NCBI GenBank assembly: GCA_050633245.1
Contig: JBOEGD010000016.1
Coordinates: 90,748 to 154,747, forward strand
Source: Calditrichia bacterium
Lineage (GTDB): Bacteria; Calditrichota; Calditrichia; RBG-13-44-9; J075
Direction: 5' to 3'
DNA length: 64,000 nucleotides
Both the position numbers and the translations under genes were made by a program. Of the stretch, positions 1 through 64,000 are shown piece by piece. Positions within the stretch are counted from its first letter, which is position 1, and each line of letters begins with the position of its first letter. The notes beneath the pieces are model-generated. The model had not been told where the DNA came from. It saw only the letters and a program-made list of their open reading frames with translations, and did not search any database.

Positions 1-21
1 ATGTGAAATGTGAAATGTGAA
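1..21. repeat. Heptamer tandem repeat (ATGTGAA)x3, possibly truncated by the window edge
   Basis: Read directly from the sequence; lies 3' of the stop of the 49..1215 gene. Confidence 0.8.
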
Positions 22-48
22 AAATATGGAAAATAGATTTGCAGGGGA

Positions 49-1215
49 TCATTTTTGTTTCAGCTTCATCCATTTCGCAAGCTCGCGAGTAACCAGGCGA
101 TTTCCCTTCGCCGAATAATGGTTATTAAAGAAGCTTTCTAATTCGTCATCAGATTCAATGTTTACAAAAGCATCTAACAGATCGATGTAGCTAAGTTGAT
201 GTCGATCGCAATAGTCGAGCATTGTTTGGTACGAACGTTCTCCAGACTTGCGAAATTCTTTTACATCACGCAGATTGGGGAAGAACAAAATATGAGGCTT
301 GGCTCCATCCTCTTTTACGCTCTCATAAAATTGATGTAGAATTGCATTGGTCAGAGCTAATGAAGTGGACTCTTCACGATATATGCCTTTTCGGGTATGC
401 AGCGGTTTCAAACGTGACTCAACCTTTTCCACGCAGATTTTAATGAGTCTAACAAATGCCAAGAAATCCAGGCGACCGGACTTCTGCGACAGTTGATAGT
501 AATGATCATACTCCCCTGCCCTGGCAAGTATTTTCTGCGGATTTCGCAACAGACGCTCATAGGACGCAGGGTTGGGGAAAGGATTTGCTACATGCATAAG
601 TGAGTCTTTTTGAAAAACAAAGCGAGGTTTACCCAGCGGCAACCCGGTTTGTGCTGTTACAAAGGGTCGGAAAATGTTTTCGTGTCGAAAAATATCATCC
701 GTCATGTAACCAATAAATACAATGTCGCTTTGGAAGTTTTTTCTTTTCTTCAGGTAACGCAAATGCGCTTGGTCAAGTCCATAGCCACCAACGCCGAAGT
801 TTAGAACCTCCAACGTGCTATCACTCTGCTGAAGAAAGTGCTGCCACGTTTCATCATCACGCACATCATCGCAATGCGTAAACGAATCTCCAAAGGTGGA
901 AATTCGCTTTTTTTCGTCAGGTGGTTCTTTCTGATACTCGATAGTCCCGCGAATTCCCTGCTCATTCGCATGATACAGCCCATTATACCCAGACGGTTTT
1001 ATTGTCCAGCCCAACAGAGAATCGGGAATGACATAACTTTCTCCGGAGTTCAACATTTGTGTCAAGATTTCTCGATGCTGTGAAGACAGCTGATCTACGG
1101 GTTGATACTGAATAGAAAAGAACTGTGCGAGTATCCACAAAGAAAGGTGAGAAAACAATTCTACCAGCAGCAAAAAGAAAAATAGCAACATCGTTGTTGC
1201 AGGTCGGCGTAGCAT
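49..1215 (-). CDS. Membrane-anchored SGNH/GDSL-family hydrolase
   Basis: N-terminal TM; FGDSFT block I, LNFGVGGYGLDQ block II, C-terminal NNHYS (DxH-like) motif. Confidence 0.8.
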   Translation of the reverse strand: MLRRPATTMLLFFFLLLVELFSHLSLWILAQFFSIQYQPVDQLSSQHREILTQMLNSGESYVIPDSLLGWTIKPSGYNGLYHANEQGIRGTIEYQKEPPDEKKRISTFGDSFTHCDDVRDDETWQHFLQQSDSTLEVLNFGVGGYGLDQAHLRYLKKRKNFQSDIVFIGYMTDDIFRHENIFRPFVTAQTGLPLGKPRFVFQKDSLMHVANPFPNPASYERLLRNPQKILARAGEYDHYYQLSQKSGRLDFLAFVRLIKICVEKVESRLKPLHTRKGIYREESTSLALTNAILHQFYESVKEDGAKPHILFFPNLRDVKEFRKSGERSYQTMLDYCDRHQLSYIDLLDAFVNIESDDELESFFNNHYSAKGNRLVTRELAKWMKLKQK

Positions 1216-1321
1216 TTATTATTCCATCCTAGATAAATTCTAAAAACAGATAATACCGATTGAATGTGATAAACGCAAAGGTATATATTTGTTCCTTATC
1301 GACGATATAGAAGGAGTTTCA

Positions 1322-1801
1322 ATGCCTTACCCCGATTCACTGCGACATGAACTGACTGCCCTGCTTCGTGGAGGCCAGGCACATGCGAGCACTAAGCAAA
1401 TTTTAGACGATATATCATTTGAATATGTGAACAAAAAGCCAGCCGGATTTTCACACTCACTTTGGGAGCTGGTAGACCATCTGCGCTTTACGCAAAGCGA
1501 TATTTTAGAGTTTATTGTAGACCCAAATTACGAAACCAAAGAGTGGCCGAAAGCCTATTGGCCTCATCCTGACGTGCCCGTTACAGAAAAAGATTGGACG
1601 AGTTCACTTTCCACTTTTTGGAAAGATCTGGCGGCATTTGAAGAGTTAGTATCAGCAGAAGATGCGGACTTTTTCATGCCGATTCCGCACTGTGGTGCTG
1701 CAAAGTATACGCTTTTCAGGCAAGTTTTAGTTGTTGCCGATCATAACGCTCATCATTTGGGACAGATTATTTTGTTACGACGCGCACTGGGAATTTGGTA
1801 A
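1322..1801 (+). CDS. DinB-family protein
   Basis: SLWELVDHLR and DHNAHHLGQI His motifs; ATG at 1322 follows AAGGAG (ORF track starts at TTG 1289). Confidence 0.85.
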   Translation: MPYPDSLRHELTALLRGGQAHASTKQILDDISFEYVNKKPAGFSHSLWELVDHLRFTQSDILEFIVDPNYETKEWPKAYWPHPDVPVTEKDWTSSLSTFWKDLAAFEELVSAEDADFFMPIPHCGAAKYTLFRQVLVVADHNAHHLGQIILLRRALGIW

Positions 1802-1802
1802 C

Positions 1803-3356
1803 CTAAACAATGTAAGAAGCAGCTAAACCCTGATATTGGGTAACCTGCTGCTCTATCCACTTTTCATCACGCCCAAGTTCATCAGCCATTAATTTTGCAA
1901 CAGCGGGTGCCATTTCACTACTGGCCTTTGCATTAAGCAACAATGCTCTCGTTCTCCGGGACAAGACATCTTCCACCGTTTCTGCCATTTCGTTGCGTAC
2001 CACCCAGAGAACTTCAGCACCACAGTATGGCAAATCAGAATGTAGCTTTTCACCAAGCGATGGATTTTTATCAATCATGCGACGAATTGAAATTCCATCG
2101 GAACCATAGACATGCAGTGGGTTTTCAAAATCGATATTCTTCATCCATCCGTGAATCCGCAGATTCTCCGTCACGCAGGGCGTTGGCACGAGTCCGGCAA
2201 TCAGAAGAGCTTTGTTAACAGTGTCCTCAGCCATCTTGCGATAGGTTGTCCACTTGCCTCCGGCAATCGTTACCAGCCCCGACTCTGAAACCGCGAGATA
2301 ATGATCGCGCGAAATTTCTGAAGTGTTCTCCGTTCCACCCGGGCTTACCAGCGGTCGCAGTCCGGCAAACACGCTCAGCACGTCTTCTCTCTTGGGGTCA
2401 CGCGTCAGATAACGGGCAGCGTGTTCGAGAATAAAATCTATTTCATCTTCCAGAGCGACCGGCTCCAGAGATGGGCTATCGACTAGCGTATCAGTTGTAC
2501 CAACAACAACCTTGTCGTACCACGGCACGGCAAATAATACACGGCCGTCATCGGTATGCGGCACCAAAATAGCGGCATCACCGGGAAGGAAATGATCATC
2601 CAGCACCAGATGCACACCCTGACTCGGTTTAATGATAGGCATTGCATTCGGGTCATCCATTTTAAGAATGGAGTCTGTAAAAACTCCCGTCGCATTTATA
2701 ACCACGCGACCAAAAACCTTATGTGTTTTCCCGGTCAGCTTGTCCTCTACCGTTACGCCGTTCAGCATGTCTCCGGCACGTAGAAAATCTGTTACCTGCA
2801 TATAGTTTAGCAACGTACCATTGTGTTCAACACTTGTTTGCATCAGATTGATCGCCAAACGCGCGTCGTCAAACTGGCCGTCATGATAGATGACGCCGCC
2901 ACGAAGTTCATCCGGCTCCAGCGTTGGAATGTGTTCGAGAACCTCTTCGCGGGAAAGAATACGCGATGGACCCAGCCCCAGCTTACCGGCGAGTAAATCG
3001 TACACCTTCATTCCTACGCCATAGAACGGCCCATTCCACCACTCATAACTAGGAACAATAAACGACCGGTTTTGAACGAGATGTGGCGCATTGTAGAAAA
3101 GCAGGCCACGCTCGTGCAGTGCCTCCAGCACCAGCGATATATTCCCCTGCTGAAGGTAGCGAACACCACCGTGGATAAGCTTGGTTGAGCGGCTTGACGT
3201 GCCTTTACAGAAGTCATTCTGCTCGAACAGGACGACGCTATAGCCTCGTGAGGCGGCATCCACAGCAGCTCCCAGGCCGCTTGCACCGCCCCCAATGATA
3301 ATCATATCCCAAAGTGATGTTTCATCGAGACGTATAAGCATATCCTGGCGCTTCAT
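1803..3356 (-). CDS. glpD: FAD-dependent glycerol-3-phosphate dehydrogenase
   Basis: IIIGGGASGLG, GTSSRSTKLIHGGVRYL, DGQFDDARL, AGLRPL, GGKWTTYRKMAE; start chosen at MKRQ (ORF track starts at 3371). Confidence 0.95.
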   Translation of the reverse strand: MKRQDMLIRLDETSLWDMIIIGGGASGLGAAVDAASRGYSVVLFEQNDFCKGTSSRSTKLIHGGVRYLQQGNISLVLEALHERGLLFYNAPHLVQNRSFIVPSYEWWNGPFYGVGMKVYDLLAGKLGLGPSRILSREEVLEHIPTLEPDELRGGVIYHDGQFDDARLAINLMQTSVEHNGTLLNYMQVTDFLRAGDMLNGVTVEDKLTGKTHKVFGRVVINATGVFTDSILKMDDPNAMPIIKPSQGVHLVLDDHFLPGDAAILVPHTDDGRVLFAVPWYDKVVVGTTDTLVDSPSLEPVALEDEIDFILEHAARYLTRDPKREDVLSVFAGLRPLVSPGGTENTSEISRDHYLAVSESGLVTIAGGKWTTYRKMAEDTVNKALLIAGLVPTPCVTENLRIHGWMKNIDFENPLHVYGSDGISIRRMIDKNPSLGEKLHSDLPYCGAEVLWVVRNEMAETVEDVLSRRTRALLLNAKASSEMAPAVAKLMADELGRDEKWIEQQVTQYQGLAASYIV

Positions 3357-3380
3357 GGGCAGGCCTTTCAATTATGGGAC

Positions 3381-3794
3381 TTAACTCATTTCGCGAGGTT
3401 GATGCAACGATAGCGAGCAGATAGAGGTAAGTTCTTCAAACTGCTTTTCGGTGGAAAAAATCGCGCAATTGCAGCGCATTGAAACCGCGCAGAGCAGTAA
3501 ATCGGTTGCCGAAACAGCTATCTTTTTCTCGCGCGCCAAAATAGCAAGACGAGCGGCCTCTTCATAATCTTCCTGAAGAAGCTCGATATCATCAAAAGCC
3601 TCCAGGTGATGACGAAGCGTTTCAAAATCGGAACTGTTGGTAACTCCGGAAAGGATTTCCTGACGTATCGGTGGGATCATGCGAGCATTCAGCTCCATAA
3701 TCAGCTGTTTTAATTCATTGACGTAGGGGTCTGAGTCAACGTAGCGAATGCGAAACGCCATCGACCAGATACTGGTGTCTACCAAAACCATCAT
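3381..3794 (-). CDS. vapC: PIN-domain VapC-family toxin
   Basis: VLVDTSIW, IRQEILSG, ATDLLL acidic PIN motifs; 4-nt overlap with the upstream antitoxin. Confidence 0.85.
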   Translation of the reverse strand: MMVLVDTSIWSMAFRIRYVDSDPYVNELKQLIMELNARMIPPIRQEILSGVTNSSDFETLRHHLEAFDDIELLQEDYEEAARLAILAREKKIAVSATDLLLCAVSMRCNCAIFSTEKQFEELTSICSLSLHQPREMS

Positions 3795-3991
3795 CGTTGG
3801 TTTCTCGCATCGCGAAAATCGTATTCGGGATCGTGGTCTATCTTGCCAAACAGCTCAAGCACTTCCAGCTGTTTGTGGCGCTTGATGTATTCCTGCAGCG
3901 CTTGCGTTACGGCAGATTTTTTGGTCTTGTGGTTACCCAGCCGCTTCGCTTCATTAATCAATCGATCATCCAGGTCGAGATTTGTAGCCAT
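3791..3991 (-). CDS. vapB: VapB-family RHH antitoxin (DUF2191-like)
   Basis: MATNLDLDDRLINEAKRLGNHKTKKSAVTQALQEYI; GGAGGG SD before ATG 3991. Confidence 0.85.
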   Translation of the reverse strand: MATNLDLDDRLINEAKRLGNHKTKKSAVTQALQEYIKRHKQLEVLELFGKIDHDPEYDFRDARNQR

Positions 3992-4004
3992 TGGCCCTCC
4001 TAAT

Positions 4005-4034
4005 TTGCACAAATATAATAACTTATCTGTGTAA
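4005..4034 (-). promoter_or_regulatory. Probable vapBC operator/promoter: imperfect inverted repeat over a TATATT -10-like box
   Basis: TTGCACAAATA-N8-TATCTGTGTAA (9/11 IR) immediately upstream of the vapB SD. Confidence 0.5.
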
Positions 4035-4384
4035 GAAAAGGAAAAAAATGGATTTTTGGTGACGGTTTATTTGTGAATGATATCAGGCATATGTTTTTAT
4101 AAGGTAAGAAATGAGATAAATCTATAAGCCGTAAATATACATTTACTAATGCGTTTCTATTAAACAAGATCAGGCACGGCTTGTTTTATAAATTCACTTT
4201 GAGTTAAATATTTCTTTTCCGTTGACTTTTAAAATATCGCTCACTAGAATTTTTATAACACCCACACAAAATTAGCAAATTATTTTATGGCTGGTGCAGA
4301 ACTATCTGTTTTTTGCGCTATAGCCGCATCTACCTAATTCGACTTTGGAGATGTCGAATTAGGATCAATCAGATCGGGAGGATC

Positions 4385-7300
4385 ATGAAAACTTTAATTT
4401 TTATCGCTACTATTTTTTTGTTGCTTCAAAATGTTATCGCTCAAGTAGCCCCTGTCGGTTATATACCAGAATTCCATCGCGCAGATTGGCATCTAAGTGG
4501 AGTAAATGAAAACAACCCTCCAGCACTGCCAGATTTTGTAGAAGACCTTGATGCACGTATGATAGCAAATGGAACCAATTTAAAAGACGAACTTGATGCT
4601 ATTGTTACTTTGGCTAGAGGGAGGGATGGCATTACTTTAGTTTTATTTGGTGCTGGTACTTATACGTTTGATGCTTCTACTGGTTTTGATGAGGCCATAG
4701 TCATTGGCCCGCCACCAGCACCTACTCCACCCAGAACTACTCCTTATGACAACAGCATTATCTTTCAAGGCGTAGGCGAATCTACTTTAATTCGTAATAA
4801 GATTGCAAATGCACTAGGCCATCCGCAATCCGCATTTGTTGTCAGAGGAAGCGTGAATACAACAACAGAGAGCACCTTAACAACTGGCACCTCTTTTGGA
4901 AAAGGAACATATGTTCTAGCACTAGATGACGTTACCGGATTTAGTGAGGGAGACTGGGTTCAGATCGAAGTTGAAAACTTTCATTTGGTAACACAACAAG
5001 CCGGGAGTGAAGCAGAAGACTGGATTGAGGTAGGTCAAATTGCAAAAATAAGAACTATAGATACCTACGCGAGCACAATAACTCTCTGGGAACCAGCACA
5101 TATGACATACACACCAACTTTTGGAATCGGCGGGATAGCTACAACTGTAGTTAAGTTGCTTAATCATGTTAGTGGGGTAGGATTCGAGAATTTTATGATA
5201 GCTGGAATCCATAATAAAAAGGCTGAAGATGGCGATTTTAGAGGTTATCACTTTGATTTTGAATATGCCGTAAACTGTTGGGTTCGGGGAGTAACATCGG
5301 TAAGACCTCCACGGGCTCATATAGATCTTGAACATAGCGCCAGAATCGAAGTAAGTGGATGTTATTTATTAGGTGCGGTACACCGCGGCAGTGGTGGATA
5401 TGGGTATGGAGTAATATTACAAAAAGGAACAAGCAATTGTAGAATTGAGAATAATATTTTTCAGATACTTCGCCATGGTATATTATTTCAAGCCGGTGCA
5501 AGCGGTAATGTAGCTGCATTTAACTATATCAGAGAAGGAAATTGGACACATTCCAATACGATAGCGCATGATCCCAGAGATATTGTATTCCATGGTGGTT
5601 ATCCTTTCTCAAATCTGGTTGAGCATAATATGACAAAAAAAATGGGTCCAGACACCTGGAATGGAAGAAATGGCCCTTACAATGCAATTGTAAGAAACAG
5701 GGTTAAAACAAGTAGGGATTTTGCCTTTCTTGATGTATCAGCTATAAAAGTCGAAAATATTACTTATTTGAATCTTCTGGGAAACGTTATTTATGAAGAC
5801 ACTGATTACTATGATATACACCCAACTACCATTTTTCTTAACTTATACGGCATTAAAAATGGCATACAAGAAGACCATGACGATAAAAATTATCTTGACT
5901 GGGCTCTTTATTTCATGGATGATGTGTCTTATGCCTATTCTGCCCAGCCTGACTTTGCCGTAGGCTACTATACATGGCCAGCAATTGGACCGACATCCAG
6001 CAACGGCATATCTATAAATCGCATTCCGGCTAACGATCGGTTCCATGACAATAGTTTAGTCAAAACCTACAATTCAAAAACCACCCCGAGCCCTGTTCCA
6101 GGTATTATGGTAGCAAATTCATTCGAAGGTGGGACTATAAAGATTAACAGTGTGACAGAGAATTCAGGACAAATATTTAACTGGACTATTGGCTCCAGCC
6201 AAACTATTGAAGCCTATGATCAGGATTATCCTCAGACAGGTAATTTTGAGCGCAAGTTTTCCAAATGGACAACCCCTGATGGTGATGTTGTTACAACTCC
6301 GCAGCTTACTCTAACAACCCCCAATTTTAATGGTGCTTATACAGCAGATTTTTTAACCAGGCTTGATGTTGATCTGGATAAAAACCTGCTAAACGGTGGG
6401 AGCGGGGGAATTATTCTTCTGCACGATTCTGTATTAACGACTTATCCTTATTCCGCTCAACACTACTTCAGCAGTCATGTTGTTTTGGAAGTTGAAAATT
6501 TCACCGAAACGGTAAATAGTATCCCGGTAGACTACTCGCTGGCATACTGGTCCAACGGATCTTTTGATAACCCACTAACTCTAGAGGCAGATGACCATAT
6601 AGATCTGACAGCAACCTTAAAGGGCAATAAAGTCGCAAACTCCGAGAACGCAACATATGGAAGCAATGGAAATAAAATAGCAGCAAACCCAATCAATGGC
6701 GATTTACATATGGTTTACATTGATAATGGCGAACTATATTACTCAACGTCAACTGATGGCGGTATTAATTGGACACAAGATGCTTACCTCGATGGGAACT
6801 CCAGTAGCTATATATGCCAATATCCAAGCCTTGGTGTGGATAGGCAGGGGAATGTGCACATTGCATATGAGCGTGAGTTTGAACTTAATGATATTAAAGA
6901 GTATACCGTTCAATACATTGAGATAGACAATTTGAATGAGACTGGCATTATCCAAACTGAACTGGGTAACATTTCGAATAACTATGGTGGATATCAGAAC
7001 TCTACGATGCCATCTATTTGCGTTGAATATTATGGAGACGTATATGTTGTCTGGCGCAGGTCTTTTAACAACCTATGGTTTACAACATCGAATTTGGTTG
7101 TTAAGCATAAAGACGGGTATGGTACTGGCAACTGGAGTTCCTTTAAGGACATTCCAAATACAGATATTAACTGCAAGACACCAACCCTTAGCTATGGAAG
7201 TATAAATGGAGCAGGATATCTTCATGTGTTTTGGGTAAATACTCAGTCTGACAAAGTGTATTATGCAAATCCCTCATCGCAGTGGAACTGGGGAACAAAT

Positions 7301-8752
7301 GTTGACTTGACTTCAGCAATATTAACTATTGATGACTTTAAAAACACTTCGGTTCATCAATCGACCGGTGGCTATCCTGACGAAATCTACTTGGTCTGGG
7401 AAGGTATAGAGGAGTTTGCCGGTGAAACAAAGTCTGGTAAAACAAAGAACAAAAAAGAAGTAAAAAACGCGGTTGAAATTAAGCCTGAGAAGAATCTTAG
7501 TGCAGGGTGTCCACCAGCATCATCAGACAATCCGGTCATTTACTTTCAAGAAAAAGGCTCTTCTGGTTGGACAGGACAAACGTTTTTTCGTATTAATAAT
7601 ACATGCGACAGAAAACCGGTTGTTACAAGCTGGGAGACTTCTACAGGTAGACAGGTAATGATTGCCTACGAAAGCATTCAAGGCAGGATCTCAACAATAT
7701 TACGCAACGAAAACGGCCAATGGGCAACACCAATTCAAGTTACCAGTAATGGATCTAATCCAGCTCTTACAAATCCAGAAGATAGTGAACCCAATATGAT
7801 TTATACTCGTCATTCAACAAATCCTCACGAGATTCTATTTAATGGGAACTTACTGCCACCACCATCCGCACCTGGTGCAACAAATACATCTCTAACAACC
7901 TTGCCACACAGTCGAATTGTTCAATTCGGTTTAGACAAAGATCTTCTTGGGGGATCTGGACTTGGGATAAAAGGGAATATTAGCTTTGAAATTGGTGATT
8001 TAGAGCTTATGACACCCCGGGGATCGCAAAAGATTTCTCCAGTGTTTAATGATTCCTTGATTACGCCGAACAATGTTTTTGAATATAACAAGCTGGTTGT
8101 TTCGGAGGAAACGACGACTTTGAAAATACCAATTTCGATTAGAGCCCCTTATCTATCACATAACTCCGATCGAGAAAGCACACCTTTGCCCTTGTTCAAT
8201 TTGCAACTCCACGACGTTGTTACACATAGCGTAATTAAGAACATCAAATATTATGATACGAGTATTTTGGCGAGCAAGACATTTTACCAGGAACAAGACA
8301 CCATTGAAGTTAACCTAAACGATTTATCTTCTTCGAATCTGTATGTTCGTGGAGAAGTATATCTGAATGAAGATAAATGGAAAATAGACATGGCTGAGGT
8401 GTTTGATTTAAGGAATATTGAACCTGATACGCTTCAAAAAGATTCAACACCGGCGGATGAAACCAACATTCCTAAAAAGTTCGCCCTTTATCAGAATTAC
8501 CCCAATCCCTTCAACCCGAGTACGACTATCAAGTTTGACTTGCCAAAGCCTACCAATGTGAAAATTAAAATTTATGACATTCAGGGCAGGTTGGTTAACG
8601 TTCTGGTAGATGAAAAGATGGTAGCCGGTTCCCATGAGGCCATTTGGGATGGGCGATCTCGTGGCAACTATAATGTATCCAGCGGAGTATATTTTTACCG
8701 GATCCAAGCATCAGGCTTTACAAAGGTTAAGAAAATGTTAGTTGTGAAATAG
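4385..8752 (+). CDS. Large secreted multidomain protein: right-handed beta-helix (pectate lyase-like), Ig-like spacers, Asp-box/BNR propeller, C-terminal FlgD-Ig/T9SS-A-like sorting domain
   Basis: Signal peptide MKTLIFIATIFLLLQNVIA after GGGAGG SD; NCWVRGV/GYGYGV/CRIENNIF..LRH beta-helix rungs; STSTDGGINW Asp-box; FALYQNYPNPFNPSTTIKFDLP...SSGVYFYRI...KKMLVVK. Confidence 0.8.
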   Translation: MKTLIFIATIFLLLQNVIAQVAPVGYIPEFHRADWHLSGVNENNPPALPDFVEDLDARMIANGTNLKDELDAIVTLARGRDGITLVLFGAGTYTFDASTGFDEAIVIGPPPAPTPPRTTPYDNSIIFQGVGESTLIRNKIANALGHPQSAFVVRGSVNTTTESTLTTGTSFGKGTYVLALDDVTGFSEGDWVQIEVENFHLVTQQAGSEAEDWIEVGQIAKIRTIDTYASTITLWEPAHMTYTPTFGIGGIATTVVKLLNHVSGVGFENFMIAGIHNKKAEDGDFRGYHFDFEYAVNCWVRGVTSVRPPRAHIDLEHSARIEVSGCYLLGAVHRGSGGYGYGVILQKGTSNCRIENNIFQILRHGILFQAGASGNVAAFNYIREGNWTHSNTIAHDPRDIVFHGGYPFSNLVEHNMTKKMGPDTWNGRNGPYNAIVRNRVKTSRDFAFLDVSAIKVENITYLNLLGNVIYEDTDYYDIHPTTIFLNLYGIKNGIQEDHDDKNYLDWALYFMDDVSYAYSAQPDFAVGYYTWPAIGPTSSNGISINRIPANDRFHDNSLVKTYNSKTTPSPVPGIMVANSFEGGTIKINSVTENSGQIFNWTIGSSQTIEAYDQDYPQTGNFERKFSKWTTPDGDVVTTPQLTLTTPNFNGAYTADFLTRLDVDLDKNLLNGGSGGIILLHDSVLTTYPYSAQHYFSSHVVLEVENFTETVNSIPVDYSLAYWSNGSFDNPLTLEADDHIDLTATLKGNKVANSENATYGSNGNKIAANPINGDLHMVYIDNGELYYSTSTDGGINWTQDAYLDGNSSSYICQYPSLGVDRQGNVHIAYEREFELNDIKEYTVQYIEIDNLNETGIIQTELGNISNNYGGYQNSTMPSICVEYYGDVYVVWRRSFNNLWFTTSNLVVKHKDGYGTGNWSSFKDIPNTDINCKTPTLSYGSINGAGYLHVFWVNTQSDKVYYANPSSQWNWGTNVDLTSAILTIDDFKNTSVHQSTGGYPDEIYLVWEGIEEFAGETKSGKTKNKKEVKNAVEIKPEKNLSAGCPPASSDNPVIYFQEKGSSGWTGQTFFRINNTCDRKPVVTSWETSTGRQVMIAYESIQGRISTILRNENGQWATPIQVTSNGSNPALTNPEDSEPNMIYTRHSTNPHEILFNGNLLPPPSAPGATNTSLTTLPHSRIVQFGLDKDLLGGSGLGIKGNISFEIGDLELMTPRGSQKISPVFNDSLITPNNVFEYNKLVVSEETTTLKIPISIRAPYLSHNSDRESTPLPLFNLQLHDVVTHSVIKNIKYYDTSILASKTFYQEQDTIEVNLNDLSSSNLYVRGEVYLNEDKWKIDMAEVFDLRNIEPDTLQKDSTPADETNIPKKFALYQNYPNPFNPSTTIKFDLPKPTNVKIKIYDIQGRLVNVLVDEKMVAGSHEAIWDGRSRGNYNVSSGVYFYRIQASGFTKVKKMLVVK

Positions 8753-8759
8753 TTTATTT

Positions 8760-8797
8760 ACTCACCCGGAGTTTTTTCTAAAGACACCGGGTGAGTA
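8760..8797 (+). terminator. Stem-loop after the secreted-protein gene
   Basis: TACTCACCCGG ... CCGGGTGAGTA 11-bp inverted repeat. Confidence 0.6.
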
Positions 8798-8848
8798 TCT
8801 TAATCTTATAATAAATTAAAACGTTTGAGACACTATATCAGCCTGGGG

Positions 8849-8873
8849 AAAGTCCGTTTTAACGGACTTTTTT
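8849..8873 (+). terminator. Rho-independent terminator between convergent genes
   Basis: AAAGTCCGTT-TT-AACGGACTTT followed by further Ts. Confidence 0.7.
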
Positions 8874-8915
8874 AGCTCCTGATTACCGGAGAATTTTTGA
8901 CATCTGTGCTTCCAA

Positions 8916-9716
8916 CTACAACACTTTTTCCGCAATAACCGAACAGCTCAATGGCAACGACCGAGCGTCTTTTGCTGCATCAGTATAGATGTTTGAAATA
9001 TCGGTGGGATATTCGTAAAAGGCTTTTATGGCAAAACCATTGTTCAACAAGACGGTAAAAAGGTCAGACAGCGTATAGGCAAACTCATAGTGTGTTTTGC
9101 CTTGGTATTCAGTGTTTCCAAGATAGTCTAAATCGCCTGCCCCACTCAAGGTCTTCTTTGTAAAGTAATTAGCGTCGGGAAAGATCGTGAAATCGGTTTC
9201 CAGAATCTGGGTAAACGGGTGCATTTCATGAATAAGCAGTCGAGCATTTTCGGCCAACAGCGAATTTAGGTGGGCAAAGAAGCGGTTGAGATCGGGCAGC
9301 CAACATAAAGCACCAACGGTAATCATGGCGCGCTCAAACGGCTTGCCCAACATTTCCAGGTTTACATCATACACATCAGAGCGTTCGAACCGAACGCCAT
9401 TTTGCAGAGCGGTAGCCAACACACGCGCAGATTCGATTGCGGTCCCGGAAATATCCACACCCAGACACTCCCCTGCCCCTAGTCGTTTAGCCGACATCAA
9501 TTCTTCGCCGTCATTGCAGAGCAGATGAAGCACTGAGCGATCTTTAATATCCAGCTCGATAAGACGGTCGCGTAAGTTGTCGTCCAGTGCAAGAAAGTCT
9601 TGATCGTCAATAAATTGCTTCTTTATATGCTTCTTCACGGCCTGATGTCGCTCATTCACTTCCTCCCAGGCCAGGCGATTTTTATCGGTGAATTGTTTAA
9701 TGTCTCGTTTACTCAT
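8916..9716 (-). CDS. Class I SAM-dependent methyltransferase
   Basis: VLHLLCNDG, LGVDIS, GALCWLPDL, EMHPF motifs. Confidence 0.85.
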   Translation of the reverse strand: MSKRDIKQFTDKNRLAWEEVNERHQAVKKHIKKQFIDDQDFLALDDNLRDRLIELDIKDRSVLHLLCNDGEELMSAKRLGAGECLGVDISGTAIESARVLATALQNGVRFERSDVYDVNLEMLGKPFERAMITVGALCWLPDLNRFFAHLNSLLAENARLLIHEMHPFTQILETDFTIFPDANYFTKKTLSGAGDLDYLGNTEYQGKTHYEFAYTLSDLFTVLLNNGFAIKAFYEYPTDISNIYTDAAKDARSLPLSCSVIAEKVL

Positions 9717-9717
9717 A

Positions 9718-10599
9718 TCAGTCTTCCAAATGATCGCGTTTTATGTTTGGAATATCCATACTAAATGTTTGCAGCGTTTCATCGGCCAGTTCCCGATGTA
9801 CCTCTACCCGCTTAATACGATCCATAGAATCGGTAGACGTAATCAAGATTGAATCGGAGCCGTAATATGAATACTCTTTGCGTAAAATTAAGATACCGTC
9901 AATCGTATAATACTCATGCCAACTGGAAAGGCGTCCGGCAGTATCGGTGGTGTTTTTGTCGCTGAAGCGATGAAAGCCGTTTTGATAGTTTTCATCATCC
10001 CCAAACACGACGTTAAACAGCCGGGCATTGCCAGCCGGATTCAGCGGGCTTCTAAATCCTTTCGCCGTTCGCTCGGCAATACCTTGCTTAATAAACCGCC
10101 AGCCGGTATTCGTTAGCTCCGCGGCAATCTGCCTGACCAGTTTCTCATCTGCAGGGGAAAAATTGTCGAGCGGACCGATTTCATAACAATTCTTACGCTG
10201 GCTGTACTGAATATAAATACTGTCCATCGCAAAAAGCGTTAACGCTTCATTAAACCATATGGTTAGCAAACGAGCCGTGCCACCGCACTTCTTGCTAAGC
10301 TTGCGCTTCCAATCGTATCCTTTACCAACTCCGCTGTTTAATAATAGCGTTACCTTCCAGGCTGGACGACCAATATAAAGGGTATCGAGCTTATTAAATT
10401 TACGCTTTTCAATTGCTGTCCAGGCGCTGTCTTTAAGCAGGCTTTCCAGCTTGAACGGGCGCTTAAAGCTCTTCATTATCCGGCGCATGTTTCGAGTGGC
10501 GTCTTCCCGGTTTGCAGTTTTTTTTAAATAGGAGATAAACGGCTTGCGGTCTTCACCAAACAGTTTGATAATATCCAACTCTAACTGCTTTTCATCCAT
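9718..10599 (-). CDS. Hypothetical protein
   Basis: 293-aa ORF with 1- and 3-nt gaps to its neighbours; no family recognised. Confidence 0.7.
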   Translation of the reverse strand: MDEKQLELDIIKLFGEDRKPFISYLKKTANREDATRNMRRIMKSFKRPFKLESLLKDSAWTAIEKRKFNKLDTLYIGRPAWKVTLLLNSGVGKGYDWKRKLSKKCGGTARLLTIWFNEALTLFAMDSIYIQYSQRKNCYEIGPLDNFSPADEKLVRQIAAELTNTGWRFIKQGIAERTAKGFRSPLNPAGNARLFNVVFGDDENYQNGFHRFSDKNTTDTAGRLSSWHEYYTIDGILILRKEYSYYGSDSILITSTDSMDRIKRVEVHRELADETLQTFSMDIPNIKRDHLED

Positions 10600-10602
10600 T
10601 TG

Positions 10603-13600
10603 CTACTCCGATCGCAGCGCTGGAATTAAATCACTCTTGAGCGCAATACCGATTGCAATACGACTGGCGACTGCACCAACAAGCACGACGGCTAATAATG
10701 TTCCGATTAGCTCCAGCCAGGGAATTTGTCCACTACTTTGCGCAATCACCGGGTAGACGGCAATTGCGGCGGTTATGCTGCCTACTAAAATTCCCATAAA
10801 AATCAAGAATACGTTCTCGTAGAACAACATGCTGCGGATAGATTGATTTTGATAACCAAATGCCTGCATGGTAGCCAGTTCAGAGCGACGTTCAATCACG
10901 TTGCGGATAAGAACAATGCCGAGCCCAATTGTGCCAAGCAATAGTCCCAGCGCACCAAGCGTTTGAAACACGGCGCGATAGGTGTTTTCCACAGCCTGAA
11001 ATCCGGCGAGCTTTTCAGTTGTTGAAACCACATCAAGACCGTAATCATCCAGCGTTTTTTCGAGGTCTGCTGCAACCTTCTCACCTGCTTCGGCGGAGAT
11101 ATTCAGCAGGAAATAGCGAAAGCCGGTTTCTTCCGGGAATGACTTTATAAAGTTATCTTCAGAAACTAATAGCTCGCTCTGAAAAATACTGGTCTGTAAC
11201 AGTCCAACCAGCTTTAGCTTCACCTCTTCACCGGCATTGTTTGCCATAATAAAGTTATCCCCAACGCCGATTTTCAGGATGTATTGAGCGGAGTGAGCGT
11301 CGGCAAAAGCCGGAATGCTTTCATCGCTTGTCGGCTGAGCCAGCGCTTGCCAGGGCGTTTCTTCAAAGTACTCGATAGGTCCGCTAAACTGAAAACCACC
11401 ACGTTCAACCATTGCAGGAGTCACACCCAGAATGCGCGGGCTGGTCGGTTGAAATAGATTCAGACAACTTGCGTCATCCCCGGGGCGTAAGCGCAGCGAA
11501 AAGATACTATTGCTATTCAACTCTTCGGACAGCTTATCGGAGAACCCTAAATTAAACTGATCTTCCTCATTAGTCGGATCGAGCAAAATTGGAATATCAG
11601 CCTCAGCCAAATAGCGATAGCCTCCGGTTCCGGAATCTTTTACCACTTGGTCGCCGCTAAAGTCTTTACGACTTGCACCAACCGAGATAATCATAAAACA
11701 GGCCACGGCGACCAGAGCAATACAGAGCATGCTTCTGCCCGGGTTGCGCGATGCATTACGCAACGACATACCAGCAATAGAATTGCCAATCGATCTCCGG
11801 GAAGAGGATCGCAAAAGCCATGAAGACAGCAGTAAACCGGAGGTTAACAGCAAAAAGCCACTTCCCATAAACTGACCACCGGAAGCCTGAACACCTGCCG
11901 TAATCCCACTAACTATCAGGGCAATTCCAGCGAGAAGGAAGAGAATACCCAGCCACAGGGTTATCGAACGAGACTTTCCCCGTGTCTTTGCCACCACGCC
12001 ACGCAGCAATGCCGGAATCGGCAGCTTCCTCAATCCACGTAGCGTAATCCAAATAGCAAATGATACCGCAATAACTGCACTTGTCGCCCCGGTAAAATAA
12101 CTTGCCGGGTCGGCATGAAAGTTGAGAAAGGAAGTGCCAACAGCCTCAAACCACAGCGTTCGCAATCCATGAATAATACCGCGCGCATAAAGTGTGGCAA
12201 ACAGCAGCCCCAGAATTGCACCAAGTGTAGACAACACGATTCCCTGACTCAGAAAGCGCGAGAGCACGCCACTCGGTCTATAGCCTGAAGCAAGAAGGAG
12301 CCCAACCTCGCCTGCACGCTGCTCGACGCCAAGTCTGAAGAGCAAACCGGCAAGAATTGCTGCGGAGATTATCAGGAAGAAGCTAAAACTGATAAATAGT
12401 TGACTAAAGTCCGTTGCCCCAAGCGAAGCTTTTAATCCTTCTGCTTTAACGGGACGCCAGGAAAGCCCGAGATCTGCCGGGCTAAGAGCTGCATTTAATT
12501 TCGTCTCAAGCTGCTGTTGCAACTCAGCTATGTTGCTGCCTTCTCCCGGAGCAAGACGAATTGTAGATAGCTGACCAAAGCGACTGCCCCAGAGTGCCTG
12601 TCCTGTTTTTAACGAAACGAAGGCCTTTGGGGTAGACCGAAAGTCGTCCCAATACGTTTCATCTTTTGGACGAATCTTTTCAAGATCTACTGCAAATGGC
12701 GGATCCCAATCGCGGATATTACCGACATCGCTAATTCCCGGGTATTCCGGCACGAGAGCATTATCCTCCCCAAGACCGGTCATTTTAACCACGCCACGCA
12801 CAGAAAAGGTTGAGTTGGTTTCATATAACCTGTCCCCTGCCCCAACCGCAAAATAAGTAAGCTGCAGGCTATCGCCGGCACGAGCTTTCAGGTCATCTGC
12901 CAGCCAACTGTTTAGAAGCACTTCATTTTCTTTTAGTATCGGAGCAGGTTCACCAGAGATCATCGTCAGGCGTGACAATGAGTTGTAAGGATTGTCTATT
13001 GCAACGACTGTTGAATACGGTGTCGAACGATTAGCAATGCGCATTTCATTTGCAAGATAAGAAAGGATCGGCAGATCATCTGCCTGCAGTTCATTTTGAA
13101 TGGTTGAAACGGCCGACTCAAGCTCTTCGCCGACGACATATTCTCTACTACCAACGATGACGTAGTCCAGCTTAGCTTCCAGCGTAATTCCACGATCGTG
13201 AAGGTTCGCTACGGCGGCAAACTCATTGTCCAATACGCTCACATCCGACAGTGTATTTTTTTCGGTCAGCAATAATGCATTAACCAGTCCCTGCTGCTCT
13301 ACCGCCTTTTGAACTTCGGCCATATTTACATAGGCCGTCAGCATCTGGGTTTGCTCAATCTTCAAGCCAAATCGGCCCGGTCCGCGGTTTGGAAGTACGT
13401 GCCGTAAAATCAGACGCATGCTTCGCACCACATCGGTCGTTTCCTTGCGTCCGAAGAGTGATTCACGATGAATATCGCTGGGCTTCTCGAAAGAAATGAT
13501 TATCGGATCGCCAAGATCAGCACCAAGCTCTTTTTGCAGCGCCTCATTGATAACAACTGATGGGAAATTTTGCCGATTCTGCTTTTTTAGTCCATTCAGA

Positions 13601-13980
13601 AATTCAGCCGCTTCATCGGAACCTTCTTCGTAGAATAACTGAACGAAGTCCGGCGTAATTCCAGCCAGCTGAATTCCTGTTGCACGCGTTCGGCTACTAC
13701 CGTGTATCGCACTACCGCTCAACATGATGGTCGGGGTAATGGCAGCAACGTCCTTTATGGCAGGTCTCGCATTTAACTCAGTAGCAAGGTCTTCCCGAAC
13801 GAACCCGGGGGCAATCAGAACGCGATCAATACTTCCCAATCGGTCCAGCGTTTGTTCCTTCAGGCTGCCGCGCATGGAATCGCCAACCAGGAGAGCTCCG
13901 GTAAGAACAGCCGATGCCACTGCTGCACCCATTACGACAGCAAGGTTTATTCGCCAAAAATGCTTTAGGTCTTTAAACAA
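10603..13980 (-). CDS. Large duplicated FtsX/MacB-type ABC transporter permease
   Basis: TGALLVGDSMRGSL; two 4-TM FtsX blocks (EQRAGEVGLLLASG, ERRSELATMQAFG) with large periplasmic domains; TTG start after GGAG. Confidence 0.9.
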   Translation of the reverse strand: MFKDLKHFWRINLAVVMGAAVASAVLTGALLVGDSMRGSLKEQTLDRLGSIDRVLIAPGFVREDLATELNARPAIKDVAAITPTIMLSGSAIHGSSRTRATGIQLAGITPDFVQLFYEEGSDEAAEFLNGLKKQNRQNFPSVVINEALQKELGADLGDPIIISFEKPSDIHRESLFGRKETTDVVRSMRLILRHVLPNRGPGRFGLKIEQTQMLTAYVNMAEVQKAVEQQGLVNALLLTEKNTLSDVSVLDNEFAAVANLHDRGITLEAKLDYVIVGSREYVVGEELESAVSTIQNELQADDLPILSYLANEMRIANRSTPYSTVVAIDNPYNSLSRLTMISGEPAPILKENEVLLNSWLADDLKARAGDSLQLTYFAVGAGDRLYETNSTFSVRGVVKMTGLGEDNALVPEYPGISDVGNIRDWDPPFAVDLEKIRPKDETYWDDFRSTPKAFVSLKTGQALWGSRFGQLSTIRLAPGEGSNIAELQQQLETKLNAALSPADLGLSWRPVKAEGLKASLGATDFSQLFISFSFFLIISAAILAGLLFRLGVEQRAGEVGLLLASGYRPSGVLSRFLSQGIVLSTLGAILGLLFATLYARGIIHGLRTLWFEAVGTSFLNFHADPASYFTGATSAVIAVSFAIWITLRGLRKLPIPALLRGVVAKTRGKSRSITLWLGILFLLAGIALIVSGITAGVQASGGQFMGSGFLLLTSGLLLSSWLLRSSSRRSIGNSIAGMSLRNASRNPGRSMLCIALVAVACFMIISVGASRKDFSGDQVVKDSGTGGYRYLAEADIPILLDPTNEEDQFNLGFSDKLSEELNSNSIFSLRLRPGDDASCLNLFQPTSPRILGVTPAMVERGGFQFSGPIEYFEETPWQALAQPTSDESIPAFADAHSAQYILKIGVGDNFIMANNAGEEVKLKLVGLLQTSIFQSELLVSEDNFIKSFPEETGFRYFLLNISAEAGEKVAADLEKTLDDYGLDVVSTTEKLAGFQAVENTYRAVFQTLGALGLLLGTIGLGIVLIRNVIERRSELATMQAFGYQNQSIRSMLFYENVFLIFMGILVGSITAAIAVYPVIAQSSGQIPWLELIGTLLAVVLVGAVASRIAIGIALKSDLIPALRSE

Positions 13981-13992
13981 GGTATGCTCCGA

Positions 13993-14352
13993 TTAAATCC
14001 ATTCACAGGTCTCAACAGTCTGCTCACAGTTAATATTACCAGTGTGCGATGTCGAGGCGGGTTCAAACAACATGATAAGTGCTTCTTTTTTAGCAATCGG
14101 CTTATGTTCTACACCTTTTGGAACAACAAACAGTTCACCGTTCTTCAGGTTGATTTTGCGATCGCGTAGCTCCAGCGTCATTTCCCCTTCAATAACCATG
14201 AAAAGCTCATCTTCATTTTCATGGAAATGCCACGGCAGTTCACCTTCAATGCGCGCCAGTTTCACATGTTGGCCATTCAGCTCGGCTACAACCTTGGGCG
14301 TCCACTGATCACTGAAAAGAGAAAATTTTTCCTGCAGGTCAACTTTATTCAT
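13993..14352 (-). CDS. Cupin-domain protein
   Basis: WHFHENEDELF and GELFVVPKGVEHKP cupin motifs. Confidence 0.9.
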   Translation of the reverse strand: MNKVDLQEKFSLFSDQWTPKVVAELNGQHVKLARIEGELPWHFHENEDELFMVIEGEMTLELRDRKINLKNGELFVVPKGVEHKPIAKKEALIMLFEPASTSHTGNINCEQTVETCEWI

Positions 14353-14354
14353 TT

Positions 14355-15407
14355 CTACTCCTGGTTTGCAGACAGCACAACCTTTGTGCAGCGATCCAGC
14401 TTTTCATCAAAAATGCGATAGCCTTCTTTGCCTTCAGACAGGTCCATTCGATGGGAGATAAGCGACGTAACATCATATTTTTGCTGCTGCAGCAAAGGAA
14501 TAAGTGTTGGTAAGTAGCGCTGAACCGGGCAACGCCCGGTTTTATAGCTAAGGTTTTTATTGTAAAGATCTACCGGTGAGAAGGCAAAACCACTTGTTGT
14601 GTGCACACCCACCGTTGAAATGGTTCCGCCGGGTCGAACAAGTTTATATGCCAACTGCTGTGCCGCCGGACTACCAACGACTTCCAGTACGGCTACCGGT
14701 CCACGCCCAATTGTGGCATCGTAAATTTTATCTTTGCTCGATTCATCGGACAGGATCGGTGTTGCCCCAAATTTCTCAGCAACTTCCAGGCGCCATGGCA
14801 CCAAGTCCAGCGCAAAAATTTGCCCTACGCCCATTTCGCGAAGAGAAAGTATGGCTAGAATTCCAACCGGACCACAGCCAATAACGGCATAACTATCAGA
14901 AGGATTCTGAACTGCCATATCCGCACAAAAATAACCGGTAGGCAGGATGTCGCAGAGCAACAGCGCTTCTTCCGGAAGAATATCTGGCGGAATTTTGGTT
15001 AGGGTATGGTCGGCCAACGGTACACGCACATATTCAGATTGCGCGCCCTGCAGACCAACCCCGTTTTCAACCCAACCGAAAAGCTGCCCGGTTGAGCAGC
15101 GGCAAGACAGATTGTCCCGGCAGCTATCACAGTTCCCACATGAGCTGAAAAAAGGACTAAAAACACGATCGCCCTTTTTAAATTGCGTTACCGCAGATCC
15201 CATATCAACAATCTCGCCAATAAATTCATGTCCCATCACCGTGCCGGGATCGATACCGCTTTCACGTCCATGATACACATGCAAATCTGAACCACAAATG
15301 GCAGTCAGAAGGGTTCGAACGATCACATCGGTGGGGTGCAGAATTGTTGGGTCTGCGAGTGAACTGTATTCAATCTGCCCCGGTTTACTAAATGTTAAAC
15401 CATGCAT
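14355..15407 (-). CDS. Zn-dependent alcohol dehydrogenase (MDR, formaldehyde-dehydrogenase-like)
   Basis: ICGSDLH, GHEFIG, CGNCDSC..C structural Zn, CDILPTG, GCGPVG. Confidence 0.92.
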   Translation of the reverse strand: MHGLTFSKPGQIEYSSLADPTILHPTDVIVRTLLTAICGSDLHVYHGRESGIDPGTVMGHEFIGEIVDMGSAVTQFKKGDRVFSPFFSSCGNCDSCRDNLSCRCSTGQLFGWVENGVGLQGAQSEYVRVPLADHTLTKIPPDILPEEALLLCDILPTGYFCADMAVQNPSDSYAVIGCGPVGILAILSLREMGVGQIFALDLVPWRLEVAEKFGATPILSDESSKDKIYDATIGRGPVAVLEVVGSPAAQQLAYKLVRPGGTISTVGVHTTSGFAFSPVDLYNKNLSYKTGRCPVQRYLPTLIPLLQQQKYDVTSLISHRMDLSEGKEGYRIFDEKLDRCTKVVLSANQE

Positions 15408-15418
15408 GTTATATCCGC

Positions 15419-17737
15419 TTAGCTTGGGTTATCCAAAGACGCCATGAGTGTCTTTAGTTTTTGAGCCGGTTCAAATATCGGATCTGCATCTTTCCAGACA
15501 TCTGCTGAGATGTCTAAAAACTCACGTGCCTTTTGCTTCTCATCGCGCTTTAGATGCAGCTGTGCCATCAACATATTGATTTTTGGATCTTTAGGCCGCA
15601 CTTTAAGGTCTTTCACAAGCGCTTCTTCCAGTTTGGCCAATTGCTCGGTCTCAAGATAACAGCCTAATAAATCATGAAGAGCGCTGCGATCCCACAAACG
15701 GCTTTGCCTGTAGAGTTCATATTTTTCAATCGCCCTGTCGTAATCACCTTGTAATCTGGCAAAATTGGCTTCGAGTACGTGGTTAATACTGGTCATCCAT
15801 TCCATTCCGGAGCTTTCAAGAAACTCCCTGGAATCTTCAAGTGCGGCACGCGCGTCATCGAGCCTCTCTTCCAGAAGATACAATCGGGCATACCCAAGCG
15901 GTTTGGATTTATCGAATGGACTAAACATTTCAAGATTATCGAGAATTTCATATGCCTTTTTCGGTTGGCCGGCTAAAACATAGCGATGACAATCGAAGAG
16001 TAGAATAAACTGCATATTCAGGGGCCGCGTAAATTTTCGTTGGTCTACCCACTTTGCTTCAGCACTTTCCAGGGCCTTGTGTACTTTGCCCTGATAGGCA
16101 AACAGGCTTTCGAGACGACCATGAGCAATACTGGTTTCCTGAGGTTCACTGCTTCCAGAGAGTACCTTTTCATATTTTTCCTGCGCTTCTTCAAGCTTTC
16201 CTTCTTTCATCAAGATATCGCCCAGGTCAATTACAGCGCGCTTGTTCCCTTCATCCAACAGAAGTGCTTTGTTGTAATATTCGCGTGCATCAGCATACTG
16301 ACCTTCCAGCTCATACGCGGTGCCGACCTTTCGAAGTGCCAGCACATTATCAGGGGCGACTTCCAAAGCCTGCTTATAGTGGCTTAAGGAGTTCTCCGGA
16401 TCGTTTGCCTGACTGTAAAGATCACCTATAGACAACAGGCTGCGTATATCCCGCGGATCCTGCTTTAAGATAGTGCGATACGCTTCAATCGCAGCCTGTT
16501 TATCACCGGCAGTCCAGTGATATGCGGCAATTTGATACTGCACATCGACATCATCAGGATAGAGTTCACTCCACATTTTTAAAACAGCCAATTCCTTATC
16601 CGGCTGCTCATTAATTTTATAATACATCGATTTTACCATGAACTGGCTGTTTTCCGGCAGCTTGTACAGATATTTCATCGTTTTTTCGAGTGGTATTCGG
16701 CTTTTCTCCGTTTGATTGTTATTTGCATACGTAATAAAAAGCTGGAGATGAGCCAGCGTAAAAAGCGAGTCGATCTCTACCGCCTTTTCCAAGTAGGTTG
16801 CTGCCGTGGTATAATCATTTTTCCAGGCCATCAAATCAATGGCGACATGCAGTGCTTTTGCGGCCTCAGGTGAAGCCGTGAAAATTTCTTTAATTGGTAA
16901 ATCCTGCTGCTCATTAATATGCACTTCGGGAATGTCCAGGTCTTTACGCAACTGCAGCGACATATCATCGATCAGTGAAAAAATATCGGTATTTTTATAC
17001 GTGCGGCGACTGACTTCTTTTGCCCTACTCGATTCATACAAAACTGTTTCCACTTCATAGTTTTTGCCTGCAGAGAGAATACTTCCCGAAAGGAAAAAGT
17101 CCTGATTAGATTCCTGCGCGATCTTTTGTTTTAGCCGCATAGGCATGTTATTGCCATCTGCTGATCCGTTCTTGCGTATTTCTTCAATCACATCCTGAGG
17201 TGCTACATAAGAAATAAAATGTTCCTGACCAAGATCATAAGACAACATATAAATCAGGCCGCCTCGCAGCCAGTCTGCCTGGGTATTGCCGGAGGAGTTT
17301 TTAAAATTAAACAGCGACACTTTTTTGCGAAGACCAGCTTTCAATATATTGCGTTCTATGCGCTGCCCGTCTTCGTTTTCTACCATTATGGTCTTTGAAG
17401 CCGCACCGAGTTCTTTATTCTGAAAAAGCACCATAAGCAACAAGCCGGTTGCAACAATATTCAGCGGGATGCCAAACTTTTCGACGCGCGTCCAGCTATT
17501 TCGCCCCGGTTTGCCATGGAAATAAGAAACAATTACCACAGTCGGAATCAGGGACAAAATAATGACAAGCGCCAGATCGGTCAAATAAGGAGAGAGTACG
17601 TAGCGTTTTACATTCCAGTCTACAAATTGAATAATTGCCCAGCCACCAATCAGGTAGGAGCCAAGGATTTGTGGAACTCTTCTGGAGAGCAAGTCTTTCC
17701 ACAAAGACTTCTCATTTGCAGGTTTTGCTTTTGTCAT
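15419..17737 (-). CDS. Membrane-anchored TolB-N-like + TPR protein
   Basis: RRVPQILGSYLIGGW three-TM N-terminus, FNFKN...DWL..GL..ML alpha/beta domain, many TPRs. Confidence 0.8.
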   Translation of the reverse strand: MTKAKPANEKSLWKDLLSRRVPQILGSYLIGGWAIIQFVDWNVKRYVLSPYLTDLALVIILSLIPTVVIVSYFHGKPGRNSWTRVEKFGIPLNIVATGLLLMVLFQNKELGAASKTIMVENEDGQRIERNILKAGLRKKVSLFNFKNSSGNTQADWLRGGLIYMLSYDLGQEHFISYVAPQDVIEEIRKNGSADGNNMPMRLKQKIAQESNQDFFLSGSILSAGKNYEVETVLYESSRAKEVSRRTYKNTDIFSLIDDMSLQLRKDLDIPEVHINEQQDLPIKEIFTASPEAAKALHVAIDLMAWKNDYTTAATYLEKAVEIDSLFTLAHLQLFITYANNNQTEKSRIPLEKTMKYLYKLPENSQFMVKSMYYKINEQPDKELAVLKMWSELYPDDVDVQYQIAAYHWTAGDKQAAIEAYRTILKQDPRDIRSLLSIGDLYSQANDPENSLSHYKQALEVAPDNVLALRKVGTAYELEGQYADAREYYNKALLLDEGNKRAVIDLGDILMKEGKLEEAQEKYEKVLSGSSEPQETSIAHGRLESLFAYQGKVHKALESAEAKWVDQRKFTRPLNMQFILLFDCHRYVLAGQPKKAYEILDNLEMFSPFDKSKPLGYARLYLLEERLDDARAALEDSREFLESSGMEWMTSINHVLEANFARLQGDYDRAIEKYELYRQSRLWDRSALHDLLGCYLETEQLAKLEEALVKDLKVRPKDPKINMLMAQLHLKRDEKQKAREFLDISADVWKDADPIFEPAQKLKTLMASLDNPS

Positions 17738-17749
17738 CGGTCTTCTACC

Positions 17750-18436
17750 TTAAGAAGTTTTTTGAATTTCACCTTGTTGAAGCTGAAAGCGGCGTGGAAA
17801 CAATCCAGCCAGCTCTTCGCTATGCGTTACCGTAATCATGATGCTCTGCATTTCCTTATGGAGTTCAAAGAGCAAGTTAGCAACCATCATCGCATTGTCA
17901 TGATCGAGGTTTCCGGTTGGTTCGTCGCAGAGAATCAGTGCGGGAGAATTGATTAGTGCGCGGGCAATGGCGACACGCTGTCTTTCACCACCCGAAAGCT
18001 CCGCAGGCAGGTGGTTGAGGCGCTGGGTAAGTCCAACGCGATCGAGCAATTTTTTCGCTCGATCTTTTTGTGCATTGCGATCGCCGCGAAAAGCAAGCGC
18101 GGGAACCATTACGTTTTCCAGCACATTGTACTGCGGCATCAAATGATGATCCTGAAAGACAAACCCGATCATGCTATTTCGAAAATGCGCCAGCTTGCCG
18201 GCTTTTAGTTCAAAGGGGTTTTGATCATTCACCATAATCTGACCGGATGTTGGATTGTCGAGCGTGCCGATTAAATGAAGAAGAGTGCTTTTCCCCGAGC
18301 CGGATGGGCCGGTTATCGCGACAGAGTCTCCGCCGGACATCTTAAAGCTGATGTTTTTCAACACCTCCAAGTCGGTAGCGCCCTTGTAGGTTTTGAAAAC
18401 GTGGTCGACGATTAGATTCACAGTTTCAGCGGACAA
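17750..18436 (-). CDS. LolD/MacB-type ABC ATP-binding protein
   Basis: [45 protein letters not shown]. Confidence 0.95.
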
Positions 18437-18456
18437 AACGTATACCTCTTTAGGTT

Positions 18457-19758
18457 TTATTCAGGAATGAAGGTACTATACAGCTTTTCGGAAGCAATTG
18501 CCATTTGAACATCGGTGTAGTGTTTTTTAACGCCGGCACTGCCGATTTTACCAAACTCACGTCGCTTCGAGGCATCTTTTAGAAGTTCTAAAAGGCCATC
18601 GGCAAGCTTTTCGCTATTGTTTGGTTCAACGAGCAAACCGCCTCCGGTTGCTTCTATCATCTCCGGAAAAGCACCATGATCTGGTTGCACAACCGCGATT
18701 TCATTCGCAAGAGCTTCGAGCAGAAACAATCCTTTCGGCTCACGATAGGGTGTGGGCACAGAAAAAACATCCAGACTATTCAGAAAAGCAATTTTCTCAT
18801 CCCGACTGACTTCTCCAATATACTCAAAATCGCTGCCAAGACCCAACTGTTGCGCTTTTTGAATCAGATCATCGAGATACGCTTTATCGCGCGCACCTAA
18901 ATAGCCCGCAGCCTTTAGACAAACGTTCAGGTTAGGATGCGTTTTACGAATCTTGACAAAAGCATCCAACAGCAGATGCAGTCCTTTTTCAGGACAAACA
19001 CGTGCGAGATAGCCAATCGTCAGACGATCGCCCGACTTTTGCATTTGTGATGCGCCATGCCCGTCGAGGTTTAAACCAAGCTTAACGGTATGAACCATGT
19101 CGCGGGGAACTCTAAGGTACTTCGCCATATACCCGGCATAAAAATCACTTGTTGCCACAAGAGCATCACAATCGCGTACTTTTTCCTGTAGTAACTCCAT
19201 GGCCTGAGATCGATACGGCTCGGTTAAATCGTCAAGAAAAATATCTTCGCCCTGCAGAGCGCAAAGTACCGGAACCTTTACTTCTTCCTTCAGGCGTTTT
19301 GCCATGCCAGCCAACATAGAATTTGTGAGTTGAATGCACTGAGGCTTATATTCGTCACGCAACCAGCTTACCAGCTTTTCGAGTTCACGTGCCTGATTAC
19401 CATCTTCCCCACGCAGCATGGAAACGGTTAATTCACCGAGGTCTTTTGCATTGGTAGAGGCATTGGATTTCGACAGATAGTTAAGCACCCGATTGCTGTT
19501 TAGCAAGCGGTCGAGGCTGATACGTCCACTGCGTATCCAGGAAAACTTCTGTTCCAGGAAAACGCTGATTCCATTGTAAAACACCTTGTCGATGGCCACA
19601 TTTGGCTCATCGGTTCTGAGAGGTGTGTAGGTGGGAATAAGCGCTACCTCATGCCCTCGGGCAATAAGTGCTTTCGCAAGAGTGTTGTCACGAATACAGC
19701 TTCCACAGTACATGCCAGCCGCGCCGGCAGCAATATATGCAATTTTCATTTTAGTCAT
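18457..19758 (-). CDS. GT4 (GT-B) glycosyltransferase with N-terminal CxxC
   Basis: ARVCPEKG, REPKGLFLLEALA (EX7E), N-terminal AGMYCGSCIRDN. Confidence 0.88.
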   Translation of the reverse strand: MTKMKIAYIAAGAAGMYCGSCIRDNTLAKALIARGHEVALIPTYTPLRTDEPNVAIDKVFYNGISVFLEQKFSWIRSGRISLDRLLNSNRVLNYLSKSNASTNAKDLGELTVSMLRGEDGNQARELEKLVSWLRDEYKPQCIQLTNSMLAGMAKRLKEEVKVPVLCALQGEDIFLDDLTEPYRSQAMELLQEKVRDCDALVATSDFYAGYMAKYLRVPRDMVHTVKLGLNLDGHGASQMQKSGDRLTIGYLARVCPEKGLHLLLDAFVKIRKTHPNLNVCLKAAGYLGARDKAYLDDLIQKAQQLGLGSDFEYIGEVSRDEKIAFLNSLDVFSVPTPYREPKGLFLLEALANEIAVVQPDHGAFPEMIEATGGGLLVEPNNSEKLADGLLELLKDASKRREFGKIGSAGVKKHYTDVQMAIASEKLYSTFIPE

Positions 19759-21215
19759 TTGCTAAAAAATTGGTTAAGGGTTTCATCTGATGGTGGTTTT
19801 GTCAGTAGTGAGACAACAACTATTGAGACTATAGACCCAAGTAACATGACGGCAACCGGCATTATTCCGGTTCCTCCCACGGTATACCCGGGGATCTGTG
19901 AACCTGCGTTAAATAGCACTCCCCATAAAACAACCACAGTGAGTGCGGAAGCGATGACACCGGCCTTGGTGCTGCGTTTCCAAAAGAGAGCCGCTACAAC
20001 AATTGGCAGTAATGCAGTAAATCCACTAAACGACCAAATCGCCAGCTTGAAAATGCTTTGATCTGCCACCTGCGAAATGCCATAGGTAACAAGCAGGATC
20101 AGCAGCACGAATAGACGCCCGGTCGCAATCTCTTGTTTTTCCGTCAGCGGCTTCTCCACACGTAGCGGTTCGACTATATCTCGAGTGAACATGGTGCCAA
20201 GTGCCAATGACTGGGAATCGAGAGAGGACATAATTGCAGCAAAAACGCCTGCTGCAAGCAATCCACCCAAAACGCCGGGTGCGTAAGAGCCAATCATTTT
20301 AATCAGAACCGTATTCACTGCCCCGCCTTGCAAACCGGCGAAATCTAAAGTTCCCATCATACCTAAAAGCACACTGGGCACCCAAACGATCGCCATACAA
20401 AGAGGATAAAATATGAGAGGGGTGCGAAAGGTTGCAGCACTTTTGGCAGATAAGAAATGCATAAACAGGTGTGGGAACATGCCTGCTGAAAGTGGAATCA
20501 AGGTATAGGTTAACACTTTTAATGGTGGAATGGCATCGCCGCGCACCAAAAGTTCCGGGCGAGACTGCTCAATTTTATCCAAAATAGCGCTCATGCCGCC
20601 GAGCTTTGAAGAAATGATGTAAAATGCCGTTGCGCCAAGTATCATAAAGATTGTGGTTTGAAAAGTATTTACCCATGCCGTTCCGCGAAGGCCCCCAAAA
20701 GACACATAGGTATAAATCACGGTGCAAATAAGCAATCCACCAACCCAGCGCGGCACATCACCACCGGTTATGGCTTCCAATGTTTGTCCACCACCCATCA
20801 CACCGATTAATAGATAGGGAATCATCAGCGCAACAAGGACGGTAAAAATCAAGTACCCAAGCGCATTGCTATCCCAGCGATTTCGAAAATATTGAACCTG
20901 CGTAATGTATCCATGTTTTTTCCCGATGCCCCAGAGGCGGATTCCCACAAAGTAAAATACCGCCGGAATCATTAACGCTGAAGAAGATGCCATGAGGGTA
21001 AATACACCAAGCCCAATACGATATGATTCTCCCGAAGCGCCCAAAATAGAAAAAGCCGTCATGTGGGTACCAAAAAGCGTCATCAGCAGAACAAACGGGC
21101 CAATCGATCGACTGGCCACAAAGTAGTCTTCACCAGTGCCGCGAAAAAGACGATTGCTAAGCAAGCCGATCATCATAACAGCAGAAAGATAAATTAATAC
21201 AATCGTAAGTATCAT
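19755..21215 (-). CDS. Sodium:solute symporter (SSS, PanF/PutP-like)
   Basis: EDYFVASRSIGP, GGLRGTAWVNTFQ, AAIMSSLDSQ; multi-TM. Confidence 0.92.
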   Translation of the reverse strand: MILTIVLIYLSAVMMIGLLSNRLFRGTGEDYFVASRSIGPFVLLMTLFGTHMTAFSILGASGESYRIGLGVFTLMASSSALMIPAVFYFVGIRLWGIGKKHGYITQVQYFRNRWDSNALGYLIFTVLVALMIPYLLIGVMGGGQTLEAITGGDVPRWVGGLLICTVIYTYVSFGGLRGTAWVNTFQTTIFMILGATAFYIISSKLGGMSAILDKIEQSRPELLVRGDAIPPLKVLTYTLIPLSAGMFPHLFMHFLSAKSAATFRTPLIFYPLCMAIVWVPSVLLGMMGTLDFAGLQGGAVNTVLIKMIGSYAPGVLGGLLAAGVFAAIMSSLDSQSLALGTMFTRDIVEPLRVEKPLTEKQEIATGRLFVLLILLVTYGISQVADQSIFKLAIWSFSGFTALLPIVVAALFWKRSTKAGVIASALTVVVLWGVLFNAGSQIPGYTVGGTGIMPVAVMLLGSIVSIVVVSLLTKPPSDETLNQFFSK

Positions 21216-21427
21216 GATGGCATTTCCTCATCATCATCCAGGTCTGTGGGCCAGGCGTAGGTGACAATTAAATAGAATAGTGCCGAGACGGCAAAGCAGA
21301 AGCCGATTTGATAGGTGAGTCCGATGGGTAATCCCAGCAAGCGAGAAGAATCCTGCCACCACCACAGATCGATGCGCAAGAAATAAAAAAGTCCGAGAAA
21401 GAGTATCAAAACTGAGCGAATAGACAT
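21212..21427 (-). CDS. Small two-TM SSS accessory protein (DUF3311/DUF997-like)
   Basis: DLWWWQD..LLGLPIGL.Y motif; 4-nt overlap with the SSS gene; GGAG SD. Confidence 0.8.
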   Translation of the reverse strand: MSIRSVLILFLGLFYFLRIDLWWWQDSSRLLGLPIGLTYQIGFCFAVSALFYLIVTYAWPTDLDDDEEMPS

Positions 21428-21450
21428 ACAATCTCCGCAGTAACACCAAT

Positions 21451-21492
21451 ATAAAACAGACCCCGGACAAAAAGAGTTCTCCTTCCGGGGTC
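21451..21492 (-). terminator. Rho-independent terminator of rsgA
   Basis: Minus strand GACCCCGGA-loop-TCCGGGGTC followed by TGTTTTAT. Confidence 0.75.
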
Positions 21493-21498
21493 CGATAA

Positions 21499-22563
21499 TT
21501 ATTTTCTTCGCTTTCCAATATCGCGAATCATTTTGGACAACTTTTTAGTGCGCTTATGTTCTTCGATACGCGCATGCGTGTCCTTTTTTCGATTCAAAAA
21601 GCGCAATTCTTTCCGCTGCTTCAAATAACTTTGAAAACGAGCCTGCGAAAGTTCTCCGCTTTCGAGTGCTTCCTGCACTCCGCATCCCGGTTCATTCAAA
21701 TGCTGACAGTCTCTGAAGCGGCAATTTGCTGCAAAAGCATCCAGTTCTTCAAACGTTTGATTCAGCGCATCTTCATCTGCCCAAAGCTGAATCTCGCGCA
21801 TACCGGGCGTATCGATGATTAATGCTCCACCCGGTAGTGCAAACAACTCGCGTCCCGTAGTGGTGTGTCGACCACGACTGTCGCCGGTTCGCACAGCCCC
21901 CATATCACGGATATCAGAGCCGATCAACGCATTCATTATGGTAGACTTCCCTACCCCGGAGGAGCCGATCAGAACAGCGGTTTTTCCTGGCTGAAGATGT
22001 TCATCCAGCTGCTGTAGGCCATCTCCGGATTCAGCACTCATTAAGAGAACCGGAATACCAAATGCAATGGCATCAACCTCAGCTAATACGGTACTGATAT
22101 CTTCACAGAGATCTGCTTTGTTCAAAATCAGAACCGGGTTCGCACCGCTATCCCAAACAAGTGTCAGATAGCGCTCCATACGTCGCAAATTATAATCACG
22201 GTCGAGACCATTAACAATAAATGCGACATCGATATTGGCAGCAATAATCTGCTCGCGCGTTACATTGCCGGCACTTTTACGTGAGAAACAGCTATGGCGT
22301 TCAAAAAGGTGATGCACCATGCCTTCCGCCTGGTCGACAAATGGGCGGATTAATACCCAATCTCCCACTGCCGGGCGATCACCGCCGCGCATTTGCGAAT
22401 GCAACTTACCGGTAAGACGAGCTCTGAAAATTCCGTTGTTGCTTACACAAGTATAAGCACTTTGATCCTGATTTATTATTCTTGCAGGAATGCAGTCTTC
22501 CAATGTCAGATCATCTGCCTGATGTTGAAGTGACTCGTTCCAGCCATATGCCTCTATAGTCAT
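21499..22563 (-). CDS. rsgA: Ribosome small subunit-dependent GTPase A
   Basis: PAVGDWV, AANID, LNKADL (G4), GSSGVGKST (G1), GRHTTT (G2), DTPGMRE (G3), CRFRDCQHLNEPGC Zn finger. Confidence 0.96.
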   Translation of the reverse strand: MTIEAYGWNESLQHQADDLTLEDCIPARIINQDQSAYTCVSNNGIFRARLTGKLHSQMRGGDRPAVGDWVLIRPFVDQAEGMVHHLFERHSCFSRKSAGNVTREQIIAANIDVAFIVNGLDRDYNLRRMERYLTLVWDSGANPVLILNKADLCEDISTVLAEVDAIAFGIPVLLMSAESGDGLQQLDEHLQPGKTAVLIGSSGVGKSTIMNALIGSDIRDMGAVRTGDSRGRHTTTGRELFALPGGALIIDTPGMREIQLWADEDALNQTFEELDAFAANCRFRDCQHLNEPGCGVQEALESGELSQARFQSYLKQRKELRFLNRKKDTHARIEEHKRTKKLSKMIRDIGKRRK

Positions 22564-22567
22564 TAGT

Positions 22568-22625
22568 GATTCCTCGTAAACGATTCAAAAGTCTTCCGGA
22601 GGAATCGGGATCGCCGATTACCTCA
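22568..22625 (-). promoter_or_regulatory. Putative translational attenuator: alternative hairpins that sequester or free the rsgA SD
   Basis: mRNA GAUUCCUC (22606-22599) is complementary to GAGGAAUC containing the SD (22575-22568); GAGGUAAUCGG just after the leader stop can alternatively pair with CCGAUUCCUC. Confidence 0.7.
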
Positions 22626-22676
22626 GGATAATTTATCCGTTTTCGTTACGACAATCTCTACAGTTGCTTTTTTCAT
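22623..22676 (-). CDS. Putative 17-aa leader peptide MKKATVEIVVTKTDKLS
   Basis: ATG 22676 with GGAG SD 5 nt upstream, TGA at 22625-22623; below the ORF-track length cut-off. Confidence 0.7.
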   Translation of the reverse strand: MKKATVEIVVTKTDKLS

Positions 22677-22728
22677 AATATCTCCAGATTTAGAGTGTAA
22701 TCGATAGAATCTAACCCATACAGAGGAG

Positions 22729-22758
22729 ACATTCCAGCTGTTTTCTCAACTGGAATGT
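22729..22758 (-). terminator. 3' stem-loop of the TonB receptor gene
   Basis: Minus strand ACAUUCCAGUUG-AGAAAA-CAGCUGGAAUGU, 12-bp stem with one G-U pair; weak U tract. Confidence 0.5.
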
Positions 22759-22780
22759 TTTCGTAAGGAATGCGCTCTTA

Positions 22781-24964
22781 CTACAGACTTATTTCAAGCG
22801 AGGCAATAGCTTCAAGCGGGCGCCCGGGTATTACGGAGAATGCAGCAACACCCTGCGTCAGGTAAGCTTCATCAGTCAGGTTATTGAGATTAACACTCAA
22901 TCGGTAACCCCCACGCTGATAATATACTGCAGCGTTGAGTAGCGTGTAGGAATCGACCTCAAACGCATTGTCTGCGGCAATAAACTGATTTCCAAGATAT
23001 CGCACACCCGCGCCGGCACCAATCCCGTTTGCAAATTTACCGGAAAGCCAAAGATTAGCAAGATGCTCAGGTGCAAATGGCGCCTTGTTTCCGGAACGAT
23101 CAAGAATTGCACCTCCGGCCAGCGGATCGCTTTCACTAAAATCTTCCAGCTGTGCGTCGTTGTAGGCATAGGCGGCATAGAGGTTTATTCGATCAGTCAG
23201 CTTGGCTGCAATATCAACCTCAATCCCTTTCGAGCGCTGAGTTCCCAAAGCAATGGTTCCCGGGGTTACCGTACTGGGAATTTCAATATTCTCTTTTTGA
23301 ATATCGTAATAGGCAACACTGGCGTTCAATCGACCATCTGCCTTCTGATACTTGGCTCCAACTTCAACCTGGCGACTCTCTTCAGGATCAGAAAAATCAT
23401 CATTAACAGCGCGGGCAGAGTCTACCGTTGCCTGCGTTGATGGCGGTGCAAATGCCTGACTAAAATTGGCATACAGCGACATTTCTTCAGTTGGCAGAAC
23501 GACCAGCCCAACCAGCGGATTGAACTTGGTGTAGCTACGCTCTGAGTTAAAGCTTGCTAATCGACCGCCGGTAGCACCAAAGACAAGCTCGGTGCGCTCA
23601 TCTTCATAATTCAGAATATCCAGTCTGCCCCCAACCAACAGCTCTGTTTTCGGATGCAGCTCGATACGATCGAGAATGTAAGGCGCAAATGTCACTGCGC
23701 TCGCATCAACGTCCTGGAAGAACTGTTGGAAACCCGTTTGCTGACCAGGAACCTGAATAGACGCATCGTCTAGCTGAACAGATGTTCCGCCGGTAAATTC
23801 AAGAGCAAATTCATCCGTCAAACGATTGACTTCCGCTCCAACAAGCAGCTTATGACGCAGCTGTCCGGTTTCAAGTGTCCATAACAACTCCAGCTGATTA
23901 CCCAGCCATACCTGCTTATCATCAAGTGTTGAGAACGATCGGTCTACAAAGCTGGCCATTGCCTGAGGACTAAAAAATGCACCATTCAGCAATGTACCGG
24001 CAGACTCCCAATCCAGGCTTGAGTAGTAAAATTTATTTCGCAGAACAAGACTGCTGCTTAGCTTGCGGTTGTAATCTACTTTTCCACGAATGATGTTCTG
24101 TTCAGAATTGTCATCCTGCACTTCGTAGTTTGTCTCGACATCAACATCCGGCAAACTTACACCGGTTATCTGAAAGGTATTAAAATCCAAATCGAAGGCA
24201 AGCGGAATACCGGAATCAGGTGTATACTCGCTGCGAAGGTATTCGACATCCAGATTGATAAACGAGCGATTGTCAATTTGGTACGTCAATACCGGATTCA
24301 CGCCGAAAGCGCTGTTTTCCTTGTCATCACGATATCCGTCCGACTGTTGAAACATGCCATTTACACGACCGGAGATTTGCCCCGAATTGTTAACAAAGCC
24401 TGCATCAAGCGTAGCGCGAGCAGAGTTAAACTGTCCAAAGTTTCCACCGATGGTCGCAAAGTTACTAAATATTGGCTTCTTATGGACAAGATTAACAGCA
24501 CCCGCCAATGGGTTGCTTCCATACAGAAAAGTAGATGGCCCTTTTAGCACCTCAACACGATCTACATTATACAGATTATAAAAGCTGACCTCGGGTTCAG
24601 GCGTTCCATCAACGAGAACCAGGCCATTTTCCAACGAACTAAACCCGCGGATGTAGAAAAAATCGGCAACGCCGTTTTGCGTCTGTGGATTGACGCCGCT
24701 AACATAATTTAGCGCATTTCCGACAACCTGAGCATTGCCCTCATCCAGCAATTCGCGCTTTACCACGCTGACGCTGGCAGGTGTTCTCAATAGAGGTACC
24801 GGCAGCTTGGTTGCCGTTAAATTATAGGCGGGCAGGTCGCTACTGCGTTCATCGGTAACGATGACAGAATCTTCAAGCGTATACTCAATTATTTCATCCT
24901 GTGCCAAGACAGGAAGCACGCCAGCCAACAAAAAAGTCAGCAAGAATTTGTGCAAAATGCTCAT
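22781..24964 (-). CDS. TonB-dependent receptor (siderophore-receptor-like)
   Basis: Signal peptide, DSVIVT TonB-box-like segment, ATKLPVPLLRTPASVSVV plug, RVEVLKGP..LYG, NLNNLTDEAY, PGRP C-terminal strand. Confidence 0.93.
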   Translation of the reverse strand: MSILHKFLLTFLLAGVLPVLAQDEIIEYTLEDSVIVTDERSSDLPAYNLTATKLPVPLLRTPASVSVVKRELLDEGNAQVVGNALNYVSGVNPQTQNGVADFFYIRGFSSLENGLVLVDGTPEPEVSFYNLYNVDRVEVLKGPSTFLYGSNPLAGAVNLVHKKPIFSNFATIGGNFGQFNSARATLDAGFVNNSGQISGRVNGMFQQSDGYRDDKENSAFGVNPVLTYQIDNRSFINLDVEYLRSEYTPDSGIPLAFDLDFNTFQITGVSLPDVDVETNYEVQDDNSEQNIIRGKVDYNRKLSSSLVLRNKFYYSSLDWESAGTLLNGAFFSPQAMASFVDRSFSTLDDKQVWLGNQLELLWTLETGQLRHKLLVGAEVNRLTDEFALEFTGGTSVQLDDASIQVPGQQTGFQQFFQDVDASAVTFAPYILDRIELHPKTELLVGGRLDILNYEDERTELVFGATGGRLASFNSERSYTKFNPLVGLVVLPTEEMSLYANFSQAFAPPSTQATVDSARAVNDDFSDPEESRQVEVGAKYQKADGRLNASVAYYDIQKENIEIPSTVTPGTIALGTQRSKGIEVDIAAKLTDRINLYAAYAYNDAQLEDFSESDPLAGGAILDRSGNKAPFAPEHLANLWLSGKFANGIGAGAGVRYLGNQFIAADNAFEVDSYTLLNAAVYYQRGGYRLSVNLNNLTDEAYLTQGVAAFSVIPGRPLEAIASLEISL

Positions 24965-25063
24965 CAGCGTTTGCCTCTTTCGATATTAGGGGGTGAGTTT
25001 TTTTGGGTGAAATTTGATGTGTAATGTAGGATTGTCCCGATACGATTTAATCTTTTTCTGGTT

Positions 25064-25095
25064 CTGAGTTTGCTCCGGTCTTGGAGCAAACTCAG
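25064..25095. repeat. Perfect 13-bp inverted repeat (intergenic stem-loop)
   Basis: CTGAGTTTGCTCC-GGTCTT-GGAGCAAACTCAG, ~10 nt after the 25105 stop, no U tract. Confidence 0.7.
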
Positions 25096-25104
25096 CCAAA
25101 GAAT

Positions 25105-26409
25105 TTAACTGTTGAGATTGATACAAAGAATCTCATTCACATTACGCAAGTAAAGACGACCACCTGCAAGCGCCGGAACAGTCCAGCTCTTACCATCCAT
25201 TACCTTTGCACTGGAAACTTCTTTATAACTATCAGACGTTGCTTCAGCGATTGCAAGAGTGCCTTTATCGCCAAGAACAATAATATGCCCATCAGCATAG
25301 ATCAGACTGCCTTCACCGAATCCACGCTGACGCCAACGATCCTCTCCGGTTGCCAGATCGATGCATTTCAACGTCTTTCCGTCGAAACCATAAATCGATC
25401 CATCGTGATATACCGAAGTAGACATTTTATTTTTCATACCGCGCGTTTTCCAAAGCTGCTCGGCTCTCATTCCGGATGCGTCTCCGTTAATTGCGTAGAG
25501 GCCGGCACCCACGTCATATTCAGATGAGATAAAAATTCGATTCGGTGCAATAAAAAGGGGTGTCGCAGCATTCACATCGTAGGATGTTTTCCACTCCGTT
25601 TCCCACAGTATCTTACCATTGTCTGGTGCCAATCCCATTAGCTTACTGCCGGTGAAGCAAACAATTTGTCGGACATCATTAATGGTTACGGCAATCGGAG
25701 AAGAATAGCCTGCAACATCATTTCCGCCCATCCACAACAGTTCGCCGGACTTGCGATCGAAAGCAACCATAGACTTGCCGTTTCCGCCACCAGCTTCAAC
25801 AATAACCGAGTTCCCTTCGATTAGAGGAGAGGTACAGTAGCCCCAACGTGGCATTTCACCACTAGCAATCTTGGCAACATCTTTCTGCCACATCGCCTGA
25901 CCATTCTCGGCATTTAACGCGTGAAGTACGCCAAACGTGCTATAGACGTAGATCATACCGTCGTTGTAGGTTGGCGTAGAACGCGGGCCATCTCCACCCA
26001 TTCGACCGGCAAAGTTATCACCTGTGCGATACTTCCAGACTGTTTCACCAGTGGAAGCATCCAGGCAAACCAAATACTCATCGCTGCCTTTGGCATACTT
26101 TGTATAGGCCTTGGAATTGGCTATAATGAAGGATGTAAATCCATCTCCAAGCTTATGTCGCCAGATAATATCCGGCGTTTTATCCTGCCAATCAGTTTGC
26201 AATCCGGACTCTGTAGAGCGAGCATCACGGGAATTCCCCAAGTATTGCTTCCAGCTCCCTTCAACCGGTTTGCTTTGACTAACCGTTTTTGTCGTCGCCA
26301 CACCAGAATTGCGTAAATCTACGCGGGAGCTTATTTCCGGATCTCCACAGGAAAGCGCAACCGCAGAAAATAAAAAACAAACGCTAAACATTACTAATAT
26401 GTGTCTCAT
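25105..26409 (-). CDS. PQQ-like beta-propeller lipoprotein
   Basis: GGAGG SD then MRHILVMFSVCFLFSAVALS-C lipobox; WKQYLG; repeated LDAxTGxxxW Trp-docking motifs; GPRSTP, WGYCTSP, AGYSSP. Confidence 0.88.
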   Translation of the reverse strand: MRHILVMFSVCFLFSAVALSCGDPEISSRVDLRNSGVATTKTVSQSKPVEGSWKQYLGNSRDARSTESGLQTDWQDKTPDIIWRHKLGDGFTSFIIANSKAYTKYAKGSDEYLVCLDASTGETVWKYRTGDNFAGRMGGDGPRSTPTYNDGMIYVYSTFGVLHALNAENGQAMWQKDVAKIASGEMPRWGYCTSPLIEGNSVIVEAGGGNGKSMVAFDRKSGELLWMGGNDVAGYSSPIAVTINDVRQIVCFTGSKLMGLAPDNGKILWETEWKTSYDVNAATPLFIAPNRIFISSEYDVGAGLYAINGDASGMRAEQLWKTRGMKNKMSTSVYHDGSIYGFDGKTLKCIDLATGEDRWRQRGFGEGSLIYADGHIIVLGDKGTLAIAEATSDSYKEVSSAKVMDGKSWTVPALAGGRLYLRNVNEILCINLNS

Positions 26410-26524
26410 AACAGCCTCCTCATCATATTGCAACCGGGCCTTAACGTTCATACGTAACATTCAGGCCGGAGTTACATTTATTGATACTTAATGCCAATAG
26501 GGTTGAGAGATTTCTTAGCAACAC

Positions 26525-26615
26525 TGTCACGCCGAGCGGAGTCGAGGCGCCAAGCTAAGTAATTTTTGTGGCTGACTTCTCGAAAATGTGCACTTCGACT
26601 CCGCTCAGCACGACA
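26525..26615. repeat. Inverted pair of REP-like palindromic elements
   Basis: TGTCACGCCGAGCGGAGTCGAGGCGC (26525-26550) and CTTCGACTCCGCTCAGCACGACA (26593-26615). Confidence 0.8.
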
Positions 26616-26685
26616 TTTTCTCTTCAACTATTCGCCATAATTTCAACGTGTATTCGCAGAATTTAATAATATTTATTCACTTCTT

Positions 26686-28038
26686 TTATGTGTAACGGGC
26701 ATTTTGATATTGCTCGTCATAAAAAAGCGGCAGAAGTTGATCGACCTGCAACAAGCCTTCGCGCGTTAACGTCACATCCCGATCACTAAAATTCAGCATG
26801 CCGGTTTCTTTCAGCTTATTGTATTGTGGTCCGAATGCCTCGACAATATTTACATCAAATTTGTTAGCAAAGTAATCAACCTCAATGCGTCCCAGCTTAA
26901 GCTGCAAGATCATTTCACGTATCAGCTGATCGCGATTGGTGGTCTGCTTTGCGCGATATACCGGCAATTGGCCCTCATCGAGAGCACCGAGATATTCATT
27001 CCATCGGCTGGAATTTTGATAGTGAATGCCGTCAAAATGTCCAAAAGAAGAAATTCCAGCGGCTAACATATCGCTGCCTTTCCAGAGTGCATCGCGATAG
27101 ACGAACTTGATTTTGCTGCTTTTCTTAACAACCGTATAGGCACTTGAAACGTCATATCCGGCAGCAACAAACTGATCGATGGCATAGCTCTGCCAGGCAC
27201 GCTTGGTATCCCAATCGGCAAAGCTGAGAACTTCAGATTCACCATCACGCAGCTTCTGCGAATAAATCGCATTATGAGGCAATTCCATCTGATAAATTGT
27301 AACGCTGTCGGGATCGTAGTCAATCGCCCGCTGCACCGTTTCTTTCCAGCTCTCCCAGTTGTCGCCAACCATGCCTGCTATTAAATCAATATTCAGCTGC
27401 TCAAAGCCTTCCTGCTTTATCCACTCTCTCACGCGATAGATCTCTTTCGACATATGTGCTCGTCCATTATCGCGCAGAATATCATCATTGAAGTGCTCTA
27501 CCCCAAGGCTAAGACGCGTTACACCGATTTCGCGGATCGCGGCCAATTTACTCTCGGTCAGCGTTCCCGGTTCGCATTCAAATGCGACCTCTTCAACCTG
27601 ATCCCAGGGAAGTGCAGCTTTTGCGTGTTCGACCAGAAAGTGCAGATGTTTTACACTTATGAAAGATGGTGTTCCACCGCCAAAATAGATATAGCGAAGT
27701 GGGCGATTTTGAATCGCCGGCATGTTACCGTAAAGTTCCAGTTCGCGCACCAGCGCATCGAGATAGTTTTGAATCTCACTGCTGTTCTTGCCGGTATACA
27801 CCTTGAAGTAGCAAAATTTGCAGCGCTTGCGGCAAAATGGAATGTGCATATAAAGCCCCAGCGGCTGCTGAGACACGGCAGGCTGCCGTAACTGGTCTAA
27901 AACAGTCTCCACATCTTCATCATTCCAAAATGAGTAAGCCGGATAGTTGGAAACAAAAACGCTACCAACCTGAGTGGAACTTTTTTTATTGGGTGAAGTA
28001 GCGGGATCGGCTTGAAACCGCTTTTCAGCATCGCTCAT
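26686..28038 (-). CDS. HemN-like radical SAM protein (atypical)
   Basis: LYMHIPFCRKRCKFCYF CxxxCxxC, YFGGGTPS, TRLSLGV, NIDLIAG; lacks the HemN GPRYTSYP and HemW HNxxYW signatures. Confidence 0.9.
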   Translation of the reverse strand: MSDAEKRFQADPATSPNKKSSTQVGSVFVSNYPAYSFWNDEDVETVLDQLRQPAVSQQPLGLYMHIPFCRKRCKFCYFKVYTGKNSSEIQNYLDALVRELELYGNMPAIQNRPLRYIYFGGGTPSFISVKHLHFLVEHAKAALPWDQVEEVAFECEPGTLTESKLAAIREIGVTRLSLGVEHFNDDILRDNGRAHMSKEIYRVREWIKQEGFEQLNIDLIAGMVGDNWESWKETVQRAIDYDPDSVTIYQMELPHNAIYSQKLRDGESEVLSFADWDTKRAWQSYAIDQFVAAGYDVSSAYTVVKKSSKIKFVYRDALWKGSDMLAAGISSFGHFDGIHYQNSSRWNEYLGALDEGQLPVYRAKQTTNRDQLIREMILQLKLGRIEVDYFANKFDVNIVEAFGPQYNKLKETGMLNFSDRDVTLTREGLLQVDQLLPLFYDEQYQNARYT

Positions 28039-28126
28039 TATATGGAATCCTCCAAGGGGTTATTTTAAGTCTATTGTTTTTAGTGCGCGGACAAAATAAA
28101 GTATAATGAATAAGATGATTAAAGTT

Positions 28127-28219
28127 TGTCAGGCTGAGCCCTTCGGCTGCGCTCAGGACAGGCTTTGTCGAAGCCCTATTGAGAGCTTTTTTAGCCTCTC
28201 GACTTCGCTCGAGGTGACA
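28127..28219. repeat. Nested/inverted REP-like element cluster
   Basis: TGTCAGGCTGAGC-CCTTCGGCTGCGCTCAGGACAGG-CTTTGTCGAAG and TCTCGACTTCGCTCGAGGTGACA. Confidence 0.75.
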
Positions 28220-28252
28220 AAACTCAAAGATAAAACAATTCTGTCCATCCAA

Positions 28253-29383
28253 TTACTGGCCACCGAAACAAAATATGGAGCCGTCTGCAGTCGCAACCAG
28301 CAGCTGCCCGTTAATTAATGCGGGCGTTGCCCCAACACTGGCACCTGTGTCATATTCCCATAAAGTTTCTCCATCAGCAAGGCCTAATATGACAATCTCA
28401 CCGCTTTTGGCCGCAATTACTACGCGGTTTTCAATAACCAGCGGTGAGGCATCAATTCGAGCACGCATACTATGTGTCCAAAGCTCTTCGCCGTTGGAAA
28501 TAGCAATTGCGTGGAGCATCTTATCGCGCCCCGCCGCAAATACTTTATTATCTGCAACCGCCGCAGAGGCGTAAAATGGAAACTTGCGTTTAGGGTGCTC
28601 ATAGGACCACAGTATGCTGCCCTTAACAAAGTCTATAGCAACAACGCGATTGTCGTACGTTCCAACATAGGCAATATCACCGACGATTGCCGGACTGGCA
28701 CCGACGTATGCGCCTATTTCAATCGTTTTTTCTTCAACGCCTTCGGTAAGATTGATAACGCGCAGAAAGCCGTCACATCCGGCTACAATTGCGCGGTCTC
28801 CCGCAATTGCAGGCGTGGCATTCACATAGCCATCTGTCTCGATCTTCCAGGCAATCGCGCCATTCTTCTTCTCGAGGCAATAAACAAACTGATCGTAGGA
28901 GCCAAAGAGAACCTGATCTTCATAAAAATTTACGCTGGAAACAATTTCACCTTCGGCCTCAAAACTCCATAGCAGACTTCCATCAACTTTATTTAGACGA
29001 TAAAGCATCCCGCCCTCATCGCCAAAGTAGAGCGAAATTTCGTCTATTGCCGGAGTTGACTTAATGTCGTTTTCAGTCTTAAACGCCCAGAGCACTGCAC
29101 CATCTACAAGGGAAAGCGCTGTAACCATCCCCTCCTCAGTGGCGAAGTAGGCACGTTCGCTATCTGCAACAATACCTGTTTGGATACTGCCTTCCAATGC
29201 GGCAGTCCATTTCAGTTCAGGTTGATTCGTAAACGTTCCGGCTGCTACGCCGGTAAGCGCGGAATTACCGCGAAATACGCGCCACTCCGAATCGGCAGAC
29301 TCTTGCGTTTCATCTGCGATTGTCGCTACAGTAAGAAGCAGCAACACTAAGACACATCGATATATAATCATGTTTATTCTCAT
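28253..29383 (-). CDS. PQQ-like beta-propeller protein (BamB/AfsK-repeat-like), exported
   Basis: Signal peptide, WRVFRGN, regular SSP/ATP...GxxxW repeats, FGSYD, AGCDG, AGRDK. Confidence 0.9.
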   Translation of the reverse strand: MRINMIIYRCVLVLLLLTVATIADETQESADSEWRVFRGNSALTGVAAGTFTNQPELKWTAALEGSIQTGIVADSERAYFATEEGMVTALSLVDGAVLWAFKTENDIKSTPAIDEISLYFGDEGGMLYRLNKVDGSLLWSFEAEGEIVSSVNFYEDQVLFGSYDQFVYCLEKKNGAIAWKIETDGYVNATPAIAGDRAIVAGCDGFLRVINLTEGVEEKTIEIGAYVGASPAIVGDIAYVGTYDNRVVAIDFVKGSILWSYEHPKRKFPFYASAAVADNKVFAAGRDKMLHAIAISNGEELWTHSMRARIDASPLVIENRVVIAAKSGEIVILGLADGETLWEYDTGASVGATPALINGQLLVATADGSIFCFGGQ

Positions 29384-30565
29384 CTAATCAGCAGTATATG
29401 CCAGTTGGTAAATCTCATACAGTTGTTCAGCCTTAACCGGACGTGGATTAAAATTACCTGTCCATTGCTCAGCAGCATCTCCGGAAAGCTGTTTCAATAC
29501 GTCTTCAGACACATCCAGCTCCGATAATAATGTTGGCAATCCGGCGCTTCGAATTAGTTCCTGCAGTCGGGCAACCAAGGGCTCCACCGAATTCGTCGCA
29601 TCCGCGGCAATACCAGCTGCGTGCATTAATTCGCGATACAGATCGGCAGTTGCGTTATCACGAGCATTGTAACGCACAACAGAAGGTAACATAACGGCAA
29701 CGGCCTTCCCATGGGTTATTCCAAATCGAGCAGTTAGGGGATTAGCCGTTGCGTGTGCCGCACCAAGCATGGAGTTTTCGATAGCCATGCCAGAGAAGTT
29801 AGCACCTAAGAGCATATTTCCCCAGTGTTCAATGGTTGGCGATTGAAATATTGCTGCAAAGTTGGCTTCCAAAAGTCGCCAGGCCTCTTTGGCATAAAGC
29901 TGTGAGATGGGATTTCTTCGCGTGCAGACATAACTTTCAACAGCATGTGAAACGGCATCTATTGCAGTAACGGCTCGAACTTCCGAGGGAACACTCTCTG
30001 TAAGCATGGGATCCAGAATGACGTGATGAAAACGGGCTTTAATATCGCCACAGGCCATTTTACGATGCGTTTCGGCATGTGAAATTAGAGCATAAGACTG
30101 TGCTTCGCTACCGGTTCCCGCGGTTGTTGGAATCCCTATAGAAGGTAACATCGGCTTATCTGCTTTTCCATGCCCCCAGTAGTCTTCCATCTTGCCATCG
30201 TTAGTCAGCAGGAAATTTATTCCCTTGGCACAGTCCATTGAGCTTCCACCGCCCAAGGCAATAATCAGTTCAATCTTCCCGGCATTTACGGCAAATTCAA
30301 CACCGCGCTCGACATGTTCAGTAGTAGGGTTTTCTTCTACCGCGCTGAATACATCACAGCGAATCCCCTGGTTCTTCAGCGCATTGAGCGCACGGCTAAC
30401 GTGCCCCGCTGCAATAATTCCCGGATCAGTCACGAGTAAAACGTGTGAAACGTTAAAACCCATGGTTATGGTTCCGAGCTGATTCAATGAGTTGGCGCCG
30501 AAGGTTATTTGAGTGGTCGGCTGAAATTCAAATGACTGCATATATCTTTCGCTATCACTATTCAC
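29384..30565 (-). CDS. Iron-containing alcohol dehydrogenase
   Basis: VTDPG, ENPT, LGGGSSMDCAK, PTTAGTGSEAQ, DAVSHAVE, GAAHATANPL, HGKA; alternative ATG at 30541. Confidence 0.94.
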   Translation of the reverse strand: MNSDSERYMQSFEFQPTTQITFGANSLNQLGTITMGFNVSHVLLVTDPGIIAAGHVSRALNALKNQGIRCDVFSAVEENPTTEHVERGVEFAVNAGKIELIIALGGGSSMDCAKGINFLLTNDGKMEDYWGHGKADKPMLPSIGIPTTAGTGSEAQSYALISHAETHRKMACGDIKARFHHVILDPMLTESVPSEVRAVTAIDAVSHAVESYVCTRRNPISQLYAKEAWRLLEANFAAIFQSPTIEHWGNMLLGANFSGMAIENSMLGAAHATANPLTARFGITHGKAVAVMLPSVVRYNARDNATADLYRELMHAAGIAADATNSVEPLVARLQELIRSAGLPTLLSELDVSEDVLKQLSGDAAEQWTGNFNPRPVKAEQLYEIYQLAYTAD

Positions 30566-30774
30566 AGGTTATTGGGCTATCGCAACTTATCAATAAAAGA
30601 ATACGCATGCTACCGGCAGAAGTTACGTTTTAGATTGAGCCAATACAACTGTAAAACGACTCCCCTACTCTCTAAGGTTTATTACCTTATTGCAGTAAAA
30701 AAGTTCACTGTTCGTGGCTAATAATAATTTGATGTGGGAAATGCAGGGATAGTAACAAAATGTTGAAACGAAGT

Positions 30775-30812
30775 AAAAAAAGAACCCCGATTGATGCGAA
30801 GCACCAATCGGG
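30775..30812 (-). terminator. Rho-independent terminator of the lipoprotein gene
   Basis: Minus strand CCCGATTGGTGC-TTC-GCATCAATCGGG followed by GTTCTTTTTTT. Confidence 0.85.
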
Positions 30813-30834
30813 CGGTCTGTGAGGAAATTCCTTT

Positions 30835-31674
30835 TTAGGGACAGGTTATATCTTCACCTTGTGAATCCCAACAGCGCCAATTGGTATCGCCAAAGCGGTT
30901 TTCATCTGCTACGCGACCAGCAGTAACAGTGGGGTTACGATCCCACTCAATGTCCGTTTGATTGCCAGTCTCAGCATTGTAAATATCGTAAAAGAGTTCA
31001 AAGTCGCCATTAGTCAATCTGCCATATTCGATGTAACTACCTTTACCGGCATTTCCATCCAAAACATTGGTATATTTTACGCTCGCATCTTCAGATTGCA
31101 AATCCCGCTGCCATTCAATGAAGAGAAAAGACGTTTCAACTGCACGGTTTGGATCGTTTAATGTCCAGGTGCCTTCCGTTATCAGTAAATCAGATTGTCC
31201 GTAAAACCAGAGGCGGTCGGTAAATGCGCCATCGCGTGAAACAAACATTTCCCACTGGATCTGATTAGATTCCAGTCTGCCATATAATTTGGCAGAATGT
31301 TGGACACCTAAAACCGGGAAATTATAGCTCCAAAGCCATGAGCCATCTTCCTGACGAACCGGATCGTGATTAAAAGACTCACCGAATGCTGCAACCGGAC
31401 CGACCAGAGTAACAACCAGAATAGTATTCCAGATTCCAACATTTAGCGCAGCCCAGTTCAAGTGGGCACGAGTTTTACCGGCTGGCAGCTCTGCCGGTGC
31501 AGGATTAGCTAGAAAATCAAAGTTCATCAGCATGGTATTTTCCGGAGGCAGCTCAGGTGCAGTCTCCCCATCTCCCGGCCCGGATAGATCTTCCGCACAT
31601 GATGATAGAATTGTAATCGAAAATAGAAGTATTGCAAAAAGTCTCAAAAAAGTATTGGTTCGTAGTGTTTTCAT
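30835..31674 (-). CDS. Hypothetical lipoprotein
   Basis: ILSS-C lipobox, GGAG SD, beta-rich body ending in CWD...C. Confidence 0.8.
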   Translation of the reverse strand: MKTLRTNTFLRLFAILLFSITILSSCAEDLSGPGDGETAPELPPENTMLMNFDFLANPAPAELPAGKTRAHLNWAALNVGIWNTILVVTLVGPVAAFGESFNHDPVRQEDGSWLWSYNFPVLGVQHSAKLYGRLESNQIQWEMFVSRDGAFTDRLWFYGQSDLLITEGTWTLNDPNRAVETSFLFIEWQRDLQSEDASVKYTNVLDGNAGKGSYIEYGRLTNGDFELFYDIYNAETGNQTDIEWDRNPTVTAGRVADENRFGDTNWRCWDSQGEDITCP

Positions 31675-31856
31675 GTTAAGCTCCTTCAGTGAAAGGTTTA
31701 TATATCAGTCACTATACATATTACACAGAACGTGCCAACTTGCTGAAAAACATCTTAATTACAATAGGAACAGAGATTTAAAAATGAAAAGATAGTCAGT
31801 ATGAATCGAAATAAAGAGTGAACAGCAGATACGGTGTGAATATTTAACAACAGATC

Positions 31857-34073
31857 CTAACCACGCCGGCTGATCATAATCAGTGGACAATCTGTATTTT
31901 GCCCAATTGTTAATGCAAAGCTCCCGAATATCTTTTTGCGACGCCCAATCCGCTGGAGGCCGAGGATCATTAAATCGCAATCTTCAGAAAGCCGCACAAA
32001 CTCTTTAATCGCATTCTCACTACGCACAACGGTAATCGTCGACCGCACCGGAACTTCGTCGTTGGCCATCTGCTGCAGTTTTTTGCGCGCACGCTGCTCC
32101 TGCCCCTTTGTCATTGATGGAGGAACCACGCGTAAAAAAGTGATTTCCCGATGGCCCGTCCGGCATAAGCTGCCTAACAGACGAGCGCGAAGTAAATCAT
32201 GCCCTCCCCTGCCTCCAACACCAACAATTATTCGCTTTGCTTGTGAAAGATGCCAGCCACTTCGGGAGCGCAATACCACCACGTCGCAATCGACACCACT
32301 CATAATTTCTTCGAGATGACTACCCGTCGGACCATCTGGCGACAAGCTATGTGCACCTAACAGCAGGCTCTCGCATCCATGCGTAGCCGCAACCCGCGAG
32401 ATTTCCTTCCATGCTTCCGGTGAAATCGTTGTAAGAGCTTCCGGTTTCAGACCCGCCGCGAACGACGCAGTGAGTGCCTCACGCAGCACCTGCTGCGCTT
32501 CAATAAGTCGATGGTGTGGTTCACCGGCACGCCAGCCGCCTTTGTCTACCAAAACAGAGAGTAATAAAACGCGCCCTACACGTGGTGGAGCCAGCGCATT
32601 AGCCACGGTGACCATTGCTTCTGCATTGGCCGGATTGGCAATTGGCACCAAAACCAGCGGACGTTTTCCGCGTAGCTGTGCCAGCTCGGGATCAAGCGCT
32701 TCAAATGCAGCATCGGCGGCAGAAGCCCGTCGGGCAAAAGAAACCAAATAGAGCAATCCACCAGCCGCAAGCCATGCGAAGCCGATGATACCAGCGCGCG
32801 GCACCATAATGCCCTGGAAGATTGCCAGGGCCAGACAAGACAATGCACCAAGCACCGGAAGAACTGGAAACAACGGGATCATAAACTGAGCCGTGTCGGT
32901 GCTGCGAAGTCGGGCAAGAATGCTGGTATAATGCGCGAGGGCAAAGGAGATTAGAAAAATAAGTGACGATACGGCTCCCGCTGCAGCCACGTCTGAAATG
33001 AGCGTAAGCAATACGGCAACCATCAGTGCGCTTAATAAGATCGCCGCAACCGGCGTTTGTCTCACCGGATGCAGTTTGCCCATTGCTGCAGGCAGAGTAT
33101 TATCCTGAGCCATAGCACGGGCAACCCGTGATGCGGCGAACAGGTTCGCCTGCAGAGCAGAGAGCATCGATAAAATTGCTGCCAGAATAACAATCCAATA
33201 TCCGGTTGGGCCAAGATAGTTCTGAGCTGCCACAGCCACCACCGTCTCCGGGTTATCGCGGCTAATTTCCTGAATCGATTCTGCATCTCCCACACCGACA
33301 GTAGCGATTACAAATAAAAAGGGCAGATAAATCAACATGCCGATACCCAGCGAGGTCAGCATGGAACGAGGGATGGTTTTACCCGGGTCTTTCACTTCCC
33401 CACCGATTGCGGCAATCAAATCGAACCCCTGCAGGGCAATAAACGTGTATCCCATTGCCTGAAACAAGCCCGCCGCTCCTTCAGGAAAGAACGGGCTAAG
33501 TCTGGCAACGCCCTTGGCGGTATCACCTGTTAACCAAATCCAAATACCCGCAAGAATAAGTCCAATAAATAGGACAACCTTTCCGATCGTTTCAAATTGT
33601 CCACCGCCACCAGTTGAGCGCAATAATGAGAGCACATAAATACCGGTTGCCAACAGAGCGAGTAAACTTTCGAACCTGGCATGATGCAGCAAAGCCAGCT
33701 GCCAACCGAGCGCATCGCCGATTCCAATAAGTGCAACCTTAAAAAACGAGGCAAAGCCAAGTGCATAAAGCAGTGCAGCGACAATTGAAGCAAACCAGAC
33801 AATCCAGCCAATAAAAAATGCCGCTTGAACGGAAAACACCTTCTTTGAAAAAGCATAGGTGCCGCCAGACTCCGGAAAGCGCGCAGATAGTTCGGAGAAA
33901 CTGAATACCGTAAGCAGGGCAATTACTCCGTTAAGAGCGAACGCCAAAATAGCCCCGGGACCGGTTATTGAGAAGGCAACACCAGCCAGCGCCAAAATTC
34001 CGCCGCCGACAATTGCGCCAACGCCAATCATCGTCGCGCCGGAATAACCGATATGTCTGGTAGATTTTGCCAT
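31857..34073 (-). CDS. APC-family amino acid permease fused to universal-stress-protein domains
   Basis: GVGAIVGGGI, ELSARFPESGG.Y, GEVKDP; C-terminal VLVPIANP, LMILG, CPLIMI USP motifs. Confidence 0.92.
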   Translation of the reverse strand: MAKSTRHIGYSGATMIGVGAIVGGGILALAGVAFSITGPGAILAFALNGVIALLTVFSFSELSARFPESGGTYAFSKKVFSVQAAFFIGWIVWFASIVAALLYALGFASFFKVALIGIGDALGWQLALLHHARFESLLALLATGIYVLSLLRSTGGGGQFETIGKVVLFIGLILAGIWIWLTGDTAKGVARLSPFFPEGAAGLFQAMGYTFIALQGFDLIAAIGGEVKDPGKTIPRSMLTSLGIGMLIYLPFLFVIATVGVGDAESIQEISRDNPETVVAVAAQNYLGPTGYWIVILAAILSMLSALQANLFAASRVARAMAQDNTLPAAMGKLHPVRQTPVAAILLSALMVAVLLTLISDVAAAGAVSSLIFLISFALAHYTSILARLRSTDTAQFMIPLFPVLPVLGALSCLALAIFQGIMVPRAGIIGFAWLAAGGLLYLVSFARRASAADAAFEALDPELAQLRGKRPLVLVPIANPANAEAMVTVANALAPPRVGRVLLLSVLVDKGGWRAGEPHHRLIEAQQVLREALTASFAAGLKPEALTTISPEAWKEISRVAATHGCESLLLGAHSLSPDGPTGSHLEEIMSGVDCDVVVLRSRSGWHLSQAKRIIVGVGGRGGHDLLRARLLGSLCRTGHREITFLRVVPPSMTKGQEQRARKKLQQMANDEVPVRSTITVVRSENAIKEFVRLSEDCDLMILGLQRIGRRKKIFGSFALTIGQNTDCPLIMISRRG

Positions 34074-34180
34074 TTATTGATTAATCTTTCATTGTGTGAG
34101 GCTGCAAAGATAATACGATTTTCAGCTGGTCGCAATCTGAATACACGGCAATACCGTCAATGGCTTGACTAAGCGGTACA

Positions 34181-35395
34181 ATGGGAGTATTATTGTCCAT
34201 GAATGCGAATCACATGTTGAGAGTATTTTCGATTACTTTCGCCGCGCCCTGCCCTTCGGCTCCGCTCAGGGAGCGGGCTATTGCGTTCCCCGAGCCCTTC
34301 GGCTACGCTCAGGATAAACTCAACCGGGGGGAAAGGTTTCATTTTTCTGAGGGTAATCCGGGTCATGCTTTTCAACTCCTGATTCGCATCATAAATCGAC
34401 TTTTATTACTAATAGTATTATCGTCCAGCCTATTTGCACAATCGCTGGAGCCAGAGCTGTTGCCGGATTTACGGTCAGACTTTCTCCAGCAGACTGAGTT
34501 TACCAGTACCACAACTGCGCATATAAATAGCTATCTGCAATATTATTCACTGCCAGATTCGGTAGACTATCGATACCGCAGTATCTCTGCCGATACGTTT
34601 CAGTTAGCCGTGCAGATTTTCTCTCCGCCAGATCCGACCGGTAGCATGCTGATAGTTCATGGCTACAATGCGCATGCCGGACTTCAGCAACAGCTGATTC
34701 GGCATCTTCTGGACATGAAGATGCGGGTTATTCTATACGATCAGCCGGGACACGGGCTGTCTACCGGCAAAACGGCGAGCATAGCAGAGTTTGATGTATA
34801 TGGTGAAGCATTACAAAGCGTTATCAATGCCACCTCCGACTATCTCACCGAGCCGCAGTTGATGATGGGACACAGTATGGGCTGCGCGGTTATCCTGACC
34901 TGGCTACAGGAAAATCCGCAAACCGCATTCGAAGATTATATCTTTCTGGCTCCATTGGTGAAACATCGCTTTTGGCAGCTCGGTAAGCTTGGCACGAAGG
35001 TCATTTCTCCAATGCGTAACAGCATCCCACGCCGGTTTAAAGCATCCTCCAGCGATACTGCCTTTGTGAGTTTTTGGCGTAAGGATCCGCTAATGGGCCG
35101 AAAAGTGCCGCTTGAATGGGTGCAGGCACTTTATCGCTGGTATGAAAGTGTTAAATCAGTGCAGCAGTTTCCGGGTAAACTGCTTGTTGTGCAGGGAGAT
35201 AAAGATCGCGTTGTTGACTGGCGGTTCAACCTGCCCTTTTTAGCAGAGCGCTTCTCCGGCGAGCGCCTCTACCTGCTTGAAGGAGCGATGCACCAGCTGC
35301 AAAATGAAGGATTGCCGCTAAGAAAGCGCGTGCTTCAACAAATCGGATTTTGGGTGCAGGATAAGCAGGAAGAGTTGGTTGAGGTTTTGGAGTAG
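34181..35395 (+). CDS. Alpha/beta hydrolase (lysophospholipase-like); start uncertain
   Basis: VHGY, DQPGHG, GHSMG nucleophile, QGDKDRVVD, GAMH; N-terminus runs through a REP-like element. Confidence 0.85.
   Translation: MGVLLSMNANHMLRVFSITFAAPCPSAPLRERAIAFPEPFGYAQDKLNRGERFHFSEGNPGHAFQLLIRIINRLLLLIVLSSSLFAQSLEPELLPDLRSDFLQQTEFTSTTTAHINSYLQYYSLPDSVDYRYRSISADTFQLAVQIFSPPDPTGSMLIVHGYNAHAGLQQQLIRHLLDMKMRVILYDQPGHGLSTGKTASIAEFDVYGEALQSVINATSDYLTEPQLMMGHSMGCAVILTWLQENPQTAFEDYIFLAPLVKHRFWQLGKLGTKVISPMRNSIPRRFKASSSDTAFVSFWRKDPLMGRKVPLEWVQALYRWYESVKSVQQFPGKLLVVQGDKDRVVDWRFNLPFLAERFSGERLYLLEGAMHQLQNEGLPLRKRVLQQIGFWVQDKQEELVEVLE
34251..34331. repeat. REP-like elements inside the 5' part of the hydrolase ORF
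   Basis: CCCTTCGGCTCCGCTCAGGGAGCG and CCCGAGCCCTTCGGCTACGCTCAGGATAAAC share the core seen at 26.5, 28.1 and 50.1 kb. Confidence 0.75.
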
Positions 35396-35713
35396 GAATA
35401 TGGTTCAGAACCTGCTTGTAAACGTAGTAAAACCGCTACGTTCCACAGAATAAGTGTCAAGGTCAATCTGCTCAAAAGCCATGTTTTAAAGGCGTTCTTG
35501 AGGATTTGCGGTTTAGTGTTTTGCAAGGTTTATTCGCATATTGTTGGTACTCGCGAAATTGATAGAATTTTCTTTAATAATTTGAAGTGAAAATTGCTAA
35601 CAACTTCTAAAAAAAGATCTATCCCGCCTTTTTATTGTTAGAAGACTGATATATATTGCAAGTATTATTAAAAATCGATGGAAACGGATCTCACCCTAAA
35701 ATAGTATTCTTTG

Positions 35714-36712
35714 TTATCTGTTCATAATAAACATACGAATAAGCCCTTCTGTCTCTTTCGAATTATTTGCATAAGGCTCTAATGCTTTTCCGATTATTGT
35801 TCCCAATGCGTTCTGAGGGACATTACACTTCATCGCTACTCCTCTTTGAGTTGAGGAGACGAGTAAATCACCTACTTCGATACTACCGCCTTCAGCACAC
35901 ACACGTACATAGACTTGCCCACCAATTGCAATTGGTAAATCGCTACTTCCGTCTTTTCTTGTTCCAATTACCAAACCTGGTGAAAAGTCACCCGCGCCGC
36001 TAATAACACCAACGACCTTTTGATCAAACGCTTCAACTGAAGGTAAAATTCCATTTGCCTCCTCAGACGCAGACATAACAGTACCTGGAATTACACCATT
36101 ACGAGCAGATAATTCGAAAACTTCAGCAAAATCATGAACTTTCTTACCATGAACGTTAACATAACCGTGATATTCATATCTATCCCATGTATTGCTGCGT
36201 AAAAATTGATTTTTATCAATTTTAGTTCGATAGTTAGGATTTTTTACTCTCTGCACACCAATTTCAACTTTACGAGTTCCTGAAGGTTGATTAAATATCA
36301 GAATCCCGGTAGAATCCCTTGAATGACCTATATACACTGTTGCAACGTTTATTTTATTGAAATTAATTCCATTTTCAGATAAGGGAAATTTAAGGGGGCT
36401 GTAATATTTTTTATAGAAATCGGAATAAAATTTAATATGGCCGTTATTTTTTATACTAAATTTGTCTGGAATATTGCCTGGCTCTCCACTAAGACCTCGA
36501 TATCCTCTGGGCCCTCTTTCTCCAGGAGATCCTTGAGATCCTCTTTCTCCTTTCTGTTTTTGCAAATCTTGTAATATTTTTTTTAATTGAATTATCTCAT
36601 TTTCATGTTTCTTAACCAGATCTGATATACTTTGTGTTTGTGAGAAAAGCGGGGCGATAAAGGTAATAGACAAAAAGATGGTTACAATTTTAATATTAGA
36701 ATATCGAGTCAT
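35714..36712 (-). CDS. Secreted coiled-coil + short collagen-repeat protein with a C-terminal DFAE-type (peptidase G2/IMC-like) domain
   Basis: Signal peptide; GER GSQ GSP GER GPR GYR GLS GEP repeats; DFAEVF...VVGVISG...GQVYVRV...GDLLVSS...IIGKALE. Confidence 0.75.
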   Translation of the reverse strand: MTRYSNIKIVTIFLSITFIAPLFSQTQSISDLVKKHENEIIQLKKILQDLQKQKGERGSQGSPGERGPRGYRGLSGEPGNIPDKFSIKNNGHIKFYSDFYKKYYSPLKFPLSENGINFNKINVATVYIGHSRDSTGILIFNQPSGTRKVEIGVQRVKNPNYRTKIDKNQFLRSNTWDRYEYHGYVNVHGKKVHDFAEVFELSARNGVIPGTVMSASEEANGILPSVEAFDQKVVGVISGAGDFSPGLVIGTRKDGSSDLPIAIGGQVYVRVCAEGGSIEVGDLLVSSTQRGVAMKCNVPQNALGTIIGKALEPYANNSKETEGLIRMFIMNR

Positions 36713-36766
36713 TTTTTACCTCGTGAAAATTTTTATTTGCAAAAATTTATGTAAAATGTTCAGATT

Positions 36767-37777
36767 CTACTTGCAAGGTCCAACATCTGACCAATTTAAA
36801 GGTCTATTCGTAGTAACGCTTTGTGTGAGGCATGAGTTATTCCCCAAGTCTTTCTGAAAATCGTAGGGTCGATCGGCTGTAGAGACATCTTCTGGTAGGG
36901 ACACAATTTCAATCATTTCTTCTGTAATCTTATCTCCCTGCTCCCCATCTGATTTTAAATAAATTCCAGGCTCGCGTTCAGGTAAAAATATGTCCAAATG
37001 ACTGGACGAGAAAAAAATGCCAGTTATTACCGATAGTAAGATGCAAGCTCTCCATACCAACGGTATTAAACGCTTATGTTTATTATGATTCTGCTGTATT
37101 TTTAATTTTTGATTTTGTGTTTGAATTACTACATTTGACTGATTTTTAGTCCCTGTTTCTTTTTGACTTCTCTTATCGTTAGCCCGGAGCTTTGTTCGAT
37201 CTAGCTTCCCTGCTTCTCGCTGAAACTTGCCTTGCTCCTCTTGTAACAAAGCTCTTCTTTTTTCAGATAATATATGTAGATTTTTCTGCTTCTCTTTTTC
37301 GAATTCTTTTAACAAATCGCGATATTCTTGCAAGGATACACCTAATTGGCCATCATTGGGAGACAATTCCAATTGGCTTCTGAAAGTCCTAAGCACCAGT
37401 TCAAAACCTTCTTTCTCAAACAAATCACAGTAATGAATATCAGAAAAGCGCTCTGGAATTTCACACTCATTTAACCTTACTGGGATAATAAAAAGCTTTC
37501 CTTCAGGCATTTCTTCTAATGTATCTAATGCTAGTTTATACTCTCGCTGTACATAGCCCCGTTTTGCTACTGATTGTTTTGAAAAAAAGATCATTACAAA
37601 CCGCGCTGTCTTTAGAGCCTTTGAAGTTTCCATTCTCCAATTCTGCCCCAATAATAAGTCCTTTTTATCCATCCAAGGACTAAATCCAGCCTTAATTAAT
37701 TGTTGATAAACAGCTTTTACTGCCAAAATATCTTCTCGTGCGTAGCATAAGAAGATTCTGGCTTCATTGACTCTCAT
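36767..37777 (-). CDS. TIR-domain protein with coiled coil and C-terminal TM
   Basis: RIFLCYARED, GFSPWMDK, GQNW, SVAKRGYVQRE, FIIPVRL; hydrophobic LVWRACILLSVITGIFF; ATG 37777 chosen (ORF track starts at 37813). Confidence 0.85.
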   Translation of the reverse strand: MRVNEARIFLCYAREDILAVKAVYQQLIKAGFSPWMDKKDLLLGQNWRMETSKALKTARFVMIFFSKQSVAKRGYVQREYKLALDTLEEMPEGKLFIIPVRLNECEIPERFSDIHYCDLFEKEGFELVLRTFRSQLELSPNDGQLGVSLQEYRDLLKEFEKEKQKNLHILSEKRRALLQEEQGKFQREAGKLDRTKLRANDKRSQKETGTKNQSNVVIQTQNQKLKIQQNHNKHKRLIPLVWRACILLSVITGIFFSSSHLDIFLPEREPGIYLKSDGEQGDKITEEMIEIVSLPEDVSTADRPYDFQKDLGNNSCLTQSVTTNRPLNWSDVGPCK

Positions 37778-38412
37778 TTTGTTGCTTCCTGCTTCAGTGT
37801 AGTTAGTACACAAACATCTATTTCGCTGATTAACATTCAGAGAGAAAAGTGATTACTTGACATGTTAAACAGGTAATTTTATCGACTAAAAAATGTGTTA
37901 TCTAGGATCTTTTCTAGATTACAATATTGTGAAGCGACTAATCAAACTTCATGAAATATTTTAAAGTGCAACAACCTTAGCTTAATAAAGGTTAGTTGTT
38001 GGTTTTAGCGATGCTAAGGTTTGAGGAGTTTTTATAAAATATACATTCTGGGCAAGATTCAAAAGGGGAATAATCTTTCTAAAATATATCAGCTGAAATT
38101 GAATCAGCTGAGACTGAGAAAGCTCCTGAAAAAACTCTCGGGGTTTCTTGAATCCTACCCAGTTTCTAATCCACCGTATTCATAAGGTGCAGGCTCTTTT
38201 GCTCCATACGGTGATGATTCTTTGAGTTATGTGAGAGGCGAAGAACCTACACAAAACGGTCATTTCTCTTTAACTGAAAAGACAACTGCAACAACATTTA
38301 GTGCTTTCTGACAGCAGCCGCGGTATGAATTAAATCGAACGGATGAACATTGAATCCACGTTGGCAAAATTTTGGTTTTAGCGGATGTTTACAAACTTGT
38401 GTCCATTAAGAT

Positions 38413-39165
38413 TTACATCGTCTCAAACAACTCCCTCAAATGGTGCAGCGCAACCTCCTGATCAATAAAGTACGGACTGGTGGCAATGGTTATGAATTCG
38501 GCGTGCTTTATACAGTAACGAATGTAATCGTATTTCTGCTGCTGTGGAATATAGCTCATCTCATCGGCGAAGATATCCAAATCGAGATCGAAGACAAATG
38601 GAGGTTCCGGCAATTGCTGGAAAGCACCGCTGCTATCAATAATATCAACCTTATTGAATAGCCCCAGCTTGATGGCCGGTCGAATAAAGTTTCCGACATT
38701 GAGATGAAAGTTTGCGTAGTCTAAGGCCTCTTTCAAATCGAGGTCTGACCAGTTTGCCGGGGCGGGGGACGATCGCTCCGGTTCACGCATATCGCTATGC
38801 TGATCGACGTGGATTAAACGCTGTCCCGGTGCGAGAACGCCAGCCTTTAAACCAACCAGCCAAAACATAAATGCGTGATTATGATTGTCAAATAAAAAGA
38901 TATGTTTATCGCGCCAGTGGCTATAGATGAATTTAGCCAAGCCCGACAACGCACGTTCAACACCATCCTCAATCTCGCAGAAAACAATCTGCTCGCCAAG
39001 CTCGGCAGATTCAAGCGACGCTTCTATCAGAGGTGGGACAATGATCGATTTGTGTTCTCGCTCTTCAAAAGAAAAGGCATTGTTGCCGGTTGCGGTCTTA
39101 ATAGAAAAACCGCTGTAGAGCTTCATCAGCTCTGCCAGCGGCTTTTTCATACTATTTGCTACCAT
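38413..39165 (-). CDS. UPF0489-family (arginase/deacetylase-fold) protein
   Basis: FDNHNHA, IHVDQHSDM, LNVGNFI, FDLDLD, TIATSPYF; ATG 39165 lies 4 nt after the upstream stop. Confidence 0.8.
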   Translation of the reverse strand: MVANSMKKPLAELMKLYSGFSIKTATGNNAFSFEEREHKSIIVPPLIEASLESAELGEQIVFCEIEDGVERALSGLAKFIYSHWRDKHIFLFDNHNHAFMFWLVGLKAGVLAPGQRLIHVDQHSDMREPERSSPAPANWSDLDLKEALDYANFHLNVGNFIRPAIKLGLFNKVDIIDSSGAFQQLPEPPFVFDLDLDIFADEMSYIPQQQKYDYIRYCIKHAEFITIATSPYFIDQEVALHHLRELFETM

Positions 39166-39169
39166 ATCG

Positions 39170-40600
39170 TTAGGCCAATGTCGCCTGAACATGCAGCGCA
39201 CGCTGGCGGTAAAGATGTTCGAACAAGTTACCTTCATGCGGCTGATCCCAGGCAATTTTCATGGTAGGAACCGGTCCAATGTTCAAACGCTCTACATTCG
39301 GCGATGCAAATAATTCATTGACATAGTTCTGATCCTTTGTAATTGCCGAAACAACCAGAGTTGGCCCCATCTCATTCAGAATGCGATCCTGCGGCACTTC
39401 CACCACCGTTACAAACGGAAACAAGTATTCGCTGGATGCCAGTGGATGCTGCGGGTCTTCACAGTAGACAACCGTCGGTAGCAGAAATACGCAGTCATCA
39501 AGCTCTACCAGTCGGCTACCCTCACGGTATTTTGCCGTCAGGTCTTCAGCACCTTCGGTCTGCAGCTGACTATCTATTGCATCATTCAGCATATAGGCCA
39601 GCTTCTTATTGGCAAAAGCTGCGATTTGGGCATTCGGATCATCCATCGTCGTTGCAGTAACCTTGGCAAGGCGCTTCGCCAGTTCTTCAGCAATTTCACG
39701 TCCACGACGCGGCACCCAAAGTCCTGAAGCATTGATGCAGGAACGTCCGCCATTTGCAACAACGGAATGTTCTACCACATCGAGATGCTGATTAAAATCG
39801 TCTACCTGGTCTTCACCAAAGAGGACCTTACTCCAGCCCGGTCCATGAATCTGAACGCGTTTGTCGTTCTTCCATGGTGCAACCGTGTTCTTATCACCAA
39901 AGAACATGGAACGACCGGTGCGCAGTAAAATTTCACGTGCGCCATCATAGCTGGTGGGATAGTAGCCAAAAACTTCCGGCGGACAACCGGCAGCCATAAA
40001 AGACTGTGCAATGCGATAAGGCGTCCACGGCTCCTGACTACCCGGCTTTAGCACAACCGGCACCTTCAGGGCGATGGCTTGAATCCAGAGCGAGTGAACC
40101 CCGGGCGAATTGCTCGGCAAAATAGCTCCCAGAGCATTGGTTTCGCAGAGAAAATTTAGCGGCCTGCCATCTTGCTCAACCCAGCCTTTATCGAGAATGG
40201 ACAGATCGAGACCGCGGGTAAGTCCACCAAGCACTTCTTCCATGCCTTCCATAACCAGCGTTATTTTTGCCATATTGGTTCGGCAAAGTGCCTCCGGCAT
40301 TCCGGTAGTGGCAGACAAATTGGTAATGTACTCTTCCGGTGTTTGAGTGCCGTCTCCCATCGGGAGTTCGCTTTCATTGAAGTATTTCGCGGCTCGCTTA
40401 CACATGTCCAGCAACTCACGAATCGGAATAGCATCCAGAACCTTTTTATTATGGGCGGCATCGCGCATATCTTTGTTAATCAATCCGGGATTGGCCTGAC
40501 TCATTTCTGCAACCGGCTCTCCGGTGCGGAAATGGGGAATCGTAACCGTAGTGAGGCTTTTATACGGTTTCCCGGCTCGTAATATGGGTATATGAATCAT
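39170..40600 (-). CDS. Atypical ALDH-fold protein, EhpG/acyl-reductase-like
   Basis: PSNSPGV (Asn), LKPGSQEP, NGGRSCINAS (catalytic Cys), EYLFPF; HGPGWSK replaces ELGGK. Confidence 0.82.
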   Translation of the reverse strand: MIHIPILRAGKPYKSLTTVTIPHFRTGEPVAEMSQANPGLINKDMRDAAHNKKVLDAIPIRELLDMCKRAAKYFNESELPMGDGTQTPEEYITNLSATTGMPEALCRTNMAKITLVMEGMEEVLGGLTRGLDLSILDKGWVEQDGRPLNFLCETNALGAILPSNSPGVHSLWIQAIALKVPVVLKPGSQEPWTPYRIAQSFMAAGCPPEVFGYYPTSYDGAREILLRTGRSMFFGDKNTVAPWKNDKRVQIHGPGWSKVLFGEDQVDDFNQHLDVVEHSVVANGGRSCINASGLWVPRRGREIAEELAKRLAKVTATTMDDPNAQIAAFANKKLAYMLNDAIDSQLQTEGAEDLTAKYREGSRLVELDDCVFLLPTVVYCEDPQHPLASSEYLFPFVTVVEVPQDRILNEMGPTLVVSAITKDQNYVNELFASPNVERLNIGPVPTMKIAWDQPHEGNLFEHLYRQRALHVQATLA

Positions 40601-40629
40601 ACGGATATCTCCGTTTGGTTTTATTGGGT

Positions 40630-41718
40630 TTAATAAACACCTACAACGACTGACTGCTGAAAGCGCGAGAACAAACGCAGGTTCGATACGCCATCCCAGG
40701 GATAGGCATCAATCGGTTCAGCGCGTTCACCTTCATCGCGTTCTAGGAATCGTGGCATAAAGAATTCTTTAGTCAGCGTGGTTAAGATAACACGTCCGGT
40801 TTCACCATAATCAACAAGCTCATCAGGGTTGTCCGGATTGACCAGTTCAAACACAGCACGTGGATGCGGACCATAATAGGTAATGGCGTAATCGTCTTTC
40901 TGATCGAATGGCTTATTACAGGCCAGTCCCATTAGCGTGTTGCCATAGGTTGGTTGAAAATCGATTCCGGGAATCAACTCTTCACGTGCGAAGCGATGAA
41001 ATTGCGCATTCATCTCGGTTCCACCGCAAAAAATACCGGTTACACCATGCTTGACGAGCGAGATTTTCTCACAGAGAGACTCAAGTAGCTTCGGCGTGGT
41101 AAACACGCATTTTATATTGTCATGGGCACGAAGAATTTTCAGCGCCTGATCGATAACGTGTTGCTTATACAGCTCGAGCTCCTGCATCTTGCCGGCTTTA
41201 ATGAGCTTGTTTACCCAGCGCGGATCGAGATCGACAAAAAAGCAGATACCGCCGCGGTGCTGAGCCAGATGCTCTACAGCCAGGCGCAAACGACGTGGCC
41301 CACTCGGACCAAGCATCAACCAGTCACCGCCTTTGGGGAAGGTCTCATCAGAAAGCGTTTCGCTGAACATTTCATAATCCGTCCGAAAATCGTTAATATT
41401 TATACGCGATTTCGGTACGCCGGTTGAGCCACCGGTTTCAAATATATTAATCGGACTATTTGCATACGGTTTCGGCACCCATCGTCTCACCGGGCCACCA
41501 CGCAGCCATTCGTCCTGAAAATGACCAAGGATTTTAAGATCGTTGTAACCACCGATCTCTTTGCGCGGATCAAAGTCCAGGTTCTCCGCGTAGTTCAGCC
41601 AGAAGGGACAACCGGTTTCAGGACTAAAGTGCCAGTCTACAATTTCGCGAACGTGAGTGTCCAGCTTATCCTGTGCTGCCGCAATCTTTTGAGACAGCGA
41701 TTTATCTAGAATATCCAT
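40630..41718 (-). CDS. Stand-alone truncated adenylate-forming enzyme, EhpF-like (phenylacetate-CoA ligase/LuxE superfamily)
   Basis: WHFSPETGCPFW, FETGGSTGVPK P-loop, DLDPRWV, GGT, TYGNT, VDYGETGRV.LT.L, ERD; no C-terminal lid domain; ATG 41718 after GAGGA. Confidence 0.8.
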   Translation of the reverse strand: MDILDKSLSQKIAAAQDKLDTHVREIVDWHFSPETGCPFWLNYAENLDFDPRKEIGGYNDLKILGHFQDEWLRGGPVRRWVPKPYANSPINIFETGGSTGVPKSRININDFRTDYEMFSETLSDETFPKGGDWLMLGPSGPRRLRLAVEHLAQHRGGICFFVDLDPRWVNKLIKAGKMQELELYKQHVIDQALKILRAHDNIKCVFTTPKLLESLCEKISLVKHGVTGIFCGGTEMNAQFHRFAREELIPGIDFQPTYGNTLMGLACNKPFDQKDDYAITYYGPHPRAVFELVNPDNPDELVDYGETGRVILTTLTKEFFMPRFLERDEGERAEPIDAYPWDGVSNLRLFSRFQQSVVVGVY

Positions 41719-41754
41719 AAGTTCCTCATTATAAAGCATCAGGTTTGGGGTTCG

Positions 41755-43908
41755 TTATTCTCCGATTCCAAAAAGATGGCTTTGGCCGCGAACGAATATC
41801 ATACCATCTGCAATGGCCGGCGTGGCCATCACCACTTCTCCAACATCATTCTGAGCCACAATGCTATAGCTATCGCCGGCATCAGCTACGTAAATTGTTC
41901 CATCCTCACTGGCAAGGTAGATCAAACCGTCGGCAGCAACGGGAGACGCAGAGAATGCATAACCGCCACCACGTCCACCAAGACGCTCCCTAAACTTGCG
42001 TTCGCCGGTCAGTGCATCAAAGCAGCTAAACGTGCCGTTATTGGTACAAACAAACAGATTCTTCTCATAAATAATCGGCGTCGGCATATAAGGGCCACCA
42101 CGCTGAGTACTCCAGGAGATGTGATCACTGGACGTTTCGCCTTCGGCAAGAGAAATATCTCCTTTTGCGCCCGGTTTTATAACATAAATCGGTTGAATGG
42201 GTCGATAGCCACTGGAAATGTAAAACATTCCATGAGCGACAAACGGCGTCGGAACAGCAATTTCCGAATTGCCTTTTAGCGTCCAAATCTCAGCACCCGT
42301 TTCAGGATTGTAGCCACGAATGCCGTGCGTGCCATTTGTCAGAAGCTCAGCCGCATCACCATCTGAATAAACGGTAGGACTAGCCCAGGAAGGAATCTCA
42401 TCGCGATCGGTCTTCCAGCGCAGCTTACCGTCTTTCAAACCATAAGCAGCGATATAAGAGTCTTTCTGCTTATCACACTGTACAATCACCATATCGCGAT
42501 AAATGATCGGTGAACTGGCATGTCCCCACTGATAGTCAGGATCGTAAAACCACCCTGAATCGAGATAACCAAGATCCTGCTTCCACAGCAGTTCTCCGTC
42601 AATATTGTAGCAGAATAAACCTTCTGCGCCAAACAGGGCAACAACGTATTTACCATTTGTTACCGGCGTTGAATTTGCCTGAGTGGCTTTGGTATGCCTT
42701 TTTACTTGCGGCACCCCCCGATACGCCTCGCGCTCCCATATGATGCTGCCATTCTTCTTGTTGATACAATAGACGCGCCAGGAATGCTCGGAAACATCAG
42801 CGTCTGGCGCCACGTCACCATACAAGCCAACACGTAGTGCAGAGGATGTATCACTGCTTAGCGCGGTAGTTATAAAAAGTCGGTCTTTCCAAATTATCGG
42901 ACTGGAATGAGCCAATCCTGGAATGGGCGTTTTCCACTTGATATTTTTGCCGCTCTCGACATCCCACTCAACAGGCGGGAACTGCTTATCGGCAACGCCT
43001 GTTGCCCCCTGTCCACGAAATGAAGGCCAATTTTGAGCAACAACTTTGCCTTTAGGGCGAATGCTCGGTGCAGCCTCTTCCACAACGGCAGACTTTTCTT
43101 CTTCCGGCTGGCTGCGCTTAAAAATAAACTTTGAATTCCCCTGCTCCAGTTCGAAGCTCTCGGCTTCGCTTGTTCCTTGTGGGAAGCGAACCGTAATACC
43201 CTCAAATTCTACGGACTTGAATGTCGTCTCATCTTCCGGAGCATAGGTTAGTGCGGGCTGTCCCGGTACTACACCTTTTAGCGAACCATTTTCGATGGAG
43301 AAGGTGAGTTTCATCCCAAAATCGCTGTTATCATATTTTCCGACATAACGCTTAAGAACTGACTCCGATACCTTTTGCTCTTTCGGCTTCTCAATCGTCT
43401 TAGCTCCGGCTTTTTCCAAAGCTGCAACCATTTCAGGTTTCTCACCACTCTTCGCTGTAGCAAGGGCGCGGGAAAGCGCATCCGCATCGGCCTTTCCGCT
43501 TTCCAGAACGACCTGCAAAAGCTCTGCGTTATTTTCCTGAACCGCTGTTAACAGCACAGCATCTGCGCCTTCGGAACCACGTTCTAACAAAATTTTAACA
43601 ACGGTAGCATGCTTATTGTAAGAAGCCCAATCAATAGCAGACGCGCCATAGAAAGTATCTTTACGATTTAGCTCTGCGCCTTTATCGAGCAGTAGTGTAA
43701 CAAGCTCAACATTTCCGCGATCACAGGCATAAGTAAGTGCCGTCACTTCATAGCGTCCGGTGGCGTTTACGTCTGCACCGTCAGCTAAAAGCTGCTTTAC
43801 TTTTACAACATCGCCGGCACGAACAGCTTCCAGAAAAGCTTCATCGTTCTCTCCAGCAAAGAGAGACATAGCGCTAAAGAGGAGAAAAAACATGGTATAA
43901 ATCCGCAT
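41755..43908 (-). CDS. Exported ankyrin-repeat + DUF3471-like + PQQ-like beta-propeller fusion
   Basis: Signal peptide; GADVN/TALTYA/GAELN ankyrin repeats; LKRYVGKY domain; NWPSFRG, PGLAHSSP, HTKATQANSTP, WGHASSP. Confidence 0.88.
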   Translation of the reverse strand: MRIYTMFFLLFSAMSLFAGENDEAFLEAVRAGDVVKVKQLLADGADVNATGRYEVTALTYACDRGNVELVTLLLDKGAELNRKDTFYGASAIDWASYNKHATVVKILLERGSEGADAVLLTAVQENNAELLQVVLESGKADADALSRALATAKSGEKPEMVAALEKAGAKTIEKPKEQKVSESVLKRYVGKYDNSDFGMKLTFSIENGSLKGVVPGQPALTYAPEDETTFKSVEFEGITVRFPQGTSEAESFELEQGNSKFIFKRSQPEEEKSAVVEEAAPSIRPKGKVVAQNWPSFRGQGATGVADKQFPPVEWDVESGKNIKWKTPIPGLAHSSPIIWKDRLFITTALSSDTSSALRVGLYGDVAPDADVSEHSWRVYCINKKNGSIIWEREAYRGVPQVKRHTKATQANSTPVTNGKYVVALFGAEGLFCYNIDGELLWKQDLGYLDSGWFYDPDYQWGHASSPIIYRDMVIVQCDKQKDSYIAAYGLKDGKLRWKTDRDEIPSWASPTVYSDGDAAELLTNGTHGIRGYNPETGAEIWTLKGNSEIAVPTPFVAHGMFYISSGYRPIQPIYVIKPGAKGDISLAEGETSSDHISWSTQRGGPYMPTPIIYEKNLFVCTNNGTFSCFDALTGERKFRERLGGRGGGYAFSASPVAADGLIYLASEDGTIYVADAGDSYSIVAQNDVGEVVMATPAIADGMIFVRGQSHLFGIGE

Positions 43909-43983
43909 ACTTGCTCCTGAAAGCTTGGTATTTCAATTTAAAAACATGAGTTGCCCAGAGCCCAATAGTTCACATAAAGACGT

Positions 43984-44011
43984 TGAATTTTGAACCCTGA
44001 ACCCTGAATTT
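43984..44011. repeat. Heptamer tandem repeat TGAA(TTT/CCC)x4
   Basis: TGAATTT TGAACCC TGAACCC TGAATTT, 3 nt after the stop of 44015..45475. Confidence 0.75.
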
Positions 44012-44014
44012 ATT

Positions 44015-45475
44015 TTACATATTTGCGTCTATTGCAAACAATGTCGTGCGGCTGGCAATATACAGAACACCATTATAAACGGTTGGCGTAGAGTATACTG
44101 CGCTACCCATGTTTACTTCGTGAATCAGCTCTTTGGTTTTAGAAGCGCGAAGTACTGCAACATCGCCGTCTTCATCACCAATATAAACCTTACCATCCGT
44201 AACAAATGGTGATCCCCAAATGGCAGCAAATGTATCATAAATCCAGTGCTCTTTACCAGTGTTTACATCCAGGCAATACAGAAAACCGCTCAGATCGGAA
44301 ATGAACATCAGGTCGTCGATAATTGCGGCGGTTGCCATGGTGCGATTGAAGTCATCACCACTGCGCTGCCAAATATTACCGGTTTCGGTAATGTCTCCGG
44401 TTTGGGAAGCATCGATGCAATACAAGTTACCAGGTGCTTCGCCGTGCTCCGGATCTTGTCCAACGCCAAGATAGACTTTACCATCCAGAAATACCGGAGT
44501 TGAGATCAGATTATTGCGCGTACCGGAACCACCAAGAATCCACTTGGAATCCTTCGGGTTACAGTCAAATTGCCAGATCAGGTCACCGGTTTTCGGATCG
44601 AAGCTATATGCAACTCCATCCCCGCCGGGAAAAACCACCTGCTCACGGCCACCAGCTATACCATAAGCCGGATTGGCCCAAGTACCGTGAAGGATATCTT
44701 CACCGGGAAGGTTGTTTTCCCAAACAACTTCACCGCTATTCTTGTTAATGGCAAGAAAGCTGGGTGCTTCAGGCGAAGGAATAATGATATGGCTTTCATC
44801 GACACCATTCCCGGTCGTTAAATAAAGCATGTCTCCGACAAGCAATGGGCAACCAACAGCCAGGTTATGCGGGAATACATCCAGCTCATCGATGGTATCC
44901 AACTTCCAGATAATATCTTCATCGATTTTGCTGTTTTCAACTTCATCCTTGTACGGTCCGCGATTTTCACCGTCCAGGAAACCATCCAGATCAGCAGCAA
45001 TCACTTCAGCGCGATTAGACACATAATAAATAATGTCGCCTTCAATAGCAGGTGTCGAGCAAATGCCCTGCAGCGGCCAGTCATTTACCATACCAGACGG
45101 CAGCTTGGCGTGGGCTGCCTGCCAGAGAAATTCACCCTTGTCTTCAGTAAAAACCATCAGGTTTCCGCGATCGCCACCCAGCTTGGGATTGCGAACAGCT
45201 TCATTGTTGGTGGCAATAACTACTTTGCCGTCAACAACCTGCGGGTTGGTATAGGTTTGTGATCCCAGCTTGGCAGTCCACTTAATGTGCTTACCGGTTT
45301 CCGGATCCCAGCTATGCGATATTCCGGTTGCTTCCTTTACCATATTGCGCGTAGCATCAAATCCATACATTGTCAGCACCGGAGCATCGGCCGATTTATC
45401 AGATTTCGTCTCCCTAGCTCCCGGTGTACTTACCAGAAGCAAGAGCAGTATAACTGCAACTATTTTTAACATCAT
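44015..45475 (-). CDS. Exported PQQ-like beta-propeller protein with His/acidic motifs
   Basis: Signal peptide; LGSQTY, DWPLQGICSTP, FPHN, TGNGVDESH, ILHGTW, GQDPEHGE, WGSP, GDEDGD. Confidence 0.88.
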   Translation of the reverse strand: MMLKIVAVILLLLLVSTPGARETKSDKSADAPVLTMYGFDATRNMVKEATGISHSWDPETGKHIKWTAKLGSQTYTNPQVVDGKVVIATNNEAVRNPKLGGDRGNLMVFTEDKGEFLWQAAHAKLPSGMVNDWPLQGICSTPAIEGDIIYYVSNRAEVIAADLDGFLDGENRGPYKDEVENSKIDEDIIWKLDTIDELDVFPHNLAVGCPLLVGDMLYLTTGNGVDESHIIIPSPEAPSFLAINKNSGEVVWENNLPGEDILHGTWANPAYGIAGGREQVVFPGGDGVAYSFDPKTGDLIWQFDCNPKDSKWILGGSGTRNNLISTPVFLDGKVYLGVGQDPEHGEAPGNLYCIDASQTGDITETGNIWQRSGDDFNRTMATAAIIDDLMFISDLSGFLYCLDVNTGKEHWIYDTFAAIWGSPFVTDGKVYIGDEDGDVAVLRASKTKELIHEVNMGSAVYSTPTVYNGVLYIASRTTLFAIDANM

Positions 45476-45506
45476 ATCTTAAATTCTCCTCAGAAAAATT
45501 TTATGC

Positions 45507-47774
45507 TTACTTTGCTGTTACTTTCACATTGTCGTAATAGTGCTCGGTATAAGATACCCCGATAATTCCCGGGCTACCCTGCATTACCGGATACGGATCT
45601 TCAGTCGTAATTGACCAATCTGTCGGCTCAGCTTCGTCTCGTGGCCAAACCTTACCGCGGATAATTGCTTTACCGCCTTCATAGGAGACATCGAGCTTCA
45701 TCGTATACCAGCGATTCTCTTCCCACTTAAACGGCACTACTTCCTGAATACGGTATTCCGAGACCCAGGAGCGCAGTTCCAGGCGATTGCGCTTACCCAT
45801 CAAGTCCATTTCGTAGCCATGAGAGATTAGTCCAATATCCGAACGCTTACGCTTGTTCCGCTGATCCATAAAATCGGTCTGAATCACGTAGCCCTTCATG
45901 TCCGACGGTCCAAAATAAGTAGAATGACGCTGAATACCTCTCTTTGCGAGCGGCTTTGAAAGTACCTTATTACCATCTTCCAGCGTTTTTACAATGAACT
46001 TACCACCGGGTGATCGCGAACTGCTTGTGCCAATCCACGGGCTCGGATTCCCACCATCCTCAATATCTTCAAAGTCTTCCGTCCAAGGCAAATTGGGGAA
46101 TACCCGAACGCGAGCGGTTCCACTGACTCCGTCTACCGTCGCCATAACTTTACCGGCATGCATTTTTTTCATGTTCGTTGGAAACGTCATGCTTCCATCG
46201 GAAGCAATTGAACCCTCAACACCCTGCAGTTTCCATTCAGCAGCGGACTCACGCAGAAAGCGGCCAGCCTGATCGAACAAACGTGCACGGAAGGTGACCT
46301 TATCACCGGCACGAGCATCGAGTTCGGCAGGAACAACCTGTACCCAGGCTACCGCAGCGTCTTTGGTAGACTGCGGTTCAGCCAACACACGCTCCGGCAT
46401 TTTGCCAGTGACGAAAGGACGCGCTTTATCGCCAAGGCAATAAACGCCTACCTCGGTAGCGAAATATACACGGCCATAAGCAATCGCTACAGATCCATAT
46501 ATCTCTGCCGCGCGCTCTTCAGTTTTCATATGAATTTCTTCTTCGTCCAAAACCTCAACGCCGGTAGCGGAAGGCTTGAGGATATACATGCGACCATTTG
46601 TTTCAGTCACATAAATTTTGCCGTCAGCCCAAACCGGAGACGGTCGGCCGATTGTTCCAAGGCTATGCTCCCACATTTTCTCGCCGGTTTTGGCATTTAG
46701 GGCATACATCATTGCGGCATTGTCAATTGCGTAGATAACGCCATCTTTAATCATAGGTGATGAGTTACCGATTTCTGCATCATATCGCCATACTTCGTTT
46801 GTCTTTGTAATGTCGCCACTACCGCTGGCGTTAATCGCTACTAAACGTCCCATTTGCGGGGTATCAACATTTTCTTCACTATGCCCGGCATACACCATAT
46901 TCCCATCGATAACAACAGAAGAGTTCATTCCACGCTTGCTCAGCTTGAATTCCCAAACCTTTTCACCGGTACGGGCTTTCATAGCGTAAACCGTTCCATC
47001 AGCGTTTCCGCCAATCAGCAGACGTTCGCCATCAATAATTGCAACGCTTGGCATGGTATAAATGTTTGGTGCTTTAAAAACACCGCTCGGTGTTGCGGTC
47101 CAAACGGTTTCACCGGTGCGCTTATCGAAAGCAAAATGACGGTGTTTCATTGGCTTCTGCTCACCCCAACCAGCGGAGACATAACCGGTGATGAGCAAAT
47201 CTTCGTCGATTAGCGGACTGGTGCTACGGCCGCCATAACCGGTGCGGGTTCCAAATTCTTCCGTAAGAGAACGCTTCCAAACAATCTTGCCATCTTTGTC
47301 GAAGCAGTGTATCATCGCGCCACTACCAACCGCATAAACATAACCGGTTTCAGCGTCCCCACCCATGCTAGCCCAACCCAATCGATTAAACGGAACGGAT
47401 GTTAAGCGCATATTGTAGCGGTATTCCCAGAGCTGGGCGCCGGTTCCGGCATCAAAACAGGCAACTATCTCCTGCTTGGAAATCCCATCTCCGGTTCTAC
47501 CGATCACATAAACACGACCGTCTTGAACTATCGGCGTTGAACGACCGATAAAGTCGGCCTTCCAAAGCAGGTTTTCACCTTCCTGAGACCAACTGTCTAT
47601 CAGGCCTTTCTCTGTAGAGACACCATTAAGCGTTGGTCCGCGCCAGTTGCGCCATTCAGTCGTTTCTACCATCTTACTGTCTTTAACCATTTTACTGTCT
47701 TTAACGTTTCCGCTGCTGCACGCGGCAAGCAGGGCAAAGATAAAGGCAGAGGCTATCAGCAAATGAAATCGCAT
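45507..47774 (-). CDS. PQQ-like beta-propeller lipoprotein with C-terminal Ig-like and concanavalin/LamG-like domains
   Basis: LLAA-C lipobox; WRNWRGP; GxxxW repeats; VQVVPAE..ARAGD Ig-like segment; WTEDFE...WYTMKL...RGKVWP..E.EP.W. Confidence 0.88.
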   Translation of the reverse strand: MRFHLLIASAFIFALLAACSSGNVKDSKMVKDSKMVETTEWRNWRGPTLNGVSTEKGLIDSWSQEGENLLWKADFIGRSTPIVQDGRVYVIGRTGDGISKQEIVACFDAGTGAQLWEYRYNMRLTSVPFNRLGWASMGGDAETGYVYAVGSGAMIHCFDKDGKIVWKRSLTEEFGTRTGYGGRSTSPLIDEDLLITGYVSAGWGEQKPMKHRHFAFDKRTGETVWTATPSGVFKAPNIYTMPSVAIIDGERLLIGGNADGTVYAMKARTGEKVWEFKLSKRGMNSSVVIDGNMVYAGHSEENVDTPQMGRLVAINASGSGDITKTNEVWRYDAEIGNSSPMIKDGVIYAIDNAAMMYALNAKTGEKMWEHSLGTIGRPSPVWADGKIYVTETNGRMYILKPSATGVEVLDEEEIHMKTEERAAEIYGSVAIAYGRVYFATEVGVYCLGDKARPFVTGKMPERVLAEPQSTKDAAVAWVQVVPAELDARAGDKVTFRARLFDQAGRFLRESAAEWKLQGVEGSIASDGSMTFPTNMKKMHAGKVMATVDGVSGTARVRVFPNLPWTEDFEDIEDGGNPSPWIGTSSSRSPGGKFIVKTLEDGNKVLSKPLAKRGIQRHSTYFGPSDMKGYVIQTDFMDQRNKRKRSDIGLISHGYEMDLMGKRNRLELRSWVSEYRIQEVVPFKWEENRWYTMKLDVSYEGGKAIIRGKVWPRDEAEPTDWSITTEDPYPVMQGSPGIIGVSYTEHYYDNVKVTAK

Positions 47775-48038
47775 GTTCTCTCCATTAATCAGTGTATTTG
47801 AAATGAAATATGTATCATGTAGTTTTTGATGTGTCCAAAGAGGTTATTCGCATTGCCTTTCAACAAGACACGCTACTTCTTGTCAGGCGTGTTTATATCT
47901 TGAAAACGACTTAAAGTAAATAAATTACGAGCGAATTCAAAAAAGGTTTATTTTTGTAATGATAGAAAAATAAAAAAAGATTCAGATTTCCACAGAAGAA
48001 CTATAACTTCTCAAGCCAAACGACTATGGAGCATCTAT

Positions 48039-48788
48039 TTGAAATATACATCTTTGCCAAATTTAGAAGGACGTAAAAAGCCCTATATTATTGCCCACCG
48101 TGGTAATAAAGCGAACTGTCCGGAGAATACATTAGCGGCCTTTTTGCGCGCAATAAAAGATGGAGCAGATATTCTGGAGACAGACCTGCACGTCACCACT
48201 GACGGGCAATTTGTATGTATTCACGACTCAACGTTAGATCGCACCACTAATGGCAGCGGGCAGGTCGAAGACATGACCTTAAAGCAGGTGCGTCGCTTCA
48301 GTGCGTCTTATGGACAGCGCGAATTTGAATCGGAGCGCATTCCACTGTTGGAAGAAGTTGTGCAGATTATGCCGGAGAACATGGGATTGGCGCTTGAGTT
48401 GAAGTCAGACCGTTTTCTGGACGAGGAAACCTGCCGCAATCTCTATCAACTGCTAAAGAAGCTGAACATTCACTCTCGCACGATTGTGCTTTCCTTTTCC
48501 ACGCGCAGACTGGAAGCGGTGGCAAAGTATGTCCCACAATTACCATCGGGCCTTATCAGTCTTTCCCGGCTACGTCCCTATCGAAGCACTCAGCTGGTGG
48601 GTCCCTTCTGGCCGATTCTGTTACTCAATCCGCGCTTTGTAAAAACAGCGCATAAGCGTAATCAAGCGGTCGCTCCTTTAGATCCGAATCCGGACTCACG
48701 GCTTTGGCTATATGTAAAGTTGGGATGTGATGCGGTATTGACGGACAATCCGGCGAGTACCTTTGAGGCGCTGAAAGAGTATCGATAA
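48039..48788 (+). CDS. Glycerophosphodiester phosphodiesterase
   Basis: IAHRG, PENTLAAF, LETD, CIHDSTLDRTTNG, ELK, TDNP. Confidence 0.93.
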   Translation: MKYTSLPNLEGRKKPYIIAHRGNKANCPENTLAAFLRAIKDGADILETDLHVTTDGQFVCIHDSTLDRTTNGSGQVEDMTLKQVRRFSASYGQREFESERIPLLEEVVQIMPENMGLALELKSDRFLDEETCRNLYQLLKKLNIHSRTIVLSFSTRRLEAVAKYVPQLPSGLISLSRLRPYRSTQLVGPFWPILLLNPRFVKTAHKRNQAVAPLDPNPDSRLWLYVKLGCDAVLTDNPASTFEALKEYR

Positions 48789-48843
48789 CTGGGCGACAAG
48801 GCGAGCGGGTGATGCGGCTTTGCCGCAGGGGGTAGGACGCTTC

Positions 48844-48903
48844 GCGTCTGGCGTCTCGCCTCTCGCCTCTCGCCTCTCGCCTCTTGCCTCTTGCCTCTTG
48901 CCT
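48844..48903. repeat. Heptamer tandem repeat GC(G/C)TCT(G/C/T), 8 units plus a partial unit
   Basis: GCGTCTG GCGTCTC (GCCTCTC)x3 (GCCTCTT)x3 GCCT, abutting the MscS stop between convergent genes. Confidence 0.9.
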
Positions 48904-50014
48904 ACTCCGCTTCCAAAAACGTCAATTCCTGCCTCGTTACCAGTCCTTTTTCCAGAAACTGTTCCATCACCAGCTCCGTCATTTCACTGGCAAAAGGAAA
49001 TTCATATCGGACATCCAGCACATAAGCCTTCAGACGCATCTTAAGCAAGGACCGTCCCTGATGGATTTCATTTTTAAACAGCACCACAATCGGCTTGTTC
49101 AGAAAGACATAGCGCGATACCGCGGCCGCGCGATAGGCAATATCGCGAGCTTTATGCTGCTCTATATGTGCCGGAAGGAAGAACTCGGCAACGACCTGAC
49201 AGTTCGACTCACCAGAGTTGGCATTGGACACCGACTGATTGATAATCTCGCCATTTGGTACCGAAACCGTATTGTCATCCGGTGTAACGAGGCGCACGGT
49301 ACGGAGTCCAATATTGATGACCTCGCCATAGTCGGTACCGATCTGGATCTTGTCCCCCACCTGAAACGGACGATCAAAAATGATCATGATTCCACCAAAG
49401 ATATTCTTGAGAATATCCTGTGCAGCGAAGGTTAATCCAATTCCCGCCGAGGCAATCAGAGTAATCAGAGAGCTGCTGGGTGCCTGCATTATCACCGCTA
49501 TGATGAAGTAAATAACAATCACCCAGCCAATAATGCGAATAATGGGCACCGAGCGCTTGATCAGCAGACGAAAGTTTGCCCAGCGCTCCGCAAGAATTTC
49601 AGAAAGTGAGGTAAAGTATTTGAAAACGATATACGTAATGATGATTAGAAAAATCGATTTTAGAACTTGCGACAGCGTCAGTTCCCACTCTTCTTTGGGT
49701 TCTAAAACGGGTGTAGAATCAGTGGGTTTGGCGGCATCTGCTTGTCCATTCGCAACTGACTGATCCGTAGCAGAATCGGGCATTGACTTAGCTGCGCTGT
49801 CTTTCTCGGCATCCTCAGTTACCGCGACAATGCCAACTCCTGTGGCCGTCGCAGCATCCTGCAGCTTCTCCTTCAGTTCTTGCTGAACTTTTTTTGCTTC
49901 CGCAGCCAGCGAATCCGGATTATAGCCGGTAATGTAAGGCTGTGCGGAAATCGCAAAAGAAGCTGCAATAACAAACAGTAATATGTAGAAGCGTATTGAA
50001 GCCATTATAAACAT
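48902..50014 (-). CDS. MscS-family mechanosensitive channel with signal peptide and periplasmic extension
   Basis: GIGLTFAAQDILKNIFGG...DRPFQVGD...GEVINIGLRTVRL..PD...VSVPN. Confidence 0.93.
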   Translation of the reverse strand: MFIMASIRFYILLFVIAASFAISAQPYITGYNPDSLAAEAKKVQQELKEKLQDAATATGVGIVAVTEDAEKDSAAKSMPDSATDQSVANGQADAAKPTDSTPVLEPKEEWELTLSQVLKSIFLIIITYIVFKYFTSLSEILAERWANFRLLIKRSVPIIRIIGWVIVIYFIIAVIMQAPSSSLITLIASAGIGLTFAAQDILKNIFGGIMIIFDRPFQVGDKIQIGTDYGEVINIGLRTVRLVTPDDNTVSVPNGEIINQSVSNANSGESNCQVVAEFFLPAHIEQHKARDIAYRAAAVSRYVFLNKPIVVLFKNEIHQGRSLLKMRLKAYVLDVRYEFPFASEMTELVMEQFLEKGLVTRQELTFLEAE

Positions 50015-50088
50015 TTTCCTTCAATTTGTTGCAACTCTGGAACTACGAAAAACCGCATATATATAACGGAAATAACGTATTCGATTAA

Positions 50089-50114
50089 GCGCCTCGACTC
50101 CGCTCGGCGTGACA
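50089..50114. repeat. REP-like element
   Basis: GCGCCTCGACTCCGCTCGGCGTGACA is the exact reverse complement of 26525-26550. Confidence 0.85.
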
Positions 50115-50129
50115 AACAACGATTCACTT

Positions 50130-50150
50130 TGAACCTTGAACTATGAACAT
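50130..50150. repeat. Heptamer tandem repeat TGAACNN x3
   Basis: TGAACCT TGAACTA TGAACAT, 3 nt after the stop of 50154..53237. Confidence 0.65.
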
Positions 50151-50153
50151 TTT

Positions 50154-53100
50154 TTAATGCAAAATGTTGCGCATTGTAAGCGCACGAACCACCGGACGAT
50201 AGAGAAATGGATGAATACGGAAACCGGTTGGTTCATCCAGCAAAATGCCGCGCCGGCTCAGTGCGCGCAGAATACTCAGACTTTTTTCCTGCTCCTGATG
50301 GAAAACAGAGGCATGCTCGTGAATCTCCAGCATATCATGCTGAACGAGTGCACCAAGCGTAAACAGCTCATCACCTTCCATTTGGAAGACAAAAGAATAG
50401 TCAAAATCGATAACCGGATTTAAAACCAGCTCTTCTTCAGTGATTTTTTGAATGGCACGCAACCAGTAAAGCATCGCCACAGAAATATTGCCGGCAGAAA
50501 TTTCCTGAAGCTGTTCGAAGAACATTTCGCGCAAATACACCTGCTCCTTACCTTCACGCATCATCTTGCGAAATTTTCGCTGCCGCTTGATTTTTCCCGG
50601 GATGTCGAACACCAGCCGATAACCGGTAACGCGGTGACGCTTTATCAGAATGTCTTCTACCATTTCTTTTTGCAATCCACCCAGAGATAAAACCCGTCCG
50701 AAATAACGACCAAATTTTAAAACGCGATCGAGATAGTCCCAACTATAGCGATTACAGCTAAAAATCCAAAAGACCTGCTTGGAAGACCGGATGATCAGCA
50801 TCATAAAACGTTCGAGAAGCTGGAACCCGTCTACCGTTTTCAAAAATAAATTCTGGATATTTTCGACAATCAGAACAACCGGCTCTTCACGTTCAACCAG
50901 CTGTTTTTCAAGATCTTCCCAGCTGTCCCCGGCAACGTCTGGAAAACCAGCCTTGAACATCTTCATGAACGTTTTTTCATCCTGAAGCGTTTCAGTAAAA
51001 TCTACACGGTAGGTTTTCTCATCCTCAAACAGCGGCATTGCAAAGTTTATAAGCGTTGTACGTCCACTCCCCTTCTCGCCAACGATAATCGTCGTAACGT
51101 CCATTCCGTTTTTCCAGTTCTGGAAATCGCTGCGTATCACTTCCAATTCCTTATCACGACCGGAAAAGAATCGTTCATCTTCCAAGGGCAATAATTGAAA
51201 AAGACGCTGATAGACATAGGGTAAATTATCTATTCGCTGATTGGTTTCGCTCAAAAAGTGTGCGAGCGTTTCACCCGCCATATCAGGCATATTCATTAGC
51301 CCGATAGTGCGCATTAATTCTACCCACCAAGCACGGATTTCTGTGCCCAAACTTTTGGCACTGCGCCAAAGATCGGCCCAAACACTCTTCAGGAAACGCC
51401 AGGAATCCTTGCGCCACTGCAAGAGGCGCTGCCGCGCTTTAGCCTGCATTACCTGAACCTGTAGTGCCAACAACTTCTCGCTGTCCCTCAGGTCCTGCAA
51501 ACGCACGCAGAAGGTGCGCGCTAACTCGAAAATGGCACCTTCGCTGTCGACGCGCATCTTGTCGAAGCGATCGATAAACAGATTGATCTTGCCACCGGCA
51601 CGTTCAAGACCTTCGGTAAGCATTTTTCGCGCTTCGGGAAGCCCGTCTTCCTGTTCCAACATACCAAGTGCGGCATCGAGGTTGAACTCAACAATCTCAT
51701 CAATTTCGGAAATACCCAGCAGCATCTTTTCAATACTTCGACTGAGCTTCTTGCGAAACTCGGTCAGTTCATTATCAAATGACAGGAAGAATTCATTTTC
51801 GATAATTTCCTTTATCTGAACATCATCAACCGAGGAGCGCGGCGGCTTATTTTCTTTGTCTCGAACACGAAGAATCGTCTGTTTGGGCGGCAAGATTTCT
51901 ATAGCCGACTTTACTTCCTGCTGGAAGCCACGCATAAGCAGGCTAAGTTTGGAACGCAGAAGCGTGTCCATAATATTGGGTAAAATTTCATTGCGGAGAA
52001 GATTAACCAACTGTCGATTTTCTTTTGCAATGGCGCGACGTAATTCTCGCTTTTGCTTGCGCAATTCAACCTTGCTGATTTCACCGTCGGCATCGCCGCT
52101 TTTATTCGCTGCAGCTTCAGCCTGCTTGGCAAACTTTGCGACCGATTCCTTTATTATCGCACCGGTTTCAGCTAAAACCGGCTTCATATCTTCTTCTATC
52201 TTTTGACGAAAAGTTGCGTTCAGCCTCAAATATTCGCAGCCAATGGTAAGCTGTAGAGAAAACAGCGCGATCTCCTGTTCCCAACTTTGACTTTCGGCAT
52301 CGGTGTGAATCTTCCAGGCATTTCTGTCTCGATTAAAGTTAGCCGTTAATTCGGCATTCTTTTCGCGCAGCTTGCTCTGAGAATAAGAGGCAGGTTTCAG
52401 CTCACCTTTTTGTGCATTTTCCCACTCTTTTCGAAAAAGTTCGCTGTTGGTTTGCCACCAGGTTTCAAAGCGCTCCATCGCAGCAGCTTTGCTTTGCGTC
52501 GTGCCGCGCAACGTTTCTGTAATCTTTTCTGTTAAGCCACGCTGCTCGCGAATATGGTCGACTAAATCCAGCGCCTGATTGCGAATCCAAACCTGTTCCG
52601 CGTTTTGCAACAGTAATAGTAGTTGGTTAACCGAGCGATCGATCTCATAGATTTCATTCAGATCTTTTGAAGCTTCGTATAAAAACTCACTCCATTCGCG
52701 AAGCAAAACACGCTGGAAGGGCTGGAAAAGGTGTAGACGGATAAAAGCATGCTGGGGAAAGTTTTCTATAACAGCTTTGTCAAATGGGTTCCACCATTTG
52801 CCATTGGGCAGCGGAGTAGCAAAGAGCGCCTCTTCGGGCAGTTCCCGCAGCGTAAAGATGCTTTGTTTAATGAAGCTGCCAAAAAATTCGCGCGCCGGAA
52901 GTTCATCGGGCACATAGTGCAATCCTTTGCACCATTTGACCAATTCACGTGAATACTTTAACAGTTCCTGCCAAACTTCTTCGAGCGTTCCTTCACTCTC
53001 TATTCGCTGATTCACGCGATCCAACGCAGCGTTCAAATTCTTGCTATAGCTGGTCAGCTTGCCATCGTGCATGCCGTACCACTCGTCCAAACGCTGCTCA

Positions 53101-53237
53101 AGATAAGCCACTAGAGAGGGCTTTAGCTGCTCCAGAGCCTGTTCGGAAGACTGCACAGCTTCAACAGAGGACTTCTCCGGAACCTGCTCTGTAGTTTGCG
53201 TGCTTTCTGCAGATGATTTTTCTTCAGTAGAGTTCAA
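50154..53237 (-). CDS. Large helical protein with a C-terminal degenerate P-loop (STAND/AAA-like) NTPase domain
   Basis: FFSGRDKEL, GEKGSGRTT Walker A variant, LIVENIQ Walker B variant, SAGN helical motif; 14-nt overlap with the upstream gene. Confidence 0.78.
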   Translation of the reverse strand: MNSTEEKSSAESTQTTEQVPEKSSVEAVQSSEQALEQLKPSLVAYLEQRLDEWYGMHDGKLTSYSKNLNAALDRVNQRIESEGTLEEVWQELLKYSRELVKWCKGLHYVPDELPAREFFGSFIKQSIFTLRELPEEALFATPLPNGKWWNPFDKAVIENFPQHAFIRLHLFQPFQRVLLREWSEFLYEASKDLNEIYEIDRSVNQLLLLLQNAEQVWIRNQALDLVDHIREQRGLTEKITETLRGTTQSKAAAMERFETWWQTNSELFRKEWENAQKGELKPASYSQSKLREKNAELTANFNRDRNAWKIHTDAESQSWEQEIALFSLQLTIGCEYLRLNATFRQKIEEDMKPVLAETGAIIKESVAKFAKQAEAAANKSGDADGEISKVELRKQKRELRRAIAKENRQLVNLLRNEILPNIMDTLLRSKLSLLMRGFQQEVKSAIEILPPKQTILRVRDKENKPPRSSVDDVQIKEIIENEFFLSFDNELTEFRKKLSRSIEKMLLGISEIDEIVEFNLDAALGMLEQEDGLPEARKMLTEGLERAGGKINLFIDRFDKMRVDSEGAIFELARTFCVRLQDLRDSEKLLALQVQVMQAKARQRLLQWRKDSWRFLKSVWADLWRSAKSLGTEIRAWWVELMRTIGLMNMPDMAGETLAHFLSETNQRIDNLPYVYQRLFQLLPLEDERFFSGRDKELEVIRSDFQNWKNGMDVTTIIVGEKGSGRTTLINFAMPLFEDEKTYRVDFTETLQDEKTFMKMFKAGFPDVAGDSWEDLEKQLVEREEPVVLIVENIQNLFLKTVDGFQLLERFMMLIIRSSKQVFWIFSCNRYSWDYLDRVLKFGRYFGRVLSLGGLQKEMVEDILIKRHRVTGYRLVFDIPGKIKRQRKFRKMMREGKEQVYLREMFFEQLQEISAGNISVAMLYWLRAIQKITEEELVLNPVIDFDYSFVFQMEGDELFTLGALVQHDMLEIHEHASVFHQEQEKSLSILRALSRRGILLDEPTGFRIHPFLYRPVVRALTMRNILH

Positions 53238-54363
53238 TTTTTGTTAACCTTCCATCAAGTGAACCATTGACCAGCGGAATTTTCCGGCTCGGCCGTAAGC
53301 CAAGTGAACCAATCAACTTTCGATCTCCAAAGTATACCCACGCTGTGCATCCGGTACAGTGACGTTTGAGAAAATCTCCGAACGTTTTATAAAACAATCG
53401 CATATCATCACAGGAATTGAGCCGTAATCCATATGGTGGATTGCAAACAATGGTCGTGTTTTCAAAATCCGGCAGCGATTCATAAGACGCGACGCTAAGA
53501 TCAATTGCCTTCCCATCCGGCAACCGCGCACAGTTTGCCCGGCTGGCATAAACGGCATCTTCAGAAATATCGCTGCCAGCAAGCAGGCCTTTTGGTAGAG
53601 ACCGAATTTTTTCTGCGGATGTCACTTTCATCTTATCCCAAAGTCCGGCATCGAAATCTGGCAGCAGGCCAACGCCAAAATCTTTGCGTAAATATCCTGA
53701 AGGAACATTTGCCCAGGACATTAGCGCCTCGCAAAGAAGTGTACCCGAGCCACAAAATGGATCGTAAAGTGGCGTTTCACCCGTCCAGCCGCTCATGCGA
53801 ATAATCGCGGCGGCAACGGTTTCCTGAATCGGGGCTTCCACGCTCTTTACCCGATAACCACGACGATGCATGGCACCACCGGAGACATCAACGCTGACAA
53901 TACCACGATCATTCTCTATACGAAGATTGATCTGCAAATCGGGATCTATTTTCTGCACGGACGGGCGACCGCCACTGCGCTCGCGATAGCGGTCGACAAC
54001 CGCATCTTTTAACCTGAGAGCTGCAAAATGCGAGTGCGTCATCTTGCTGTTTGCCGTCGTTGCGAAAATGGCAAATGTCTCATCCTTCTTCAGCAGTGTT
54101 TCCCAGGGAATCAACTTACCGCGTTTGTAAAGCTGTTCATCGCTTGCACATGGAAAAGTAGATATCGGGGCAAGCACCCTGCTCAACAGGCGAGAATTGT
54201 AAACGATGCGATAAAGAACTTCTTTTGATGCGCTAAAGTAGATTCCGCGATAAGCAGCTCGAATTCCAGTAGCACCAAGTTCACCCAGCTCTTCGCTGCC
54301 CAGCTCTTCCATTCCTCCGGCAACCTGTGCAAAATACTGTCCGTTTTTCTGATACAGAAACAA
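53224..54363 (-). CDS. THUMP-domain rRNA m2G methyltransferase (RlmL-like)
   Basis: MHRRGYR, APIQETVAA, DPFCGSGT, NPPYG; likely TTG start at 54363 (ORF track starts at 54411). Confidence 0.9.
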   Translation of the reverse strand: MFLYQKNGQYFAQVAGGMEELGSEELGELGATGIRAAYRGIYFSASKEVLYRIVYNSRLLSRVLAPISTFPCASDEQLYKRGKLIPWETLLKKDETFAIFATTANSKMTHSHFAALRLKDAVVDRYRERSGGRPSVQKIDPDLQINLRIENDRGIVSVDVSGGAMHRRGYRVKSVEAPIQETVAAAIIRMSGWTGETPLYDPFCGSGTLLCEALMSWANVPSGYLRKDFGVGLLPDFDAGLWDKMKVTSAEKIRSLPKGLLAGSDISEDAVYASRANCARLPDGKAIDLSVASYESLPDFENTTIVCNPPYGLRLNSCDDMRLFYKTFGDFLKRHCTGCTAWVYFGDRKLIGSLGLRPSRKIPLVNGSLDGRLTKIELY

Positions 54364-54555
54364 GAAGATCTCTTTTCGTGTGTTTGAAAGGTTTAAAGCT
54401 ACGCATCCCATTGTAAAGTCAGAATATACGAAACCGTCACCTTCAACGCAATCGGGCGATTCGCTTCTTTCTACAGCTTGTGAAAGAGCACTTGAAATTG
54501 CTTTTGAGGTAGCGTATGTTTTAAAAGCAACCAGTATTCAGAATAAGGAGACCAC

Positions 54556-55992
54556 TTGTCTCAGCAACCGCAAAATATCAATAATACACCGCACGATATA
54601 GAGCACATCTTTCAGAAGCAGCTAGCCTTTGCTCCAAAGGTCAAGCAGAGCAGTTATCGGGAGCGAAAAGCAAAGCTAAAAAATCTATTAAAGTGGATTT
54701 ACGCAAATCAACCGCGTATTCACGCTGCCCTGGCGGCAGACTTTCGCAAGCCTGAAGCAGAGGTCGATTTAACTGAAATATTCGTTGTGACCAGCGAATT
54801 AAAACATACGGTGCGCCACCTGCGTTATTGGATGTATCCCGACTATGTAGCGCCAAACCTCGCGCTGCTCACCACACGCTCCAAGATTCTCTATGAACCC
54901 AAAGGCACTGTCCTGATCATCTCACCGTGGAATTATCCATTTAATTTGACCGTTTCACCGCTCGTGTCAGCGATTGCGGCGGGAAATACGGTTATGATAA
55001 AACCGTCCGAGCTTTCGCCAAATACCTCGCAACTGCTTCAGGAAATGGTCAGCGAGCTTTTTCAGGAAGAAGAGGTCGCGCTTTTTCAGGGCGGCGTCGA
55101 CGTTTCGACCGAACTGCTGAAGCAACCGTTTCATCATATCTTCTTTACCGGTAGTCCACGAGTTGGTAAGATCGTTATGGAAGCCGCTTCAAAAAACTTG
55201 TCCGGTGTTACTCTCGAGCTGGGTGGCAAGTCGCCGGCAATTGTCGACAAGAGCGCCAATCTTAAGGATGCCGCAGCAAAACTGGTTTGGGGAAAGTTCA
55301 GTAACTGTGGACAAACGTGTATCGCGCCGGACTATGTATTGGTTGATAAAGCGGTGATCGAAAAACTGGGCAACGAGCTTCAGCTGGCAGTGCAGGCCGC
55401 CTATGGCAAGACGGCGGAGCAGCGTGAAGCCAGTCCGGATTACGCGCGCATCATCTCGCAAAGACATCTCAACAGGCTTCTGGACATGCTGGCTGAAAGC
55501 CTCGACTCGAACGCCAGGCTTCTTATTGGCGGTGATTCCAGTGCAAACGATCGCTATTTCTCTCCAACCATCCTGACAGATGTGCCGAACGATAGCCGTT
55601 TGATGCAGGAGGAGATTTTCGGTCCGATTTTACCTGTTATCGCCTATCAGGATCTCAACGAAGCACTCAGTATTATCAATTCGCGTGAAAAGCCGCTGGC
55701 ACTGTACATATTCAGCAAGAACCGCAAAGTCACCAATCGTCTGCTTGCAGAAACGACAGCCGGTGGCACCGGGGTAAACGAAGTGCTATTGCAGTTTGCT
55801 CATCCCAATCTACCCTTCGGCGGAATAAACAATAGCGGCCTTGGCAATTCGCATGGATTTTATGGCTTCCGGGCGTTTTCACATGAACGACCGGTGTTAA
55901 GACATAATGCCTTGAGTCCGCTAAAGCTGCTAATGCCTCCTTATTCCAAAACTGTTCGAAAATTAACCAAACTTGTAGCCCGTTTTCTATAA
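54556..55992 (+). CDS. NAD(P)-dependent aldehyde dehydrogenase (family 3-like)
   Basis: SPWNYP, KPSE, FTGS, LELGGKSP, GQTCIAPDY, EEIFGP, PFGG. Confidence 0.95.
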   Translation: MSQQPQNINNTPHDIEHIFQKQLAFAPKVKQSSYRERKAKLKNLLKWIYANQPRIHAALAADFRKPEAEVDLTEIFVVTSELKHTVRHLRYWMYPDYVAPNLALLTTRSKILYEPKGTVLIISPWNYPFNLTVSPLVSAIAAGNTVMIKPSELSPNTSQLLQEMVSELFQEEEVALFQGGVDVSTELLKQPFHHIFFTGSPRVGKIVMEAASKNLSGVTLELGGKSPAIVDKSANLKDAAAKLVWGKFSNCGQTCIAPDYVLVDKAVIEKLGNELQLAVQAAYGKTAEQREASPDYARIISQRHLNRLLDMLAESLDSNARLLIGGDSSANDRYFSPTILTDVPNDSRLMQEEIFGPILPVIAYQDLNEALSIINSREKPLALYIFSKNRKVTNRLLAETTAGGTGVNEVLLQFAHPNLPFGGINNSGLGNSHGFYGFRAFSHERPVLRHNALSPLKLLMPPYSKTVRKLTKLVARFL

Positions 55993-56486
55993 AAACCGCC
56001 TTAAGCCGGCCAGACCGACAAAATCGCTGGCTTGGTTCTTGCAAAAGATGAAAGAAGATTTTCAACTCTCAGTTTGGTTCTTTGCCAAAATAATTGTATT
56101 TTAATGCATTACAGCCTCTGGAGGAGGCGTACTTTTTCCCAAAAACATCCGGATGTTGTCGCAAAAGTAGCGTTTTAATATTCATTTTCCAGCTACTTTC
56201 GCTTGCGGAACTATTTTTCGTAAGGGCTTGTTTATTTAAGGCTTACAAAAAAACCTGCTCTTTTTATTAAAATTAGCTCTTTGTCAACTGCTTTATTTGT
56301 ATCGATGCTGTTTCCTCCATCCTCTAATCATACGAATCCGGAAAGTTATTGTGGCTTACGCTTCCTCCCGGAGTGGATCAGACATAATACCATGACTATT
56401 TGTGTACAATTTGTGCGCACAGTTATCGGTTATCTCAGGCAGTCAAACGTGAATTTTATGAGGTCTACTATAGAAAAGAGGTTACC

Positions 56487-59400
56487 ATGGCGAATTCAGA
56501 ACATCTTGCCATAATCAAGTCCGGCGTTGAGGAGTGGAACGCCTGGCGAAAAAAGAATCTGGACATTTCTCCCGATTTACGTGACGCAAACTTGCGCGGC
56601 GCTCAGCTTGATAATGCCATTTTGCGGGATGCCGATTTGTCAGGTGCAAATCTATCCGGTGCATCGCTTAAGGAAGCAGATCTTAGCAAAGCGGTTATAA
56701 ATGAAGCCAATCTGTCTGGTGCAGATCTTAGCCGGGCAAATCTATATCGCGCAAAAATGCGGCGCTGCAACCTTACCGGTGCAGACATGCGTCAGGTCGT
56801 GCTCTATCAGGCTAATCTCACCTACGCAAATCTCTCGCGAGCCAATTTAAGCAAGGCCAACCTGCGAAAAGCCAATGTGTCTAAGGCAGATCTCAGTAAG
56901 GTCTACTTCAGCAAAGGCAAAGCCGAAGAAACCAGTTTTAATGAAGCCAATTTAGAAAAAGCGAACCTCTACGAGTCCAATCTTGTACAGGCCGACCTTA
57001 CCGATGCCAACCTGTCCGGTGCGGTAATGTATAAAGCAAATCTTTCGGAAGCCGATTTCGAAGGCGCCAATCTTAAAAATGCCAATCTAAACCTGACCAA
57101 TTTACAGAACGCGACGCTCAACCGCACTCAGCTCGAAGGTGCCAAGCTTACCGGTTCTACCGTGAGCAATATTTCGATTCATGATGCAGTGCATAGCAAT
57201 AGCGAACAGCTCGACCTTGTTGTAACGCAATCTGATGGCGTGCTGGTTAAATGTGATGATATGCGCGTTGCCAATCAGCTTGAAAAGCTGTTAAGGCACG
57301 ATGATTTTGAAAACACGCTCGATTCCAACAAGCTGGTCGTATTGCTCGGCAACTTTTCCGCCGATCGCAAGATAATCAAAGGACGTATTCTGGAAGAAGT
57401 GCGTAAAGACGGCCTCAATCCTCTGCAGTTGGAATGTCTGTCTACACCGGAAGCTGAATTTAGAGCGAAGCTCAATCGGCTGGCCGGTGCAACAAACTGG
57501 TTGATTTTCGATGCTACGCAGGCAGCCGACCTAATCGATCAGGTTCTGCCGATTCTTACCAATTACCCGGACCTGAAGGTAACGGCGTTTGTGGAATCCG
57601 CTACCCGTTGGCAGGTGGCTACACCATTTGCTCATTATGTAGAGCGCTTTCCGCTTGGAGAATATGAAAACCCCGAAGATATTCCCGAACTACTTTCCTT
57701 TAGCCGCTCGCAGGAAACTCAGGCACCGCGCCTGATTATTCTTCCGGACGACGCTGCGGCCGTAGAAGAGCCACAAGCGCAACCTCAAGAAATTCCAGAT
57801 TCCGAAGAGACGATCCAGCTGAATCCTGCTGAGATTATGGCACTTGCCGGTAAGGATGCAGAAATAGAGGCTGAGGTAGAAGAAAATCTTGAAGCAATTA
57901 GCGAAGAGCTGGTTACCGAGGCCAAAGAGGCAGAAGAAGTTCCTATTGAGGCCGTAGAGGAAGAAATTTCTGTAGAGGAAGACGTTGAAGAAGAAGATAT
58001 TGCGGACGAAGCCCCTGTCGAAGGGCAAAAAGAAGAGGAACAAATAGAAGAAACTGCTAGGGATGAAGACGATTCGGTTGAAGAATTTACCGAAGAAACC
58101 CTCAGCGAACATTATACCGGAGATAACTCCGATAGTTTTATCGGCGAGAATGTAGTGATTGTCCCGGCGAACGGCCAGGCGCCGAGCGTTGCAGCCAGCA
58201 GTGAGACCAAGGCGGAAGACATTGTCATAACCGCGCCGAAAGGTTCAAAAAATCCATTCGCCGATGTAATGAATCCGGTCGAGAAAACCACCAAGAAAAA
58301 AGTGGATCTGAAGTTTCCAACTGCCGGACAAGAACTGATGCCCGCTCAGAAAACGGTTGTCATTTTAGAAGGCGATGAACGTCAACAGACGGTGAAACCG
58401 AAATCGAATTCCAGGATATGGATCGGTCTCGCAGCAGCCGCAGTGCTATTTAGCGGCATGTTTTTTGGTTGGAATCGCCTGCATAGCGACGTAATGATTG
58501 TTGCACCAAAATCTGCGAATGCCTTTATTCAGCTAAACGGCAATGTGGTAAGTCTACATAAACAGGAGGGCGACAAGAGTTATTATCTCGCAGAATCCCA
58601 GTTTATCGGCAACACGCCGCTAACTGTTTTTTCAACTCAGATTTCTGAAATGGGACAGGAAGAATTTGTCCGCTATAAGCGTTACGAAGGCGAAATAGAC
58701 GTGTCTCGTGGTGAAGATGGCATCTTTACGTATGAAGTCGGATTCCAGCCGCTTTATCGCGTTAGCAAGGTGGCAACGGGTAAATTTCCGGCAATCGACG
58801 CAGCCGGAAAGACTATTGCCTACACCAAGGCAGCAGACAATAGCAAGCGCAATGCTCGTCAAGAGCTATATATTAAGGATTTACAGAGTGGTACAGAGAC
58901 TAAAGTCGAGCCGCGAAACCGGCGCTCCCTAAATTGGGATGGCGAGCGGCCTTACCTGCTGGGTGATGGTGAAAGCCTTTTTATTGGCGCCTACCAGTAT
59001 CGTGCCGATAAAACGCTGCCGTATCGCGTGGATTTGGCAAGTGGACAAATGACTAAGCTCGATTTACCGGCAAATGAAAAGTGGCTGAGCTTTTTACCGC
59101 TGGCCGGTGGAGAAAAACTGGCATTTCGCAATAAACTGTATGACGCAGAAGGCAATGAATTAAAAGAGTTCAGCAGCAATCGCCCGTATCTTGATAAGCT
59201 TTATCCCGCGGGAGACGATGGCCTGTTGTTTTTTGACAAGACCAAGAATAAGAAAAACCGCATTAGCTTCGACTGCTACTATAGCAAGTTGGGTTCAGCA
59301 ACTCCACAAAAGCTTTTCTCGGTTTCAGCAAACATTCCGCCTTTTGTTTCCGCATCCAAGAATGCAGAGACCGTTGTCGTGAGCACTTATTCCGGATTGA

Positions 59401-59642
59401 ATCGCGAGTTTCTGTCTACCGTGCGAATGTGGAAAGATGGTCAGTTTGTTGATCTCTCACCACGCTATATCGATGGCTCGAGAGACTATGCAGACGGTAG
59501 TGAATACCATCAGACAGAAGCAGTCGTTGACGCCTCCGGTAAGCACATCGTCTACGAATATGAGAGTAATATCTATCTAATTGAAATTATGGATGGCGTG
59601 ACGTTCGCAGATATTCAGCAGGCGGAAAAGCCGGCGAAGTAA
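56487..59642 (+). CDS. Pentapeptide-repeat protein with TIR-like domain, acidic linker, TM helix and C-terminal TolB-like propeller
   Basis: ATG 56487 after GAGG; MANSEHL...WNAWR cap; long A(D/N)LxX repeat tract; E/D-rich tract; IWIGLAAAAVLFSGMFFGW TM; FPAIDAAGKTIAYT propeller blade. Confidence 0.85.
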   Translation: MANSEHLAIIKSGVEEWNAWRKKNLDISPDLRDANLRGAQLDNAILRDADLSGANLSGASLKEADLSKAVINEANLSGADLSRANLYRAKMRRCNLTGADMRQVVLYQANLTYANLSRANLSKANLRKANVSKADLSKVYFSKGKAEETSFNEANLEKANLYESNLVQADLTDANLSGAVMYKANLSEADFEGANLKNANLNLTNLQNATLNRTQLEGAKLTGSTVSNISIHDAVHSNSEQLDLVVTQSDGVLVKCDDMRVANQLEKLLRHDDFENTLDSNKLVVLLGNFSADRKIIKGRILEEVRKDGLNPLQLECLSTPEAEFRAKLNRLAGATNWLIFDATQAADLIDQVLPILTNYPDLKVTAFVESATRWQVATPFAHYVERFPLGEYENPEDIPELLSFSRSQETQAPRLIILPDDAAAVEEPQAQPQEIPDSEETIQLNPAEIMALAGKDAEIEAEVEENLEAISEELVTEAKEAEEVPIEAVEEEISVEEDVEEEDIADEAPVEGQKEEEQIEETARDEDDSVEEFTEETLSEHYTGDNSDSFIGENVVIVPANGQAPSVAASSETKAEDIVITAPKGSKNPFADVMNPVEKTTKKKVDLKFPTAGQELMPAQKTVVILEGDERQQTVKPKSNSRIWIGLAAAAVLFSGMFFGWNRLHSDVMIVAPKSANAFIQLNGNVVSLHKQEGDKSYYLAESQFIGNTPLTVFSTQISEMGQEEFVRYKRYEGEIDVSRGEDGIFTYEVGFQPLYRVSKVATGKFPAIDAAGKTIAYTKAADNSKRNARQELYIKDLQSGTETKVEPRNRRSLNWDGERPYLLGDGESLFIGAYQYRADKTLPYRVDLASGQMTKLDLPANEKWLSFLPLAGGEKLAFRNKLYDAEGNELKEFSSNRPYLDKLYPAGDDGLLFFDKTKNKKNRISFDCYYSKLGSATPQKLFSVSANIPPFVSASKNAETVVVSTYSGLNREFLSTVRMWKDGQFVDLSPRYIDGSRDYADGSEYHQTEAVVDASGKHIVYEYESNIYLIEIMDGVTFADIQQAEKPAK

Positions 59643-59697
59643 ACGGTGAACAGCGATCGGTGAACGGTGGAATTTAAAACCATTGTCCGATGCCCGA
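59643..59697. repeat. Degenerate heptamer repeats
   Basis: ACGGTGA ACAGCGA TCGGTGA ACGGTGG directly after the 59642 stop, then TGTCCGA TGCCCGA. Confidence 0.6.
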
Positions 59698-59820
59698 TGT
59701 CTCCCGGCTGTCCGGGAATGCCCGATGTAACTATTGACATTCCCCTCTCCCCTACCTTTATTACATAACTCCCTTCAAAAAAAATAGCGTTTTCAACCAC
59801 GGTCTACAGCGGAACCGCTT

Positions 59821-60607
59821 ATGGAACCTGTAACTACTTTACCTTAGCTGCAGTTTACGCGCTTGCCAAAGAAAGCGGACTGACTGACTTTCTGGTAAAA
59901 CAGCCGAAGACAGTGGTAGAGAAGCTGCTGCAAAAGGAGATCACCAGTAAAGTTACCGGAAGCAGGTTTTTACGTGCTTACTTCACGCCACAGGTGAGTG
60001 GCAAGAGCTGGAAGAAGAATTACCGGAGGTCCGTGAGGCCGTATCATTTGCAAAAAAAGACTGATGCTGAATTTGCATGGCACGTCGCCTATGATGCCTA
60101 CCTTTTAATACGCCGAACCGGCTTACTTACTGAGTCTTATTCTATTCCTGAGGAACTGGAAAAGTCGCATTTAAGAAAAAAGATAAATCCATTTTACAGA
60201 GAGTATACAATGGACAAGCGCTGATTCAACAAACTTGGGGCTCGCTGAATAAAGCGATGGATTTAAATAAGCTACAGGAACAACTTTGTCTTGAGCTTGA
60301 TGATAAAGACAGCCTGCAAATCAGCTACGGAAATCAGGCACTCATTCTGAAAGAATGAGGAAGGCTCGACGAGGCTCTAAAATTGCAAAAGAAAAAGGAA
60401 AAAATATGTTTGGAAATAAATAATCGCAGCAGCCTTGGTTATTGCTGGTGGCAGATGGCAGAACTCTATGAAAAATGGAAAAACACTGGAGAGGCGCAAA
60501 AATATGCAGAAAAAGCGCTGAAGATATTTACCGAGTTAAAAATGCCGCGTGAGCGCGATGCAGTTCAGGAATTGGTGGATGGGTTGGAATTGTCGCGTGG
60601 GTCATGA
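59821..60607 (+). pseudogene. Disrupted TPR-repeat protein gene
   Basis: Two apparent -1 frameshifts (~59838, ~60180) and an in-frame TGA at 60356 at the Trp position of a GNQALIL..WGRLDEA repeat. Confidence 0.75.
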
Positions 60608-60665
60608 CCCACGATACGGTTTCGGGATCAGTTCTGTAGTGTGGGTCAAGACCCACACTACAGAA
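60596..60665. repeat. Two related palindromes between convergent genes (GTAG-REP-like)
   Basis: CGTGGGTCATGACCCACG (60596-60613) and TTCTGTAGTGTGGGTC-AA-GACCCACACTACAGAA (60632-60665). Confidence 0.8.
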
Positions 60666-60667
60666 TT

Positions 60668-62758
60668 TTAATTCAGCTTATCCAGCGCATCAAGCAAAAT
60701 ACCCGGCGTAAGAATTTCCGGCAGGATAATCGGTTCTTTGCTGCCATCAGCACTATACAGCACGTACAGCGGAACGCTATTGCGGCCAAATTCGGCAAGT
60801 GCTTTGGTAATGTCGGCATCGCGGGAGGTCCAGTCGGCCATAACTGCATTCACGCCCATTTCCTTAAACGCTGCCTCAACTTCGTCGGTCTCAATTGCAA
60901 ACTTCTTGTTCGCTTGACAGCTCAAGCACCAGGAGGCAGTAAAGTCCACAAATACCGGTTTACCAAGCTGGCGCAGTTCTTCCACCTTACCCGGTGCAAA
61001 GTCCTGCCATTCAATCGGATTAACGCTTTTCCCCGGCTTCAGCATAAAGAAAAAGGCAAGGCCACCAACAACCAGCGCGGTTGCCAGAACCTGTCCGATA
61101 AGCCGCGTTTTTGTCTCACGAGCAATATTGCCCCAGCGACCAAGCACCCAGCCACCAATCGCAATAATCACCAGCGAAACCAGCATAATCATCACGGTGT
61201 CTAACCCACTCTGATCGCCCAATACTTTTAATAACCAAACAACCGTTGCCATCAGCAGGAAGCCCATGAACTGCTTTAGTGACTCCATCCATACGCCGGG
61301 GCGTGGCACAAACTTCAGCAGAGCCGGTGAGGAGGATAACAACACGTAAGGAAAGGCCATGCCAAGCCCAAGGAAGGTAAAGATCATCATGCTTACCCAT
61401 GGTGGTTGACTAAGCGCATATCCCAGCGCAGCGCCCATAAACGGAGCGGTACAGGGCGTTGCAACCACCGTAGCCGTAACCCCGCTCATAAATGAGCCGG
61501 TAAACCCGCTCTTCTCTGCGCCTTGCCCAACGCCCATCAGCGAGGTGCCGATTTCAAACACGCCAAACAAGCTCAATCCAAACAGGAAGAGAAAAACGAT
61601 TAGCACCACCACAAAAATCGGAGACTGCAGGTGAAACCCCCAGCCAAGCTGCTCGCCGCCGGCCTGTAGTGCAATTAGAATTCCCGCAAGCACCCAAAAC
61701 GATGCCAATACGCCGAACATAAAGACCAGGCCGTGCTTGAAGACGCTACTGCTGTCTTCACCGGCCTGCTCAACAAATCCGAGAATTTTTAGCGATAGCA
61801 CCGGCAATACACAGGGCATCACGTTTAAAATCATTCCACCGACAAATGCCGAAAACAGTGCCCACCAGATGCCACTAAGATCGCCGCTGGCAGCAGCACC
61901 TATCGCGCCAAGCACTTTTTCGGTAACCGGCACATCGATATTTAGTGATCTCTCGGCACCGGCACCACGCCAGCCATCATTCGCTACCAGAATTCCGTTA
62001 ATAGACTCTGGCACTTCATCATCTTCAATCAGTAGTGGCAAATCCAGACGGTAGCCGTCTTCAAAGGCAGCAAACTGCTGATCCTTACCAATATCAAAGC
62101 CTTCGCTATCATACGGGAAAAAAGTTAGCCCGGCCATCGAGCCTTCAAAACTCGCCGGCGGGGTTGCCAAAAGACTCAAAGTCGTATCATTGATCGCGGC
62201 CTGAATCGTCCATTCACTATTTTTTATTGGCAGCTGCGCTCTGACCTTGGAAAATGCTTCCACCCATTGCGAGTTTGGCTGTGCCAAATCATGATTTACT
62301 GCAAGCTTTAGCTCCAGAGACGCGTCTTCCGGAATACAGGATTCCTTACAGACCAACCAAGTGGTTTCTGCCTTTAAAGTAACTTCGCTATCGGCCAAAT
62401 CCGCTGGAGGCGTAATATCTACCAACAGCAGCAGCTCATCCTCATAACCAAAGTTTAACAGTCCGGAAAACGGTATGCGTTCCGGAAAGGGCCACTGAAT
62501 CTCACCAGCGCTAAATCCTTCCGGCAAATTCCACTCGATCTCGGGTGCTAATCCCGCATCGCCCGGGTTAATCCAGTAAACATGCCAGTGTGGATCCATT
62601 TCCAGGCGCAGCGCCACGGTAAATGGTGTTGCCGGACGAATGGACTCAACTTCGGAGACCAGTTGTGCCGCAACCTGATCGCTACGAACAATGTTCTGCG
62701 ACCAAAGAGTAGAAGTAAGGATTAGAAAGAGAAGAAAAACGCGGTGAAGTTTCAACAT
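60668..62758 (-). CDS. dsbD: Thiol:disulfide interchange protein (DsbD-type: N-terminal domain, TM domain, thioredoxin)
   Basis: WHVYWINPGDAG, WLVCKESCIP, LNVMPCVLPVLSLK, ATPCTAPFMG, DFTASWCLSCQ. Confidence 0.92.
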   Translation of the reverse strand: MLKLHRVFLLFLILTSTLWSQNIVRSDQVAAQLVSEVESIRPATPFTVALRLEMDPHWHVYWINPGDAGLAPEIEWNLPEGFSAGEIQWPFPERIPFSGLLNFGYEDELLLLVDITPPADLADSEVTLKAETTWLVCKESCIPEDASLELKLAVNHDLAQPNSQWVEAFSKVRAQLPIKNSEWTIQAAINDTTLSLLATPPASFEGSMAGLTFFPYDSEGFDIGKDQQFAAFEDGYRLDLPLLIEDDEVPESINGILVANDGWRGAGAERSLNIDVPVTEKVLGAIGAAASGDLSGIWWALFSAFVGGMILNVMPCVLPVLSLKILGFVEQAGEDSSSVFKHGLVFMFGVLASFWVLAGILIALQAGGEQLGWGFHLQSPIFVVVLIVFLFLFGLSLFGVFEIGTSLMGVGQGAEKSGFTGSFMSGVTATVVATPCTAPFMGAALGYALSQPPWVSMMIFTFLGLGMAFPYVLLSSSPALLKFVPRPGVWMESLKQFMGFLLMATVVWLLKVLGDQSGLDTVMIMLVSLVIIAIGGWVLGRWGNIARETKTRLIGQVLATALVVGGLAFFFMLKPGKSVNPIEWQDFAPGKVEELRQLGKPVFVDFTASWCLSCQANKKFAIETDEVEAAFKEMGVNAVMADWTSRDADITKALAEFGRNSVPLYVLYSADGSKEPIILPEILTPGILLDALDKLN

Positions 62759-62791
62759 GCCAGATAACCTATCTATTCAGGGTGTTTGTTG

Positions 62792-63889
62792 CTAAGCGAT
62801 GCGCTGTTTGGACTTTTCATCAAAGAAATAAATTTTGTCCAGATCAAACGCAACATCCACATTTTCATTTACGCCGTAAGTCTTTTCAGACGTACTGCGG
62901 ATACACAAATTCTCGCCGCCGGTATTAAAATAGAGAAAAACCTCATTTCCTATCGGCTCGACCACATCTATTGAGATGCGCTGTGGATCGGAAAGGTTAC
63001 GCTTCTGATCGTCCCGCAAATCGTAAATATTTTCCGGTCTGATACCAAGCGTAACATCATCACTGCTATTACTGAGCGATTCTGCCAAAGATTCCGGCAG
63101 CTTAAAGTTGATACCCTCGGTCTGAAAGTTCAGGCTGCCGTTGCGCACCAGCTTGCCGGGGATGAAGTTCATCGCCGGGCTTCCGATAAATCCTGCCACA
63201 AATTTATTGGCGGGTTCTTTATACAAATTCATTGGACTGTCCATTTGCTGAACAACACCATCTTTTAGCACCACAATGCGCGTGCCCATCGTCATCGCTT
63301 CAATTTGATCGTGCGTAACATAAACCATCGTAGCCTGTAGCTTATTGTGCAAACGGCTGATTTCTACACGCATCTGAACGCGTAGCTTGGCATCGAGATT
63401 GGAAAGCGGTTCGTCAAAGAGAAAGACCTTTGGCTTACGAACAATGGCGCGACCAATTGCGACGCGCTGTCGCTGTCCACCGGAAAGCGCTTTCGGCCGG
63501 CGATCTAAATATTCACTTATACCCAAAATCTCGGCGGCTTCATTCACGCGAGACTTGATCTCTTCTTCACTGAACTTACGTAGCTTTAAGCCAAACGCCA
63601 TATTGTCAAAAACTGTCATATGCGGATAAAGTGCGTAATTCTGGAATACCATAGCAATATCGCGATCTTTCGGCGGCACATCATTTACTACTCTGTCGCC
63701 AATGCAAATTTCACCTTCGGTAATATCTTCCAATCCGGCGATCATGCGTAAGAGCGTGGACTTTCCGCAACCGGATGGCCCTACCAGTACGACGAACTCT
63801 TTATCTTTTATCGCAACATCAGCGCCTTTAATGACTTCAACATTGCCATCGTAGACCTTTTTTACATTTTTTAGTGTTACGCTTGCCAA
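62792..63889 (-). CDS. ugpC: MalK/UgpC-family sugar or glycerol-3-phosphate ABC ATP-binding protein
   Basis: GPSGCGKST, VFQNYALYPHM, LSGGQRQR, DEPLSNLDAKLR, FIGSP, GIRPE TOBE domain; substrate not determinable. Confidence 0.88.
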   Translation of the reverse strand: MASVTLKNVKKVYDGNVEVIKGADVAIKDKEFVVLVGPSGCGKSTLLRMIAGLEDITEGEICIGDRVVNDVPPKDRDIAMVFQNYALYPHMTVFDNMAFGLKLRKFSEEEIKSRVNEAAEILGISEYLDRRPKALSGGQRQRVAIGRAIVRKPKVFLFDEPLSNLDAKLRVQMRVEISRLHNKLQATMVYVTHDQIEAMTMGTRIVVLKDGVVQQMDSPMNLYKEPANKFVAGFIGSPAMNFIPGKLVRNGSLNFQTEGINFKLPESLAESLSNSSDDVTLGIRPENIYDLRDDQKRNLSDPQRISIDVVEPIGNEVFLYFNTGGENLCIRSTSEKTYGVNENVDVAFDLDKIYFFDEKSKQRIA

Positions 63890-64000
63890 GTCAACTATCC
63901 TCCGGGTTACGTGGGCTTTTCTGCTAAAAAAGATAAGCAGCTATCAGCAATTAATCAAATGGAATTACCGCGTTTCCAAGCCTCAGAAACCGCTTTTGCT

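Follow-up and report, generated by a model that had tools for sequence, protein, structure and literature searches.

Two-protein carboxylic acid reductases, namely, EhpF/EhpG of D-alanylgriseoluteic acid biosynthesis in Pantoea and GriC/GriD of grixazone biosynthesis in Streptomyces griseus, are among the closest described systems to the locus analyzed here. GriC/GriD converts 3-amino-4-hydroxybenzoate to its aldehyde via an acyl-AMP (PMC10179220, citing Suzuki 2007), and a published table gives ehpF and then ehpG in gene order (PMC11278526). The 64-kb stretch of DNA that we analyzed (the window) likewise encodes a ~360-aa adenylase with no ANL C-terminal domain, with an ALDH-superfamily gene directly after it. 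Unlike those systems, however, the window cluster contains no phenazine (phz) or 3,4-AHBA (griH/I) genes, its reductase pair is embedded in a much larger conserved set of genes that also encodes secreted propellers, a TonB receptor, and a MacB-type extractor, and sequences of the window type are far more conserved across phyla.

The beta-propeller alkylating enzymes CylK and BrtB (cylindrocyclophanes and bartolosides) act on halogenated intermediates, using the halide as a handle, and are a precedent for a halogenase and a beta-propeller enzyme in one pathway (PMC8916777, PMC7081238, as far as their accessible text goes). In contrast, propeller P486 of the window is Sec exported and BamB/PQQ-like, and the cluster halogenase is flavin dependent and of the aryl type; CylK has no entry among the best 60 of 67 PDB matches to the P486 profile. 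Mycofactocin clusters also combine a radical SAM enzyme, a glycosyltransferase, and dehydrogenases, and the sequence-only reading had drawn this analogy. Comparison does not support it: the radical SAM enzyme is HemN-like rather than SPASM type, the glycosyltransferase is a GT4, the cluster in this genome has no precursor peptide, MftB, MftD, or MftE, and its dehydrogenases are Fe-ADH, Zn-ADH, and ALDH-like proteins adjoining the adenylase.

The "Halo_AMP" pseudoclass of sponge microbiome clusters is defined by a flavin halogenase and an AMP-binding enzyme (bioRxiv 10.64898/2026.08.03.742642). Compared by text description rather than by connected component, it resembles the window system in its carriers (Acidobacteriota, Latescibacterota, and Poribacteria) and in its frequent PQQ-like domains, glycosyltransferases, thioesterases, radical SAM enzymes, and ABC and TonB transporters. 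Its clusters match BagE (PaaK-like), Bmp2, and BrtI, with no product linked to them in the accessible text. The focus of the preprint is sponges and, among cluster families, the P450-containing CC A, and a carboxylate reductase, a fixed 17-gene order, and a nonsponge distribution are not among the Halo_AMP features that its accessible text describes.

Organization of the locus

Minus-strand open reading frames, all intact and tightly spaced, were found for every named gene of three blocks (A, B, and C), and Pfam and NCBIfam assignments match the labels of the sequence-only reading, whose coordinates, strand, and spacing were accurate. The features are as follows.

45507-47774, minus strand: P755, lipoprotein with a PQQ_2/BamB-like propeller (PQQ_2, 138.7 bits) and a ~300-aa uncharacterized C-terminal region
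44015-45475, minus strand: P486, secreted 8-bladed propeller
41755-43908, minus strand: Ank-propeller 717, with signal peptide, ankyrin repeats, and propeller (Pfam Ank_2 and PQQ_2)
40630-41739, minus strand: EhpF/GriC-type adenylase without the ANL C-terminal domain
39170-40600, minus strand: EhpG/GriD-type ALDH-superfamily reductase partner (Pfam Aldedh, 65 bits)
38413-39255, minus strand: UPF0489, end of block A
30835-39255, no single strand: nonconserved inserted stretch with UPF0489, TIR, collagen-like, hydrolase (plus strand), amino acid permease plus Usp, and hyp279
29384-30565, minus strand: Fe-dependent alcohol dehydrogenase (Pfam Fe-ADH)
28253-29383, minus strand: P376, secreted propeller (Beta-prop_ACSF4, 179.6 bits versus a cutoff of 133)
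26686-28038, minus strand: HemN-like (class C type) radical SAM enzyme (Radical_SAM and HemN_C; CxxxCxxC at residue 69)
25105-26460, minus strand: P451, propeller lipoprotein adjoining the TonB receptor (PQQ_2, 144.9 bits)
22781-24964, minus strand: TonB-dependent receptor, siderophore-receptor subfamily (TIGR01783, 275.5 bits versus a cutoff of 223.5)
21499-22563, minus strand: RsgA GTPase (Pfam RsgA_GTPase), unrelated housekeeping gene between cluster members
19755-21427, minus strand: sodium:solute symporter (SSS, 19755-21215; Pfam SSF) and 71-aa membrane partner (about 21215-21427), optional member
18457-19758, minus strand: GT4 glycosyltransferase with an N-terminal CGSC motif (Pfam Glycos_transf_1)
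17750-18436, minus strand: LolD/MacB-type ABC ATPase (TIGR02211, 263.6 bits, below the cutoff of 307.75)
14355-15407, minus strand: Zn-dependent alcohol dehydrogenase, recurrent accessory member
10603-13980, minus strand: giant duplicated FtsX/MacB-type permease, 1,125 aa (MacB_PCD and two FtsX domains)
8916-17737, minus strand: window-specific block C passengers, namely, TPR (15419-17737), cupin (13993-14352), hyp293 (9718-10599), and methyltransferase (8916-9716)

In block A, gaps measure 31 nt (P755/P486), 106 nt (P486/Ank-propeller), 15 nt (Ank-propeller/adenylase), 29 nt (adenylase/ALDH), and, if UPF0489 starts at ATG 39165 (residue M31), 4 nt (ALDH/UPF0489). Fe-ADH directly abuts P376 in block B (gap of 0). 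Block C runs in the order partner, SSS, GT4, ABC ATPase, TPR, Zn-ADH, cupin, FtsX, hyp293, and methyltransferase; the partner overlaps the SSS, the SSS overlaps GT4 by 4 nt, and intergenic gaps from GT4 to the methyltransferase are 1 to 20 nt. All five propellers score above the PQQ_2 cutoff, as first proposed, and inspection of their N termini identified signal peptides on all five, with a lipoprotein Cys in P755 and P451; the 6.35-Mb genome encodes 22 distinct PQQ_2 proteins, 5 of them in the window. Nothing among the window reading frames scanned matched pqq, phz, PKS, or NRPS families, in agreement with the reported absence of pqqA-E, phzA-G, PKS, and NRPS genes.

The system reaches past the left edge of the window, where a fourth piece 6.4 to 10 kb away encodes a PaaK-type ligase, a small DMT permease, a 4HBT thioesterase, and a flavin halogenase. 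The four pieces together span ~58 kb (G000:C16:80725-138521).

One system across phyla

The same genes form a single colinear operon in Latescibacterota, Acidobacteriota (strain Mor1), and Polyangiaceae, in the order P755-P486-adenylase-ALDH-FeADH-P376-rSAM-P451-TonB receptor-PaaK ligase-flavin halogenase-(SSS)-GT4-small DMT permease-thioesterase-ABC-giant FtsX; these extended loci unite the block C genes with the ligase, halogenase, permease, and thioesterase, and cluster content is nearly invariant between phyla. An adenylase relative is encoded in 591 of 600 pattern matches from a search of 185,579 species genomes. The best 80 adenylase loci (72 to 80% identity) represent at least six phyla (Poribacteria, Latescibacterota, Gemmatimonadota, Acidobacteriota, Calditrichota, and Polyangiaceae as sources) and keep the window gene order. 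Within 10 kb of the adenylase they encode P486 (69/80), ALDH (68/80), P755 (66/80), Fe-ADH (42/80, 49 to 59% identity), and the radical SAM enzyme (31/80, 54 to 63% identity), minimum counts, since flanks and contigs run out. The genes therefore do co-occur and cluster in other genomes. The occurrence in Planctomycetota suggested by the sequence-only reading is not supported: none of these 80 loci carries that label, and the window groups with Calditrichota.

Co-inheritance extends to unlinked cases. Adenylase-positive genomes of other phyla encode FtsX in 10 of 10 cases (42 to 47% identity; 6 of these genomes have it at most 16 kb downstream of the adenylase and in the same orientation) and GT4 in 5 of 5 (48 to 55% identity; 4 in the cluster), and P486 is encoded elsewhere in all 5 genomes that lack an adenylase-adjacent copy. 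Among 40 relatives, in which cluster parts are scattered over megabases, the adenylase, radical SAM enzyme, GT4, and FtsX share one set of 7 genomes, 6 of which also encode P486, a pattern that is not independent evidence because the 7 may form one subclade. The control genes behave differently: the intervening amino acid permease is found in 0 of 15 family genomes and the hydrolase in 1 of 15. All 70 genomes examined from other families of its own phylum lack the system. The ALDH tree groups by phylum (8 label changes versus 19.4 expected; none of 200 shuffles gave so few), evidence against rampant transfer in recent times. In same-genome comparisons the adenylase is 72 to 78% identical between phyla, versus 61 to 70% for RecA and 70 to 74% for a 277-aa part of EF-Tu.

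Colinearity in other phyla, together with co-inheritance even where the genes are dispersed, indicates one functional unit, and comparative evidence strongly supports the view that blocks A, B, and C, already thought to belong together, and the fourth block constitute one ancient co-inherited system of ~17 genes. On this comparison, insertions broke the operon into four pieces in the genome of the window. The separation of the blocks by unrelated genes here, and of parts by megabases in relatives, would also suit a chance neighborhood of independent housekeeping modules, but that explanation is scarcely credible given the colinear operon, the co-inheritance of dispersed members, and the differing profiles of the control genes.

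The conserved genes

The adenylase, whose mean column identity is 81%, is a true EhpF homolog, as had been suspected (PDB EhpF 3hgu, full-length match, E = 7.9e-46). Its ALDH partner retains the catalytic Cys (Cys287, invariant) and has lost the hydrolytic Glu, with HGPGxSK in place of ELGGK. The two are predicted to bind each other: their modeled complex scores 0.71 versus 0.00 for the best control, with contact agreement of at least 86% and partner pLDDT of at least 89. Among solved complexes 58 of 80 attain this mark, and among mismatched pairs 2 of 110 do. Fe-ADH lies directly after ALDH in G041, G042, G044, and G045; Zn-ADH lies between the ABC ATPase and FtsX in G003, G007, and G011 (62 to 66% identity) and ~8 kb or less from FtsX in G044 and G045 (47 to 49% identity).

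P755 is the conserved first gene of the cluster (counted above at a threshold of at least 40% identity), and its orthologs in G041, G042, and G044 are 45 to 51% identical. In P486, 190 of 486 positions are at least 95% conserved in 62 sequences, the near-invariant ones being rich in Asp, Glu, and His, an enzyme-like pattern as judged from the alignment; its AF2 model (pLDDT 82) has a BamB-like fold, and a fold search ranks BamB first and returns only generic BamB/PQQ-like matches. P376 orthologs are 40 to 42% identical in G041, G042, G044, and G045, and the P451-receptor pair recurs in G041, G003, G007, G008, and G011. The Ank-propeller is a lineage-specific fifth propeller, found at 40% identity or more in only 3 of 80 loci, and it adjoins the adenylase in relatives G007 and G003.

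The radical SAM enzyme scores below every NCBIfam equivalog cutoff. GGGPAG and WCWYIP motifs occur in the cluster halogenase, whose top-ranking PDB entries are likewise halogenases (8zop, 2.3e-58; CndH, CmlS, PltA, and Bmp2). Comparative evidence places the flavin halogenase, PaaK-type ligase, 4HBT thioesterase, and small DMT permease in the system, and these four point to an aromatic, probably halogenated, substrate, an assignment based solely on family resemblance (PaaK, EhpF/GriC, and phenol/pyrrole halogenases). The cluster has no conserved gene for aromatic precursor synthesis.

Receptor orthologs are 38 to 39% identical and in cluster position in G041, G044, and G045. The SSS sits between the halogenase and GT4 in G045 (57% identity) and adjoins GT4 in G003, G007, G008, and G011, and the clusters of G041, G042, and G044 contain none. 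ABC ATPase orthologs (52 to 62% identity) directly precede FtsX. The pair resembles MacB/LolCDE/DevCA type VII ABC extractors in its MacB periplasmic core domain, FtsX domains, and LolD-like ATPase, but both halves are fused in the single permease chain and all equivalog scores are below cutoffs; no MacA/DevB adaptor or LolA-like gene was seen among the annotated cluster genes.

Proposed function and alternatives

Sequence comparison establishes which genes make up the set, which families they represent, that they are colinear in other phyla, and that they are inherited together. With a probability of roughly 0.55, we propose that the system builds a halogenated, reduced, and glycosylated derivative of an aromatic acid that is extracted to the envelope and there handled and recaptured by the propellers and the TonB receptor. 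The PaaK-type ligase would activate an aromatic carboxylic acid in the cytoplasm, with the 4HBT thioesterase releasing or proofreading the activated acid; the acid would also be halogenated by the phenol/pyrrole-type flavin halogenase and C-modified by the HemN-like class C radical SAM enzyme. The EhpF/GriC-EhpG/GriD-type two-protein reductase would convert the carboxylate to an aldehyde, the Fe- and Zn-dependent dehydrogenases probably the aldehyde to an alcohol, and GT4 would glycosylate the reduced compound; the order of the enzymatic steps is purely inferential. The product would reach the envelope through the half-size DMT permease and the giant FtsX (MacB-type) extractor paired with the LolD-like ATPase. 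To our knowledge, MacB-type machines move no substrates across the inner membrane, so that crossing would depend on the putative DMT-like permease. Four Sec-exported BamB-like propellers may then bind, transform, or use the product, and the TonB receptor, in some lineages with the SSS, may recapture it or import a precursor. The sequence-only reading had anticipated much of this logic (acid to aldehyde to alcohol, a radical step, glycosylation, and MacB-type extraction), which fits the conserved gene set, the likeness to mycofactocin excepted.

Cross-phylum conservation at the level of EF-Tu is unusual for specialized metabolism and counts against this proposal. An unlikely alternative, though the leading rival, is the one suggested by the sequence-only reading, in which the cytoplasmic enzymes make an organic prosthetic group or redox cofactor, which the extractor delivers to the periplasm, "empty quinoprotein-like" propellers use, and the TonB receptor salvages. 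The primary-metabolism-like conservation (adenylase above RecA between phyla, cluster content barely varying), the near-invariant positions of P486 and its co-inheritance even when unlinked, and the phylum-wise ALDH tree would suit such a role, as would a genome without PqqC (64 bits versus a cutoff of 240) or a true PQQ dehydrogenase (best, 44 versus 480); however, BamB leads the P486 fold search, halogenation and glycosylation are unusual for cofactors, and absence from all genomes of other families in the phylum implies dispensability. Catecholate pathways include 4HBT thioesterases as well as aryl-acid adenylases, and a MacB-type pump exports pyoverdine. A secreted metal chelator, leaving by ABC-FtsX and returning as a metal complex through a receptor that exceeds its siderophore-receptor cutoff, would match these parallels and the usual metallophore layout of biosynthesis, exporter, and receptor in one operon. 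It is nevertheless unlikely: the cluster shows no conserved NRPS, NIS synthetase, reductase, or inner-membrane ABC importer for metal chelates, conversion of carboxylate to alcohol loses a ligand group, and metallophore clusters usually diversify, unlike this nearly invariant one.

Quite improbable, in our estimation, is an envelope glycolipid pathway like those for heterocyst glycolipids or bartolosides with their DevCA-type exporters, which would reduce an acid to the alcohol, attach a sugar, and extract the product to the outer membrane. GT4 and the acid-to-alcohol module are present, below-cutoff matches link FtsX to the DevC and LolCE models and the ATPase to those of LolD and DevA, and antiSMASH hits of Halo_AMP clusters include BrtI, which belongs to the bartoloside exporter cassette (10.64898/2026.08.03.742642, accessible text). 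On the other side, the system lacks acyl carrier proteins, acyltransferases, and synthases for fatty acids or polyketides, the two adenylases fall in families of the aryl-acid type, and the adaptor is missing among annotated cluster genes. Catabolic import, with the receptor, propellers, and SSS taking in an alcohol or aromatic compound, ADH and ALDH oxidizing it, and the adenylases activating it for degradation, is very improbable. Both the SSS and the receptor are importers, and a comparable logic of receptor, ALDH, ligase, and ADH exists for PEG; yet a catabolic route has no use for a halogenase, a GT4, or a MacB-type extractor, the hydrolytic Glu needed for acid release is missing from the ALDH, and downstream degradation genes are not conserved.

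Inserted and passenger genes

Unrelated genes keep the blocks apart, namely, RsgA on one side and amino acid permease plus Usp, hydrolase, collagen-like, and TIR genes on the other. RsgA is missing between the receptor and the SSS in relatives G007, G008, and G011, and UPF0489 has no counterpart in the best 80 loci or in the regions of five relatives. TPR, cupin, hyp293, and methyltransferase are absent beside ABC/FtsX in G003, G007, G008, and G011 (at least 33% identity and 50% coverage) and from G041 to G045 (at least 30% identity and 50% coverage). By these comparisons UPF0489, TIR, RsgA, TPR, cupin, hyp293, and methyltransferase are not conserved members, and the earlier inclusion of UPF0489 and the methyltransferase is not borne out at the loci of other genomes. 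Within the inserted stretch, GC content is 0.348 at 36001-38000.

A reductase-halogenase-propeller gene set

A single gene set, conserved and co-inherited, links cytoplasmic enzymes with envelope proteins; in this genome its genes lie in three blocks of the window (A, B, and C) and a fourth to the left of it. An ORF map together with Pfam and NCBIfam scans recovered all of the genes that an earlier sequence-only reading had named, on the minus strand and where that reading had placed them.

Genes of blocks A, B, and C in the window
45507-47774, minus: P755, 755-aa propeller with signal peptide (block A)
44015-45475, minus: P486, 486-aa propeller with signal peptide (block A)
41755-43908, minus: ankyrin-propeller with signal peptide (block A)
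40630-41739, minus: adenylase, 369 aa (block A)
39170-40600, minus: atypical ALDH (block A)
38413-39255, minus: UPF0489 protein (block A)
29384-30565, minus: Fe-ADH, abutting P376 (block B)
28253-29383, minus: P376, propeller (block B)
26686-28038, minus: HemN-like radical SAM enzyme (block B)
25105-26460, minus: P451, propeller lipoprotein (block B)
22781-24964, minus: TonB-dependent receptor (block B)
19755-21427, minus: small membrane protein and sodium:solute symporter (SSS), overlapping GT4 (block C)
18457-19758, minus: GT4 (block C)
After GT4, minus: ABC ATPase, TPR protein, Zn-ADH, cupin (block C)
10603-13980, minus: FtsX permease, 1125 aa (block C)
Between FtsX and methyltransferase, minus: 293-aa protein of unknown function (hyp293; block C)
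8916-9716, minus: methyltransferase (block C)

Gaps within blocks are 0 to 31 nt, apart from 106 nt and, in block B, 140 to 225 nt. The 64-kb window, 1% of the 6.35-Mb genome, holds 5 of its 22 distinct PQQ_2 proteins, and, as previously claimed, the window ORFs scanned gave no hit to a pqq, phz, PKS, or NRPS family. RsgA fills one inter-block gap, while the other contains a permease with Usp, a hydrolase, and collagen-like and TIR proteins, the last two in a low-GC patch (GC 0.348). This patch (35714-39255; 0.348 at 36001-38000) spans the collagen-repeat (35714-36712), TIR (36767-37813), and UPF0489 (38413-39255) genes inside the cluster and looks like an inserted island that is possibly defence related.

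Gene order across phyla

At first, five relatives from the same family were compared, and only the adenylase-ALDH pair was adjacent in all of them; a reading of the blocks as independent modules, with that pair alone conserved and block C unrelated, was overturned by a wider scan and by searches of whole genomes. The scan covered 185,579 species genomes and returned 600 pattern matches, 591 of which encode an adenylase relative. The best 80 loci, 72 to 80% identical to the window adenylase, belong to Poribacteria, Latescibacterota, Gemmatimonadota, Acidobacteriota, Calditrichota, and a Polyangiaceae MAG. ALDH was found within 10 kb of the adenylase in at least 68 of the 80 loci, P486 in at least 69, P755 in at least 66, Fe-ADH in at least 42, the radical SAM gene in at least 31, P376 in at least 19 (at ≥40% identity), and P451 in at least 11, all of which are lower bounds because in many loci the contig or the flank runs out. 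The gene order in these loci, P755-P486-adenylase-ALDH-FeADH-P376-rSAM-P451-receptor, is exactly that of blocks A and B, which are therefore one operon that is here interrupted by ∼8 kb of foreign genes.

Block C seemed to be missing from the loci (GT4 was in only 2 of 80 within the 10-kb flank) because it lies beyond that flank. Searches of the whole genomes behind the loci identified a GT4 orthologue in 5 of 5 (48 to 55% identity) and a giant FtsX orthologue in 10 of 10 (42 to 47% identity). FtsX is on the same strand and at most 16 kb downstream in six genomes, 36 kb away in one, and 83 kb away in another; in two Poribacteria it is megabases away, yet GT4, permease, thioesterase, ABC ATPase, and FtsX are still together. 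Extended loci of two Latescibacterota contain the complete colinear operon, while in Acidobacteria bacterium Mor1 (CP011806) and the Polyangiaceae MAG one or two of its parts are absent or lie elsewhere. It runs P755, P486, adenylase, ALDH, Fe-ADH, P376, radical SAM, (P451), receptor and continues with a PaaK-type ligase, a flavin halogenase, (SSS), GT4, a small membrane protein, a 4HBT thioesterase, the ABC ATPase, and FtsX; Zn-ADH is near the operon in two of the extended-locus genomes.

Four of these genes lack a copy in the window, but their orthologues lie 6.4 to 10 kb left of its start in locus L117 of the same genome (G000:C16:70748-90747), with 44 to 67% identity to their Latescibacterota counterparts.

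Fourth block, in L117
9978-11258, minus: PaaK-type ligase, orthologue of a Latescibacterota gene
11274-11834, minus: small membrane protein, orthologue of a Latescibacterota gene
11865-12314, minus: 4HBT thioesterase, orthologue of a Latescibacterota gene
12318-13589, minus: flavin halogenase, orthologue of a Latescibacterota gene

The system therefore occupies ∼58 kb in four pieces in this genome. The acid-reduction, glycosylation, and export genes of the sequence-only reading stand, but it had missed the halogenase module and included several genes that do not belong. The block is flanked in L117 by a 565-aa arginine-deiminase/DDAH-like protein (8240-9937, minus) and, beside the halogenase, by a 190-aa protein (13591-14163, minus) that had no Pfam hit, no NCBIfam hit, and no PDB match at an E value of ≤10; its identification as a chorismate lyase was rejected, there being no family or structure match behind it.

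Co-inheritance and distribution

Among 40 relatives searched, one and the same set of seven genomes, all from the window's family, has the adenylase, radical SAM enzyme, GT4, and FtsX; six of them also have P486, and the one without it is 83% complete. In the complete genome of one relative (G008), parts of the cluster lie at 1.82, 1.86, 2.21, 2.32, and 3.31 Mb; they are thus retained although unlinked. The permease and the hydrolase, two control genes from between the blocks, differ in distribution and were found in 0 and 1 of 15 family genomes. Such a profile is weak by itself because kin are not independent, but it is backed by the other phyla, where P486 orthologues (57 to 63% identity) are present in all five genomes in which P486 lies away from the adenylase. 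The view that the three blocks belong together is borne out by the colinear operon in other phyla and by this co-inheritance, and a chance neighbourhood of genes is excluded in practice.

The distribution is patchy: within the window's phylum, only its own family yielded the adenylase (7 of 15 genomes), with 0 of 70 genomes in other families. A tree of 61 ALDH sequences, in which the window sits next to a Calditrichia MAG, consists mostly of phylum-wise clusters, with 8 label changes; shuffling the labels gives 19.4, and none of 200 shuffles reached so low a count. Some near-identical ALDHs (loci L081/L082, L086/L089, and L085/L091/L097) have titles that disagree between Latescibacterota and Gemmatimonadota, which could reflect inconsistent MAG naming or recent transfer.

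Several lineage-specific variants were also observed. One Poribacteria lineage (L025, L026, L028, L031, L033, L035, L038, and L042) has an AAA_21 ATPase and DUF4276 pair between P755 and P486, and seven of its loci (not the truncated L026) have a thiamine-diphosphate enzyme between adenylase and ALDH; a creatininase-family gene lies between ALDH and Fe-ADH in seven loci, one of which (L071) is outside that lineage's list. P755 is present as two ORFs of ∼445 and ∼310 aa in ∼31 Poribacteria loci (e.g., L046, L054, and L063), and these loci gain a short Vgb_lyase/PQQ-like protein (∼233 aa), a sulfatase, and an M19 dipeptidase. Finally, a genome without the adenylase (G039, C14:226716-232355) encodes, side by side, distant homologues of GT4 (35% identity) and the giant FtsX (33%), so the GT4-extractor module may also exist alone.

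Genes outside the system and accessory genes

UPF0489, previously counted as a member, was found in none of the 80 loci and in none of the five relatives; its match to a peptide-arginase model is partial (50.5 versus a cut-off of 350 bits). No counterpart of the TPR protein, cupin, hyp293, or methyltransferase adjoins ABC/FtsX, either in relatives or in other phyla. The TIR, collagen-like, and hydrolase proteins, the permease, and hyp279 are outside the system, and so is RsgA, which is absent between receptor and SSS in three relatives (G007, G008, and G011). The ankyrin-propeller, found in 3 of 80 loci at ≥40% identity, is a lineage-specific extra. Zn-ADH is a recurring accessory, located between ABC and FtsX in relatives G003, G007, and G011 (62 to 66% identity) and near the cluster in G044 and G045, two genomes of other phyla (47 to 49%). 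The SSS and its small partner, found in the window's family and the Polyangiaceae MAG, are an optional member.

The adenylase-ALDH pair

The adenylase is homologous to EhpF over its full length (3hgu/3l2k; E = 7.9e-46; residues 24 to 369 against 21 to 369). It is a stand-alone protein that lacks the ANL C-terminal domain, and Pfam recovered its AMP-binding core only, below cut-off. The ALDH gene follows directly downstream, after a gap of 29 nt in the window, and does so in 5 of 5 relatives. The catalytic Cys287 of the ALDH is invariant in 18 sequences, and an invariant HGPGxSK occupies the place of ELGGK, i.e., of the general-base Glu. Retention of the Cys with loss of the Glu would fit an ALDH that holds an acyl-thioester and reduces rather than hydrolyses it. 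The predicted adenylase-ALDH complex scored 0.71, compared to 0.00 for the best of three controls; 58 of 80 solved complexes and 2 of 110 mismatched pairs attain such a score, counts that are only rough since our own alignments were used. In the model, contact agreement is ≥86%, partner pLDDT is ≥89, and the interface includes invariant residues from both proteins.

EhpF/EhpG and GriC/GriD are systems of the same kind: ehp clusters are tabulated with the ALDH-family ehpG after ehpF (PMC11278526), and GriC/GriD are described as converting 3-amino-4-hydroxybenzoate via the acyl-AMP to the aldehyde (PMC10179220, citing Suzuki et al. 2007). By analogy, the pair is probably an ATP/NAD(P)H-dependent acid-to-aldehyde reductase. 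Membership in the Lux families was rejected, as Pfam at an E value of ≤0.001 gave AMP-binding and Aldedh only. For this comparison we take LuxE to be PF04443 and LuxC to be PF05893.

Other enzymes, transport proteins, and propellers

The L117 flavoprotein is predicted to be a phenol/pyrrole-type flavin-dependent halogenase. It has the motifs GGGPAG (residue 13) and WCWYIP (residue 218), and its ten best PDB matches (E values of 2e-58 to 4e-40) are nine halogenase chains, including the CmlS "alkylhalidase" and ChlB4, and an unnamed flavoprotein (3nix); the best is 8zop (2.3e-58), followed by CndH, CmlS, Bmp2, and PltA. The ligase resembles PaaK (180 versus a cut-off of 700 bits). The radical SAM enzyme has a CxxxCxxC motif with Radical_SAM and HemN_C domains, and its solved relatives include HemN (1olt; 1e-33) and the class C methyltransferase NocN (9e-26). 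It is HemN-like yet falls below the equivalog cut-offs for hemN (192/325 bits), HutW (185/400), and HemW (177/205), and therefore represents an undescribed subfamily.

The putative MacB-type (type VII) ABC extractor has MacB periplasmic core and FtsX domains and a LolD-like ATPase (263.6 versus 307.75 bits); the annotated neighbours yielded no adaptor protein for it. At 186 aa, the conserved membrane protein is similar to half-size DMT permeases (Atlas score of 0.98) and is, as a lead only, a candidate DMT-like permease. Of the propellers, P486 is under the tightest constraint: in 62 sequences, 190 of its 486 positions are ≥95% conserved, and Asp, Glu, and His account for many of these. Its model is an 8-bladed BamB-like propeller (pLDDT of 82) with only generic fold matches (BamB, tetrathionate hydrolase, and PQQ-ADH; TM of ∼0.6), and CylK is absent from the best 60 of its 67 PDB matches. 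For the C-terminal region of P755, the Atlas look-up gave nothing usable. In this genome no PqqC reaches the cut-off (best 64.3 versus 240 bits) and no PQQ dehydrogenase reaches that of TIGR03075 (best 43.9 versus 480 bits), so "PQQ-like" refers here to the fold only.

Comparison with known systems and proposed function

The cluster is a real, widespread system that matches no characterised system as a whole; it is neither a PQQ nor a phenazine nor a Lux system. An analogy to mycofactocin does not hold, since the radical SAM enzyme is HemN-like and not a SPASM-type MftC, the glycosyltransferase is of the wrong class, and there is no precursor peptide, MftB, MftD, or MftE; Pfam and NCBIfam scans, with small peptide ORFs outside the systematic search, gave none of the MftA, MftB, or MftD/E/F families. 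The literature search returned no functional study of this cluster. The accessible text of one preprint (10.64898/2026.08.03.742642) describes "Halo_AMP" clusters without a product in sponge metagenomes, from Acidobacteriota, Latescibacterota, and Poribacteria, with frequent PQQ-like domains and with GT, TE, radical SAM, ABC, and TonB genes; judged on that text, these are likely the same as our cluster.

We assign a probability of roughly 0.55 to a mechanism in which an activated, halogenated, reduced, and glycosylated aromatic acid is extracted to the propellers and receptor. As family knowledge suggests, the acid would be activated by the PaaK-type ligase with the thioesterase, the halogenase would add a halogen, and the radical SAM enzyme would modify the compound. 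The reductase pair would convert the carboxylate to an aldehyde, which the Fe- and Zn-ADHs would probably take to an alcohol, and GT4 would glycosylate the product. The product would cross the inner membrane, perhaps via the DMT-like permease, and the MacB-type ABC machine would then extract it; binding or transforming it would fall to the four secreted propellers, and the TonB receptor (with SSS in some lineages) would serve product recapture or precursor import. The acid-reduction, glycosylation, and export logic proposed earlier fits the conserved gene set.

The adenylase of this genome is 72 to 78% identical to those in genomes of four other phyla, compared to 61 to 70% for RecA and 70 to 74% for a 277-aa part of EF-Tu, and cluster gene content is near-constant between phyla. 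These features argue against an ordinary antibiotic-like metabolite and keep alive the idea of a new small organic cofactor with universal conservation, which might be a quinone-like or halogen-activated aromatic glycoside and would be loaded in the periplasm onto "empty" PQQ-like P486, P755, P376, and P451 and salvaged by the TonB receptor. Despite these points in its favour, we consider this cofactor unlikely; if it were real, the arrangement would parallel PQQ with its dehydrogenases and the PqqU receptor. The receptor, which has Plug and TonB_dep_Rec_b-barrel domains, passes the cut-off of the TIGR01783 siderophore-receptor subfamily (275.5 versus 223.5 bits), and a metallophore as the product is somewhat more doubtful than the cofactor. 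Quite improbable is an envelope glycolipid, and we give very little credence to a catabolic route.

To our knowledge, few families of secreted bacterial proteins without a known function are as large as the PF13360 "PQQ-like" propellers. Gene order and co-inheritance in at least six phyla tie four of them to defined cytoplasmic enzymes, an extractor, and an outer-membrane receptor, so that propeller function becomes testable. A two-protein carboxylic acid reductase as conserved as core housekeeping proteins suggests a single important, never-isolated molecule. The carriers include abundant sponge symbionts (Poribacteria and Latescibacterota), soil Acidobacteriota, and Gemmatimonadota, which means that the product could be a halogenated metabolite of wide ecological distribution, a metallophore, or a cofactor.

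Other genes near the cluster

A 1479-aa protein in the window (4313-8752, plus strand) ends in a type IX secretion sorting domain (Por_Secre_tail), as does a PhoD-like phosphatase in L117 (17012-18652, minus), which fits an FCB-group or Calditrichota-like organism. The window also encodes a 1027-aa AAA_22/AAA_16 (STAND-like) ATPase (50154-53237, minus) and a 1080-aa pentapeptide-repeat protein (56400-59642, plus), between which lies a canonical ALDH (54556-55992; 316 bits) that is unrelated to the cluster.

Follow-up and report, generated by a model that had tools for sequence, protein, structure and literature searches.

The window (the whole stretch of DNA analysed here, 64 kb) contains a complete gene cluster at 10603-47774, broken up by insertions (Table 1). 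Two of its genes, both on the minus strand, encode an adenylating protein and, 29 nt downstream as the first-pass annotation had measured, an ALDH-fold protein. The longest ORF for the adenylating gene covers 40630-41739; the ATG at 41718, with GAGGA just before it, is likely the start, which gives a protein of 362 aa, and this form is present in the database at 100% identity.

Table 1. Cluster genes and interrupting features in window coordinates (loci: number out of 80 related loci)
Feature	Coordinates	Strand	Basis and occurrence
PQQ-like beta-propeller lipoprotein, extra C-terminal domains	45507..47774	-	755 aa; first cluster gene; Pfam PQQ_2, lipobox pattern; orthologue 43/80 loci
Secreted 8-bladed PQQ-like propeller	44015..45475	-	486 aa; orthologue 45/80 loci, median 61% identity
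Ankyrin + DUF3471 + PQQ-like propeller	41755..43908	-	717 aa; Pfam; close relative 1/80 loci at threshold used
EhpF-like lidless adenylating enzyme	40630..41718	-	362 aa; PDB 3hgu match, motif census, tree
EhpG-like ALDH-fold reductase (predicted)	39170..40600	-	476 aa; N164, C288, H252 at hydrolytic-Glu site
Insertion: UPF0489, TIR, collagen-like, hydrolase, amino-acid permease, lipoprotein	30835..39255	.	homologues 0/80 loci
Iron-containing alcohol dehydrogenase (Fe-ADH), candidate aldehyde-to-alcohol step	29384..30565	-	Pfam Fe-ADH; orthologue 27/80 loci
Secreted PQQ-like propeller	28253..29383	-	376 aa; Pfam; orthologue 23/80 loci
HemN-like (class C) radical SAM enzyme, candidate C-methylation of sp2 carbon	26686..28038	-	orthologue 21/80 loci
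Secreted PQQ-like propeller	25105..26460	-	451 aa; Pfam; orthologue 9/80 loci
TonB-dependent outer-membrane receptor	22781..24964	-	TIGR01783 275 bits, above cut-off; orthologue 12/80 loci
DUF3311 small membrane protein overlapping symporter start	21212..21427	-	Pfam; also in loci L015, L047, L048
Sodium:solute symporter, inner-membrane importer	19755..21215	-	Pfam SSF; orthologue 3/80 loci, usually beyond 10-kb flank
GT4 glycosyltransferase, conserved N-terminal CxxC (YCGSC)	18457..19758	-	Pfam; orthologue 26/80 loci
LolD/MacB-type ABC ATPase	17750..18436	-	TIGR02211 264 bits; orthologue 17/80 loci
Large FtsX/MacB-type ABC permease	10603..13980	-	about 1125 aa, start codon uncertain; Pfam FtsX, MacB_PCD; orthologue 14/80 loci

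The adenylating protein and its ALDH-fold partner

The proposal that the adenylating protein is related to EhpF of Pantoea agglomerans was borne out by an end-to-end alignment (PDB 3hgu/3l2k; E 8e-46; residues 24-369 versus 21-369) at 31% identity. The motifs FETGGSTGVPK, TYGNT and ERD were all found in the translation, and the C-terminal lid domain is indeed missing, with the window protein and EhpF both terminating in GVY. This kind of terminus (G[VL]Y) was shared by 239 of 240 close homologues, whose lengths ranged from 337 to 391 residues. All 8000 of 8000 scored candidates fell at E<=1e-10 and the best 120 share at least 77% identity; thus, the homology of the adenylating protein is not due to chance. 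EhpF was its sole significant relative of solved structure. The GPH-type pocket motif of EhpF (GPHIVG) was absent; the window protein carries GPRRLRL instead, the arginines of which (R142, R143 and R145) would lie in the pocket, going by the ANL motif positions. This motif is specific for the clade of close relatives described below: in the motif census, RRLR occurred in 62 of 62 rows from the clade and in 0 of 32 outside it, with RRL lacking the final R in four rows outside the clade.

The assignment of the partner to EhpG held as well (hhalign to Pantoea EhpG, probability 99.89, E 1.3e-32; 26% identity). As had been noted, it contains HGPGWSK and retains Asn164 and Cys288; Glu391, the NAD(P)-ribose Glu, is also retained. 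In a HMMER alignment to the hydrolytic ALDH 4o6r, His252 of HGPG occupies the position of the Glu in ELGG. With the register taken from this alignment, Glu or Asp was found at the column of the ELGGK Glu in 0 of 55 clade members, which corroborates the loss of the hydrolytic Glu. The predicted structure (pLDDT 93.8) matched GAPN (1uxn; Z 35.1, rmsd 3.2, 442 aligned), and phosphonoacetaldehyde dehydrogenase shares the top rank among the fold matches (Z 35.0, rmsd 3.0, 438 aligned). The 50 best structural matches listed by each method were classical ALDHs; no entry among them was titled LuxC or PduP, so that, going by the matches listed, the likeness to LuxC drawn earlier is one of analogy. LuxE/LuxC follow the same logic as that proposed for the pair, namely, acyl-AMP formation, an acyl-Cys and then reduction by NAD(P)H. 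LuxE uses a Cys near its C-terminus; unlike LuxE, the window adenylating protein contains no Cys within its last 90 residues, where such a carrier Cys was looked for. The other ALDH of the window (54556-55992), considered as a relative of the EhpG-like protein, is unrelated (E 0.22).

Two features had been presented as odd, namely, GPG in the place of ELGGK and the lack of phz genes nearby. Both are real, but neither is new for the EhpG family: Pantoea EhpG itself carries QGPGRSK, that is, GPG at the same site, and EhpF/EhpG-type pairs without phenazine genes occur elsewhere also. Because GPG is an ordinary signature of the EhpG family and phenazine-free pairs are common, these oddities were already known. 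A published non-phenazine example is GriC/GriD, described as forming acyl-AMP, followed by reduction to the aryl aldehyde (PMC10179220). EhpF-O are described as turning phenazine dicarboxylate into a 6-hydroxymethyl product (PMC3175449), and in the lomofungin cluster, as described, genes for an alcohol dehydrogenase, an EsmB1-like protein and an aldehyde dehydrogenase are consecutive (PMC4549113). Among plasmid records, all 19 with a match to the ALDH (E<=1e-15) fell within the 29 with a match to EhpF, which indicates that the two proteins travel as a module. Chorismate-pathway genes surround three of four annotated plasmid pairs examined, plus a fourth Streptomyces pair; a haloarchaeal pair is without such surroundings. 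Some plasmid homologues carry the label “arylcarboxylate reductase” (31-35% identity), and this label presumably traces back to GriC. Co-folding of the two window proteins gave a score of 0.72, with one control at 0.53; this difference falls below the margin of 0.20 that was required, and the score therefore weighs neither for nor against binding. A search for natural fusions gave 16 longer proteins, 15 of which form clusters of a single member; as they resemble read-throughs from one cluster gene into the next, no fusion is claimed. In distant members of the family, fusions to an aminotransferase or to a zinc dehydrogenase do occur.

A cluster shared across phyla

In the tree and the identity survey, the relatives of the window pair formed a tight clade with a median identity of 72% across phyla. 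In a genome set with one genome per species, at least 596 stretches matched, the best 80 of which were analysed with a flank of 10 kb each (48 of the 80 loci are full-length). At least one cluster gene other than that for the ALDH was carried by 72 of these 80 loci, which come from five main phyla. The clade is thus the anchor of a conserved cluster that several little-studied phyla have in common, a fact that the first-pass annotation had missed. The clade is undescribed in the literature searched (most subscription journals being outside its scope), and the ESM Atlas returned only generic names for the proteins queried. The 486-aa propeller, the radical SAM enzyme and GT4 had no orthologue among plasmid sequences, where the best matches listed were at most about 31% identical.

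An orthologue of the ALDH was present in 54 of the 80 loci, in 35 directly downstream of the adenylating gene. Half of the 26 loci without it (13) have less than 2 kb of downstream sequence; in full-length loci, the ALDH was missing within 10 kb in 10 of 48, and four of those 10 lack any cluster gene. When the 486-aa propeller was absent (23 full-length loci), GT4 was present in 17, the ABC ATPase in 13 and the FtsX permease in 10; thus, the pair keeps its GT4 and export genes even where the cluster has been rearranged. Fe-ADH and the radical SAM enzyme were found in only 2 of 23 full-length loci of this second layout. The Fe-ADH gene, previously proposed as a partner of the pair from a distance, proved to be linked to it, its orthologue usually lying right behind the ALDH gene, and the D..H metal motif is kept in 27 of 27 sequences. 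The interruptions in the window are of two kinds: the 717-aa ankyrin/propeller gene is a paralogue inserted in the operon and not a fixed member, and the block between Fe-ADH and the pair (GC 0.358 across 35500-38400 versus 0.486 and 0.469 in the cluster blocks on either side) consists of unrelated genes that split the cluster and are outside the system.

The radical SAM enzyme matched HemN (1olt; E 1e-33) and NocN (9p2u; E 9e-26) and stayed below the equivalog cut-offs for HemN (192 versus 325 bits) and HemW (177 versus 205 bits); CxxxCxxC was present in 21 of 21 sequences, and CxxCxRD in 23 of 26 GT4 sequences. The model of the 486-aa propeller (pLDDT 89.6) has a BamB/YxaL-like fold with a strongly conserved face of His, Asp, Glu, Arg and Trp, where 91 of 171 loop residues are conserved versus 24 of 79 on the opposite face. 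Extra partners, all of them typical aryl-acid enzymes, were a PaaK-like ligase, a CmlS-like flavoenzyme and a thioesterase (in 7, 6 and 3 of the 80 loci, respectively). A protein-derived quinone (CTQ), considered because of a QhpG/LodB-like flavoenzyme together with invariant W133/C139, was set aside, as the best match of this flavoenzyme is the halogenase CmlS and its gene was observed in only those 6 of the 80 loci. No conserved synthase for an aromatic precursor was found in the cluster across the loci, and the cluster neighbours name no substrate for the pair. Rfam riboswitch scans yielded no match in the window and none of relevance in the 7 loci (of 80) that were covered; the numbers of predicted promoters and terminators barely exceeded those in shuffled sequence (29 versus 23.0 and 21 versus 15.2, respectively).

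The predicted reaction and its alternatives

The best explanation as a whole is that the pair reduces an acid within a conserved orphan small-molecule pathway (probability of roughly 0.6). Judged by its sequence, the pair probably acts as a two-component reductase of carboxylic acids like EhpF/EhpG and GriC/GriD, and that pair and cluster belong to one pathway is very probable; for an aryl substrate with glycosylation and export of the product, the odds are about even. The lidless enzyme would adenylate a carboxylate using ATP, and the acyl group would then move to Cys288 of the ALDH-fold partner, which, lacking the Glu base, should be unable to hydrolyse the thioester. Reduction by NAD(P)H would release the aldehyde from the acyl-enzyme, and Fe-ADH would convert it further into a hydroxymethyl group. 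C-methylation of the compound may fall to the class C radical SAM enzyme, GT4 may glycosylate the newly made alcohol, and the ABC/FtsX transporter may carry the product to the periplasm or envelope; the secreted propellers could act on, or with, this exported product, and the TonB receptor and symporter could bring in the precursor. What the analysis demonstrates is the homology, the residues, the clade and the synteny, from which we infer the chemistry, its direction, the order of steps and the substrate class. Most likely, the pair acts on a (hetero)aromatic acid bearing further anionic groups; its aromatic nature is an extrapolation, as the pocket motif differs from that of EhpF.

The Arg-rich pocket could also suit a small non-aromatic anionic acid (sulfonate, phosphonate, polycarboxylate or sugar acid), which would be reduced and, as the alcohol, glycosylated into an envelope glycoconjugate. 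Fe-ADH matches sulfoacetaldehyde reductase (177 bits) and a phosphonate-pathway Fe-ADH (150 bits), the tie of phosphonoacetaldehyde dehydrogenase as best ALDH fold match points the same way, and GT4 and the LolD-like ABC suit envelope work. However, these Fe-ADH and ALDH matches either score below the cut-off or share their rank with dozens of generic ALDHs, the readable family contexts are mostly aromatic, and the PaaK-like and halogenase-like partners suggest an aryl acid, which makes a non-aromatic substrate unlikely.

PQQ is a planar tricyclic tricarboxylate, similar in shape to the substrate of EhpF. It, or a similar polyanionic redox heterocycle, might be taken up, modified (one carboxylate to CH2OH, methylation, glycosylation) and exported to serve the PQQ-like propellers of these phyla as their cofactor, which would then be a redox cofactor new to science. 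Such a route is consistent with the presence of importer and exporter in the same cluster, with the Arg-rich pocket, with the hydrophobic N-termini (and no Tat pattern) of the five window propellers, and with the conserved face of the 486-aa propeller, which looks active-site-like. A propeller was present within 10 kb in 68 of the 80 loci, and a non-orthologous one in 26, but the count of 68 comes without a background rate for these genomes and hence does not amount to a significance test. Moreover, the 486-aa model resembles BamB, YxaL and tetrathionate hydrolase more than it does quinoproteins, all propellers score 22-70 bits versus a PQQ-dehydrogenase cut-off of 480 (TIGR03075), the blade-mouth residues vary among the five, and the TonB receptor fits siderophore receptors better than PqqU (275 versus only 77 bits). 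Cofactor modification is therefore a rather remote prospect; if true, it would give a shared chemistry to the unexplained PQQ-like propellers of Acidobacteriota, Planctomycetota, Poribacteria, Latescibacterota, Gemmatimonadota and KSB1.

A catabolic role in the reverse direction, from an imported alcohol or glycoside via aldehyde and acyl-enzyme to acyl-AMP or acyl-CoA and degradation, is improbable. Loci for uptake typically contain TonB receptors and sodium symporters, the neighbours of the haloarchaeal pair include a symporter, an amine oxidase and an IclR regulator, and a PaaK-like CoA ligase and a thioesterase are present in some loci. Yet the functions of GT4, a class C radical SAM enzyme and an exporter belong to biosynthesis, the homologues that have been described work reductively, and, with neither the Glu nor the lid domain, no oxidative release of the acyl group would be obvious. 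Ordinary phenazine tailoring, with a phz operon elsewhere in the genome, is very improbable: EhpF is the only significant solved relative and the genome was viewed through 64 kb, but queries with Pantoea PhzA/B, D, E, F and G (tblastn, E 1e-3) gave 0 matches in the window, in agreement with the earlier claim, and 0 across 1.33 Mb around the 80 orthologues, with the phenazine control loci L082 and L085 detected by the same search, and the clade is distant from Pantoea EhpF (SH-aLRT 99 in a quick tree) with a different pocket motif.

Relation to known systems and implications

The closest known systems to this putative acid-reducing pair are EhpF/EhpG of the griseoluteic acid pathway in P. agglomerans and the EsmB1-like genes of Streptomyces phenazine clusters. 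The Pantoea pair shares full-length homology, gene order, the lidless domain and, in the ALDH, GPG plus the catalytic Cys; in contrast, the window pair belongs to a separate clade, far more conserved across phyla, with its own pocket motif, no phz genes and very different neighbours. Mycofactocin-type clusters offer an analogy to the window cluster in that they combine a radical SAM enzyme, a glycosyltransferase and neighbouring paralogous putative client proteins. Unlike them, the cluster shows no conserved precursor peptide across the loci examined, its radical SAM enzyme is of another class, and enzymatic activity of its putative clients, the propellers, is conjectural. GriC/GriD of Streptomyces griseus (grixazone), as described, likewise join an AMP-binding protein and a reducing partner outside a phenazine pathway (PMC10179220). 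Their substrate is 3-amino-4-hydroxybenzoate. The tie of the window pair to GriC/GriD would rest on homology to EhpF/EhpG.

The Halo_AMP orphan clusters of sponge symbionts, as presented in a preprint, contain a halogenase, a PaaK/BagE-like ligase, a radical SAM enzyme, a glycosyltransferase, a thioesterase, TonB and, frequently, PQQ-like domains, and are reported in Acidobacteriota, Latescibacterota and Poribacteria (bioRxiv 10.64898/2026.08.03.742642). Some of them may be clusters of the window type. In contrast to the window cluster, however, the preprint centres on a P450-containing cluster, and “aldehyde” is absent from its main text (bioRxiv 10.64898/2026.08.03.742642). A Halo_AMP-type flavoenzyme (putative halogenase) was found in 6 of the 80 related loci and in 0 of the window ORFs scanned.

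A median identity of 72% across phyla is unusually high for a tailoring enzyme, and this conservation, together with the size of the clade, points to a single, fixed substrate and to a role close to housekeeping. The cluster represents a testable orphan pathway in mostly uncultured lineages. Naming the substrate would also reveal what a new subfamily of class C radical SAM enzymes, a GT4 family with CxxC and several of the PQQ-like propellers do, and a carrier-free reductase for polyanionic acids could serve as a biocatalyst.

The putative acid-reducing pair

Both open reading frames of the first-pass annotation, every motif quoted for them and their 29-nt spacing were found in the window. For the adenylating gene, position 41718 is the likely start, giving a 362-aa protein of the same form as the database entry. 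EhpF was its only significant relative of solved structure (E = 8e-46, full length), as the proposed identity had implied, and the absence of the lid was borne out by the structure-database match, EhpF sharing the GVY end. The partner was modelled with high confidence (pLDDT 93.8), and in structure comparison its fold is that of classical ALDHs (Z about 35 at 16–18% identity). In the alignment, His252 occupies the position of the general-base Glu, confirming the claimed loss of the hydrolytic residue; this column holds neither E nor D in any of 55 clade members. A clade profile matched Pantoea EhpG with a probability of 99.89, in line with the EhpG-like assignment. The putative acid-reducing pair is a real feature, and of a known enzyme type.

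The claim that no phenazine genes lie nearby also held: phz searches of the 64-kb window and of 1.33 Mb of related loci found none, with positive controls. Among annotated distant pairs inspected, two lie within phenazine clusters, two within other chorismate-derived clusters and one, haloarchaeal, beside a symporter; one further record carried no annotation. GriC/GriD are reported to adenylate and reduce 3-amino-4-hydroxybenzoate (PMC10179220). Given the phenazine-free pairs among these and GriC/GriD, two-component reductases of this kind were already known outside phenazine clusters. All 19 plasmid records with an ALDH match also contained an EhpF match. The haloarchaeal pair, on a Halalkalicoccus plasmid, adjoins a sodium symporter, an SDR and an amine oxidase, and no phenazine genes were found at this locus. 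The GPG motif is common to Pantoea EhpG and three other distant ALDH partners, the remaining two having variants. One distant EhpF homologue adjoins a polyketide synthase, and no ALDH was detected there. Two distant members of the EhpF family (P0202 and P0217) carry as fusion partner either a zinc alcohol dehydrogenase or a class III aminotransferase, which would be consistent with onward passing of an aldehyde product.

The clade and its conserved cluster

In the EhpF-like protein search, all 8,000 scored candidates passed E 1e-10; the best 120 of these were 77–100% identical, the named ones being mostly KSB1 or unclassified bacteria. A genome scan gave at least 596 confirmed stretches, the best 80 of which form the locus set (going by record titles, 43 Acidobacteriota, 16 Poribacteria, 6 Latescibacterota, 5 Planctomycetota, 3 Gemmatimonadota, 2 others and 5 without label); median identity to the window protein was 72% in these best 80. 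In a quick tree of 68 rows, in which only every third clade locus was kept, the clade formed one short-branched group (SH-aLRT 99) far from Pantoea EhpF. Two loci (L028 and L040), from records titled Patescibacteria and Acidimicrobiia, carry the cluster and are placed by the tree among Acidobacteriota; they are possibly mis-binned or transferred. Invariant residues peculiar to the clade include R105, R142, R143, R145 and R287, and RRLR occurred in 62 of 62 clade rows versus 0 of 32 rows from outside the clade, where GPH is the usual motif. Judged by ANL motif positions, the clade-specific residues would line the acyl pocket. No description of the clade was found in the literature searched, which took in only a minority of subscription journals. 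A 2026 preprint (bioRxiv 10.64898/2026.08.03.742642) describes orphan halogenase/AMP-ligase clusters in the same phyla, frequently with PQQ-like domains, and these may overlap with the cluster found here.

Features of the window and of two related loci, with the number of the 80 loci carrying an orthologue (flanks ≤10 kb; counts for distal genes are therefore lower bounds). Propellers are secreted PQQ-like beta-propeller proteins named by length.
Feature	Position	Strand	Loci
Whole cluster	47774 to 10603	-	
EhpF-like gene	40630-41718	-	
EhpG-like ALDH	39170-40600	-	54
486-aa propeller	44015-45475	-	45
755-aa propeller			43
Fe-ADH	29384-30565	-	27
GT4	18457-19758	-	26
376-aa propeller			23
Radical SAM			21
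ABC ATPase			17
FtsX			14
TonB			12
451-aa propeller			9
Symporter			3
UPF0489 protein (start codon uncertain)	38413-39255	-	0
Low-GC block	35500-38400		
TIR-domain membrane protein (in block)	36767-37813		
Secreted collagen-repeat protein (in block)	35714-36712		
1479-aa protein	4313-8752	+	
L079 (Blastocatellia), two EhpF-like copies	969-2078; 3355-4662		
L083 (Halalkalicoccus plasmid), region of the pair	6508-10566		

At least one cluster member besides the ALDH was present in 72 of the 80 loci; four of the other eight are on contigs below 4.2 kb and four are full-length. Two layouts recur, propeller-propeller-EhpF-ALDH-FeADH-propeller-rSAM-propeller-TonB-symporter-GT4 and EhpF-ALDH-GT4-ABC-FtsX-propeller. 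The window has all genes of both, in the order of the first, broken up by genes without orthologue in the 80 loci, among them the low-GC block (GC 0.358), which looks horizontally acquired. Further genes occur in some loci: a PaaK-like ligase in 7, a CmlS-like flavoenzyme in 6 (one unrelated member left out) and a thioesterase in 3. In eight (L002, L004, L006, L009, L010, L013, L021 and L039), a conserved ~231-aa gene with a virginiamycin-B-lyase-like propeller match separates the EhpF-like and ALDH genes; in L079, the two EhpF-like copies flank GT4. The UPF0489 protein directly after the window ALDH matched the peptide arginase FlmR/OhkR model weakly (51.5 bits; cut-off 350). The 1479-aa protein has a type IX secretion C-terminal sorting domain, besides which Pfam assigns nothing over most of its length.

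Proposed pathway and product

The acid would be activated with ATP to an acyl-AMP, the acyl group transferred to Cys288 of the ALDH and the aldehyde released by NAD(P)H. Fe-ADH could then form the alcohol and GT4 glycosylate it. Methylation could fall to the radical SAM enzyme, a relative of HemN and NocN that scores under the HemN and HemW cut-offs, and export of the product to ABC/FtsX. The top NCBIfam match of Fe-ADH is the ADH-like regulatory protein ErcA, at 261 bits (cut-off 550); ErcA is linked to quinoprotein ethanol oxidation. An N-terminal CxxC, kept in 23 of 26 GT4 sequences, is a possible metal or redox site.

Is the substrate instead a cofactor that the cluster takes up, modifies and returns to the periplasm? 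Such a reading would fit the presence of both importer and exporter in one cluster, the Arg-rich putative pocket, and the propellers nearby in 68 of 80 loci (a non-orthologous one in 26; raw counts, uncorrected for background). The 486-aa propeller has one conserved face (91/171 versus 24/79 residues; faces assigned by hand from strand order of the predicted model). However, its fold is BamB/YxaL-like, quinoprotein scores are far under cut-off and the TonB receptor is not PqqU-like, and we regard this reading as unlikely. In the same propeller, W133 and C139, six residues apart, are invariant, and a conserved acidic loop on the opposite face (D168-E178) may bind calcium.

Two things favour an aryl acid as substrate of the reductase pathway, the contexts in which the family occurs and the presence of PaaK-like and halogenase-like partners; the clade arginines favour extra anionic groups on it. 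Against this pathway count the lack of a conserved precursor synthase in the cluster across the 80 loci, the pocket motif unlike that of EhpF, and the absence of a nearby ALDH in 10 of 48 full-length loci. What is new is a clade with a distinct putative pocket, together with an uncharacterised, widely conserved cluster.
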